DNA from: Mytilus trossulus
Taxonomy: Eukaryota
DNA: 64,000 nucleotides
Direction: 5' to 3'
Assembly (NCBI RefSeq): GCF_036588685.1
Contig: NC_086386.1
Location: 57,846,001-57,910,000, forward strand
The notes beneath the pieces were generated by a model. The model had not been told where the DNA came from and did not search any database. It worked only from the letters and a program-made list of their open reading frames with translations. Made by a program: the position numbers and the translations under genes. Positions within the stretch are counted from its first letter, which is position 1; each line of letters begins with the position of its first letter. This document shows positions 1-64,000 of this stretch, one piece after another.

Positions 1-1676
1 ATTCTACGTTAGACCCATGTTGATCTTGGCATTCGGTCCCAATTCTTAAAATCCTTCATCGTGTATGTGTGGATTTAACATACTAGTACATAAATCTAAT
101 TAAAAAATATGACAACGATGAATGATGTTATTAAATTTGATATACGTCTTTTTGTGCTTCTTTTTCATATATTTGTTTGTTTTTTATTGTTATTTAGATC
201 TTGTGGTACTTGTACATCCTGTCATTATTTTACATTATATTCTCGTATTCTTGTCTTTCATTTATGCTGATGTGCTTTGTTACAAATATGATGTGGCTCT
301 GTACTTATACATTTCGTCATTGTGTTCTTGTTCTATGATAAATTTGTGTAATCTTGTCATAAACTTTTGTTAATTTGCTTGGTCGATATGCCATTATTTG
401 TTATTATGTGTTTGTAGTGATTAGGATTATAACACAATGTCGACTGCTGTATTACTGACATTTTTATCAATTTGTTTTGTTCACACATCGTTGGCAATAT
501 AAAGGAATTTGATGCGAAAGTGCCGTTCCAAGCCAGGAATATGACAGTTGTTATCCATTTATTTGGTGTGTATGATCTTTTAATTTTACCATTTGATTAG
601 GGACTTTCCATTTTGAAATTTCCTCGGTGTAGTATTTTTGTGATTTTAGTTTTGACGTGGCTTGCGACTTGTGTACCTGTAATTGCGTCATTGTTATAAG
701 GTATTTTTTTGTATTCTTATGTTTCTTATCTTTCGTTTTTGATATGTGATTTGTCTCACTGCCTGTCTTGTTTGTCTTTGGTGACATTTTACCTATGTTC
801 GTATCGATTAAAATAATAACATAATTTTGACTATTGTATACGCTTTTTTGACATTTTTACCTATTATAATTGTGTCTGTTTGATTTCTTCACACACACAT
901 GTGTCAATATAATGGAATTTGATGCAACTGTCATAAAAGTGGCGGGTTTTTCTCGCTGTGTTGAAGACCAAATGTTGACTACCGGTTTTGTTTTTTTGTT
1001 GGGTTGTTGTCTCTTTGACACATACCCAATGTCCACCCTTAATTTTACAAATTGCCTCGAGTTCCATATTTATGTATAAATACTTAACTCATCATGGTTA
1101 CCAAAATGATTTTTTTTAACTTAAACGGAAGTCTTGTCTGTATTGTTTTTATTTACTAAAGATTTTCTCAACCACGGCATGTACTACCTTAGCTATATTC
1201 AGCACAACCTTTTTGGAATTTAAATAAAATAAAACGAAACTAAAGAGCATTGTGGAACTGAAATTGCGATATAGTTTGCCAATTGTAGCTAAGCTTCTAC
1301 ATGACGTAATCTTTTTCTTGGGTGGAAAATTCTTAATATCTAGAGCAAGACTCGAATTCAATTTTGACCATTTTGATGAACACAAGATCAACCACGAAAA
1401 CAGAACGTCATTAACATGGTTAACTGATCGAAGGTTAAAAGGATTTTGATAAAACATTTTCAATGTTTCATGTGTTTTATAGTAAGCGTTGTATTGTTAA
1501 TCTACTTTAGACGAATTACTAAAAGACCAGTATATAATCAGTGCTCATATGAACATGAAAACAATGTGTCACCAAATTCAGCGAAAATGTTTATATTTCT
1601 GACAATCTATTCAGATAACACCTCATTATGTTTTCCTATAGTCATTTTAGAAAACCACTTTCAATGTTTATTGCAG

Positions 1677-4107
1677 ACAAGCCTAGGTTTGTAGCTGCTA
1701 CAGAAAATATACAGTACGGACGAATCGGTACTGAAATAAACATATGTGTCAGTGTTTATTGTTATCCAGAATTTAGAAGTGTAAATATTTTAACAAGTGA
1801 TTTTTGCTGCTTCAACGAAACAAAGTACCAGATAGTTACAGATTATAACATTACAGTTAGTTCATTCGATCAATCAGTTCGCATGAAAGGGTACAAGATA
1901 TCTCTTCAAGGGTTTACCCTTACAGAAACAGATTTTACAACATACAACTTTTCGATAGAAAATGAAATTGGAGATGAAACATTTAGTGTGAAACTTATGT
2001 CAAGAGGTATGTTACTTTCGGAAAAAAAGAAATATCTTACTAGAAAGTGAAAATAACTTGTAAATAGTTTAAGTGAAATGTTAATGTAAATACTCTGTAC
2101 AAGTTGTGATTTGAGGTAAAGATTTAAGCAATCGGTCATAATTTTTTTCATGTAATACACGAATAATGATGTTATAATGAGTCGCCCAAGTCGTTGATAT
2201 AATAAAACATCAACGAATCAATCTAATCACCTTTTAACACTTGTTATCGATATAACAGAAAAAAATCTATTCATTTACTAAACCAGCAATTAAATCGTAT
2301 ATGCAAGCTACTAAATAATAAAAGGGACATTCAGATGGACTTCATTCAGTTGGAATTCAATCTGCAGAGATAAATACATTTATTATATCGTTTGCAATGA
2401 TTTACATTAATTTCCTGGTGAAACAAAAACCAATAATTTCACAACGGCGTTGTCAAGACGTCGTTTAGGTCGGATCAAAACAAATTTTAAATGCGTAGAA
2501 AAAGATATAGTACCTTACATTTTCTACATTAATTTCATAAAGAAGACATTTGCCAATGTAATGAAAAATAACTAATCAAAGAATTCGCGCATTCCTGAAT
2601 TAGTGAGTTATTCAGTCACTCGTTGAATATTTTTCTCTCTTTGGATTCTTCGATATGTTATTCTATGAATTCCATCATGAATATCTAAATTGTGAAAATT
2701 GTTTCTGAATTAATGAAAGCATATGTTTCCCCTATCTAGTTTTCTTACGATAGCTTTGCGCACTCCGAAACATATAGCCAGTTTTGAAAATATTATTGCT
2801 CACTTTAATACTTTTAACAAGACATACTTATTTTATGAACTCTCGAATAATTATTCACGACGTTGTTAAGAAGATTTGATGTGATTGCAAATGGGACAAC
2901 TCTGGTGTGATTGCAAATGGGACAACTCTCTCCAAGAGACCACAATGACACAAAAATACAGTGATAATGGAATATGTAGACAGCTCTCCCACAAGCAAAA
3001 ACACCCTAACTGTAAAAACAAAAGGGCATAGACAACAGTCACGGGGACACATTCTACTAGTTAGCCGGCTTTTGCCTTATAGACATATTAAAGACATTTA
3101 ATTTTAGTATAATATATGGAATGTATGACTGACACAATAGAGTATAAATTAGAATCGAAATATTACCATTACGTTAGTTTACAGTGGATTCATTTATTTT
3201 CGTAGTTACCAATGTCTGTGAATTTCGAAAACTTGCATTCTGGTGAAGGTGTGATTTCTTGGTTTTACAAAAGTCTACATATTACATTTTAACAGAAAAT
3301 TTGTACCTTGATATTCGTAATTCCCAGGTAACCACGATATCCACGAAAATTTGTTTCCAATGAAAAAAAAAGAAATCCACAGTATGTTCTTTCTATTTAT
3401 GACTTATGTCATAAATACCGTGATAAATCTCTACAAATATGATTATTTAGATATACCTATTATACTTAACAGATTATGCAGACGTTAAGGTATTTTCATA
3501 TTTTCACTATTTTATTTTTTCACTTACAGATTCCTTATTAAAATGCCAATCTGGATATGAAGCTGGTTGGTTATTAATGGGCTGCGTTGTTGGTGGAATT
3601 ATAATTTGCAGCATTGCCTCCAATATTCATTGTCATCTGAAGCGAAAGACAAGGGTCAACGTTATGCTTCAAACCTATCCAGAAGAACATTATGACGAAA
3701 TAGGAACAATAAACTATAATCATGAAGTGTTTGAACCAACAACTGACGTTACACAAGAAAATAATAGCATGCACATAGTCACTGGAGACACTAGTATTCC
3801 GTTAGGGGGTCAATCAGAAAGATCCGAAGAAAGTTCGTTAGAAATGCTGACACGTTTCAGTCAATCTGGTGACGGTTATGAAAATCCTTATCATTCGATA
3901 AATCCTGAAAACATCGAAATGCATCCATATAGTAGCATCATGTCAAACATATACCAGAACACAATAATATTTCCGGTCAGAGCTGGAACGAAAAATATAA
4001 GAGAGTCAATTATTGCAGAGGAAACCAGCAAAAATCCTTGGCTTATTATTTACATAAAAAGCAGTAATGCTGAGTCGATTAATCGATATAAAAATATGAA
4101 CCAGTGA
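1677..4107 (+). CDS. Ig-like domain single-pass transmembrane receptor, 3' part (exons 1677-2006 and 3530-4107; 5' exons not seen in the window)
   Basis: Exon 1677-2006 is bounded by ttgcag/gtatgt in phase 1-1 and encodes DKPRFV...DFTTYNFSIENEIG, an Ig F/G-strand-like motif. It splices in frame at the ttacag acceptor to 3530, giving DSLLKCQSGYEAGWLLMGCVVGGIIICSIASNIHCHLKRK (TM plus basic stop-transfer) and a Tyr-motif-rich tail ending at TGA 4107. Confidence 0.75.
2881..2929. repeat. short direct repeat (gtgattgcaaatgggacaactct x2) inside an interspersed repeat fragment
   Basis: Two copies at 2881 and 2907. Confidence 0.7.
3180..3384. mobile_element. degenerate TA-flanked MITE
   Basis: Ends tacagtggatt ... 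aatccacagta form an inverted repeat with one mismatch, TA at both ends. Confidence 0.5.
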
Positions 4108-5394
4108 ATTTCATGAATTTAAGGAATATGCATGGGATTTATTCTCATGCTCATAAACTTTGCTCTGCTTTTTACATGTTTTATGTTGCCAACTAAGAAA
4201 GTTCGGAAAATTCCAAAGACACAATTGTAAGTCGAATAAAAAAAAAATGATCGATGATAAAGCCTGGGGAAGTTTCGTCCTCCCCTTATCATTAGCGCTA
4301 CTGTTTTTTTCAAAAAAAAGACCGATTCAGTTAAATTAACTGTTCGTAAAATGTCCAAATAATTTGAAACACTTTAGTGTAGACAAACATATGTACCTCT
4401 TTCTAGATAGTTCTGTAATTCGCTGGACATGTCTGTTTCAAATTGAATTAACGACAACATTTAGATTTTAATTGGAGTATCAAATAAACGATGTAACGTT
4501 ATCTTTTTAGTTTAACTAAACAAAGGATTTGACGCAATACGAGTGTGTGTATTTAAGGATTACTTTTATCAAGAAATATATGAAGATACAATATAATGCT
4601 AAAATATGCAATTGCAAATCACCGCATAAGACAAAAGCAAAGACAATAAAATTTTATTTATTTTTCTTATTTTGTCTCTTGTGAAGCGTTGTCTCATTGA
4701 CCATCTTATCTTCCTATCTTTATATGTAATTTGAATAATTAATTTCCATACTTAAACATAATAAACAATCAAGAATACAAGCAACTGACAACAATGGAAA
4801 AAAATAACCTAGCTTTAAATTGTTCTATATTCAGAGAAATTATATATATATATTTGTTTTGTCTCCAGCATATGTACAGTCAAGGTGTCATGAATATGAA
4901 TACATTTAAATAAACTTTAAACCTTATCATGTTTTGATCGTTTTAATGCCTAATTGACTGTTTTAGAACCTTGTTGGTTTCGCCGATTTTTATGTTTCTT
5001 TTTATATCCAATTTTGTACTTAAATCATTGAATAGTCATGCTTATACTAAACAATTTTCCAACAGTGCATATCGAAATTTGTCTTTCGCGTTCCAAATCA
5101 TCCGCAGTATGTGGATTTTGATTGAAGTGGACCCTAAACCTAAAAACTATTGTGTGTACATGATATCATTTACAAGTTTTGAAGTACTAAACAGAAATCG
5201 CTAATCATTTAGAAACGTTATTAAACAAATAAATGAATCCAATGGAGAAAACTTGTTTTATCGAAAATAATTAAGTAATTAATTTCAACCGCATTTTATT
5301 ATAACTTTGGCTGGAATACTAACAGACATAAAATATAATTTTATTGAAAAATAAAAAATATCTCATTTTGTTTTGAAAATTTGAATGAAATATT

Positions 5395-6345
5395 TTATCC
5401 CGTGCATAAAAACAATGCCGTATTTGTCAAAATTTTTCAACTTTTGATCTTCAGTGCTGTACAACTTTGTACCTTTTTCACGTTCGATCTTTTATATCTA
5501 GGCGTTATGTATTCAGGTTTAGTTTTCTGTAATTAGTTAATACTTTAGTTTCTTTGTGTATATCTCTTTCATATTCATTTGATAAAATTTACTGTTTGCA
5601 ATAGCATGAATTGTTCTATATAATAAGAATGTTCTTATCCCGGGCATAAAAACAATGCCGTATTTTGCGAAACCTTTTCAACTTTTGATCTATAGTGCTG
5701 TACAACTTTGTACTTTTTTCACTTTCGATCTTTTATATCTGGGCGTCACTGGTGAGTCTTGTGTGGGCAAGGCGCGTTTTTGGCGTATTGAATTTTTAAC
5801 CTGATGCTTTTTGTTATCTATTAATCATGTTTTTCTGTGTCTAATATGTTCTCCTATTTATTTGTATTGTAGTCCTGTAATATTATGTTATCATTTCAAT
5901 GTTATATTTAACTTAGCCATTAAAGTGCGAGGTTTGGCATGCCTTAAAACCAGGTTCAACCCACCACTTTTATTCCCCTTTAAAAGTGTCCTGTACCAAG
6001 TCAGGAAGATGGTTATTGTTATAATATTGTTCGTTTCTCTTTGTGTTGCATTTAAACGTTGAGTCGTTTGTGTTTTCTCTTATTTTTGAGATATTGAGAT
6101 AAGACGTGGCACGGTACTTGTCTATCCCAAATTCATGTATTTGGTTTTCATGTTACATTTGTTATTCTCGTGGTGTTTTGTCTGATGATTGGTCTGTTTC
6201 TGTGTGTGTTGCGTTTCGGTGTTGTGTCGTTGTTCTCCTCTTATATTTAATGCGTTTCGCTCGGTTTTGGTTTGTTACCCCGATTTTGTTTTTTGTCCAT
6301 GGATTTATGAGTTTTGAACAGCGGTATACTACTGTTGCCTTTATT
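5395..6345. repeat. interspersed repeat with an internal ~240-bp tandem duplication
   Basis: ttatcccg(t/g)gcataaaaacaatgccgtattt...tgctgtacaactttgtac occurs at 5395 and 5635. The ending (cagcggtatactactgttgcctttatt) recurs inverted near 15905. Confidence 0.6.
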
Positions 6346-7289
6346 CATTTTTTATATTCCTAAATTTGGAATATACATTTGTATTAACAGTTTTATGAAA
6401 TTATGTCTGTACAATAATTAAAAACACAGCAATAAAGCATGGTTGTCATTAATGATATCGAATCAGGTTTCGTCACATTGAATATTAACCGTACTATTTT
6501 AAACGACTGTATCATACTGTTCTATAATATCATTAGACTGTCTGTGATCAATGTTGAATCGTGTATTCTAATCAGTCAATTTATTGTCACAAACAATTTA
6601 GGAAATAAACAAAATACATATTGAAATTGCCGATAGATATAAAACTACTATCAAACTGTTCATAGTTCGGTCACAATGATCAAAATCCTTGTATTGTTGC
6701 GTGGTGCCTTTTGCATGTATAACCAACGTTTCGAAAAGATGTTTGGTGTCACAGTTTATTGCAATGCATGAAAAGAAATAGGCTTGTTATTTGAGTTGTA
6801 CGACATGTATCATGTTTTGCTGTGGTTAGAGCTGTTCCCTTGATTTTTGGCAGATTCTCATAGATAAGCTACTTTTGTGAGAGCTGAATCTGGAAGTGGA
6901 ACAAACTATGAATGATGACTATGATTTTAAACTGCATTGCTGCTGGACTACAGGCACCGGATCCACTGACACACTTATTAATTTGAAGATTGATTATTTT
7001 AAATCAAAAGTGATAAAAACAAAAAATATAGAAATACAAAGTATAATCAAAAAAGAAGTAAAACATTCTTTTTTAGTAAGAAAACTTTTAATAAAACTGT
7101 TACTTAATTTAATATTATTTACCTTTACTGTAAGAGCAACTGTTTCTGAATATTTCACCTTAAATCGTATTCATTTTAATATCGTGACCTATCTATAATT
7201 TTTCGAGTAAATATTCAAAGTATGTATAGATATTAATAGAAAAAAGTTACCTTTCTTAATTAAGAACATAAGAAATAGGAGAAAGACAT

Positions 7290-7570
7290 CAAAAGAACAT
7301 TCAAACTCCTGATCACAACTCGAAAATAAACGAAAAAAATGAAAAAGATCAAAAGATACTGAGCAGTACTCAAAACACAACATAAATAAACACCAAAAAA
7401 TGGGGCTCATCTTAGGAGCCCCAGAAGGGTAAGCAGATCCTGCTCCACATGTGGAATCCATCGTGTTGCTCATGTAAGTACACACTCTGTAATAGGTCTA
7501 ATTTGGTAGGTCACATAAGAATAAAGAGGACGGGATTGTAGTTACGACATTAGGAACATATCCGCATGTT
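7290..7570. repeat. high-copy interspersed repeat fragment (gaagggtaagcagatcctgctccacatgt family)
   Basis: The same core is at 35040-35090, with related parts at 39595-39790. Confidence 0.6.
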
Positions 7571-7944
7571 AACATAAAAGTTAAGAAGAAATTGTAACAC
7601 CTCGGATGTCAAACTCTGTTACATAACATTAGTCTTTTGTAGACGAAACGCAAGTCTGGCGTATATACAAAATTTCGTCCTGGTATCTATGATGACTTTA
7701 TTTATTACTTTATAAATGTAAACTCAAATAATACCGATGTTGTTATACAGTATTACTGTCAGAAAAAGGCACGGGATAACAGAGGACACTAGATATGTTA
7801 CAATTATCGTAACCGCAATCCGTTCATCATTTAATTTCTTCGGATGAAACTTACTGAATTGGCCTTTTTATTGAGTTTTAACTGACACAAGCAATACATC
7901 AGAGTCCATATGTGAAGCAAAAAATTGTATGGTGGACAAGAATA

Positions 7945-8161
7945 CTGTAAACCAACTTATTTTCGCGGGTACTTTATTTCGCGTTTTACCCTTTTTTACC
8001 ACTTCGCGGCTATTTAATTTCGCGATTTTCTGATTTACTTGATGAAGCTTAATAAGGAATGATCCAAGGTTTTCATATTCGCGACGATTTATATTCGCGT
8101 TATTTTTCTACTCGCGAAAGTCGCGAAAATAAATCGCTCGCGAAAATAAGTTGGTTTACAG
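7945..8161. mobile_element. Tc1/mariner-like MITE with TA target-site duplication
   Basis: Perfect TIR ctgtaaaccaacttattttcgcg / cgcgaaaataagttggtttacag, with TA at 7943-7944 and 8162-8163. Confidence 0.8.
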
Positions 8162-8715
8162 TATTACTTAAAGTGGCAACTTTGAAACCTGTGGTGCTCA
8201 CATTGGTCCGAATTCAATGTCTGGTTCAAAACTTTGCTGAAGAGAATTTCCGAGGATTACCAAAAAGGTTTCCTGTTTATATGAAAAAACTATGCAAAGT
8301 TGCATTTTTTAACTCTGATAACCAAACGAAATTCATCAACCGTTATCTTACCAGTGAAGGCAATGCCCATATCATCGTTGCAATTTCATACAGTAGAGTA
8401 CATGAAGCAGTTTAATCTTTATGTTTGCACTACTTACGACAGAGTGTCGACTGAGGTGTTGAGTTTGGACCCATGTTGTAGTACATTTGTAAGACTCATG
8501 CTAAAGATGGCGTTCATTGTGTTGTGCTAGGTGTATTAATTCTGAACTCGTTTGCGTTATAAAAAGAAAAATAAAAGCAACAACAGTATAACGCTATTTG
8601 AAAGTCATAAATCAATTGAGAGAAAAGATATCCACTAAAATTGATATACGTACGACGAGTTAATTTGTTCTGTCTTAAAAGACGTTTTCGCACTATGTTC
8701 AATTGGCATATTTAC

Positions 8716-9008
8716 CATTTGGTTTTGCTATTTTCCTTATAACAATCGTATTCTCCGACGGTCTAGTATATGGAAAACAACAGCTGTAGATATGGCAGTC
8801 TTGTGTTGGTGTGTTATAGGTTGAGATGCAACATTCATCATCATTGCTACACAAACACGCGCATGCAATTGGAGAATCTACTGTATCCCTCCATATCACT
8901 GGTTCTACTGAAAAGAAATCCCGTAAACGTCCAGGTTTTAGGTTCCGACATACCACAGCATATTGAAAGGAGCGAAATAACCAAGAAAATTATATTTTCT
9001 TTTTTCAT
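8716..9008 (-). pseudogene. frameshifted first exon of a secreted PAN/Apple-like domain protein
   Basis: The signal peptide MKKENIIFLVISLLSICCG is in one frame and SPIACACLCSNDDECCISTYNTPTQDCHIY (PAN-like CxxxCxxxxxC...C pattern) is in another. Removing one base from the A4 run at 8911-8914 joins them. Phase-1 donor G|GTAAA at 8716/8715. No downstream exons recognised. Confidence 0.55.
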
Positions 9009-9480
9009 TTTTAGTACTGTCATAAAGCAACTGGTAAAGAATGAAACCCAGCAATCTATGTATCTATATTTGAACAAGTATATACTTTAAATGATAGCAA
9101 TAATTATAAAGTGGTATGAAGCGGAAAATTTGACTCGGTCTGCGTTATTGAAATGCTAGTCTTCAAAGCGTCATATAAAATTTTGAACTTTTTGTTCTCA
9201 ACAGCTAATGAAATTTATGAAAACAGAACTAATCAAAAAGCGGATTATCTTATATATATATATATATCTTAATTAGCCTCCCGTAGGAGAGATATTTATA
9301 CGAATACAATATTTTATAAAAGACACAATATAAACTGATAAATAGAGTTTGAACAGATAATCACTCACAAAAAAAATAATTAATTTAAACTTATATCATA
9401 TGAACCACTTGATTAGGGACTTTCCCTTTTTAATTTTCCTCGTAGTTCAGTATTTTGTAATTTTACTTTTCACATTGTTG

Positions 9481-10399
9481 ATAGACCTTTTCAACATCTC
9501 TCGACACCTACAGTTGAGAACGACTACGACAGGTAAAATGTGAAGGGTCGTCTCAAAAATAAAAAAAAATGAGATCAATATTGATTTTATTACTTTCATT
9601 GACAATGATAAAACTTTCCTATATACAGAGTCCAGATGACATGGTTTTTTTTAACTTATCATATAGAAAATGGTGGACTTTAAGTCACATTTCATCTTTA
9701 AGACGTTTAGCTTTTAGCTGTCCTGGTTGAATTTTGAAAATGAAAAGAACAAATCATGCTTTATTGTAGTTGATATTTAATTAAACAATGATTTTATCGG
9801 TTGACAAGGGCGGCCCATGTCTGTTAGTTTTGGCCTTAGATGTCTCCATAATGTACCCAATACTTTGTATCATTTCAAATCACCAATTTGGTGTTCTACT
9901 TGAATTTTGTATTCACCAATCACTGCTCAAACGTTGTAACATTGAAACAAGGGGTCAATTAGATTTTTTTTTCAAAATTCATCAAGGAAAACTTTAACTA
10001 GAACAAGATATCTTGAAGCGGAAAAGACCGTCGTTGATTTTCTCGATTTCTCGATTTCCCGAAATTATCTATTTCCCAATTTCGCGATTTAACTTTTTCT
10101 CAATTTCTCAATTTTTCGATTTCTATAATTCCCAATTTCGCGTTTGCAAAGTGAAAGGAGAAGTCACGAAAACGCGAAAAAGGCGAAATAAATGTCTGCA
10201 TCCGGCCAACATACATATATTTATTTATTTGGTTGATATATATTCTTAAGCTATATAGGCAATACAGTATAAAACCGTCAATCCAATATGTTACGTAATG
10301 ATAATCATGATGTTTTTTTTTGTTTGAGACGACCCATCCATTTTACCTGTAAACTGTAGGTGTCATTACTCGGTGTCGAGATATGTTGAAAAGGTCTAT
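9481..10399. mobile_element. non-autonomous DNA transposon with long TIRs
   Basis: atagaccttttcaacatctctcgacacc at 9481 matches ggtgtcgagatatgttgaaaaggtctat ending at 10399. An inner inverted match caggtaaaatg..gggtcgtctcaaa / tttgagacgaccc..cattttacctg is also present. Confidence 0.75.
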
Positions 10400-11552
10400 T
10401 ACCAATGTTATTTCAACTGATCGGGTGGAGCTAGGTTTTAATTTGCATAAGGACAGTCTATTTGAAGATGTGTGTGATAAGGATGATTGCCGTTATAATT
10501 ATTACTGATTTCTAATCACCTATCAGTGTCATCAAAGGAATTTACCAAAGAATTACTGGACACTTCATTGATGAGTTTATCCTAACACACCTGTCTATAG
10601 ATGGACTGGTTTATTATGAGCGAACCGGTTAAACTCCGCCCAGTCAAGTGAAATAAATCGAGTAATAAATAAGAATAAGAAAATGTTTGGAAAAATTTGT
10701 AAACGTATGTGACGCATAGAAATTGAACACATTTTGTCTGCTAACTGTCTAGTTCAAATCGGTTTCGCATGCCAGTAAAATAAAACCGACACCTAAATGA
10801 GTTGAGGAACCACGAAAAGCATATAAAGTTATTGGGTTTATGCGTAGTAACTTGCACCAGAATGCATCCCGAATGTCAGAGAAGTAGTCACACGATGAAA
10901 TTGCGTGAATACACATTGATATTGAAGGAACTCTCATGAATTATTACGATCCCATTTCAAAACAAGTAAAATAAAAACTTTCAAACTTAACGCATTACTG
11001 GCCTTTTTTCAAATCAACGCCTTTCCATTATGGAACCTTATAGTTGTAATTTTCTAAATATGTTAGGTATATAGTAATGTCATCTTAATGTACGATACAT
11101 GTTAATAAGCTATCAAAATTCAGAAAGAAAAAAAAATATATCTTATAATCAATATAACTAATTTTAAAAAGGCGTTGATAATTATCATTAATATGATGAA
11201 GTTGTGTGTAATGTCGTAAGGGTTCATCCATCTTGTTCATATAAATTGCTCATTATACAAACTTTTTCACTGGAAAAATGTAATGTAGAAAATTTTAAGT
11301 AAAACATGCCTGCACATTTTATCTTGGTTTTGTTAATGAGTGGAAGCATGAATGATATAATTTCGGTTATACGTAAAGGAGAAAGCAACCTAACGACACA
11401 AATAATCAATAGAAATCTAGAAGTCAACGTAATTTGATCTAAAATTCTTTAAATGTAAACGGTTTAAAGGATCGCCAAAAAAATATTCTATGTTGATATC
11501 AACCTAAACTCAAAGACCTATCTTTAACACCAGATTCTCAACAACAACAAAA

Positions 11553-12223
11553 AACTAGAAGCTCTTAAGAGCATATGTCGCTCACCTAGGTCTATGTGCA
11601 TATAAAACAAAGGACACATATGGATTGATGACAAAATTGTGGTTTGGTCATGGTGATGTGTTTGTTAGTCTTACTTAACTAAACATTATTGCTTCTTACA
11701 ATTATCTCAATTTACAATGAACTTGGCCCATTAGATACAGAGGAAACTATTTTGTTTAAATTTACAAAACTTAACAAAATTTATGAAAATTATCCAAAAT
11801 TGACTATAAAGGGGAATAACTACTTAAGGGATCAACTGACCATTTTGGTCATTTGACTTATTTGTGGCTCTTTCTTTGGTGAACAGTATTGCTGTTTCCA
11901 TTTATCTTTATCTATAATAATATTCAAGATAATAGCCCAAAAAACGGAAAAATTCCTTAAAATTGGCAATTCAAGGGCAGCAACCCAACGATTCGTCTGA
12001 AAATTTCAGGGCAGATAGATCTTGGCCTTTTAAACATTTTATTCCATGTCAGGTTTGCTCTAAATGCTTTGGTTTTAGAGTTATAAGCCAAAATCTACAT
12101 TTTACCCCAATGTTCTAGTTTTAGTCATTGCGGACATTTTGGTTGATTTGCCGGGTCACGCCACACATTTTTAAACTAGGTACCCCAATGATGAGTGTTG
12201 CAAAGTTATGTTAAATATGGCCG
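11553..12223 (+). mobile_element. truncated Helentron-associated (HINE/pearl-like) element, same family as 44400-46210
   Basis: Shares the actag..tgtcgctcacc 5' end and one ~500-bp internal unit with the element at 44400. Confidence 0.7.
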
Positions 12224-14583
12224 ATGAGAAAATATGTTAGAGATGTTAAATAATTAAGACCTCTTAATTTCTTTTGTTTTTGTTGTTGTTAGGCTGTTGT
12301 CTCATTTTTGTATTCCCAAACTCCTTTTCTTTATACTAAAGGGTTGTATATATAATTGACATTTCTTTTTAAATCTTGTTTGTGATTCGAGCGTCTCTGG
12401 TTAATCTTATGTAGACGAGACTCGCGTCTAGTGCATCTTTTATAGACGACACTTGCGTCTAGTGCAAATACAAAATTGTGATCCTGGTATATATGATGAG
12501 TTTAAATACCATTTATACTGATTTTCCCTATAAAAGCATGACTTTGAAACAAAGGAGTAGGAGCATTGAGTCCTGGTGTTGGCCCAAGAAAATAAATCTA
12601 TTTCAAATTGGCACATAATGTTCAGAAATGCATAGGGTCAAGAAATATCAATGAAAAACATAGTGATTTTTATCTGATGACGTCACAATTACGTCATTAT
12701 ATGTATTGTTTTCACAAAACCGATGCAAATACAGTTTTCTATCTTTATTTCCGTTGTGAAAACATCGTGCGAAACCAAGAAACAACAAACTGATTTAAAA
12801 GAAGCTTAATTATACATATTGACATAATCTCACCAAATATAAAGTTGTTTTCACATACTTTTTAATCTAAAATTTGATGAAAATTTTATGAAAAACAAGG
12901 GAAACGACGAAATTTTACAAAATATGCAAATAAAGTTATGATTTGTTTCCATGGTAACTTGGTCAATGTCGATTTTCTGAATAACGTGTATACGTATCTT
13001 GTCAAGTTTTCAATATTTAAGAATATTTATGAAAACTTTTAAATTTGCAGTAATTTTTGGGCCAAATAAACCGAACAGCACTTGTGAATTCGTGAAATAT
13101 CAAGGTTCATTCAAATGCCATACTTACAAAAGAAGAAACTGTGAATGAAAACAAACTGAACTTACACATCCAACTGATGTGGTTAAAACAGTATGATAAA
13201 AAAACTCATCATAGATACCAGGACTAAATTTGGTATATACGCCAGACGCGTGTTTCGTCTACAAAAGACGGTCGAATCCACAAAATGACGATTTGAACTA
13301 CAGTAATATATGTATTTGTCATGTTGGTACCAACGATTTTAATTTTATTCATTTAAAATCTTTCAAGAATTATTCTCATCTTCATCCCTGAACCAACAAT
13401 TACTCAGACATCTATCCGTTGCCTGGTACTCGAAACAGTTGACACAGGTCATTATTAATTAGCAGAGAGTATAATTTATAATAGTGAGCGTTTAGAAACT
13501 ATGTTAGTTTATGAGCAATTTAGACAGAAAGGCAAATACGAGGCATGAAATAGTTTGTTTAAAATGATAATAATGGTTGTTTGTCTTTTTGGAAAAATTG
13601 TATCCATAATGCATTTGTTGAAACATGACGTCAGTCAGCTTTGACTGGTTTGTGACGTCATTAAAAATTGTGAAAACTTACTAGTATCCGGAATAGAATA
13701 GATGCAGATGAGAAATTGTTTATGCTTAACCAAAGTTCTTTAAAAAAAAATCATCTGAGCATTCTTTTTAATTCAAACTTGAACGAAGCTTTAACTCTCA
13801 GTAAAAAAATAATTAAAACAAATGATCACAGAATAATCGTAAATCTTCAAAGAAGAATAACGAGGTTAGGTCTAATTTAATTGTCTTCATGGGTATTTTT
13901 TTATTACCTCCGTTACTATAATGATTACAGTATAAATTCCATTTAATGATGTTGAACCGTTGAACCATTAACATTTATAGTAAGTTAATACAAGTGATAA
14001 TAAGAACATTTATTTATCTTTTTTTAGTTTACTTAGGGAAATGAAAACCATCAAGTTCTCCCGGTAGACACAATAACAATATGATCAATTTGTCCCTGAG
14101 GAATAAGTAATAATAAAAAAAATAGAATTTCAACATATATAAACAGTAATTTGAATACGTACACACCGCATATGTTCGATTAACACTATAAAATATACGC
14201 TATGAATCATTTTCTTCTTTTCAACAAATTATTCTAAGTAACAAACATTCAACTAGCTGACAAACTGTTGGCAATAAAGCTGTCACTCGCAGACGTGGTA
14301 TATCAATATTATGAAAAATTAAAAGAATTTCACATGAAAGAATCTCGTCATTTTTTTGCATTTCAGAAAACCAAAGTTTGATAAGGGATAAAACTCTAGT
14401 CTTTCATTAAAATTTTAAAGACCATACCATAGGTAACATGTGTACTAAGTTTCAAGTTAATTTGACTTCATATTCATCAAAAACTACCTCGACCAAAACG
14501 ACGGACACTCAGACCAGAAAACATAATGCCCATAAATGGGGTATAAAAGCCACAAAAAATAAATATCCTTAATGATATGATTC

Positions 14584-14700
14584 TTAACCAACAACGCCTG
14601 GACTAAGAGCGTTTCGAATCAAAATCTGTAAAATGATATGTACAACACCATTTTCAGCCTCGATATCCTTAACCTGGAGAGTAGCTGCATGGTTTAAAAC
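14584..14700 (-). pseudogene. duplicated, acceptor-less copy of the terminal exon of FAS1 gene A
   Basis: Reads VLNHAATLQVKDIEAENGVVHIILQILIRNALSPGVVG* versus VLNHAATLQVTDIEAENGVVHIISHVLIPSTLNPGVVG* at 16455-16582. Its 5' end is replaced by a repeat at 14701. Confidence 0.8.
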
Positions 14701-15026
14701 ATAGACGAAACGCGCGTCTGGCACAAATACAAAATTGTAATGCTGGTATCTATGATGAGTTTATTTATCATTTATACTGATTTTTCTCAACATGCATACA
14801 AAATGAAATAACACCTCCAACTGAAGTGGTTAGTATTGCATGGACAATTTAAACTACAGTAACGTATGATTGATATCCCATTTGGAACCAACGATTTTAA
14901 TATTCCTATCCAAAATCTTTTAAGAGGGATTTTCATCTTCATCCCTAGACCAACAATTACTCCGAAAATTTTCCGTTGCTAAGTACTCAAATCAAGTGTT
15001 TTCAAAACAAACTTCACCAGAAATTA

Positions 15027-15029
<3 letters not shown>

Positions 15030-15075
<46 letters not shown>
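15030..15075. repeat. (GA)n microsatellite
   Basis: About 23 uninterrupted GA units. Confidence 0.95.
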
Positions 15076-15081
<6 letters not shown>

Positions 15082-16454
15082 ACGTTTTGAAGTAATGTTA
15101 CATTATATGTTATGAGCACAAATTTTAGCGACAATAAAAAGTCATAAAAACTATTTGTTTAATGTCTTAATGATGGTATGCTTTCTGTGTTTTGAAAAGT
15201 TATATGCACATCTCATTGTTCAAACAGGGCGTATGTAATAAAATTAATGGTACCAATTTTCTTGCACCAGATGCGCATTTCGACAATACATGTCTCTTCA
15301 GTGATGATCGTGACTAAAATATTTGAAATTCAAAGCTTATATAAAAGATGAAGAGCTATAATCCAAAAGGTCGAAAAGGTATAGCCAAATCCGTGAAAGG
15401 AATCAGAGCTTTGCATGAGGCAGCTTCGACTGGTTTGTGACGTCATGAAAGAGTTGTGAAGTTTTGAACTTTTCCTAATTGGAATAAATCATTTAAATGC
15501 CGATAAAGTCAATTGTCAATACTCAACACAACATTATAAAAACAAACCTACTAAACTAAGCATTCATTACAAAACTGAATGATGCGTATCAGTAAAATCA
15601 TTATTGTATTTATCAAAAAAAAGATTGAACAGGATATTCGTTAATTTCAAGGACAATGTTGAGCATAATATAATTTTCTAGGCGGATGTTGTTTTCTTTT
15701 ATGGCCTTTGGGTAAATATATGATATGATCGATAAGTCCCCAAGGACACCATCAGACAAGTGGTATGCTTGAATACGGTTTCTGCTTAACTTCTGATATT
15801 TTTTTTATCAATTCTTAACGATTGTTTAAAGGAACTACTATTGAGCATCACTGAAAAACATTGATTGTCGAAATGCGTATACATCTGGTTTAGTTAATGT
15901 CATAAATAAAGGCAACAGTATTATACCGCTGTTTGAAATTCAAAAATCGAATGAGAAAATAATTAATCCGGGTTACAAACTACAACTCAGGAAAACACAA
16001 CAAAAACAAGAAGGGAACTGCGACACAGCAGTAACACAATTCTAAAATGTAACACACACAAAAACGAACTATAATATAACATTGTTAATGTTGATTTAAA
16101 CACTTGAAATAAATAATAGTATTTGAACTTATAAAAAAAAGTTTGATGCAAAATCCACTCAAGTTTTGGTTCAAATTAATAACTACTAGTATATTTACCA
16201 TGAGCTGTTTTCTAATTCAAAAAGAAATACTGTGTGTATAGAACCGCGAATGCGAACGCAACAACAAAAACACACACAGACAGGGGGTTCCAATAAAGGC
16301 CTCATAAATGATCATTGAAGAATCTTGTGCAAACAAGCAACATGCTTGTTTAAATATTATGTCCCTTTGATATACAGTTTTGATTCGAACATGTTTATAA
16401 TTGAAATAAAATTCCACAGTCCCAAGTACAAATATTTTATTGATTATGATTTAT

Positions 16455-19400
16455 TTAACCAACAACTCCTGGATTAAGAGTGCTTGGAATCAAAACATGT
16501 GAAATGATGTGCACAACGCCATTTTCAGCCTCGATATCGGTTACCTGGAGAGTAGCTGCATGGTTCAAGACAGGGTTATTATCTAAAAGTAAATAATGAT
16601 AACATAAGTGATTGATATCATGAAATGGCGCAAATAATTACACAACATATCATTGGAAAATACGCACATTTATCTCTGTTAATACACAGGTTTGGAATGA
16701 CGTTCACCCTTTTGATCATATGCGCATGTCAGAAGTAACTACAACGACAGAACACTGGAAAAGATCGGACTTGAAGTAAATCATTAAGATGTCAAAGACA
16801 TTGGGCCAATTTCCTATAATTTTGTTTGACAAAAGGGACATTTTCTAAAAGTATGTAAAACTATTGAGGTTCTATCAATAGTTTGGTGTATTTGAAACAA
16901 TTGTCTTAATTTTGAGTTCAAACGTATAAAAAGAGCATCCTTTAACATAACAAAACTAATTTGGAAAAAAATTATACCAGGCTTATGGTTGTGTAAGCTA
17001 GACGCGCGTTTAGTCTTCAAAATACTCATCAATAATACCGGCGTCACACATTGGCAAATAGACCGCCGTGCACCAGACGTACAAAGAAAATTGACTAAAG
17101 TCGTATACGTTAGATGAACGCAACAGAAACGCTTACAAGCCTTACACGCGCGTTGCATAAGTTTAAAGTACGTCGAAATGCAGAGGTATAATTATACGCT
17201 TGGTAAACGCTATAACTCCATGATTTGTTTATGCAGCATGAATATTTTCATCTAGCTGTAGCGGTTGTCAAGCGTATAACTGTTCGCTACACGAACGTAC
17301 TATATATTTTACAAGCGCGTAGCAAAACGCTATGTACAGATACGGTTGAGACACGTTTAGGGAACGTTGTATACGCTATAAGATCGTTCGACTTTTACTT
17401 GGTCTTTTACTTGGACGTTTGCGGGGAGTGTCTGTAACATACGACTGGCAAAGTTTTAGCGCTATAAAACGCAACCGTGGCGTATCAAAAACGTATTCTG
17501 GTATACAACGAATCGAAACTTGCTGTGATATTTTTTTGGCGTGTGTCCGTGAATTTACAAGGCCATGTGTACCAAACACGTCCCAGACACGCCGAAAGCA
17601 TCCCAGGTACGGCCGGGACGCGTCACAACTACGTTCACAAGAACGCTTTTCCTTCGTAGCGTGTAGCGTGTATTTCAACTGCGTTAGACAAACGCCATAC
17701 ATACGCAAACATACGTTACTTCAACGTCCGATATACGCTTATTTACGCTTCTCGTACGCCCGAAAGACGTTAAAAACTCGATGTGCACTCAAAAGATATA
17801 ATTGAAAAATTAACAGAGTCAAAATTACTAACGTATTGGCATTGCACATTGCATTGCATTTATGGCGTACGTCTGTGCTATACTCTGATGTGTGACGCTG
17901 GTGTTATACGCTCGAGTCAACCAGTTAAAAAGCAAAATAACGTATGTAAAGTTGAAGAACATTTAAGCCACAAAAAAGTAGTAGAGTTAGTATAGTATTA
18001 TTATGCGAATATAGAGTTATCAATTTGAGTGAGATACGTCCAATTATGCAAACACAGCAATATTTAACATTGAAAAATATTTTTGAAAAAAAATAAATAT
18101 TAAAATCGTTGATATGTGCAGGATAGTATATCTATAGACTCTCTAATTAGGCTTTTAAAACCTTCCCAGATTTTTGACGCATTTGATTTGTTAAAACAGA
18201 TACTAGGGGGTTTGCTCCATCTCTTCGCCAGTTTAGGTAGTTACTGAAAAAAATACTAAATTCAAAAATTGTATAAGTAAATCATTATATGTATACTAAT
18301 AAAAACACCGTCGCCAACCCGTTACAAGGGTACTATCATCGGATACAAGCAAGGCTTAGGGAAATATCATTAAAATTAAAACATCTGTCATCATATCTTT
18401 TTATAGAAAACAAAATCTTACTGCTATCAACGGTAACACTAATGCTATGTCCCCTGTACATTGTAGTCAGTGTTCCTGCGTGATCTAAACTCTTCTCGTG
18501 GATTGTTCCTGGGTGAACATGATAATCAACAATATCTGAAACCAACAAAGACGACATTTGAATCCACATTATACAGAAAATAAACGAATTTAATTGAAAA
18601 GGTACAGTACCCTGCCCAGATTTTATACTTTTCTCTTACTATGAGAACTCCTCAAGTTTTTTTCTTAGTTGGTTTAAAGATGTTTGCCTATCAACCCCTA
18701 TACTTCCCGACTTTTTATCTATATCATCGCTTGGAATTCTTGTTATTTCTAGACATAACTAACGTAACAATTCAGTTATCACGTCAGGCTGGAAAATCCA
18801 AATGTTTTGTAAAAATAAAAAAAGACATTTTGTGCAAACCGGAAGAACTGTACATGGTTAGCCTATTAGTCAAAAATATCACGGCCAAAGATAGCAGGAA
18901 AAATACATAATATAATATATTTTGTTTGGGAATTTGACATTGAGATAGTCGAGCATGCTATCCATTGTTGATTGAACTGCTTGCTTTGGTGAAAACGTCT
19001 CGTAAAATGGCTCGTCCATTTGTTTGTATTGATCTCAACAGTGCTTTAAAAAAATCTTAACGTTATCACGTGACTTTCAGTTGTGTGTAAAAAGAAACCA
19101 GACCGGTAAAACGGAATATCTCGAAACTAAAGGTGTCAGACCACAACTTAAAATCCCTATCTTTTCAACCCAAATTCAGCAATTTTCACATCTTTCTAAA
19201 TGTTTTACCTTAAGTTTAACTTCATGGTCATGATTTGTACATGACTCAGCTTTCTACAAGCCAATTGTCAACATACTTTTAAAGTCTTCCGATAAAAACA
19301 CTGACCTTCTAAGAGGTAATCCCAAAATAACCACTGGTTTTCTAGAAATCTTTATGTGTATACTATGGAGCGCATTACTCATGAATGTTAATGTAAACTA

Positions 19401-22219
19401 ATAGACATAAGTGAATGTTGGCTTAAAATGATCTAAAAACATTACTCTTTCACAAAAAGTTTCATTTCTGCGTTGGTTACTTTACAATTTAAGTAGTTAA
19501 TAACATCAAAAGCACTATTTTATGTCAGAGTAGGGATACTTTTACATACGTTCGAAATTGGAGGGAGTAATTGGTGGTCTGACACATAAAGTAACATTTA
19601 AGTACAGATAATGTTTCACTTACGTCTAGCATAAATGTAGCTGCTTTTCAATTTTGCAATATAATCAGCATCCAGACTAGCGATAGCAGCATTGTTTGGA
19701 ACAAACATTGTGTATCTCTGTGAACCTAAAAGATAAAAGACAGATAGGAAAACTATTATATTATCAAAATCAGAAGCTGACTCCTCAGACACAAAAATGA
19801 TATCCTGCAGAAAGGGGCATATAAATGGCAGAAAAATCGATTTGAGTCAATACTGATCACCATTGTTTAGAAAATAATTAAACGGTATGACGAAAAAATG
19901 TTCTCAAATATTTAGATGTTATTTTTTTTTTTTTTTTTGTAGACTCGATGATTTCTCAATTATATTTCTAATTTAGATACACCGAAAATCTAATTCAAAC
20001 AATATGTTATTTCCTTTCGTGTGCTGTTTCATCGTATATTTTTCAAGTTTTTTTTTATTGCGTTTTTTTTAAAGAAACTAAGACTATCGATTATGATCCC
20101 TTAATATATGGAAATGTTTTTTCATACTTGTTCTATTGAAGACATCAGTCAATTTTGCTGCCTCTAAAAATTCCATAAATCCACTGATGTTATAATCTGG
20201 GTTCTTTATGACGTCAACGATGGTTCCTTCTGGTACATTTAGAACTTCATCAACAAGGTAGATAACTCCGTTTGAGCATTGAAGGTCTACTTTTGTTACT
20301 TTAGCTTGGTTGAAATACAGAGACTGCAAAGGAGACATTAATATAGGAAATTTGATATCAAGATTAACCTTAAATACATTTTCAAATATAGACAATGATT
20401 TCCAAAAGCAATGTATCAATTTTTAAAAATGTACAGCGCACTTTTTACACAGTTCACTGTGAAGGTTTCGATCCATCTGCTGATCAAGGCCTGATGAACA
20501 TGTTTACCTCATGTCAAATTTCCTTTAAAAGCTTTAGTTTTTTTTTAGATATAAGCCAAACACTGCACTTTGATCCCTATGTTCTATTTGTTGTCTTGGT
20601 GGCCATGTTTGTTGATGGATCAAAATTCGGGATACAATTTATAAACTAAAATACCCTATGGAACATTCAGTTACAGTTGAAGGTATTTGACCAAGTAGTT
20701 TTAGAGGAGAAGATTTTTGAAATAGTTTACGTAGACAGACAACTAACGCCAAGTGATTACATACACTTACAAGGTGCCTTTCGGGCCCCGGTGGGCTAAA
20801 GAGAAAATGATTGAGATAGAAAAACAAGCACGTTTTGAGTAGTGAATGTGTATGGCAGTGTTATAAAATTAAAACATGCATTTTACCAAATGAACTCAAC
20901 TTTTATTGATGTTTATTATAATTCTTATTGGAAAAGAAAAGCGTTTTTTGTTTTATATATAAAATTATATTTAAATATTCATTTTATATTGAAACTTACA
21001 CTTCCTTGAGAATAGACCCGGATGTAGTGGCCATTTAAACTGCTAAGAATTTCACCGGAAACCATATCCCAGCTGTAGATACTTCCTTTTACGACATGGT
21101 ACTGGAGAACGTTAGCGAGGGCACTGGAATCCTTCTGTAACGATGCAACTGTTGCTGGTGGAAGCTTAGCGAAGGCCTCATTGGTAGGAACGATTAGGGT
21201 AAATGGACCTATAAGAAAGTACAGGAGAATTATCTTTTTTTCGTGATATGCATGAATATGTATTTATTCTTTTAAAACCTCCAATTTAGGACATCAATGA
21301 TCGAGGATTTGCCCATTAATCCCATAAATCACCCGAAAAACATATAACTGTACACGTACAATGTAACTTCAAAACATTTACAGAGAGACATATATGTCGA
21401 CATATATCAGACCTGGGAGTCCCCACAAAATTTTGAAAAAGACATGTTGAATATGTATGGTGATAATATAACTGACTAGCTAACAGACGCAGATAAATAA
21501 AATTAAGAGTACTATGCGGTATGTGGCAATAAGACAGAAATCAAATAAAGAAAACCCACAACACCTCGTGAGGTATACATGCAATGTTTTACCAAAATAA
21601 AAAGAGATCTATATAAAACAACATCGATAATATTGTCACACGAATATAAATGACACAAACGTATAGAATTAGTTTATGTTAATAATTTATTCTAACTTTT
21701 TTATTCGGACGGATAAAGGCGATAACTGTTAGAGGAGAGTTCTTGGGAAATTAAATGATGTACATATTCCTTTACAACCTTTGTTAAGTGCAAAGCCGAA
21801 CTGATTAACTGTAACGAGCTTTACTTATGAAAGAGGCAAACTGTTTTCGATCTTTTGAGATTCGAGCCCTATGCGAGATACATTGGAATAAAATTTTACA
21901 ATTCTTCTCCTTTTTGCTTAATTCTCCCCCTTTAACCATGTTAACAGTCAAATTTACTGACAGAGAACTACGATCGCCATATTTTTAGAATTATCGTTCT
22001 TATCAGTGAAAACACATAGAAATGAAAAATATTATAATAAAAAATATGAATTTAAATGTCAAAATACTAATTACCTTGTTCCCGAAGAACATCGGTTAAT
22101 CCAGCTGAGTTGACAAAACTGGTAAATGTTGTTAAATTGGCTGCGTTCGCACAATCAACCAGATTTTCTGAGGCTGAAGCCAGGCAGATAAAGGGCAGCA
22201 ACGCTAATAAGCACTTCAT
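16455..22219 (-). CDS. secreted two-FAS1 (fasciclin; TGFBI/periostin-like family) protein A, 297 aa
   Basis: Exons 22219-22075, 21208-21000, 20323-20128, 19725-19624, 18535-18422, 16582-16455, all GT-AG, total 894 nt, open frame. Signal peptide MKCLLALLPFICLASA. FAS1 motifs GPFTLIVPTNEAF, LQYHVV, SNGVIYLVDEVL; YTMFVPNNAA, VDYHVH, ENGVVHIISHVL. Confidence 0.9.
17036..17903. mobile_element. CpG-rich TIR element (PIF/Harbinger-like MITE) in the last intron of gene A
   Basis: TIR accggcgtcacacat / atgtgtgacgctggt with TAA/TTA flanks. The interior is rich in cg/acg/cgt, unlike its surroundings. Confidence 0.6.
19131..19586. mobile_element. degenerate MITE
   Basis: Inverted ends gtgtcagaccac / gtggtctgacac. 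Confidence 0.45.
20459..20798 (+). mobile_element. 3' fragment of a HINE/pearl-like element
   Basis: Similar to the 500-bp unit and 3' end (agaggagaagattttt, acgccaagtgat, terminal hairpin) of 44400-46210. Confidence 0.55.
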
Positions 22220-22525
22220 TGTTCCAAAATGGCTAAGTGGGGCTATGTGAACTGAAAATTATAATCTTTACAAATTTAACAAATTTTGACACCGCCTCGA
22301 TTTGACCATATGTTGTGAACCCAAGAGATAAGAACCTGTCTTAACTACCTAAGCACTGTTGATTTCGTGTCTTTCTCTTATGAAATTGACATCATAGATA
22401 GGAAATAGTATTCACGTTGCAATAAACATGTACTGGGGTATTTCTCAGAGAGTTTCTTATAGAATATGTGTAGAAGTAAGACAAACCGATTATCTTTTAA
22501 TCTACACATAGAGTTTGTAATTGAG

Positions 22526-22632
22526 AATTAGAGCGAAGAAAAATTGAAAATTAGAGCGAAGAAAAATTGAAAATTAGAGCGAAGAAAATTGAAAATTAGA
22601 GCGAAGAAAAATTGAAAATTAGAGCGAAGAAA
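22526..22632. repeat. 23-bp minisatellite (aattagagcgaagaaaaattgaa, ~4.7 copies)
   Basis: Directly visible tandem copies about 300 bp upstream of the gene A start codon. Confidence 0.9.
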
Positions 22633-23339
22633 TATGAATACATGAGGCTTCGGTAGGTGCGTCCTTCAATTTTTTTCTCTGTATTTTAATTGCAAATTGT
22701 GCCTAGTATTCTCTATTCTTTATAGGTTAACACCCTTCATTTTGTATTCTTTTATTTGTTCGGCCTAATTGCTCTAGTCTTTATTGTTTTGCTTATTACT
22801 GTGTGTATCATTTGCCTATTATTCTCACAGGCACTTCTCTCAAAAAAATATTCCTGTATACTTTAATGTTATATTAAGGTATATAGGGGGGAAAAAATTG
22901 AGACAAGTGCCTGTGATTATTCTCTATTCTGTAAAACCGATCATCGGTGTGTTAATTACTTTAACTTGATAATGGTAGGAATTCATTCAAATCGGTAAAA
23001 GAGAGTCATGTCGAATAAATACGTATGATTAATTATGTTTAAACATAAATCATTTATTTGTGGATTGGAAAACAAGTTATTGCAACTTATATTTATCCCT
23101 TTCCACTAATACGCAGAACACACACTTGCAAACTGTGACTATATGCGGTGGATTTTTTCTCATACTAGCTCCCAAAGGAAAATTTTGAAAGAGTATTGTT
23201 GACTTCAATTTAAAACAAAACAATAAATTTCACCATAGCTATATATTTAATATAGAATGAAGGGACAAAAAACAACATTAAAACTAATCTGAAAGCCCCT
23301 TTAACGTTAATTTTTTCGTTTGCATTGTTTACTGTTTTG

Positions 23340-23576
23340 GATTCGAGCGTCAGTGATGAGTCTTTTGTAGACGAAACGCGCGTCTGGCGTATATACAAAA
23401 TTTAGTCCTCGTATCTATGATGAGTTTATTTACATTGTCATTTGTGGGCCTTTTATAATTGACTATGCGGTATGGGTTTTGTTCATTGTTGAAGGCTGTA
23501 CGGTTACCTTTAGTTGTTAATGTCTGTATCATTTGGTCTCTTGTATAAAGTTGTCTAATTGGCAACCATACCACAC
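23340..23576. repeat. two adjacent high-copy interspersed repeat fragments
   Basis: The cttttgtagacgaaacgcgcgtctggcg family also occurs at ~7630, 12385, 13203, 14702 and 27345. The ttgaaggc.gtacgg...ttgtct.attggc family also occurs at ~35300, 49040 and 51125. Confidence 0.7.
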
Positions 23577-25474
23577 ATGCATTTTTCTTAAATAAGATAC
23601 ATACACCTTCGGAGTGACGTCACAATTTAACTTGCTGTTTCAATAGCCGTACTCTGGAAATGTATTGTTTAACTTGCATGTGTAAAAATCTGTGAAATTG
23701 CTGAATGATGCTCGCTAAGTTCTATAATAAAATGGGTCAGTAAATGTCAACGCTAAATGTGTAAAGATATTGTCAAATATGATACCAACCCATACATGTT
23801 ACAATTGGCACATTTATGAAAAGAAAGACTTAATGCTTAGATATTTTATGTCGATAAGTTGATTTTTAAGCAGGGATATCTTAAAAACTGATAAATGGAG
23901 ATAAAAACTCCATACAATTTGTTTCCTTTGTCGTTCTGCAAGTTACTGTCCGTTGCAGTTTTAATACTTAGAACCAGTATAATGCGTCATATGCTAAACT
24001 GTCTTTAACTGTGTTTTTTCTGATGGTGTGTCGTTAAGTCACTTTCTCCAGTTAGGGAGGGGTTAACCCATTATATAGGTATGACCATATCTGTCAAAAT
24101 GTCAACTGTCTGTCTGTCTAAGTCAAGAGCCTTTGATTTTAGTCAGTTGTTGTCTGGCATAAAAAAAAAACACCTAATAAAGATCATACGTCCGAATCGC
24201 TTTTCTGGATTTAACGCAGTCAGCAACAACGCCCAAAGTTGAATATTTGAAAACAAGAAATTGTAAGAACTGCAACAGTTTAAAAGCTATATGAATTAAA
24301 AGGAATATCAAAGATGACCAAATCCATCTATGGTTAACTTTGCTTGAAGTAATTGAAACCTTTATAGTTTCGTAAAAATTCAAATTTGATTAGCGGACAT
24401 ATTGTTTTGCATTTTGTCAGTAATGAAGTTCTGAGCTGGTGATACCCGATGCGAAATCCACTACATACTGTTTGCTTTGCTTGTTGGTGGAGGTCATACA
24501 TGTAGGGTGACCTTTACCTGCAGTTATTGGTCTCTATATCGACATAAGATGCTGTGATATGAGTGCCAATGAGACAACTTTCCATCCACGTCACACGATC
24601 TAGTTTATATTTGCCATTTGTTTCATTTGTAATCATGGCGCATCTTTTTATTGCTATTTAATGTTATATATTTTATGTTAAGTCAATAGTTATTTTTTTA
24701 GAAAACGTTCTTTAATGTTTTTAATATAACTGTTTGTTTAATCCATTATATATTACTTCCTTAACCAGCAGACCATGAATAAAAATAGCCTCATTATCTA
24801 AGTGCAAGACTTTGTCTGTGCTATAATTAAAGCATGCAAGCTCACGATGTAGAAAATCGCACTAAACATTTTAATTTTGTCTGTCTTTGATAGATCGGTA
24901 AAATTAAAGATTGTAACACCAGTGTCAAAATTTACAAACGGCCAAGAGATAAAAGGTACTTTAGATTATTAAAGAATGTTTCACAAAAGCAAACAGTTAC
25001 AAACTTTATGAAAATTAAAATGAATATTAATTCTGAATTTTGTTATGTATCATCAAAATTATAGGGTATCTCGACAATATCTGGTAGTGTACTCAGACCT
25101 AACGAGTTCTTATTGGAATTTCTTTCTATGATACATATGATTATAATAATATGGAAAGAGTTTGTACTTTATGAAGCCCGTACTGAATTCAATTATTTTT
25201 TTAAGTACGTTAATTTCACAAAATTTCATGTGACTAGCTTTTGTTATAAATATTGCAATGCGTGAATCGGTTACGGGTGTATATGATTTGTTGAAACCGG
25301 AAATAAGCTTTCAAGATTTTTGCAGTTTCTTCATTTTGATATAAGAATTTAAGTCAAGAAAATTTATAATTACAAAAAGTTAACAGTCTTGTGTTGTCAT
25401 CAGTTTGTTAAATTAATTATTCAGACATTCAGTGTTGAAAATAATATCAATCACATTTGAATACTAGTTATACA

Positions 25475-26527
25475 ATGAATGCAACCGTACAAAAGACGCA
25501 GATGACTCAGATGTCGAATACAACGGAGCAGACAGGATCCGGATATTATGTTATACCCAAAGACACCGTCCAGTTTATTAAGACATTAACATTTTGTGGG
25601 ATTATTCCCGTGTTAGTGCTCGTCGGACTGGTTCTAAATACTCTTTGTTGCATAATGTTTTACAAGCTTAAAACGATAACATCAACCGTTGTCTTGCTCT
25701 TCTCATTGGCTGTTACTGATAATATAATTTTACTTGTTGCTGCCATGAACTCACTTTCTACAGCGTCTTTGTACTATCAAGTCCCGTTTACTATTCAGCA
25801 GAGAATACAAATTATTCCTTACTTTGATACGTACTTCAACGCTATTCCTGCACGCATTGGTAATACAATCACACTTTTGATTTCCTTGGAGCGGCTCTTT
25901 TGTGTGCTTCAACCAATGAAAATTAAGCAATACTCTTCCAAGAAATATGGAATAATTGCTGTTGCATTTGTCTATATTTTTACGTTTATAATGTGTCTGC
26001 CATTACTCTTTATTTATCGAACAAAAGAAATTTACTCTAATAAAACAGAAAGTTTTGTTTCTATAATTCAACCAACGGAACTTGGAAGGAATGAACCGTT
26101 TTCTGACTCTTTCTACGTAACCATGGCTACATTGTTCAAGTTAGTTCCGGTTTTTGGAGTTATGCTATCCAGTACAATAACCGGAGGTGTTGTTTTGACA
26201 TCCGCTAGGCGTCGCGTCAAAATGACAACCAGTTCGCAGGTATCATCCAATCAGAAAGAGATGCAGGTCACGAGAACGCTCTTGTTTCTAACGTTTTCAT
26301 TTTTCGTCTGTCAGCTGCCTACTGGAATATTAATGATCATCATTTTTATAGGAATGACGCCTTATAAATACACAAGTAATATTTTTGAAGTTGCAATGTC
26401 TGTAGGTTACATTCCGCAAGTGTTAAATTCTTGCATCAATTTTATCATATATTACATGACAGGCGAAATCTACAGAAATGAAATCAAGTCGCTTTTTTGT
26501 CGAAAAGACGAGCGTACAAAAAATTAA
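25475..26527 (+). CDS. rhodopsin-like (class A) 7TM GPCR, FMRFamide-receptor-like/Srw-like, single coding exon, 350 aa
   Basis: Seven hydrophobic segments with GLVLN (TM1), LAVTD (TM2), ISLERL (DRY-like), CQLP (TM6) and NSCINFIIY (TM7). N-terminal glycosylation sites NAT and NTT. First ATG is at 25475; the ORF track starts at a TTG. Confidence 0.92.
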   Translation: MNATVQKTQMTQMSNTTEQTGSGYYVIPKDTVQFIKTLTFCGIIPVLVLVGLVLNTLCCIMFYKLKTITSTVVLLFSLAVTDNIILLVAAMNSLSTASLYYQVPFTIQQRIQIIPYFDTYFNAIPARIGNTITLLISLERLFCVLQPMKIKQYSSKKYGIIAVAFVYIFTFIMCLPLLFIYRTKEIYSNKTESFVSIIQPTELGRNEPFSDSFYVTMATLFKLVPVFGVMLSSTITGGVVLTSARRRVKMTTSSQVSSNQKEMQVTRTLLFLTFSFFVCQLPTGILMIIIFIGMTPYKYTSNIFEVAMSVGYIPQVLNSCINFIIYYMTGEIYRNEIKSLFCRKDERTKN

Positions 26528-27993
26528 CGGGACTTGAATACATTTGCCTTTTTTCAAAGATGTAGTTTTGTTGAAAGTAATATTTGAGCTACAAGTACTT
26601 ATTTAATCCAGTGGTGTATTAAAGGGCGTTGTTCACTGTTTATAGCAGAAAATCGCCCAAAAAAGATTTTCGCCTTGTTCCATTTGGCAATTTTACATGC
26701 TCTTACTGTAATTAAGTGGTTGTTGTTTGCTTCTAAAGAGTGTACTCGTTGTCATTTCTTGTTTGTACATAAATCAGGTTGTTGCTTTTCTCGATTACTT
26801 ATTAACATTTTGTCATGAATTGCATTTAATAGCTTGCTACGTGTATGTGGTGTGAGGTTTTGCTCTTTATTGTAGAACACACGATTACTTAAACATGTAG
26901 TTGCTTAGAATTGTTATTTTTGTTAATCGAATGAAACAATTATGTTATTAATAAGATTTATGCTGTCTCTTCCTTTTAGAAACAGCAGTTCAAACATTAA
27001 AAACACCTGCTGACAAAATGTACGATATGGATTTTAGATTTTACTTATCAATTGTTTGAAAGATTTTATATACAAAAGAACACCATACTGAGCACTTTAG
27101 AAAAGCTCTTATACATGTACATGCTGATTTATTTGTTTGTATTATAGTAGCTGTTAAGCTGCCAGTTTCATTTGTGTGCCTGTGGGTTTATTTGTAATTT
27201 TATCATGTAATATGATCTGTTGTATTTCAATGTTAATAACCAATAAAAAAAAATAAAACTTGAATTTGACTTATACAGATATTATGCCTTCAAATTTTCG
27301 AGTTACGTATGTTTTTTTTTAAACTCTTATTTCTATACTGGAAATAAACTCATCATAGATACCAGGATTGAAATTTTATATTTGCGCCAGACGCGCGGTT
27401 CGTCTACAAAAGACTCAGCAGTGACGCTAGAATAAAAAATGTTAAAAAGGCCAAATGAAGTTCAAAATTGAAGGGCATTGAGGACCAAACATTCCTAAAA
27501 GTTTTTCCAAATAAGTAATTCAGGCGGGGAAATGCATTTTACAAATTGAGGACAAACGTGGTATCACCCAAGAATACAGTTTGTTGTTATAATGCACATG
27601 GGTAACAACAAAAAACTACACAAAATATAACACAAATCAATTAACTTATAATAGGTAATAAACCAATAACGTGTAAAATTCTTGAGTTTTTCATGTTCTT
27701 TTGGTCGTTTTTCTAGTTCGACTATTTTGATATATACAATCTATAATTTAATAAAGACTTATTTAACAAAAAATACCTGTCTAACAAAATAAAAGTAAAG
27801 AGGTGTGGTATTACTGTCAATGAGACAACTACCTACCAAAGTTCAAATAACATGGATGTAAGCAATATTAAGCAAATGTATACGGCCTTCAAATTTGATG
27901 GCAGCTCGCTTATCAATATTCCTACAATAACAAATCCCTTAAGAAAAGTTACAGATGTTTAATATTGTTATTAGAAGTACAGATGGTTAATAT

Positions 27994-28028
27994 TAAATAA
28001 AAGTACATGTATTTATATCTTATCAGTT
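27994..28028 (+). promoter_or_regulatory. candidate core promoter of FAS1 gene B (TATA-like plus Inr)
   Basis: TAAATAAA at 27994 lies about 31 nt before TCAGTT at 28023, which is about 70 nt before the ATG. Chance matches are common in AT-rich DNA. Confidence 0.35.
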
Positions 28029-28093
28029 TTATTTGGCGACCAGTGTGGTCAAGAGTTTACTAACGAACATTTATAATAATTCATTCTGTAAAA

Positions 28094-31000
28094 ATGGCTG
28101 CTAGCGGTCTGTTAATTTTTTTGGTAATTTTCAGTACTTTAGCTGCTGATGATACAATTCAAGATGGTGGAGGCTTTGTTTTCTCTAATTTAGTACAAGG
28201 ACTTAATGTTAGCCAATATACGGCAACTACTCTAGACGTCCTGAAGAATTCTGGAATTATTGAAATCCTTGAAGTCGGTGGTATGTTTCAGTACTAGTTA
28301 TGCTTGTCTATTTTTGTTACCATTATTTGCGATAAAGAATTCAAACCGTTTGTGGTACATTATCTAAACCTTCATGTAACTTTATATCTTTTGAAGGTTA
28401 CCGATATTTTTAAACGTTCCCTGTCATAGCATGTCTTAAAACGGAATTTTTTATTTTGAATTTAAATAAATTATGTCATAAATGTATGTAATGAAGTTAA
28501 CCACTATTATAGATTTTCAGACATGATTATTCCAAAAATTGCGAATTACATTTTATTACGTTGTTAGATAACAAAATCAAATTTTGCAATATCATGATGC
28601 CTTGTGACGTCAATAAACATAATATACAATAACTTATATCAATCACACTTATTTAACACTAAAATAAGGAGACGCGTCACACGCGTACTAAGTTTCGTGT
28701 TAAAGCCCGAAAAATCCCTGACGTAGCAAGATTGTATACTGAGTCGACAGCAAATAAAGAAATAAAGTTCACATAGTACTCAAAAGACAAAAACAACTCC
28801 ACGATCAAAAGAAAAAAATACCTCCATGACCAACAGAAAACAGATAACGTTAACAACGCCATGACAATGAAAAAACCAACAACAGATAAACATGATTCGT
28901 CTTGACAATTTTAATATAGCTGGGTTTTTTTTTGACAATATTAAATTTAAATGTGAGTTCTAGAAACAGTTTGCCGTTGCTATCATTTTAAATCAAATTA
29001 AAAATTAATTAAAAACTGAATGCGACTGTCCATGTTAATCTTTAATATTCTCCGGTGTATTTCCAGGTCCATTTACCTTCTTCAGTCCAGACCGATTAGC
29101 ATTTGAACGACTCGGTGATACATTCAACAAAAAATTTAGAAATGACACCAAGGCAATGGCAGATTTCATCAAATTCCACACCGTGCGTCACGTATACACG
29201 TTTGACGAACTTCATGTCAATGAAAAGACGTTATGGACGCTGCATCCACAACGAATCCGGTTAAACTACTACAGAAATGGAGATGTGAGTTTTTACGTTG
29301 TTTTATTGGTGCTTTGTATATATATGTAATGTTTTGAAAAATGTTTAGATATATAATGTGCACATGTTTCTGACTGGATGCATCTTAAAACACCAATTAG
29401 AAAATAGAGAATAATCCTTATTATTTTAGAACATACATGTTGTATTTGTATACTTAAGTGTCTTTCTCAGATAAATCCATGCAAAGTCATCCAGATTATT
29501 GGATTGACATGTAGGTTGCCGTTATTTGTCAAAACATTCAAAATGGATGACAGATACGTCCTTCTAAAGATTCAGGTCTCTTAAAGAAACACTGAAGATA
29601 CCGAAGGGACAACTAACAATGTCATGGTTAAAACGGAAAAGACATGCAAACAAACAACAGAACACAAAACACAATATAAAAACACCAAAAGACTGAGCAA
29701 CACGAACATCTATGCGCAAAACTGCACATTTTTTTAATGAAGTAATTGCATGATGTATGTTGCCAAAATTGTCAAGATTAAAGAGAAAAAAAAACAGATC
29801 AAAGGTAAATACTGCCAAATAAGCATGCCCATGGGATTTTGCAACCCTCCTTAGAGTGTACAAACAAATGGCAATTGATATTTCTGTTTCTTCTATTACA
29901 GACACTGCTTATACAGGGATCAAGAGTAATGGCTAAAAATATGCGAACAAAGAATGGCATTATTCATGTTGTTCATGATGCCTTTTTCCCGCCAATTGGA
30001 AACATTATGGACGTCCTATATAATGACCCAGACTATACTACATTTATTCATGCATTACAAATAACAGGCATGATAAAGAGCATGCAAGATGGTATGCAAT
30101 TATTAAAATTATTTTAATATATGGATCTCAAAATCATTACCAATGTTGATACAGACACATCAGAATGTATATGTATAAATATGGGCACAACTCACGAGGC
30201 TTGCACCTAGATTGAAGTTTACGTTTTTGAAGAAAAAAAATATTGCTGTTCTTGTATGGTTTGGAAAAAAAGTGGTAACTCATGATAGGCCAAAAACAAG
30301 TGTAAGAACATTGAAGAGGACCATCCATTATCAACAAATAATGAAAGTGACCAGTATGCTTTAACAAATAGACTATAACTTTATACCTAAGTATTTTTTA
30401 GGAAAAGGGGCGTGGGCAAGGATGTTATTAGAATAAAGGCAGGATAGGAGTTCTGAGTAAAAAAGGCAGGAATGGTAGCTCCCTAAAACAGAAATTTAAC
30501 AAAAACGTGTTATTCTAATACACCGAGATACCGGGGAGATTGTTAAATTTTAAAAGATAAAATTTAATATATCTGGAAACTATGGTTTTGATGTCAGTAT
30601 GAAATCAGGGCAAGTAAAAACAATCGATTCTTGTGAAATCTCCAGGGTCCGACTATTTAAACACGTACCTGACACAAGCCAGATTGACCACAAACTGTCA
30701 TGGGTCATCTTTGCATGTAAAACTCGCAACTTTTATAGCTTAATCTCGATTTCCGTGGCATCATAATAATTTATAATTGGAAAAATAAAATAAATGTATT
30801 CGAACATAATTTTCATAATGTTGGCTGTGTACTGTTCTGAACGAGTAATACATTTATCTTGATTAAAAAAAAAAATTTAGTTAATTAGAGGTATACACAG
30901 TGTAACTGATTACCAACATATAAACTTACAAGAATTGATGTTTCAGGGGGACCATTTACCGTATTTGCACCAGAAAATACAGCATTTGTTAGATTTGGAG

Positions 31001-33060
31001 TCGATGAATGGCAAAAACTTCAAACAAATGTGACAAATCTACGAAGTAAGTAACATAACTCTGAACGGCTTCAGCTTCGAAATTAGAATTTAAGAAATGT
31101 AATCTCTGGTCATATTCTTACATTTTTTTAATCATATAGTTACCAAGATATTAACAGGGAGACGGTTGTTTTAAACCGTTTTCTAGTACACAAAATAAGT
31201 GTGTTTTTTTAATATTCTTAAAATCAAAGGTCGTTAGTTTATCATTCCAACGAGTTCAATGTAAAGAAGTTCAATTGATTATACATTTATTTGTTCAAGC
31301 AAGCTGATCGAATAATCGGTCGCGTGTCTTTCTTATTTAGCGTACAGTTAAGATTTATTTCGCGAATTTAAGTAACGACAACAAGATCGTACATTTTTTT
31401 TAATTTATTATTTAATATTTAAACTGCTATTTTACAATGTATACTTACTTTAAAGTAGTTCTCCACTTTTACCCCTGGACGTAAAGAAACTATTACAAAA
31501 AGCAAGTACATTTTATACTGGTGTAGTTTAAATAATGTGTCGATAAAAGAGTTCTTTCAATTGCCTCTTTGTTTTTCAGAAGTGTTGGAGTATCACGTGA
31601 TACGTGGAACAATATACTCAGTAGGAGTACAAGATCAAAGTTATCCATCATTATATCGTCGTAGTCCTTTAAAGTTAACTTCAACTATCATGGGTAGGTA
31701 GTTAACTATAAGACACAAAATATTTTAAATACAAAATAAGACATTGTGGTATCATTCGTCACGACTCGGCCGATTCCGTACCTTCATTACGGAGAATAGC
31801 GAATTCACCCGAGGATTGCCGATTGTATGTGGTATGATTGCAAATGAGACGATGACGTACGTTCTGCAACAATAAGCAAAATGTATACCATATATGGTTG
31901 GCTATAAAATGCAAAATGTGAAGAAAAAAGTTACAAATAAGGATGCCCTCAACAAAAAAAGATTAATTTGAATTCGAAAGCTATATAATTATATATGCCT
32001 CTACTGCTCACAGTGTTTCGGTTTGATTTAGACCAAAGTTCTTCGGTATTAAATTTATTTTGATAAATACTATAGGAGGAGCGAAAGACACCAGAGTGAC
32101 ATTAAAAAATAACAATGCAGTTTTTAGCCATCCTTTTTTACATTTTATATTTTTTTTCAAAACTTTAAGTTTACTTTTGAAACTATCATGGTAAAACTGT
32201 GACAAATTACAATGTTTACATTGAAACATGTTTTACCCGCTATGACCTTGGTGTAAAATAAAAAATCGGGGAAAATTAACTTTTAAATGTTTATTTTTTG
32301 TATCTCATATCAATTATTTTAATGCCAACTTTTGTAAAGTAATCCCATATACAAGGACATACATATATATACATGTATATATGGTTGAACATCAATGTGT
32401 GCCAAGGCTAAGTACTAGATAAACTAGTTATGAAATCGCTTTCTCTTTCTATCAGTTTGAGATTGATTTTGGACTAGTTTTCAGAAACAGAAAGTACTCT
32501 TCAGTAAATACTTGCATATGTTTTTTTTTTATTGTTTACTCTTTTTATTATTATGTTTTTTTCAACGATTTTATTTACACATTGCCAGTTAATAGGGTTC
32601 AGTTTATTAGAATCCAAATCCTAATCATGAATAAATTTAGCTATCTCAGTTATAATATGCTTTTTTAGATTTAATCAAGTCTCAAGTATGTCACTTTATT
32701 TTGATTGTACTTCTATATTCATTAGATTGATGGACCCTACTATTCTCCATTTATTATATTTTTGCTAATTTCTATGTTGTTTTTTGTGCCCTTTTCTATA
32801 TTGTTTGCCCAATTTTCTCTTTTCTGTATTTCGCATGTAAACCCTATCTATATATTTTGAACTGTATATATTTTATTTTCTTAGGAGACAAGATTTATGC
32901 GAATGGAGCGGTTGTAAAAGAGAAGGACACACATGCAACGAATGGTGTTGTACATAAACTGACCAAATTGCTGACCCCTGCAGATTTGTTTGATGTTATA
33001 CATTTCAAAGAGCCATATGGATCAAACAAAAATACCAACTATTCACAGATAGTTGGTTAG
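28094..33060 (+). CDS. secreted two-FAS1 protein B, 327 aa
   Basis: Exons 28094-28280, 29067-29284, 29902-30091, 30947-31045, 31580-31693, 32885-33060, all GT-AG, total 984 nt, open. Signal peptide MAASGLLIFLVIFSTLAA. Motifs GPFTFFSP, KNGIIHVVHD, GPFTVFAPENTAF, LEYHVI, ATNGVVHKL. AATAAA at 33113. Confidence 0.9.
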
Positions 33061-34869
33061 ATCGTGGAGATGTTAATGATTGTAACTGTATTAACTATAT
33101 TGTGTAATTGTAAATAAAAGTAATTCTGGAACATGTTTATTTTCTTATTTTTTTCATTTGACGTACGAAACTTTTTGAGTTCTAAAGGTATATATATATA
33201 CAGGTATGGTGACATTTTGTATTAAACTTAATACTCTATTGCCATTCTATACTCTAAGAGGAAAATAGCAATTACAATAAAAAAAAGCAATTTTTGTGTT
33301 AATATAAAAGCTTATACAATTAGGAAAGAGAGATGAACGATATACATAAATGAGACAGCAAGCTCACAGTACAATACAAGCCATCTTTCTCAATGATGCA
33401 ACCTCGTCATTATCATACCTAAAGGTTTTATCCTTTACGAAGTTGGTGTTAATGGCAGATTTTTTAAATAAACCCCATGCTGAAGTCATTTTTTCCATTG
33501 GGTTAGAGCAACATGGTTTGGCCAATTGTATAGATCATTGACTACTGTTAAACCAACACATTAAAATTCACTAGAAGATGCCAACAAACTCCAAAACATA
33601 TAAATGAACTGATATTAAAAATATACAAGACTAACAATATTAATGGCCAGAGGCTCCTGACTTGGTACAAGCGCAATAATGCAGCGGTTTGAAATGTGTT
33701 TTGTGAGATTTCAACTCTCTTCTTTACCAAGTGCAAAAAGGTAATATTTACAGTTTTCGGAACATCTCTTGACTTGTCAATAGGGTTATGGATGTGTAAT
33801 GGCTAAATTTGTAAAAGTGATTGCTTCAATCTTTCTGAAATACGGATATATTATATTTGGACTAGGACAATACATTACACACACAAATTTTTTTACAAAA
33901 GAGCATGGTGCAATTTTTTAAATGATGCAAAAGGTTGTAAAGAACTGATAGAGGAATTAATTGTGGTCTGTGGCCAACTCAGTCTTTAGTTGAATATTCA
34001 TATATTGGTAAAATAACCTTTCACATACCATTATTGTTCAATAACTTCCCATAGTTTTGAAACAGTCAGTGGAAAGTATCGCAAACTTTTAAGAAAAGAG
34101 TAAAATGTCGCCTACTCGAAAAAAATTATCTTATAAAATTCTTTTTGTAACTATTTAAATTCTAGGCAGTACAGGAACACATAAAAAAAATCATACAAAA
34201 CGATACCACTGTGTTAGCTTTCACAGTGAAATTCTATTGTTCAATATCCGGTATTACCACAGGCCTTCACGAGGGTCTATATGGCGTTTACAGAATAGTG
34301 ATAGTAAAAAATGGGTCGAATCTACAGGCATATGCACCTATTCTACAGAAAAATGTATAGAAAATTAAAAAAATATTTTCAAATTCATTGTCAGAGTCTA
34401 TTGTGTGAGATTTACTGATCATGTAATTCTTTGACGGTGCTTAAAATTGATGCATGCATAGTAAGAAGTAAAACGATCGTTATGCCCTTCGCTTGTTCAT
34501 TTATAATTTGCTTCCGAACCACCTCTAAGATATCCCAGTAATGGGTTCCGTATTACATTGAAATTTTACAGCAAGATTTGGTGCCTACCACTATTCCACA
34601 ATTCCTCCAGTACATTTGATCTGTTGGTTTTTTTTTGTGTAGGTTTATTTGTTTTAAATATATAATTATGTTCATAAAAGAACAATAAAGGTCTTCGTAC
34701 GAACTTTAAGAATGAACAAAACGGATATCGTATGTTCAGCTTTTGAAAGACGCCAAAATGACACAATTTGAAACAAATAAAACGGAAAAAAACGAGGACC
34801 TAATTTGTGACAAAACAATAAAAAAAAAAACCCACAAAGGACACACACCGCAACCAACAGTTAGCAAAA

Positions 34870-35110
34870 GATAACCAGGAGGACAGTCAGACTCATAAAT
34901 CGAAAATAAACTGACAACGCCATGGCTAAAAATGAAAAAGACAAGCAGACACACAATAGTACACATGGCACAACAAAGAACACTAAAGAATAAGCAACAC
35001 GAACCCCATCAAAACTAGGAGTGATCTCGGGTGCTCCGGAAGGGTAAGCAGATCCTTCTCCACATGTAGCACCCGTCGTGTTGCTTATGTGATAACACAT
35101 CCGGTAAATG
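34870..35110. repeat. high-copy interspersed repeat copy
   Basis: actcataaatcgaaaataaactgacaacgccatggc...gaagggtaagcagatcc, shared with 7290-7570 and 39595-39790. Confidence 0.65.
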
Positions 35111-35803
35111 AGCTAATTAATGTCAAGCTCCTGGCATGACATATACATGTATAGAAATGAAGCAGTTCAAACATGTTTATGATCACTAACTTGAACAGTG
35201 GTGTCACTGAAAAGTATATGAAAGAAACTGTAAAAGCTAAATGGCTGACTCGTCAGATCGACAAAAAGGACAATAATGAATTGTGCGGTATGTGCTTTGC
35301 TCATTGTTGAAGGCCGTACAGTTGTTAATTTCTGTTTCATTTGGTCTCTTGTGGAGATTTGTCTCGTTCGAAATCATACCTCATCTTCTTGTTTATGCAT
35401 ATTTAATTATAAAGACAAAAGAAACAAAGTACCGATCTCAGTTATAGAAAACAAATTCAAGCCAATTACAACTAACAGATAGTTCTAATATAACGTCCTT
35501 ATTACACTTTGTAAACAAAGCCGTGTTCTAATGAGCACAAAATATGTTTGACACATGCGCACGAACTTACTGTTTATATTAACGTTATTTCCATCGTTAT
35601 CCTGTAAAATACATTAATTTAAGCAGCTAACATAAACTCTTATATTATATATTTTTTTTTATCAAACAACATATATATTTAACCTGCTCGTAGTTTAAGA
35701 ACGTATCAAATATAATATGTAATGTACAGACTTTCGGGGAGGAAACGGGAACAGCCAAATATTTTTACGGTATTTTCATACGCGTCGACTTATAAAAATA
35801 CTG

Positions 35804-36247
35804 TAGAATCATATTCAAAACAGTGTGGTCCTGGCCATTGATTAACGACCTAAATTATCCAATTGACTGGGACAGATTAGGTGAACGTTTGTCGGTAACA
35901 ATCACTGCTCACTATGTACTTGTTAAGGACACTGAATCTGTGGGGTCACCAAAGGTTCTCAACACCTAAATAAAGCAATTCGGAAAACGAATCCGGAATA
36001 ATACGATGTGTTGATTTATATCAATAACATAAATCAAAACATAAAGGTTATTCCTTTTAATTTTTCGAATTATTTTATTATTAAAGGCGTTAAGAACCTT
36101 TGGTGACCCTACAGTTTAAATTCTATAATAAGTAAGAAGTGAGCAATGGTCGTTACAGACAAACGTTCACCTAATCTATCCCAGTCAATGGAATAATTTA
36201 GGTCGTCAAGCAATGACCAGGACCACACTGTTTTGAATATGATTCTA
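35804..36247. mobile_element. foldback-type MITE with ~200-bp arms and TAG...CTA termini
   Basis: tagaatcatattcaaaacagtgtggtcctgg...attaggtgaacgtttgtc...gggtcaccaaaggttct is mirrored by its reverse complement ending at 36247. Confidence 0.8.
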
Positions 36248-36264
36248 TTTGTCCTATTAGAACC

Positions 36265-36426
36265 GAAATAATTCCTTCATGGCATGCCCTATGCTCGTTT
36301 TAACATGAGTATGCATTATATTAGACCACATTTTACACCTCGCTTAAGCTCAGGGTTAAATATCGACAAATATAATGCCTACCCATGTTAAAATGAGCAT
36401 AGAGCATGACATGAAGGAAATATTTC
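36265..36426. mobile_element. short palindromic MITE
   Basis: gaaataattccttcatg.catgc.ctatgctc.ttttaacatg / catgttaaaatgagcatagagcatgacatgaaggaaatatttc. Confidence 0.7.
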
Positions 36427-36862
36427 TAAAGATATATTTTCCCAGACTTACCTAAAACACTTTTTTTTATATTTATAGCGAACAGAATATCCTGCTTTGA
36501 AGATTCAAAAGAAGCAGTCCTTGATATTTTTTTATACTTTAATTTTAGTTAAATTATTAATAATTGACATGTGAAGGCATATAAGGCTATTCCTGATATT
36601 CAACAATAGAACAAACATTCGGAAATGTCTATGTAAGACCCGAAATGTGAATAAAAGTTTAAGAATTCATTCAAATTACATATGTAACGATAGTCCTTTA
36701 TCTTAAGGTTAACATTTGGCATTTGGCAAACAATGTAAGATAAAGGCATTCCAGCATATGGTTTTTCCCACACAAAGACACGAATCTAACGTAAGTACTT
36801 TATCACTAAAATCTACAAAATTGTGATAATTTTGGTTTTACTATCTTTACTGATCTTGAACC

Positions 36863-39800
36863 ATGTTGAAAGTAATACTCCTGTCGGTGTTTGTCCCTCT
36901 TTGTTTGGCGGCTACCACCCCTGCCACCAATAATATTGTTTCTGTACTTGCGGCACGTAGCTCAGAATCAATCTTAGTAGATTTGGTAAAGACAGCTGGA
37001 TTAGCAGATGTTTTGAGCCAAGGAGGTAATTTTGTAAAATAAGAATACTTTCGCTTAGGGTAGTATTTTCGTCATCTTGGGTTTTAAATTAACAGAACAT
37101 GATCGGCCCAGATATGATGCAGAAATACAACAACAAAAATTTAACAAACAAACTAATAGGAGTTTAGGTTAAAACTTAGATTAAGAGTTATTTTTTCGTA
37201 TTTCATTTCACAATTACATTATATTATGACATATTGATATGTTTCCTGTACAAATCATACAAAATGTGTATTTAGTTTCACAACCAGCAGCTTGAAAAAA
37301 GGGGGTATACTATTTCCGATGATTTTGTATGTGGTAAACAATAACAGAAAATTTCCCCCTAAATTTTACCAATTGTAAGCTTTATTATTTCTTTTAGTTG
37401 CTCTTACTTGACAGAGTACCAGGAGAAGCATTAAAAAAGAGTTCACTGTCAAAACCATTTAGAATAAAAACAAACTGGGAATCTGGACAAAATATTGTTG
37501 GATTGACGAAAATAGGGGGACTAAAAAATGTTTAAATACTTCAAACAAAATACAACTTTGTATAGAATTATTAATTTGAATACATGGATATGGCATTTTT
37601 CCTTGGAATTTCCCAAAAATATGTCGCCTTTGCCATGGAAATTACACAAATGTCAAAACAAAATGAAATTTGGTCCAATCTTTATGAAACTTAATACAAA
37701 TGTGACCCGTTAAGTGTATATGTACTATCCAGTTTTTCAAACTGGCTGCTGTTAACATGCAAACAGCAGAACAGTGGTTGAGCTGTTTTAGCATCCTAAC
37801 ACAGGATTACTTGTGTATATATATCAATGGAAACAAGTATGTCTAAACAAGGGAAAACTCTACGACAGCTCCATTCATTGCATGACCAGTGAAGGTGGTA
37901 CACGGCTTCAAACTCAAATTATATTCATATGTACCCTAAACATCAGCACAACAATGTTTAATCTTCAAATTTGAGGAAGCAAAGTTGTGTTTTTTTCTTA
38001 TACGGGATTCGAACTCATGTTATTGAGATATCGAGACCTCACCGCCTGCGTGCAATGTGTCCAGCGCTCTAGACCATTCGGCAACCTAGGCTTAACTCAA
38101 AATTCAACTAGCGGTGACCTCGGTTAACATATCTTCGTCAGTAGAATCTAAGATTTGTAACACAGTACATGATATATTAGGTATGCAGTCAGAATTAATG
38201 GTAGATTAGCTAAAATAATAAATATCTTACTATCTCCCTTTTAGGTCCATTCACAGTTTTTGCACCATATAACTATGCCTTCCAGAGACTTGGAAATGAT
38301 ACTCTTACGGCCCTTAAGAAGGACCCAAACACACTCGCTGAAACCCTCAAATACCACGTTGTCAATGGTATATACAAACTGAAAGATCTTCATGTTAATG
38401 AACTCCAGCTAGACAGTTTGGCAGGAACCAAAATCAGAATCAACTATTATTTTACAGCAAGAGTGAGTTTATTTAAAATTTTGAATTATAAAGGTAAAAA
38501 CTCGAAAAATATAAATAAGATCAAAATTGCAAAAAGCAGGATTTGGTAAATCCTTCCCCGTCACACATTCTTTAACTCTTTTTTAAATACGTTCTTTTTC
38601 TTTTATTTAGAGACATGTAACAGTTGAGGGTTCTAGAATTCTCCAATCAGACATAATGGCCAGTAATGGTGTCATCCATATTGTACATGACGTCATGATG
38701 CCAGCAGCCGGAAGTATTGTTGATGTTTTGACAGCTGATGGAAACTTCTCTACACTTGTAGCTGCAGCAAAGGCCGCTGGTCTTGTCGAGGCCCTTCAAC
38801 GTGAGTAATTTCGAAATATATTGCTAGTGGGTGGGTTTGAATTACTTTACGTTCGTTTAATGAATAACTCAAGCTACTCAGAAGCATGTTAACCACTATT
38901 AATCATGTGTAGCCTTTTTCGTTCTTGATTTCATTCTCAATAAATTTGGAATTAAAATACGAAAATTCAAAAGATGCGTAGATATTTCCGTAACATAAAA
39001 AAGAATATCGAAAGATATAAATTGTGGGATACTGTACTGGATATACTAGTATCCAGACGAAATGTTCACAGAACAGCTTGACGTCACGCAAGATATTACC
39101 CAGAAGCCAAATACGTTGGTGTCAAGAAAAAGAAAACAAGTATAAAACATGTGAGAATTATAATAAGCTTTTCTACGTTTTGGCTCAGATTCTATTATTT
39201 GACAATCAAAATAAAACAATAAAACTTCTTGCTTCACTTGTCCTCAATTCGTCGTGCTTGGCAATGTTTTCGCGGGGTACCAATCTCACTCTATCACCCT
39301 CTCAGCTATGTGTTATTTATATAATGCCACACAAATTTGTCTTAACTTATAAATTATTATTTTGCAGAAGGTCCTTTCACTTTGATGGCACCATCAAATG
39401 CTGCCTTTGCAGCTCTAGGAGACAAAGTTGATAAACTTTTGGCTAACCCAGATCTCCTGAAGAGTAAGTTTCGTTATACAAATGTATGTCAAGTGTATTT
39501 ATGTTAAAGTATGCTAGAACATCATCTTTATGTTTAAACTTGTCCATTTGCCTCACCCTGCATGTATAATTAGTATAAATTTGTCAGTCCTGAAAGAGAG
39601 GCGAAATATACCAAAGGGACATTCAAACTCATCAGTCGAAAATAAACTAACAACGCCTTGCATGGCTCAAAAGAAAACGACAAACAACAGTAAACAAAAC
39701 ACAACATAGAAAACCAAAATACTGAGCAACACGAACCCCGCTAAAACTGGATAGAAGTTACAACAATTGAAACATATCCGTTGTCACTGTGTTATGAAGA

Positions 39801-41037
39801 TTTAATATACTATTCAAACATAAAAGGCATGATTGTATATTAAAACAAAAACAGATACAAATCACCAGAAAATAAATAATAAAACAACCGAAAAATAATA
39901 ATTTAAAATGCAAAAATTCAAAAAACGAAATAAAGTAGTATGACCACTAAGAAACAAAAATCGCAACAACAAACTTTTAAAAAAAAAAATGAAGAAATAT
40001 TTACCTGCTTTATGATTTATGACTTCTTACTTTATCGTTTTAGAGGTCTTATTGTATCACGTTATACCTGGAACAATTTACAGAGACGGTTTACACTCAG
40101 GATCTCTACACACATTGGAAGAAGCAGATCGTGAGCGAATTTCAGCTTCATTCTTTGGTAAGTACAACAAAATAGGCTGGACAAGCGCGGGCATAATGGT
40201 GAATACATGTACTTTATACAGTTTGTATGCTGTTTCTTATATCCTAGCATATGCACATCTTCAGTTTCTCTATGTTTTATTTTTTATCGAAATTGTTTTT
40301 CAAACATGTTGATTTACTTGTCATCTCATTTATATCGGTTTGCTTGTTCTGTTCCTTTTATAGTAGCAGTGACTTTGTCATTTTATGGCAAATGTTTAGT
40401 TTGGATAAGATGTTTGCTAAAAACGTGTATACGAACAACAAAACACAAACACCCCAGCTGCTATATCAATACGCCATCTTTCATATTCCATTTGGGGGGT
40501 TTTCTAATTTGGATAAGAAGAAGAAATTTCAAAAAAAATCTATATATATATATATAGAATTCCACATTCAAAAGTGTATGCAACATGCATTTACAAACAA
40601 TTGGCGGAAAGTTTATGCCTTTGAGAGGGGGTTCCAGATAACCTGCACAATCTCTTTCAGATCCTTAACAAAATTACATCTATGATGGATGATTTTGGAA
40701 TCTATTTTAGCATTTTTCCTATTCTATTTTTATGATGAAACTACCATCTAACTGTTCACAGCCTTCATCTCGAACCTTCGTAAAGTGGTTCTGTCAAATA
40801 TTAGGAACTGTTTGTTTGGACCCGCAAATACCTATGCAACACATTTGCAGTTACTTAAAGCGTATAGTTATGATAAGCAACTGTTGACTTTTGGTTTTTC
40901 TTGTAGGATCAACTGTCCATGTTGATGGAACAACAAGCGTCATCAAACCAGATATCAGCGCCACCAATGGAGTCGTCCACATGATTAACCACGTGCTCAT
41001 CCCAAGCTCATTGAGAACACAAATCATGAATTTATAA
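36863..41037 (+). CDS. secreted two-FAS1 protein C, 303 aa
   Basis: Exons 36863-37025, 38245-38462, 38611-38800, 39368-39463, 40044-40157, 40907-41037, all GT-AG, total 912 nt, open. Signal peptide MLKVILLSVFVPLCLA. Motifs GPFTVFAPYNYAF, LKYHVV, ASNGVIHIVHDV; GPFTLMAPSNAAF, LLYHVI, ATNGVVHMINHVL. AATAAA at 41044. Confidence 0.92.
37810..38090 (-). mobile_element. tRNA-derived SINE
   Basis: The minus-strand head gcctaggttgccgaatggtctagagcg...gagttcgaatccc has Pol III A- and B-box matches. A related fragment lies at ~55410-55488. Confidence 0.6.
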
Positions 41038-41518
41038 TTACATAATAAATAAAATGTGTATTTATCTATTTATCTAATTTCTTTATCTAAATTTATATAT
41101 CTATAGAGAGGCCAAGGATACCCAATGGATCGTTAAATTGATACGCCAAAAACAAACTGGCAATAATAAACGAAAATGACGAAAAAATACTAACAACATT
41201 ACACTAAACACAACATAGCTATAACTACAGACTGAGAAACAGCATGTAATACCACTGATAACTGAGGGAGATCTATGTACTCCTTGAAATTATTTCACAG
41301 TTCATAAAATGTAATGTAACACAGCTTCACTCCAAAGAGCGCTAGTACTTTAATGTTGTAGCAATACTGGAATAGAAAAACAAAAGAGATTGGTTTTCCT
41401 TTCATAACACAAAATCAGTACAGCCACATCAAAACACATACAAAAAGCAAAGGAACAGCAATTTAATTGCTAACAATCTCCCAGTCACAATAAGGTTTTC
41501 AACACAGAGCATAAAAAA

Positions 41519-43300
41519 AAATCTCACTTCAGTGCAAGTTTAATACTTCCCCGAGAACTGTTTTGAACTTCAGTGGTACTTTTTGTAAAAATAATTTGAA
41601 TATATACTTTGTAAGATGTAACATCAGTAAATCGGGCCCGGTCAGAAAAAAATAGACTGCCAAGTATCACCTATATATAACAACATAGTTTTTTTTATAT
41701 GGTATGTATACATGTAGATTTTTTTTTAGTAATTAAGGTATCAGACGAAATGTGATCTTTGCAGAACTTTTGCACAGTTTGGTGTTTTGCAGAACATGGT
41801 ATCTTCTTTGATTTAACCTATCAAAATCCGAGAACGATAGATTCTACTTTCTTTTGAAAAGACAATTTGGTATCCTCGGAACTTTCACATTGATACACAC
41901 CTTCAAAAATTTGAAATCTGATATTTAATTGGCTGATGTCATGATTACCAGAATGGGCTGTTGTCATGTCCTTGTAGGATGACACAAAGTCATGATCTGC
42001 AGTTCAATCAGATTGCTAAACATCTTACTTAAATGAGATGCATACATGGAGCTGTAAAAGAATACATATACCATTCAAGCGTATCTAACCTTGCTCTTTG
42101 ATTTGTGGTTTTTGATTTTTACGAAAATTGCAGTTTTTACAAGTTTTGGAGTGTTGGCACGAGTATAATTCCCACACATTCATAACCAGTTCTATTTCTA
42201 AGTATTCAACTGCAGAATTTCTTAATTTGCTAGTACATTTGACGTTTTGTTTTTCTGAGCAGTTGTGTTATTGTCTGTTGTCTTTTGAGATGGAAGACAA
42301 AAGGTTTTACATTTTTCAAACGTACTACGTACTATCATAAATAAATAGTGGTGTTAGCCGTGTATGACTTATCACTTATTTTCATTGGCGGATTCAGAAA
42401 TTTTCACAAATGGGGGGAAACTGACTGCTTACGAAAGGGCCCGTTTCAGTAATGGCTTTATTATGCTTCAGTGATTCATTATGTATTCAACCAAATGTCC
42501 ACAGAAAAGCGGCAGGCCCACTGGGTCCCCTCTAAATCATGCCTCTAATATTTACCAGAATGAGAATGTCTTGAGTGAAGTTGCTTCTTGATATTTAAAT
42601 CTATTTTACAATATAATATTGCTGTGACTGATATTAATTACATTTTCTTCCTTCGCGACAAATATAGCTGATCTGCGACATACATGTACCGTATGTCATC
42701 TTCTTCTTACAAAAGAGCAAGTACTGCGATACAACTCACTACAAATTCGACGAGGAAAGGCATAACTCAACAAACGTAGAATATATGTTGTATAGCCTTG
42801 TTAACCAAGTGGTCAAGAGCTATGATCGTGCATATTGCGCACGTTCTTGCCATGAGTTATAAATGCAAGGGTTCGCATCAATTGAACGCTGGCATTGGTG
42901 GATCCAAGAGGGGAGGGTTTTTTTTGGCCGGTCAATGCATTTAAATGGGGACATATAGTTGGAACCCTCCCCCTTTTTTTGTCCTGGTTTTGGACCCCCT
43001 TTTTGTTAAATGGCTGAATCCGCCCCTGGCTGTAGATAAACATCGTTGGGCCAACCAAAGTATATAATTATGTAAATTTAAATCAGCAAGGAAATGATAC
43101 AAAGGATATGTTAAAGACGTTTAACATGTGTTTAATGTACCACTTTGTATAACTGTTTCATTTTGGTTGTTTGGAAAAGTTTTTCATTTTTTATAAAATA
43201 ATCATCAGAGACTACATGAAATGCGTTTATCAGTAGATGGGACTTTAATTTTGTGGAAGAGCGCTTGAATGCTAGATATTTGGGACATTTACAGGAAAAC
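41519..43300 (+). repeat. direct duplication, copy 1 (copy 2 at ~50069-52489)
   Basis: Colinear shared strings from aatctcacttcagtgcaag through gaaatgtgatctttgcagaacttttgcaca and caaaagagcaagtactgcgatacaactcact to gatatttgggacatttacaggaaaac. Confidence 0.85.
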
Positions 43301-44399
43301 AGGCAAATCCCAGGTTATAGTAAAAGATTTCTATCATATCGTACACGAAGCAAGGTTTATACCAACAAAAAAGCTTTAAAGGGTGATGCAGATGGCATAT
43401 TCATAACAGAAAACTTAACACAGTATAGAACTGGTCTTACACAAAAGTTAGCCGATCTGAAGTATAACCATAAAATTTTCGCATACTGGACATCCGATGG
43501 TCGCATATTTGCCAAAACAATAGATAAGGCACCAAAAAACTAATCAAAAACTATGACGATATAACAGCTCTTGAGACAACCACAGACGACGACAATCAAC
43601 ATTTATCCCCAGGTACCACCAATCAAAACAGCGATGAGAACCACAATAATGGCACAGATTAGATTACAAAAACATAAATAGTGTAAATATATGTATCTTA
43701 GACAGTTGTTACTTGTTCGTTAAATGTCTCTAATATACATTTTAAAAATTGCTTCATGTGTTATTAATATTGCTAGCAAGTTAATCTAGTATAACTTAAT
43801 TGTATCAAAAAGTGTCAAACTATTAAAACGTCTGAATAAATTCATAAACTCAGGCTACAATGAGAAAATAGTATATAAAAAATCAAGTTATACGTTTTTC
43901 TTTCTTTTTCCTTTTGACATATTTTCCTAATATCGATTTTGTTGTTGGTATTTCTTTTATTTTCTATTAATTTAATCAAATATATATATAATTCTTGAAA
44001 CCTCGTTTAAAGAATATTTATACTGGCATCTGTTTGTCAGTTATAGTTACAAGAAGCAAATTTAAATAAACAACAACATATAATTGTCCCAAATAATTTA
44101 TATACTGCTATCAAATATTGCAATTGAGTTTATCATAGTTGTAGGAAATCAATTTCAAGTCATGTTATCAGATGTTATATGTATATTTCATGTGCAGCTT
44201 AATCAGCATCTTCATAATTGTTGATATCATAAAAACTATAAATCCAAAAAAAGCGTCAGGCCCGGATGTCATTAGTCATAAGATGCTTAAAATTTGTCCC
44301 GAAAAAATTGCAATTCCATTATGTATTATATTTATTAAATCCATACATCAGTGCAAATATCCTTCTAGCTGGAAAATTGCAAATGTTATAGCAATATTT

Positions 44400-46210
44400 A
44401 ACTAGAGACTCTAAAGAGCCTGTGTCGCTCACCTTGGTCTATGTGAATATTAAACAAAGGACGCAGATGGATTCATGACAAAATTGTGTTTTTGTGATGG
44501 TGAAGTGTTTGTACATCTTATTTTACTGAACATTCGTGCTGCTTACAATTATTTCTATCTATATTGAACTTGGCCCAGTAGTTTCAGTGGAAAATGTTAG
44601 TTAAAATTTACAAATTTCATGAAAATTGTTTAAAATTGACTATAAAGGGCAATAACTCCTAAAGGGGTCAACTGACCATTTTGGTCATATTACTTATTTT
44701 GTAGATCATACTTTGCTGAACATTATTGCTGTTTACAGTTTATCTCAATCTATAACAATATTCAAGATAATAACCAAAAACAGTAAAATTTCCCTAAAAT
44801 TACCAATTCAGGGACAGCAACCCAACAACGGGTTTTCTGATTCATCTGAAAATTTCAGGGCAGATAGTCTTGATCTGAAAAACAGTCTAACCTATGTCAG
44901 ATTTGCTCTAAATGCTTTGGTTTTTGAGTTATAAGCCATTAACTGCATTTTACCCCTATTTCAGTCTATTTGTAGCCATGGCAGCCATCTTGGTTGGTTG
45001 GCCGGGTCACGCCACACATTTTTTGAACTAGATACCCCAAAGATGATTGTGGTCAAGTTTGGATTAGTTTGGCATGGTAGTTTCAGAGGAGAAGATTTTT
45101 GTAAAAGATTACCAAGATTAACGCAAAATGGTTAAAAATTGATTAGAAAGGGCAATAACTCCTAAAGGGGTCAACTGACCATTTTGATTATGCTGACTTA
45201 TTTGTAGATCTTACCTTGCTGAACATTATTGCTGTTTACAGTTTATCTCTATCTATAATAATATTCAAGATAATAACCAAAAACAGCAAAATTCCCTACA
45301 ATTACCAATTCAGGGGCAGCAACCCAACAACGTGTCGTCCTATTCATCTGAAAACTTCAGGGCAAATAGATCTTGACCATATAAACAATTTTACTCCATC
45401 AGATTTGCTCTTAAAGGTTTGTTTTTGAGTTATAAACCAAAAACTGCATTTTACCCTTATGTTCTATTTTTAGCCATGGCAGCCATCTTGGTTAGTTGGC
45501 CGGGTCATGCCACACATTTTTTAAACTAGATACCCCAATGATGATTATGGCCAAGTTTGGTTTAATTTGGCCCGGTAGTTTCAGAGAAGAAGATTTTTGT
45601 AAAAGATTACTAAGATTAACGAAAAATGGTTAAAAATTGACTATAAAGGGCAATAACTCCTAAAGGGGTCAACTGACCATTTTGGTTATGTTGACTTATT
45701 TGTAGCTCTGACTTTGCTAAACATTATTGCTGTTTATAGTTTATCTCTATCTATAATAATATTCAAGATAATAAGCGAAAACGGACAAAATTTCCCTAAA
45801 ATTACCAATTCAGGGCAGCAACCCAACAACGGGTTGTCCGATTCATCTGAAAATTTCAGGGCAGATAGATCTTGACCTGATGAACAATTTTACCCCGTCA
45901 AATTTGCATTTTACCCTTATGTTCAAATTTGCTCTGAATGCTTTGGTTTTTGTTTGAGTTATAAGCCAAAAACTGCATTTTACCCCATTGTTCTATTTTT
46001 AGCCATGGCAGCCATCTTAGTTGGTTTGACGGGTCACGCCACACATTTTTTAAACTAGATACCCCAATGATGATTGTGTTTGATTTAATTTGACCAGGTA
46101 GTTTTGGAAGGGAAGATTTTTGTAAAAGTTAACGACGACGACGACGGACGACGGACGACGGACGCCAAGTGATGAGAAAAGCTCACTCGGCCCTTCTGGC
46201 CAGGTGAGCT
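44400..46210 (+). mobile_element. Helentron-associated (HINE/pearl-like) non-autonomous element with three ~500-bp tandem units, inserted in LINE ORF2
   Basis: Unit marker gggcaataactcctaaaggggtcaactgaccatttt at 44647, 45151 and 45649. A (gac/gacg)n tract near 46133 and a terminal hairpin agctcac...gtgagct. Removing the element restores ..AIF-KKGD... Confidence 0.8.
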
Positions 46211-46381
46211 AAAAAGGGGGATAGTTCATTACCTTCAAACTATAGACCTATATCACTCATAAGTTGCATAGGCAAAGTCATGGAACGTGTTGTATATAAA
46301 TATGTTTACAACCACTTACAAAAGATTTAAATTAATTTATGAGTATCAATCGGGTTTTATTCCTAAATGTTCAACGGTTCG

Positions 46382-47239
46382 CTACGGAAGCCGATAAGGG
46401 CCATTCAAAAAAAAAATATGTCGTAATTTCGACATAACATGTCGTTATTACGACATCACTATGTCGTAATTTCGACATAGCATGTCGTTATTACGACATC
46501 ACTATGTCGTAATTTCGACATAACATGTCGTTATAACGACATCGCTATGTCGTAATTTCGACATATCATGTCGTAATAACGACATCACTATGTCGTTATA
46601 ACGACATCGCTATGTCGTAATAACGACATTGCTATATATAAAAGAATATGTATTATGATTGCCAAGAGACTAAATGACACAGATATTAACAACTATACGT
46701 CATCATAATGCCCCCAATAATTAGAAAAGCCCCCGCATAGTTAGCTATAAAAGAGGGAGGAAAGATACCAATAGAATACATTAAATATGAAATTTGGAGT
46801 TTTACCAAGGGAGCTAATAATTGAATAATAACACTGTCTGTCACACAGCATTTCGGGGACTCTCCCTCTGGTAGCTTTCTTCCCTCTTTTATAGCTGACC
46901 ATGCCGGGGCTTTTATAATTATGGGGGACATTATGATGACGTATAATTGTTAATTTCTTTGTCATTTAGTCTCTTGCCAATCATAATACATATTCTTTTA
47001 AATATAGCGATGTCGTTATTACGACATAGCTATGTCGTTAAAACGACATAATGATGTCGTTATTACGACATGATATGTCGAAATTACGACATAGCGATGT
47101 CGTTATAACGACATGTTATGTCGAAATTACGACATAGCGATGTCGTAATAACGACATGTTATGTCGAAATTACGACATGCTATGTCGTAATAACGACATA
47201 AATTATTTTTTTTTGAATGGCCCTTATCGGCTTCCGTAG
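46382..47239. mobile_element. foldback DNA element with ~390-bp arms and a TTCG target-site duplication, inserted in LINE ORF2
   Basis: TIR ctacggaagccgataagggccattcaaaaaaaa is perfectly mirrored. The arms carry ~20-bp palindromic units atgtcgt(a/t)at(t/a)(a/t)cgacat. TTCG at 46378-46381 and 47240-47243. Removal restores STVRQLLEIY. Confidence 0.9.
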
Positions 47240-47439
47240 TTCGCCAACTGTTAGAAATATATAATTGCATATTGAACTCACTTGAAAAGAAAGAGATAAG
47301 TTGTTTTGTTTTTTGCGATTTTTCTAGAGCCTTCGGTAAAGTTTGGCATGATGGTTTATTACATAAAATGAAGGCTTATGGTATAAATGGAAATCTGTTA
47401 AAATGGTTTAGAAGCTACTTAAGTGATAGAAAATAAAGG

Positions 47440-48752
47440 GTGGTTATCAAGCAATCTTCTTCAAAACTTTGCAGTATTTCAGCTGGAGTTCCTCAAGGGT
47501 CGGTCCTGGGACCATTACTTTTTATAATATATATTAATGATATTGCAGAAAGACTTATTTCTCTGTGCAGACTCTTCGCAGATGACACATCGTTCAGCTG
47601 TGCAGATCGTGATGCTTTTCAGATAGAAACTGTGATAAACCATGATCTAGAAAAGCTGAACGAATGGTCCAAAAAATGGTTAATGTCTTTTAATCCAGAT
47701 AAAACAGAAATTATGTTATTTTCTAATGTTGAAACCTTAGAAATGAACTTTATATTCAATGATAAAAATATACCTATTACAATATGAATAAACATTATGG
47801 GGTTACATTTAGCAATGATGCTAAATCGAATGCCCACGTTGATAATATTATCTTAAGCACGTCTAAACATATAAATATGCTAAGGAAGTTGAAATATAAA
47901 CTGAGCAGGAAATATTTAGAAAAACTCTATTTAGTTTTTATAAGACCTTTATTTGAGTATGCAAGTGAGGTTTGGGATACTATTGGGGTAGGTTATGTCA
48001 ATAAACTGGAGCAATTACAGCTCCAAGCTGCTTGGATAGTTACGGGGTTACCTATATTCACAAGCTCAAGGGTTATTTATGAAGAACTTGGTTGGGAAAA
48101 ATTAGCTGAAAGAAGAGAGAGAAGAAAAATCCAAATGTTTTATAATTTTCAAAATAAAAACGTTCCAGAATATTTGTCAAATTTAATTCCCCAAAAAATA
48201 CAAAGTATGACGGTCTATCCTCTACGCAATGGAAATGACATCATTATTCCATTCTGTAGACTAGCATTAACTAATGATTCTTTTATTCCATCAACCATAC
48301 GTCTTTGGAATAATCTTGATGATTCAACTCGTGATGTGGAATCAATTAATAAATTTAAAACTGAACTAAAAAACCGTTATCCTCAGAGTAATATATTTGT
48401 ACCGAAGCAATATGAATTTGGAAATCGAAAATTGAACATAATTCTCACACAACTTCGATGTTTTGCATCATCCTTAAACTATGATCTATATAGGGTCAAC
48501 ATTATTTCTGACCCTTCCTGCCGCTGTGGTGTTAATCGTGAAGATTCCTATCATTTCTTTTTTAAATGTATATTATATTCAGAAATACGAAATAAAATGT
48601 TTGAAAGTCTGCGCTGGCTTCCAAATGATTGTAAAATTAACATAGAACTACTTACCTCGGGTAGTTGTCTTCTTTCTATAGAGCAAAACCAAACCATTTT
48701 CAAAAATGTCTTTGATTTTATTAAAAGTTCGGAAAGATTTCAAATTGTCTAG
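47440..48752 (+). pseudogene. reverse transcriptase and C-terminal part of LINE ORF2 (frameshifted)
   Basis: ORFs 47440-47787 (PQGSVLGP, FADD) and 47784-48752 overlap in different frames. In-frame stop just upstream at ~47434. Confidence 0.88.
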
Positions 48753-49800
48753 GTAGCAAACCATGATCGCACACACATCATCATCTAAGTAAGATTTCTT
48801 CTCCCTTTTTTTGTCCTTTTTATTTTTTTCGTTTTTGTTTTGTTTTTTATTAAAAAAAATTATTTTTTGTTTATTTTTTGTTCTTTTCTGTTTTCAAAAT
48901 AATTTATTTATTTATGTATTTTTATTTTTATTTGTTTTTTCTGTATTATTATTGTTTGCTTTTTCTTCAATTTTCCGTCTTTTGGTCCATATTTATATAT
49001 ACATTTACTAAATAGATATCGGTGTGAGCCAAGGCTCCGTGTTGAAGGCCGTACTTTAACCTAATAAGTATAATGGTTTAATTTTTAAATTGTTATTTGG
49101 ATGGAGAGTTGTCTCATTGGCACTCACACCACATCTTCCTATATCTATACCATTCTTTACATGCATGCTCATACATATATTTTTGTATTATATTGCTATA
49201 AATGTTAAATGGAAAAGACTTCATATTAAGTCTGTTTGACTTGTGTCTTATCCAATTTGTACTTTAACAAATAAAATATGTTTAAACTAAAACCCGACAA
49301 AATCCATCAGAATCCAACACAAAAAATAGACACACCCGAATTAATCAAGGCATCAACACAAAGGGACGTCACATTTGAAATTGTAAAAAAAGGCCAAAAA
49401 ATGACGTCACATTTAAATGAATAAAGCTTTATCTTACCTCCTATACATTTCTAGGAATATGATTGGTTAAAAGCGACCTCGTGGAGACCGTGTATATTCA
49501 ATATTAGGTTAGTAGGGAGGCGGGGCTTATTTCAATATTAGGTTAGTAGTAAATTTGCGACTTAGGCACTGTTTGATTATTTCAAATATTGAAAGTTCTT
49601 TTTAATATTGTTATATCAAGGTTGTTAATTATAAATATCTATCGTTTACATTAGTTTTTTTAGTGCATATCAATTGAAGTAGGTTCTTAAAATTGAACAC
49701 CTGAACACTTTAATACAGAAATAAGGAGATGTGTTATGAAAGCAAATAAGACAACTTTAGTCTAAATTCAACACATAAAGATAGTCGGTAAGATAAATTC

Positions 49801-49939
49801 GTTACATAGTGTGCTAGTGACCTAATATGATATATACAGGGTAAGTAAATTCCATATGGGGTTCGAGCTTCGCTCTCACCCCATATGGAATTTACTGACC
49901 CTGTATATATCATATTAGGTCACTAACACACTATGTAAC
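49801..49939. repeat. near-perfect 139-bp palindrome (hairpin MITE)
   Basis: About 60-bp arms gttacatagtgtg.tagtgacctaatatgatatatacagggt.agtaaattccatatgggg with two mismatches and a short loop. Confidence 0.9.
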
Positions 49940-50214
49940 TAATAATATATAGTTCAGTCAAAAATAAGATAGAATTAGGATTGATTTAATATTACATACA
50001 TTGATTAGCAAAGGAATAGTGATTTTATTGCTTTCTTCATCTCAAAGTTACATTGAGTTGTTCAACACAAAATCTCACTTCAGTGCAAGAATCGGCCCCT
50101 AGCACTGTCTTTAGTGGTATTCTTTACACAAAAAAGTTGTATAGACTTTGTAAGATGTAACACGACCAAATTAGGCCCGGTAGAAAATAAGTATCAGCTA
50201 TGTACAACAACATA

Positions 50215-50513
50215 GTTATACCCCCGCTTTAAAAAGGGGGTATACTGTTTTACCTCTGTCTGTCCTTCCGTCAGTCCGTCAGGTCGTCCGTCCCATGAAT
50301 ATTTTTCGTCGCATTTTTCTCAGGAACTACAATACAAGGATTTCTGAAATTTGTTTCAGGATTTATATAAGTCAGCTATACCGTGTGATGCGTTTTCAGA
50401 TTCATCACTGGACAACTCCCTGTTTACCGAACACTTGCATATTTTTACACTATTTATATTATCCACTTGCGGCGGGGGTATCATCAGTGAGCAGTAGCTC
50501 GCAGTTTCACTTG
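50215..50513. mobile_element. short HINE/pearl-like element
   Basis: 5' hairpin tatacccccg..gggggtata, a (ccgt/ctgt)n tract and subterminal ggcgggggtat. It is absent from the paralogous position in duplication copy 1. Confidence 0.7.
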
Positions 50514-51961
50514 TTTTTTTTATTTAGTATGTATACATATAGATTTTATTTAGTAATTAAGGTACCAGAAGAAATGTGATCTTTGCAGAACTTTTGCACA
50601 ATTTGGTGTTTTGCAGAACATTGTATCTTCTTTGATTAAACCTATCAAAATCTAAAAACACTCCATTCTACTTTCTGTTTTAAAAAACAATTGGAGATTC
50701 TCTAATTTTGTTGCATTGATACACACATTCAAAAATTTGAAAGCTGATATTTAATTGGCTGACGTCATGATAACCAGATTGGGGTGTTGTCATATCCTTG
50801 TAAGAAAAAAACTTAGACTCGTCATCTGTAGTTCAATGGTCCTCAATCAGATTGCTTTTTGAACAACCATTGAACTAATGCCCCCGCGAAATATATGAAT
50901 AATTCATGGTTGAGATACCGCTAACGTGTTTAACCCCGCCACTGTATGTACATGTATGTACGTGGCTGTCCCAAGTTATGAGCCTGTAACTCAGTGGTTG
51001 CCGTTTGTTTATGTGTTACATATTTGTTTTCCGTTTATTTTTTTATATATATATAAGGCCGTTAATTTTCTCGTTTGAATTGTTTTACATTGTCATTTCG
51101 GGGCCTTTTATGGCTGACTGACTAGCTGTTGAAGGCCGTACGGTGACCTATAGATGTTAGTTTCTGTGTCATTTTGGTCTCTTTTGGAGGATTGTCTCGT
51201 TTGCAACCATACCACATCTTCTTTTTTATATATACCATGCAAGTGAACCTAACCTTGCTCTTTGATTTGTGGTATTTGGTTTTTAATAAAATAGTTTTCA
51301 TTAGTTTAGGAGTATAATACATGTATGTTCGATTCCAACACATTCATGGCCGGTTTTATTTCTGAGTATTCAACTGCAGAATTTCTAAATTTGCTTATAT
51401 ATTTGCCATTCTGTTTATCTGAGCAGTTGTGTTACTGTCTGTGCACTTTTGAAAAGAGGCAAGAACAAAAGGTTTTACGTTTTTAAGCGTCATTTCAAAC
51501 GACCTATCATAAATAAATTGTGGTGTTAGCCGTGTATAATCTATATTCAGTGGCGGATTTAGACATTTTCACAAGTGGGGGCAAGCTGACTGCTTAAGAG
51601 AGGGACCGCGTCGGTCATGCTTCAGTGATTCCTTGTATAATCAACCAAATTTTCCGAGAAAAGAGGAGGGGCAGCAGGCTCCCTGTCCCCTCTAAATCCG
51701 CCTCTGATATTTACCAGAAAGAGAAGGTCTGGAGTGTAGTTGTTTCGTGACATTTTAATCTACTAGTATTTTACACAATAATATTGCTGTGGCTGATGGT
51801 AATTACATTTTCTTCCTACGCGACAAAAATAGCTGATCTGCGATATACCGTATGTCATCTACATTTGTATTTATTACAAAAGAGCAAGTACTGCGATACA
51901 ACTCACTATAAAGCCGACGAGGAAAGGCATTACTGAACAAATGTAGAATAAATGTTGTATA

Positions 51962-52058
51962 GCCTAGTTGACCAAGTGGTCAAGGACTATCGTGCATAAT
52001 GCGCACGGTCTTGCCATGAGTTATAAATGCAAGGGTTCGAATCAATTGAACGCTGGCA
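51962..52058 (+). other. tRNA-like sequence (probable SINE head); paralog at 42795-42894
   Basis: A-box-like tgaccaagtggtc, stem-loop cgtgc-ataatgc-gcacg, extra stem cttgc/gcaag, B-box ggttcgaatc. Confidence 0.45.
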
Positions 52059-52810
52059 TTGGTGAAACCAGGGGCGGGGAATGAAACCCCCCTTTTTTTG
52101 GGCAGGTCAATCATTCGCGGCATTTGAATGGGGACATATAGTTGGACCCCCCCTTTTTTGTCCTGGTTTTGGACCCCCTTTTTGTTAAATGGCTGAATCC
52201 GCCCCTGGCTGTAGATAAATATCGTTGGGCCAACCAAAGTATATAATTATATAAATGTAAATCAGCAAGGAAAATTAATGATACATAGGATATATATGTT
52301 AAAGAAGTTTAACATGTTTTTAATGTACCACTTTGTATTTAACTGTTTCATATTGGTAATTGTTTGGAGAAAAAAAATCATTTTTTATAAAATGTTCATC
52401 AGAGACTGAATGAAATGCATTTATCAGTAGATGGGACTTTTGTAGAATAGCGCTTGAGTGCTGGATATTTGGGACATTTACAGGAAAACGCCAAGTTAAG
52501 TCGTTTTAAACATATGTGACATCTACATCATGGTTTCTTCCGGTCTTCCATTATAACATCATTCAGGTATTGACCAAAGTCGAATAACGGCGGTTTGCCA
52601 TACTTTGTAATGTTTTTGTAAAACTGACCTACTATTAGACTTTTCGTGTTTTTCCGCTTTTTTTGTCCATGTTCTGATTTTGTGTAATGGTTGGATACCC
52701 TATATCCTCAAGCTTTGCTTTTCCATTGTTTAACTATTATACAACAAATGGTATAAAATTATTAAAATCAAACAAACAAAATGTTAAAAATATTATAACA
52801 TATTTTAATA

Positions 52811-55800
52811 TCAAAATGTGGCGGGAACAAGTACGCCATCAATAACATGTATAACACCATTAAGAACTGGAATGTCTGGCTGTGTAACGTGTGCGTGGTC
52901 AATAGTGACGGCTGAAAAATATAAAAGCATTTTTCTCTAAATAGATTCAGCGGGTATTTTTAATCGCGAAAAGATATTAAAATTTTCAAAACTAAAAATA
53001 AAACAAAGTTGAAATTTCGGACGAATTCCAAAGTCTTGCAAGCAATATCAGTGGTGGATCCAGAAGGGGGAATCCGGGGGTTGAAACCCCCTTTTTGGAC
53101 GATCAATGCATTTGAGTGGGAATGAGGTTGAACCCTTCCCACTTTTAACAATGGCTGGATCCGCCCCTGAAATGGCTGAATATGTTATACGTGTTTTGTT
53201 ACCATAATTCTATTGCACAAGGTTCCATGGATCTTTTTTTGTTGTTGGTTTTATCATATGCATTTCATGAAACATAGATACATGTATGAGGGACGTCCAG
53301 AGGGGTTTATATACTAGAGAAAACATATAGAAAAAAAAAGAATAGAGAATAATGGGATGTTTAAATATAAAGATTAGAGAATAATGAACTTTAAACTTAT
53401 ACAAAAAGAAAAAGAAAGAAAATATGAAAAAAGGTGATACTCATCTGACCCGCATGAAATCAAAATCTTCTGTAAATCTCCCCATGGACGGACCTAGCCA
53501 TTTTTAAAAGGGCTCACAACCTAGGAGAAATGTTCTTAACATATTTCCCCATTCAAATACATTGATCGTTCAAAGAAAGGGATTCAAACCTCATACCCCC
53601 TCCCCCGGCCCGGATCTATCACTGCTGATGCCACTAGTTCCTATGCCTAATACTCACCTGTGCCTGCTTTAGTGACTGTAAAAGCACTTCCGGCCAGAGT
53701 TGATACTTTTTGTCCATCTTTAAGATCTGCAGCGTATGTAGATCCACTGACCACATGATATTTCAAAATATCTAAATAAAAAGATAAGATATGATTGATA
53801 CATTTTGATATTATGATACTATTGATATGACAAAATATAGATTGAGTAAAAAACATATTTCTTCTGGCGAGACTATATTGTGTACTTTGTGTTCGCTTGT
53901 TTTCTCGCTTTGTTTTTTGGTAATGTTTTAATGATACATTAATGAACCACGACGTTGTAAGCGGCAGTATTGCATTATGTACGTCGAATAAATGCAAAAC
54001 AAATAGCAAGAAATCAGTTTACTAATTATATTTGCAAATTATGTAACTCTATAGATATTGGGGTGATATAAGGCAGCAACCATTTGATTTTCGAGGGGGG
54101 AAAGGGGGGGGGGGGGGGGCTATGGATTTTTTTGAGAAAAAAAAGTGTTTTTCCAGTTTTTAGAGAAAAACATAATTTGTTTTTGACCCTGAGAATAAAA
54201 ATGTGTTTGTTTCACCCTCAGATGCCAATATCGGTAATGCTAAAATTGAAAGAAAAAAAATGTTTTCGACTTGTTGCAAAAAAAAGATTATCTTTTGCCG
54301 AAGGCGAAAAAAAAAGTTTGTCCAGAAAAAAAAAGAAAAAATCCCCCCACCCCAGAAAATCGAATGGTTTCTGCCTAAGAACCATATAAAACATACCAAA
54401 ATTCATCTTTCATTTGACATGTATTTATCTAAATGTTTCAAAATCTATCAAAGTTATATACAAGTACAAGTACAATCATGCATACGTACACAAGCATGTC
54501 ATACAAGTCGATTTCTATCTTACGCAGCTCTTATTTATACAGTAAGCTTCTTATTTTAAGAGTTCATGATAGCCGGTTTCGGTATATTTGTACAATGTAC
54601 ATGCACAGCACACGGCGGAATTTGAAAGAAAGAAAACAATACTTTTGACATAAACAAAAAAATAGATCTATAGAGCATGCCGCAAAAGATCTAGGATATC
54701 TCTCGATTTTCCTTATTTAATATACGTGCCAATGAGTCAAGTTGAAAATATATAACTTTTACAAAATTTTCTATCATGTAATGATGGATTTCTCACGAAA
54801 AAGATTGGATTATGTCATAATATCTTACTTTTAAAAAGATTCATATCTGAGGCTAGACTTTGTAGTGAGGTTGACAAAGTTGCGAATGCTGCATCTGTTG
54901 GTGCAAATAACGTGAAAGGTCCTGGACCTACAAAAGAAAAATCATAAGAATAAGGTACATGTTGAGAAACTGTCAGTGTGACACTAGACTCTAGAGGTCA
55001 ATGATAAAAGGTCATTCAAGGTCAATGACATAGGGGCATCCAAGTTCAATGATAGACATGCATCCATACTAAATATTGAGCTCTTAAATAATCCGATTAC
55101 AATATACACAAATAGAGAAGACCGCTAGGGTTAACCGGTTGTTTGGAACCAAACTAAAAAATGTAAAAATGTCCTTTCCCAGTGCTAGGAACCATTTATA
55201 AGGCAGTTACCATTTAAATTAAAAAAAAGGGTTGTAGTCCGATTATATTTACGTTATTTTTCGACGCTATCAATCATAACTTATTATTTTCAAAATTTAA
55301 CACTAAAAAGTATGGGGGACTATTTTTGTCACCTGCTTGACCACAGTATTTTTTTCATTAACTTAGGATCAGAATATTTTTAAGAGAAAAACGTAATTAT
55401 ATCTATATAAATACAACTCGTCTAAACATCAACCCAACAATGTTAGATCTGTAAATTTGTTCTTCCCTCGCCGGGATTCGAACCCATGTATATATATATA
55501 TGTAGGCATTCGTATTGAATTTAGGCAAACTACTAAACACCAGCTTGCATGCTATGAAAAACGTTTAATTTTGTTTGACACGACGCACATGTTGACTGCT
55601 CTTTCGTATTAACACAAACTAACCTTCTAGTGCTGACAGTAAACCACCAAGTGTCAATGCTGCCGTCAGGTCACTGAATTTGTCTTGATTTTTCAAAAGA
55701 TACTCAACCATATTGACGCTTGCAGCTGGAACATTGAAGACGAAATCAATTCCTTGTACAACACCATTAGATACTATGACGTCGGGAAGGATAACTTTGA

Positions 55801-58800
55801 CACCATTAACCATTACTGCCTACAATATAAATCACAAAAGCATATAAATCGTGAAAGCCGATCATGATCGATTCATTATGATTTTGAGTCGATGTAATAA
55901 AACGATCGCGATTGATTATTTCGTATCAATTCAGACCGACTCTACTGACACCATATATGGTTGGTCTCGATAGCTCTGGTTAATTGATTCATTTATTCGA
56001 GGTCCAAATAAAATTGTAAAACGTCCTTATATGAAACGACCTGTTTAAGATCAGAAAAAAGTCAAAGGGACTTAAGGGTTGATCGCATGCAATAGTTCTT
56101 ACAATTTAATGATCGACCGGATTCAAATGAACAAAAAAAAATCAATTTATTATAAAAAACAATTTTATCAATGTGAAATGCAGGCAAATTACATAAGATA
56201 TACGTATGCTTGTCTATCTCCTTAGGCTTTGTTTACCTTTTTAGAAATGTTTTGCAGAATTGGAAATGTTTAAATCTTATTTTATTTTTATTTTTTTATG
56301 ATTCGACATTAGAATTATCGCAATAATTAGTATCTGATACATTTTAGATATAATGTATACGCGTTGATTCTTGAAAAAGAAACCATGAGCCCGGAAAATG
56401 AATAGCCTGACGTCAAGACAGTGGTTTAATTTATATGACCTTGTGTTGATATAGGTACATCAAAAACGATGAATCATTTAGCCCCATAATATGTTGTTAT
56501 TAAAACATGCAGGGAAGTTTTTCCAAAAGACATACACACGCTCCTAAAAGGACAACATTCTATTGATATGATAATAGGAAACACGAACTGGGGAACAATG
56601 TAGTTTATAAGCACTAAATTGTTTCCTTATACATTAGGTGAACCTTGTTTCAGAGATATGACTCTTAAATCAGTTAATGCCTTTGTAAAAGTCAAGTTTC
56701 ATCAACGTATTTTAATCATGTACATGCGACAGATTGGAAATAATCCGTTACCCAGATGCTTAGAATATATTTATAAAAATGGTTGACACAAGCATACTGA
56801 TGATTTTAAGAGTTATTTCCCTTAATCTCTGTCTAACTACTAATATCACAACAATGGGATTTCAGTATTTTCTGTGAATATATCTGAACTTTGAAACTAT
56901 AAATAAGAATGACACGAAATAGGCAAACTAGAATGAAATTGGCTCAAGGGTTCATGAAAAAAAACCCGAATAATCAAATTACTAAATAACGTAAAGCTTT
57001 TAAGTTACAAGTTATTCTACTTTTATATAGCTACATTAAACTTACGCCAGCGCCATCTTTGGTCAAAGTTAAGTTAGTACCGCCAAGGGATACTTCGTTG
57101 TCTCCGCTTTTGATGAATGGTGAAATGAGTGCTCCATTTGTCACATGTTTCAGCAACAAACTTCTGATTGCAGTTTGATCATTAAGAAGTTGTTGTAAAA
57201 TTGGTGCTGGTATTTTCTGGAAGGCGGCATCAGTTGGTATAAATGCCGTAAATGGACCTGTACATTACAAATGTTGATCAGTATATGTTTCATAATTCAG
57301 TTTATGATATTGTAGATTAAAATTTAAAACAGATATAGAATCAAATTTAAAAATTCAACAGTGTTTTCAACCGACAATCTTTCTGAGTTTGCTCCCGTTG
57401 GTTTGCTGTGGTTTGCGTTGCATGCGCAATTCTTAGTTTTCGTACTTTTTGTTTTGAAATGGTGTTTGTCTTTTAGTCTTTGTTTCTTTTGGCCATGTTA
57501 TTTTCTGTGTTCATCCATTATATACGGTTTGCTCCTTCCAAGTATCTTCTCTCCCTATATCCAAGATGGTGTGAATAATGTTTACAGCATAAAAAAGAAT
57601 GGTCCGAGACTACGGGTCAATAGACAAAAGACTTCCAATATAAAGGAGATGTCACAGTAGTTTAAATACAACGAAAACAAGTTGTAACCATATCTGAATT
57701 CAAGGAGATGTATATCATCGTTGTTAGTTGACAAAATATCCTCTAACTTAGTTATATTTTGAAATAATTACATTAGATGTATGTTTTATTATAAAACTTT
57801 ATTCTGATTGACTAACTGCACATCACATGTTATTCCTCAAGCAATTGCATCACTCAATAAAACTTTTCATTCATGATAACACGTGGTCCCACAATAAAGT
57901 GCACAGGTGAATTGAATAAAAAAGTTATAAAATTCATGTTTTCATGAACATAGCTAAAAAATGTAATTATAAGTATTGAATGCTTCTTTTTGTAACTTCA
58001 TAGGGTTGTAAAATCGTTGACCATGCGCACATTTTTAGAAAATGTACTTCGGTCAACGCTTTTACACCCAAATGAATTTAGAAAAAGAAGCATTCAATTC
58101 TTAATTACAATGTATTCGAACAAAATTCCTTCTAAAACAGCGTTATCTCCTGATGCAAAACAGTCAATAATATACCCAGCAATAAAGTATATAATTATCA
58201 GTAAAACTGTGATATACATATAAAGAGATGTGGAAGGATTGAAACAGCTATCCACAATGACCAGTGGACAAGAATGTAAACAATAACATGTCACAGTATG
58301 GCCTTCAGCAATAAACAAATCTATACTGTAAAGTTTGCCGTAAAATGTCCCAACCTGGATGACAAAACAATTCATAAAACAAAACAAACTATATGCTATG
58401 AGCTAAAACCGATAAACTGAAAAACATAAAACATAAAACTACTGAAATACAAACTCCTCACTTGGGACAGACACAACCTGACAGAATGTAGAAGATCAAA
58501 GGTCAAGGTCGTCATAACCTCTTACCTTGTGTCAACCATATTAGATCATTGAATGCAGAACTTGTCTCAAGTAATTTTCATCCTTTATCTATCATTTTGT
58601 AAAAATAACAAAAACGACAATTTTAAGTTCCCAACGGAGACATAAACATTTTTTTATCAACATATTTCTTGTTTGTTTATCGATAGATACCAACTAACAA
58701 AATTTCATGAAAAACCTGAGACTATGCGTTGCGCAATTTTGTTGATGATAACAGAAAATTGCTATTCACATGATAACAAGCGCTATAATACCGAATGTAC

Positions 58801-59540
58801 TAAGAATAAATGGTCATTGGACTGATGCTTGCACGCAATATCATAATTTTTGTTCAGTAAACCGTGAAATCGGGGTTACAATCGTTTTTGGCACATATAT
58901 TTACTTTAGCGTTTACCTTACAATGAATGACCTAGTGCACTAAACTTCGAGTAATTGGGACCAAGACGAAATGGCGAAACCAAATGACCATAAGATAAGA
59001 TGGACGGACGGACGAATGTTCCTATGATATAATAGTAAGGGCAAATGAAAATATCTAAGATAACGTGTACATATGTGTAAATGAATGATAAAAAGAATGC
59101 CCCTTCCGCACTATCATTTTCTATGTTTATTGGACCGTGAAAATGGGGTAAAAACTCTAATTTGGCATTCAAATTAAAAGAATCATATCATAGGGAACAT
59201 GTGTACTAAGTTTCAAGTTGATTGGACTTCAACTACATCAAAAACTACCTCAAAGCTTTAACAGGAAGTGGGACAGACGGATGAACGAACGGACACACAG
59301 ACCAGAAGACATAATGCCCATAAATTGGGCATAACAAAACTTGTATAAAAATAATCAAAAACCTTATATAAAGATAATCATACCTCCTGATTGAAGTTCA
59401 GTTGTCAAGTTTGCAATTTTAATAGCTTGGACGGCATATGTAAAATTGGCTGGTTTGCTCTGTAAATATTCTAAAATAGTTGCTCCAAATGAACCAGATA
59501 AACAAGACAGAAACACGGCACACACATACAAAGACCTCAT
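52811..59540 (-). CDS. secreted two-FAS1 protein D, 292 aa
   Basis: Exons 59540-59384, 57257-57046, 55819-55624, 54927-54829, 53771-53658, 52911-52811, all GT-AG, total 879 nt, open. Signal peptide MRSLYVCAVFLSCLSGSFG. Motifs GPFTAFIPTDAAF, VSNGVVQGIDFV; GPFTLFAPTDAAF, LKYHVV, NGVIHVIDGVL. Confidence 0.92.
53049..53169. mobile_element. small GC-rich MITE (cagtggtggatccag...ctggatccgcccctg)
   Basis: Imperfect TIRs. Related copies at ~42385, 42895, 51548 and 52060. Confidence 0.6.
57963..58108. repeat. imperfect palindrome (MITE-like)
   Basis: gtaattataagtattgaatgcttctttt..tgtaaaa.cgttgacc / ggtcaacgcttttaca..aaaagaagcattcaattcttaattac. Confidence 0.7.
59095..59335 (+). mobile_element. HINE/pearl-like repeat; related copy at ~14385-14545
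   Basis: Shared string aacatgtgtactaagtttcaagtt..gacttc..catcaaaaactacctc..acggacac.cagaccagaa.acataatgcccataaat. Confidence 0.65.
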
Positions 59541-61502
59541 TGTGAATAAATGTGAGAGTACTGACTAAAAATCGGTGATATAAGACGACATTGAATAGAT
59601 AAGGTTGGTCTATTTTACTGACTGTCCGTGACTTTTGACAGATATCAAGTCACGTATTGTTATGAAACTTCAGATTATTAATATTTTATCAATAATATTT
59701 TCCAAATATATGAATTTATGAATTTGTAATTATTGTTTAGAAATCGATGTTGAGCTTCTCAATTTGTTTTTGTTAATGTTGCACAATAACATGATAAAAA
59801 CAGATTTAAAAATATTGTTAGGTAGATTGTTTTGTGCTGGAAACAAGTTTGGTTGCATGTAATGTATACAGTCTTCTGCAAAATACTAGAAGTCCAGTAC
59901 ATATAAACGGAAAATATAGGGTCAGAAAGGGCAAAATGGGAACCGAAATAATCGTTCTCAATCGAGTCAGTTCTATTTTCCAATATCATTAGAACAATAT
60001 TTTTATAAACTTTTATTTTTAAAATTTGACTCTTCGTTTTAGGATTTTGATAAATGAAAGAATATAAGTATACGCCACTTAGCCCAGCAACAGCAATCCA
60101 GCAAAAGCTGGTATTGTTTTTACTTTGTCTCTCCCCATAGTCTTAGTTTAAACATATTTATATATAGTGGATTTGGAAAAAGTTATTACAACTTATTTAA
60201 ATCTCTTTCCACTTTGCGAGTGTTGTAGTGCATTAACCTGTTCTTTTTCGAAATCTACAAGGGTGTCATTGGTCTCTCGTTACACAGGTCAGCCATTTAT
60301 CGTCCCATTCCGACGGACTAGCATCGTTTCTCAAGACCATACTCGAAAGTGGTGTCAATGAAGTTTTAGAGCCGATAATTAAGTCCCTAAAGATTTCTCA
60401 CTGGAACGGATATCGCACAAGGAACCTTAAAGTTTGTGTGAAACTAGTATTTCTCCGTATTAAATTCATTTTAGCTGAATATTTTCTATTTTCAAAGAGT
60501 GCTGAATGATACAATGTTTAGTTTTTACAAGGATTTTTATCATATTTGACACATAATTAACTACTCCTCGTGATGCTACACGTATTCTGTAAATTTTGAA
60601 ATGTACTAGTATTAATTTTAGAATTTTAAAGACAATTTAACCCTATATAATATAGAAAAAAATGAAACCGGAAGTACTACTTTTCAATCTATATTTGTAT
60701 ATTTTTAAGCACGGATTTCAGTTAGCCAAGGTTATGTCATGTTACTCTCAGTATACAACATGATATTGACAGTTGGAACATTTATAAGGTGAACATGTCT
60801 ATTTCAAAGGTAATATTATCTTGAGATTGTGCGTCCAAATGTCTTTGAGTGTTTACAAATTCTCAAGAGTCGCTCAGTGTGTATCCTACAGTGAAGAACA
60901 TTGTATTCAACACCTTGAAAAAGTTTGGTTTTAACCAAGTGTTATACGTATACAGGTGTTGTTGATTTTCATTTCGGCACACAAGTTTATTTTGATTTAG
61001 TGATGAATGCGTTTTTTACTCCCAAATATTAAACATCCATTGCCCTACCGGATGTCCTTCCATCTATTAGTTCTTAAGCTTTTTTTCATTGCATGTATAT
61101 GGTTTTATGATTTGATTATACACTATACCATCATTTTCATGTTGCAGTCCAATTTGCCCGACCTTAATCTCAGAAAGCCTCTATTACAGGACCTTCTTAT
61201 TGCATTTTTTGTTAATTTATTCTTATCCTGAACATGTCTGAAATATTTGTCGCTGGACAATACGAAACCAACAATCAATTGACCCAACAATTAAGAATAT
61301 CGATCACTATTTCAAGTTGGCAGATATACGGATACTGCACTAATTATGACGTTTGATAAATTAATCGTGTTACTGTCTTTTTATTAACAAAACTTCTGTC
61401 ATGTAATCATGTATTTAATGCAAAAAGACTACTGATAATAACAAGTATTATTTTGTACAATTTACTATTGTGAAATGTTATTGAAAATAACAATTAAAAT
61501 GT

Positions 61503-62351
61503 TCAAGCATCAATTTTGATATCGAGGTTCATCATCATTGGGAGGAACTGCTGCATCATACCTTGGGTATTTCCCATTTTACCGGATTTCATGGCGGTCC
61601 TCAACATGTCTTTCAAAGAGCTTGAGTCAATATCGTCTTTGGCATCCATTCCCATATCTTTCAATTCTTCCATCATTGCTTTCTTGAATTCTCCCTGTGC
61701 CTTTTCTTTGTTGAATTCAACTCCTTCTTGTTTCATTTCTTCCATGATTTTTTCTTTGAGCATTCTTCTAACTTCATCGTTGGATGCATCGTCTTTTGCT
61801 CCAATCATCATTCTGATCTCAACATGGACGTTTTTACGGAGAGCTTCATGATCATTAGTATCAATACCCTCGTATCTTAGATTCTCTCCCATCATTTCAG
61901 TTATTTTGGGTAACATTTGACCTCTTAACCCGGAAGCACCTTGACTCAAATCAAATCCAAAGTTGTCCATCTCATTTTTGAAATCTTTAACAGATTCCTC
62001 TTTCATTTGTTCTTTCATTTCGCCCATTTCTTTCATCATCATGTCCTTCATTGCGTCCTTGTTGTCGGCCATTTTACCAGACAGACCGGAAACCATGGAA
62101 GACACGTCGAAATCCTCTGGCATATTTTTGACGGCGTTCTTTATTTGGTCTTCGGTGATTCCCATACTTCTAGCCATGTCTCTCATTTCTGGTGACATGT
62201 GTTTGATGGCGTTTTTGATGTCGGCTGGTTTAAGGTCTTTGAGCATGTCCATGGCACCACTTGGGAGCTGCCCACCAAATCCTCCCATTAATCCAGGGAA
62301 TTGAGCCATGGCGCCGACAGCCAAAAGACCGAAAAGAACTATCTTAATCAT
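61503..62351 (-). CDS. secreted methionine-rich acidic/basic helical protein of unknown family, 282 aa, single coding exon
   Basis: 849-nt open frame. ATG 62351 follows a tttcag acceptor (exon starts at 62355). Signal peptide MIKIVLFGLLAVGAMA. About 40 Met by hand count, no Cys or Trp. AATAAA on the minus strand near 61380. Confidence 0.85.
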   Translation of the reverse strand: MIKIVLFGLLAVGAMAQFPGLMGGFGGQLPSGAMDMLKDLKPADIKNAIKHMSPEMRDMARSMGITEDQIKNAVKNMPEDFDVSSMVSGLSGKMADNKDAMKDMMMKEMGEMKEQMKEESVKDFKNEMDNFGFDLSQGASGLRGQMLPKITEMMGENLRYEGIDTNDHEALRKNVHVEIRMMIGAKDDASNDEVRRMLKEKIMEEMKQEGVEFNKEKAQGEFKKAMMEELKDMGMDAKDDIDSSSLKDMLRTAMKSGKMGNTQGMMQQFLPMMMNLDIKIDA

Positions 62352-63512
62352 GATTCTGAAATAAATCAACAGATACATGTGATAGATGTGTTAATTCAGA
62401 TTGGACCCAACAAAATATAGCTAAATTTCCTGCTTCCCTGTATACCTTAAATTTATCTGCATTAACATATTATTAAGGGTGCAATCATTTTACTTCAACA
62501 AGGAGAATTGTGTTTCTTTGTCAGATTCAGAAATTTATTAGTTTTCGTGCAAAGCCCAACAATTTATTTCAGTTTTTCAACGATATGAATTTAGTTTCAT
62601 TTTTTTTTCAAAATTTAAGACATGTATAAAGCTTAATATAGAAATCTAGATTCGGAATATTTTGTTGTTGAAAAAACCTTTACCTCCCACCTTTGAAATT
62701 AGATAGTAGTTCCAATAACACAAATAAAAGATCTTTTGGTTATAAACACTGTTAAAGTCTATACTTTTTTTTGTTAATCTTCGTTCAAATCCAGAACAAA
62801 TCCCTATACATAATGGATAAAGGTTAATAAAAATTTATAAATGTTTTTCTAAAAAAAATATCTACCCTATTTTTTGTCTGACAGGCGGCAAGACACAAAT
62901 TAATAATATGAAAACAAGACAGCCTTCAACAATGAGAAAAAAATACAAATTCCGTATGGTCGGCTATAAAAGGTCCCGACATCAAAGAAATGAAAAATTT
63001 CAATTGAAAATACTATGGGCCTAATTTATAACAAACCAATTTACGCAAAACTTATACGGCAGATATGAATTAATCGACGACAAACACTGAACTGCAGAAT
63101 CCTGACTTATGACAGCCTCATACACAATTTTTAAATTTTTTGCCATTGCATTAATGTATACATACATGAACATTCTTGGAAATACGAACAGTAACTCTAA
63201 TTTAAATCTAAATTAAAATCGCTACGAACGAGAACCTCGGTTTTTTTTTGTCCAGATCAAAAGCATATTTTTTTCGACAAGTTCACGATGTTGTATTTTA
63301 TTCAGGACTACATATTGAAGATGAATTTTAGCATTATGGTTTGAGTATTTGTAACAACGGATTTTTTTAATATAATAAACTATGAAACATTTCGTATATA
63401 TACGTACATTGTTCAGGTTTTTTTTCTAAAATCTATATGCAGCCCTTACAACTTTTTTTACGTAAAAAACAAACTACGTTAAAAAATTACAAACTAATTT
63501 TTTTCAACTTAC

Positions 63513-63582
63513 CACTGTGGACTGATGGATAACGACTTCAAAACAAAAGTGATTTTTTCTTACTATCGCTCATCTTTAAATA
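63513..63582 (-). promoter_or_regulatory. candidate promoter and non-coding first exon of the Met-rich gene
   Basis: Minus strand: TATTTAAA (63582-63575), Inr-like TCACTT (63552-63547) about 32 nt downstream, and a strong donor G|GTAAGT at 63513/63512 that can pair with the acceptor at 62356. Confidence 0.55.
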
Positions 63583-64000
63583 GATATTCCTGGTTGCAGA
63601 AATTTGTATAACAAATTACATAAATAATATTGTAACAAATATGTTATTAAAAATTGTGCATATGCCTTAAGGCAGGAGACGTGTATTTCACCTTCTGGTC
63701 AGCAGATTTTGAACATTAATGAAAATTGTAATATTACAGTCGGGTATGTCTGCACATGATGTTTGATTATATATTCGTAAATATACTTGTATATACATGT
63801 ATCAACTATATTAAATTGTTAGAAAATATAGCATTTATTCTTTTCGAGACGTAGCGAGTCCATAGTCAATCATAATGTTTAATTCAATTTTCCAATTTTT
63901 TATACTGCACTTTAAACTTCGCGCTAAACTTTAAGGTTATATTTTTTCTAAACTTTTGTAAAAAAAAAATGAACGTGGAAGAGGACGTACGTAAACAGTA

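What the first reader, a model, noticed from the sequence alone, without database searches (positions are those of the whole stretch)
16455..59540. Hidden cluster of four intact paralogous secreted two-FAS1 genes
Seen: four genes share six exons, intron phases 1,0,1,1,1 and a 114-nt exon 5. Each has a signal peptide and exactly two FAS1 domains, with no EMI domain, TM segment or GPI tail. Established: vertebrate TGFBI and periostin have EMI plus four FAS1 domains, whereas two-domain ~32-kDa FAS1 proteins include sea-anemone sym32. Inference: this is an old, highly diverged lineage-specific array of soluble adhesion or matrix proteins, possibly for shell, byssus, mucus or microbe interaction.
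Basis: partly seen in the sequence, partly recalled or inferred. Interest (0 to 1): 0.75.

Follow-up and report, generated by a model that had tools for sequence, protein, structure and literature searches.

The report
Four mussel two-domain fasciclin genes
These are four real, already annotated mussel genes for small two-domain fasciclin proteins that are predicted to be secreted and likely act as soluble adhesion or matrix proteins; they are an ordinary old gene cluster of a known family whose job in mussels is untested.

Summary
Four six-exon genes (A-D) have intron phases 1,0,1,1,1, a 114-nt exon 5, GT-AG at 20 of 20 introns and two FAS1 domains each. They are 25-35% identical to each other. 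RNA-type contigs support 11 of 11 introns tested, and no B-C join appears in the 15 of 60 joints shown.

The genes are not hidden. Each equals a RefSeq Mytilus trossulus model at 100%, and orthologues at 93-99% occur in other Mytilus species.

The design is not mussel-specific. Two-FAS1 proteins of about 300 aa also came up from oysters, scallop and limpet, and anemone sym32 has the same layout. B+C are sister to a family shared by oyster, scallop, ark shell and mussel (95/83), so that lineage predates the mussel-oyster split. A and D are unplaced.

They are not TGFBI or periostin proper, since they have no EMI domain and only two domains. They are best read as soluble adhesion/matrix linkers of the sym32 or half-periostin type. 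A shell or byssus role has no support here. Ordinary; low interest.

The parts
16455..22219 (-). Gene A, 297 aa, 32.2 kDa, pI 5.6. Exons 22219-22075, 21208-21000, 20323-20128, 19725-19624, 18535-18422, 16582-16455. Equals M. trossulus XP_063414666.1.
   Evidence: (100% to P0125); intron 1 joint in 3 of 4 runs; full-length relative on a 1157-nt contig
28094..33060 (+). Gene B, 327 aa, 36.9 kDa, pI 8.5, no Cys, 25-residue polar tail. Exons 28094-28280, 29067-29284, 29902-30091, 30947-31045, 31580-31693, 32885-33060. Equals XP_063413496.1.
   Evidence: (100% to P0040); introns 1-3 as joints, 4-5 as loose ends; relative on a 1092-nt contig
36863..41037 (+). Gene C, 303 aa, 32.5 kDa, pI 6.8, the least diverged of the four. 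Exons 36863-37025, 38245-38462, 38611-38800, 39368-39463, 40044-40157, 40907-41037. Equals XP_063413416.1.
   Evidence: (100% to P0134); 5 of 5 introns as joints; model of its 96.7%-identical orthologue P0060
52811..59540 (-). Gene D, 292 aa, 30.5 kDa, pI 5.7. Exons 59540-59384, 57257-57046, 55819-55624, 54927-54829, 53771-53658, 52911-52811. Equals XP_063413458.1. Domain 1 has KH for YH and scores as an even-type domain.
   Evidence: (100% to P0146); outside the stretch laid
14561..14701 (-). Truncated, likely decayed second copy of gene A's last exon, 84% identical over 144 nt. Its own splice acceptor is replaced by a dispersed repeat.
   Evidence: not tested for splicing
25475..26527 (+). 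Intronless rhodopsin-family GPCR ORF between A and B; a neighbour, not shown to be part of the system
   Evidence: Pfam 7tm_1 E 1.1e-18
61503..62351 (-). Single-exon ORF for a 282-aa, 14% Met, signal-peptide-like protein upstream of D; a neighbour, not shown to be part of the system
   Evidence: (100% to P0147); no Pfam family, no usable atlas hit

Best explanation
These are four separate spliced mussel genes, each encoding one 30-37 kDa pair of FAS1 domains behind a predicted signal peptide, and they likely work as soluble, non-enzymatic adhesion or matrix linker proteins like half a periostin or like anemone sym32. Shown: gene structure, shared intron positions, two-domain content, absence of EMI, TM and GPI parts, splicing of A, B and C, and conservation across Mytilus. 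Predicted: signal-peptide cleavage, N-glycosylation (2-4 sequons each), and a domain pair packed like half of TGFBI/periostin. Inferred from the family: after secretion the pair would bind cell-surface receptors of the integrin type and matrix or mucus polymers, tying cells such as haemocytes or epithelia to their surroundings. Inferred history: old local duplications of a six-exon two-domain gene, with B and C sisters, followed by divergence of surfaces and probably of tissue use.
For: Gene anatomy. Pfam two FAS1 in 4 of 4. H1 and H2 in 8 of 8 domains and YH in 6 of 8. AlphaFold models pLDDT 86.5 (C orthologue P0060) and 88.9 (A) with disordered N-termini. The C model matches TGFBI/periostin across both domains, TM 0.74-0.82, rmsd 2.0-2.9, but not the insect fasciclin I pair, rmsd 15. 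RNA-type joints; 12 of the 14 exonic substitutions listed there are synonymous (the table showed 40 of 117 rows). B and C domains sort into the odd/even classes using profiles that exclude them (+25/-21 and +37/-36 bits), the pattern described for sym32, periostin and TGFBI in PMC3141003 (passages). Family function: PMC6032426 abstract and section 4 part 1. Proteins with the same annotation name occur in the shipworm crystalline style, octopus skin mucus, oyster hyalinocytes and scallop mantle; these are matches by name, orthology not tested.
Against: No ligand, tissue or localisation data exist here for any of the four. No RGD motif, and the Asp-Ile before H2 implicated in TGFBI-integrin assays is present in only 4 of 8 domains. 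FAS1 domains have been repurposed elsewhere (AstaP), so family function need not carry over. A domain 1 is neutral (-0.5 bits) and D domain 1 scores as even-type (-21 bits), so these two do not fit the odd+even unit cleanly. The AlphaFold match may reflect TGFBI structures in training. Two papers state that the function of such proteins in oysters or molluscs is unknown. D lacks transcript evidence in my calls.
Confidence: 0.6

Rival explanations
1. They are sym32-like recognition proteins of gut, gill or haemocyte surfaces that would bind algae or bacteria, in feeding, immunity or microbiome control, rather than the animal's own matrix.
For: Same two-domain ~32 kDa layout as sym32, which sits at the perisymbiotic membrane. 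A TGFBI-named oyster gene marks hyalinocytes. Similarly named proteins occur in mucus and style proteomes. Multi-copy expansion in oysters.
Against: All links are by name. sym32 was not in my tree. PMC3141003 Table 1 lists Anemonia Sym32 with a TM segment and outer-membrane location, which the mussel proteins lack. 93-99% identity between Mytilus species does not suggest an arms race.
Confidence: 0.17
2. They are shell-matrix or byssus components made by mantle or foot.
For: Periostin-named proteins rise in the mantle of Polydora-infected scallops and in copper-exposed M. californianus larvae alongside shell genes. A Met-rich secreted-type ORF lies next to D.
Against: No Tyr/Gly/Lys-rich or acidic low-complexity composition. 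None of the 10 paper searches listed a Mytilus shell or byssus proteome with such a protein; the library lacks most subscription journals.
Confidence: 0.1
3. One or more are egg or yolk storage proteins, or egg-coat proteins, like the ~37-38 kDa fasciclin-like yolk granule proteins of sea urchins.
For: A 37 kDa TGFBI-named band rises in sea urchin gonads, and 38 kDa 'yolk granule protein; fasciclin-like' entries are listed.
Against: No sea urchin protein was compared by sequence, and no gonad data were seen.
Confidence: 0.07
4. One or more are repurposed small-molecule (carotenoid or lipid) carriers like the algal FAS1 protein AstaP.
For: AstaP structures are among the hits. AstaP binds through general FAS1 H1, H2 and YH residues.
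Against: AstaP hits rank below TGFBI, periostin and bacterial FAS1 domains. The paper places this function in a subset of green-algal proteins and reports a cyanobacterial homologue that cannot bind.
Confidence: 0.04
5. B and C, or neighbours plus B or D, are parts of longer fused proteins.
For: M. edulis models CAG2249567.1 (GPCR+B) and CAG2249565.1 (Met-rich+D) are fusions. Four-domain models exist at other loci (P0162, P0506).
Against: Each gene has its own ATG, hydrophobic leader and stop. RefSeq models in M. trossulus, M. galloprovincialis and M. edulis are separate. Full-length B and C lie on separate ~1 kb contigs. No B-C joint among 15 of 60 joints shown. P0506 repeats its signal peptide internally, the mark of a merged model.
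Confidence: 0.02

Closest known systems
RefSeq/GenBank Mytilus models named 'TGFBI ig-h3-like' or 'periostin-like' (XP_063414666.1, XP_063413496.1, XP_063413416.1, XP_063413458.1; M. galloprovincialis VDI27966/68/69/70)
   Same: Identical proteins in M. trossulus; 93-99% in other Mytilus species; near-consecutive accessions on one contig in M. galloprovincialis and M. edulis.
   Different: The names are automatic and misleading: these are two-domain proteins without EMI. No paper on the cluster surfaced in my searches.
Two-FAS1 family of oysters, scallop and ark shell (e.g. XP_062592425.1, XP_078322954.1, Mizuhopecten P0381) with M. trossulus XP_063399724.1
   Same: About 295 aa, signal peptide plus odd+even FAS1 pair; 44-50% to C; several copies per genome.
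   Different: It forms its own clade (100/98) that includes a mussel locus on another chromosome-scale contig, so C is a sister paralogue and not its orthologue. Oyster copies are 82-98% alike, against 25-35% here.
Sea-anemone sym32 / Nematostella 2Sym
   Same: Signal peptide plus two FAS1 domains, ~32 kDa, odd+even order. By eye, the Anthopleura sequence shown has the odd-domain NE..IRxNxY signature also seen in B and C.
   Different: Orthology untested. Sym32 is symbiosis-induced and membrane-associated, with a TM listed for Anemonia; no such data exist for the mussel genes.
Vertebrate TGFBI and periostin (PDB 5nv6, 5yjg)
   Same: Best solved relatives by sequence (E 1e-53 to 1e-62) and fold; pair packing like half of the protein.
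   Different: No EMI domain, two instead of four FAS1 domains, no RGD. EMI-bearing relatives form a separate, weakly supported group in my tree.
Canonical invertebrate two-domain fasciclins (Patella XP_050414723.1, Lingula XP-type six-domain P0004, Branchiostoma P0006, M. edulis CAG2230029.1)
   Same: Same odd+even unit, singly or repeated.
   Different: A slower-evolving clade (95/88) that has its own mussel member elsewhere; none of A-D falls in it.

Membership tests
FAS1 (fasciclin) domain proteins | Pfam PF02469 above cut-off | tested here: met
   152-221 bits against cut-off 22, two stretches in 4 of 4
FAS1 (fasciclin) domain proteins | H1, H2 and central YH motifs (PMC6032426) | tested here: met
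   H1 and H2 in 8 of 8 domains; YH in 6 of 8, FH in B domain 1, KH in D domain 1
FAS1 (fasciclin) domain proteins | FAS1 fold | tested here: met
   Models of the C orthologue and of A; Foldseek on the C model only
FAS1 (fasciclin) domain proteins | N-terminal secretion peptide | tested here: inconclusive
   Hydrophobic, low-pLDDT N-termini with a Lys or Arg at residue 2-3 in A, C and D; no signal-peptide predictor and no protein N-terminus data
FAS1 (fasciclin) domain proteins | Cell-adhesion or matrix-binding activity | not testable with these tools
   needs recombinant protein
TGFBI/periostin proper | Cys-rich EMI domain before the FAS1 array (recalled; EMI-type relatives seen) | tested here: not met
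   FAS1 starts at residue 16-29; 0-4 Cys per protein
TGFBI/periostin proper | Four FAS1 domains | tested here: not met
   two per protein; separate transcripts for B and C
TGFBI/periostin proper | Groups with EMI-type proteins in a tree | tested here: inconclusive
   None of A-D lies among the 7 EMI-type units, but the branch separating them is weak (61-64% bootstrap)
sym32-like two-FAS1 proteins | Signal peptide plus exactly two FAS1 domains, about 32 kDa | tested here: met
   30.5-36.9 kDa precursors
sym32-like two-FAS1 proteins | Odd-type domain followed by even-type domain | tested here: inconclusive
   Met for B and C; A domain 1 neutral; D domain 1 even-like
sym32-like two-FAS1 proteins | Orthology to cnidarian sym32 | not tested
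   No protein named sym32 came up in the search results; it is absent from the tree
sym32-like two-FAS1 proteins | Symbiosis-induced, perisymbiotic membrane location | not testable with these tools
   no tissue or condition labels on the runs
Insect fasciclin I / GPI-anchored fasciclins | GPI signal and four domains | tested here: not met
   polar tails of 2-25 residues; pair geometry differs, rmsd 15
AstaP carotenoproteins | Carotenoid binding under the alpha1-alpha2 jaw | not testable with these tools
   the passages read give no motif that predicts it

The most novel reading that the evidence does not exclude
The cluster preserves four very old, separately specialised versions of the two-FAS1 unit from which periostin-type proteins are built. 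At least the B/C lineage is older than the mussel-oyster-scallop split, and D may have replaced its odd domain with a second even-type domain. They serve as a soluble sym32-like kit that recognises algae and bacteria in mussel mucus and blood cells. This would show that the two-domain sym32 design is a general invertebrate microbe-contact module and not a speciality of symbiotic anemones.
Probability: 0.15. Interest if true: 0.55.

Novelty: new member of a known kind. Interest (0 to 1): 0.22.

Why it matters
Modest value. It corrects misleading automatic names: these 'periostin-like' and 'TGFBI-like' bivalve genes are half-size, EMI-less proteins in at least three subfamilies, which matters when transcriptome papers read vertebrate periostin biology into them. 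It also bears on a question left open in PMC3141003, whether two-domain sym32-like proteins are confined to symbiotic anthozoans: by architecture they are not. If one paralogue proved to bind microbes or food algae, the cluster would be a handy set for mapping FAS1 specificity.

Tried and rejected
No whole genome was held, so family size and synteny come from accessions and contig lengths only, not from DNA.

Expression: contig depths for B against C differed strongly among the four laid runs. The runs were found with C and contig depth cannot rank genes, so this is not counted. The GPCR had little or no cover, which shows nothing.

Orthologues of B: the all-protein search gave nothing above 35% identity among the best 150 of 16,025. 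B's own cluster was also missing, so the negative is uninformative. Searches with full-length profiles were crowded by multi-domain microbial proteins, and only 120 of about 7,900 hits were listed each time, so animal sampling is thin. Metagenome scans found nothing for D and three unrelated intronless 30% loci for C.

Horizontal transfer of D: its best hits in my microbe-heavy set were microbial-type (40-44%, against at most 38% for animals). Rejected because D shares all five intron positions with A-C and its nearest atlas cluster is molluscan (0.93, possibly its own). Bacterial-type rows were not put in the tree.

C as orthologue of the oyster family: rejected after P0506 appeared. The odd/even scores were circular for A-D and were redone with profiles that exclude them.

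The tree used 35 two-domain units chosen by me from 23 named or eukaryote-like proteins. I left out domains under 95 residues and proteins without clear pairs (Centruroides, Penaeus, P0507, P0448), as well as the microbial hits. B and D are flagged long branches, so B+C and the placing of A and D may be distorted.

No complex prediction was run, as no binding claim is made. Earlier-findings look-ups returned nothing. Supplements: 12 of 14 files of PMC8561940 searched with no hit; bioRxiv supplements are closed; Figure S7 of PMC3141003 is an image and was not seen.
Full report
Observation. I rebuilt the four genes from the window. A lies on the minus strand at 22219-16455 (297 aa), B on plus at 28094-33060 (327 aa), C on plus at 36863-41037 (303 aa) and D on minus at 59540-52811 (292 aa). 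Each has six exons with intron phases 1,0,1,1,1, a fifth exon of 114 nt and GT-AG ends at 20 of 20 introns. On a protein alignment, introns 1 and 4 fall on the same column in all four genes and the other three within 1-4 columns. A profile search of 2,879 six-frame stretches recovered all 24 exons and one extra piece, a truncated copy of A's last exon at 14561-14701. Pairwise identity is 25-35%. Pfam finds two FAS1 stretches in each protein and nothing else. The only hydrophobic stretch is the N-terminus, the tails are short and polar, and there are too few cysteines for an EMI domain.

Are they expressed and separate? I laid contigs of four runs on 21080-41079; all four are guessed, not recorded, to be RNA. 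Of the 11 predicted introns in that stretch, 9 appear as joints and 2 as loose ends that match the next exon. The B2 joint shows six other letters that encode the same two residues as the predicted exon start. No B-C joint is among the 15 joints shown; 45 were not shown. Full-length, gapless relatives of A, B and C at 97-98% identity lie on contigs of 1157, 1092 and 956 nt, far shorter than the genes, so they derive from spliced transcripts. Of the 14 exonic differences listed, 12 are synonymous (40 of 117 rows were shown). D was outside the laid stretch and rests on annotation and its intact frame.

They are not hidden. All four equal RefSeq Mytilus trossulus models at 100%: XP_063414666.1 (A), XP_063413496.1 (B), XP_063413416.1 (C) and XP_063413458.1 (D), named 'TGFBI ig-h3-like' or 'periostin-like'. 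Orthologues are 93-99% identical in M. galloprovincialis, M. edulis and M. californianus, and for A and C in M. coruscus (the M. californianus B model is partial). Near-consecutive accessions on one contig (VDI27965-70; CAG2249565-68) indicate the same cluster there. Two M. edulis models fuse B with the neighbouring GPCR and D with the neighbouring Met-rich ORF; I read these as prediction errors.

How old and how special? Two-domain proteins of about 300 aa came up from oysters, scallop and limpet, and repeats of the same unit from ark shell models, Lingula, amphioxus and arthropods. In a tree of 35 two-domain units, B and C are sisters (99/97). Together they are sister (95/83) to a clade of oyster, scallop, ark shell and a further M. 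trossulus locus on a different chromosome-scale contig (100/98). So C is not the orthologue of the oyster family, and the B/C lineage arose before those bivalve groups split, which is Palaeozoic by my recollection. A second clade (95/88) holds limpet, Lingula, amphioxus and yet another mussel gene. A and D are unplaced, and B and D are flagged as long branches. One origin for all four is not rejected (p-AU 0.138) and not shown. Shared introns prove common descent, but intron positions in the other subfamilies could not be examined, so they do not prove that the duplications were confined to mussels. Oysters carry several copies of their family at 82-98% identity, some on one chromosome, and an oyster gene is labelled Bgh3-20. 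Multiplication of such genes is therefore common in bivalves.

Domain classes. PMC3141003 (passages) reports that FAS1 domains 1 and 3 of sym32, periostin and TGFBI are related, as are 2 and 4. With profiles built from 16 odd and 16 even domains that exclude A-D, B and C are clearly odd+even. A domain 1 is neutral and D domain 1 scores as even. D's case may be a domain replacement or just erosion on a long branch. D's two domains are 34% identical, lower than the 40-44% seen in slower relatives, which argues against a recent internal copy.

Structure. AlphaFold models of the M. galloprovincialis C orthologue (pLDDT 86.5) and of A (88.9) show two FAS1 folds after a disordered leader. The C model overlays half of human TGFBI or periostin across both domains (TM 0.74-0.82) but not the insect fasciclin I pair. 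These structures predate the predictor's training, so this is consistency and not independent proof.

How they likely work. Established for the family: FAS1 proteins are extracellular, bind integrins and matrix proteins or carbohydrates, and are either membrane-anchored or soluble (PMC6032426, abstract and first part of section 4). Inferred here: the four are soluble, probably glycosylated two-domain linkers that tie cells to matrix or mucus. They differ in charge (pI 5.6-8.5), sequons, and the YH and pre-H2 motifs, which suggests different partners. I put this at 0.6. Literature on molluscs links only by annotation name, and points several ways. I saw passages only: shipworm crystalline style (PMC8561940), octopus skin mucus (PMC11431876), oyster hyalinocytes (bioRxiv 10.64898/2026.05.15.723513), scallop mantle (PMC9641012), mussel larvae (PMC8696127), a 289-aa oyster 'periostin' spot (PMC8310146), oyster larvae (PMC9498863), a clam and a mussel immune survey (PMC7430831, PMC3039611), sea-urchin gonad and embryo proteins (PMC6669438, PMC3812683) and AstaP (PMC10147662). 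Two of them say the function in oysters or molluscs is unknown. Rivals are microbe or alga recognition (0.17), shell or byssus (0.10), yolk (0.07), carotenoid carrier (0.04) and fused products (0.02).

Novelty. The genes are annotated, the architecture is known from sym32 and is widespread, and gene clusters of this kind are common. Ten searches of the held library surfaced no paper describing this cluster; most subscription journals are missing from it. They work like FAS1 adhesion proteins, are not members of TGFBI/periostin proper, and resemble sym32 by layout with orthology untested. Verdict: new members of a known kind, interest 0.22.

Noticed in passing
window 14561-14784 (-): Truncated second copy of gene A's last exon (84% over 144 nt, frame open to the same stop, H2 His and Pro changed). 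Its acceptor is replaced by a dispersed repeat whose AG near 14718 would be in frame; a relic or a possible alternative last exon.
   Followed up: partly
window 61503-62351 (-): Single-exon 282-aa secreted-type protein, 14% Met and rich in Lys, Asp and Glu, 95-97% conserved in M. galloprovincialis and M. edulis, with several Logan members; no Pfam family and no usable atlas hit. Possibly more unusual than the fasciclins.
   Followed up: partly
window 25475-26527 (+): Intronless rhodopsin-family GPCR between the divergently transcribed A and B; also adjacent to B in M. edulis, where a model fuses them.
   Followed up: partly
window 52811-59540 (gene D): Domain 1 has lost the odd-domain signature and YH (KH) and scores as even-type; best BLAST hits among fetched proteins are microbial-type.
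   Followed up: partly
window 16455-22219 (gene A): Two cysteines in the mature protein (23 and 134), both in domain 1, could form a disulfide; not measured. An M. galloprovincialis isoform has four extra residues at the intron 2 junction (P0124).
   Followed up: no
protein P0506 (XP_063399724.1): A four-domain M. trossulus model that repeats its signal peptide internally: likely two tandem two-domain genes merged, a second cluster on another chromosome-scale contig.
   Followed up: partly
window 41400-52500: Repeat-rich spacer between C and D: an 81-84% duplicated block (41688-43300 and 50513-52489), tandem ~500-nt repeats at 44400-46130, a palindromic element at 46382-47239 and a frameshifted reverse-transcriptase fragment at about 47130-48750 (RVT_1 E 8e-15).
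   Followed up: no
window 1619-4104 (+) and 8702-9086 (-): Exon-like ORFs of other genes: a weak AMOP-domain hit followed by an ORF with a TM-like segment and Tyr motifs, and a small Cys-rich secreted-type ORF.
   Followed up: no
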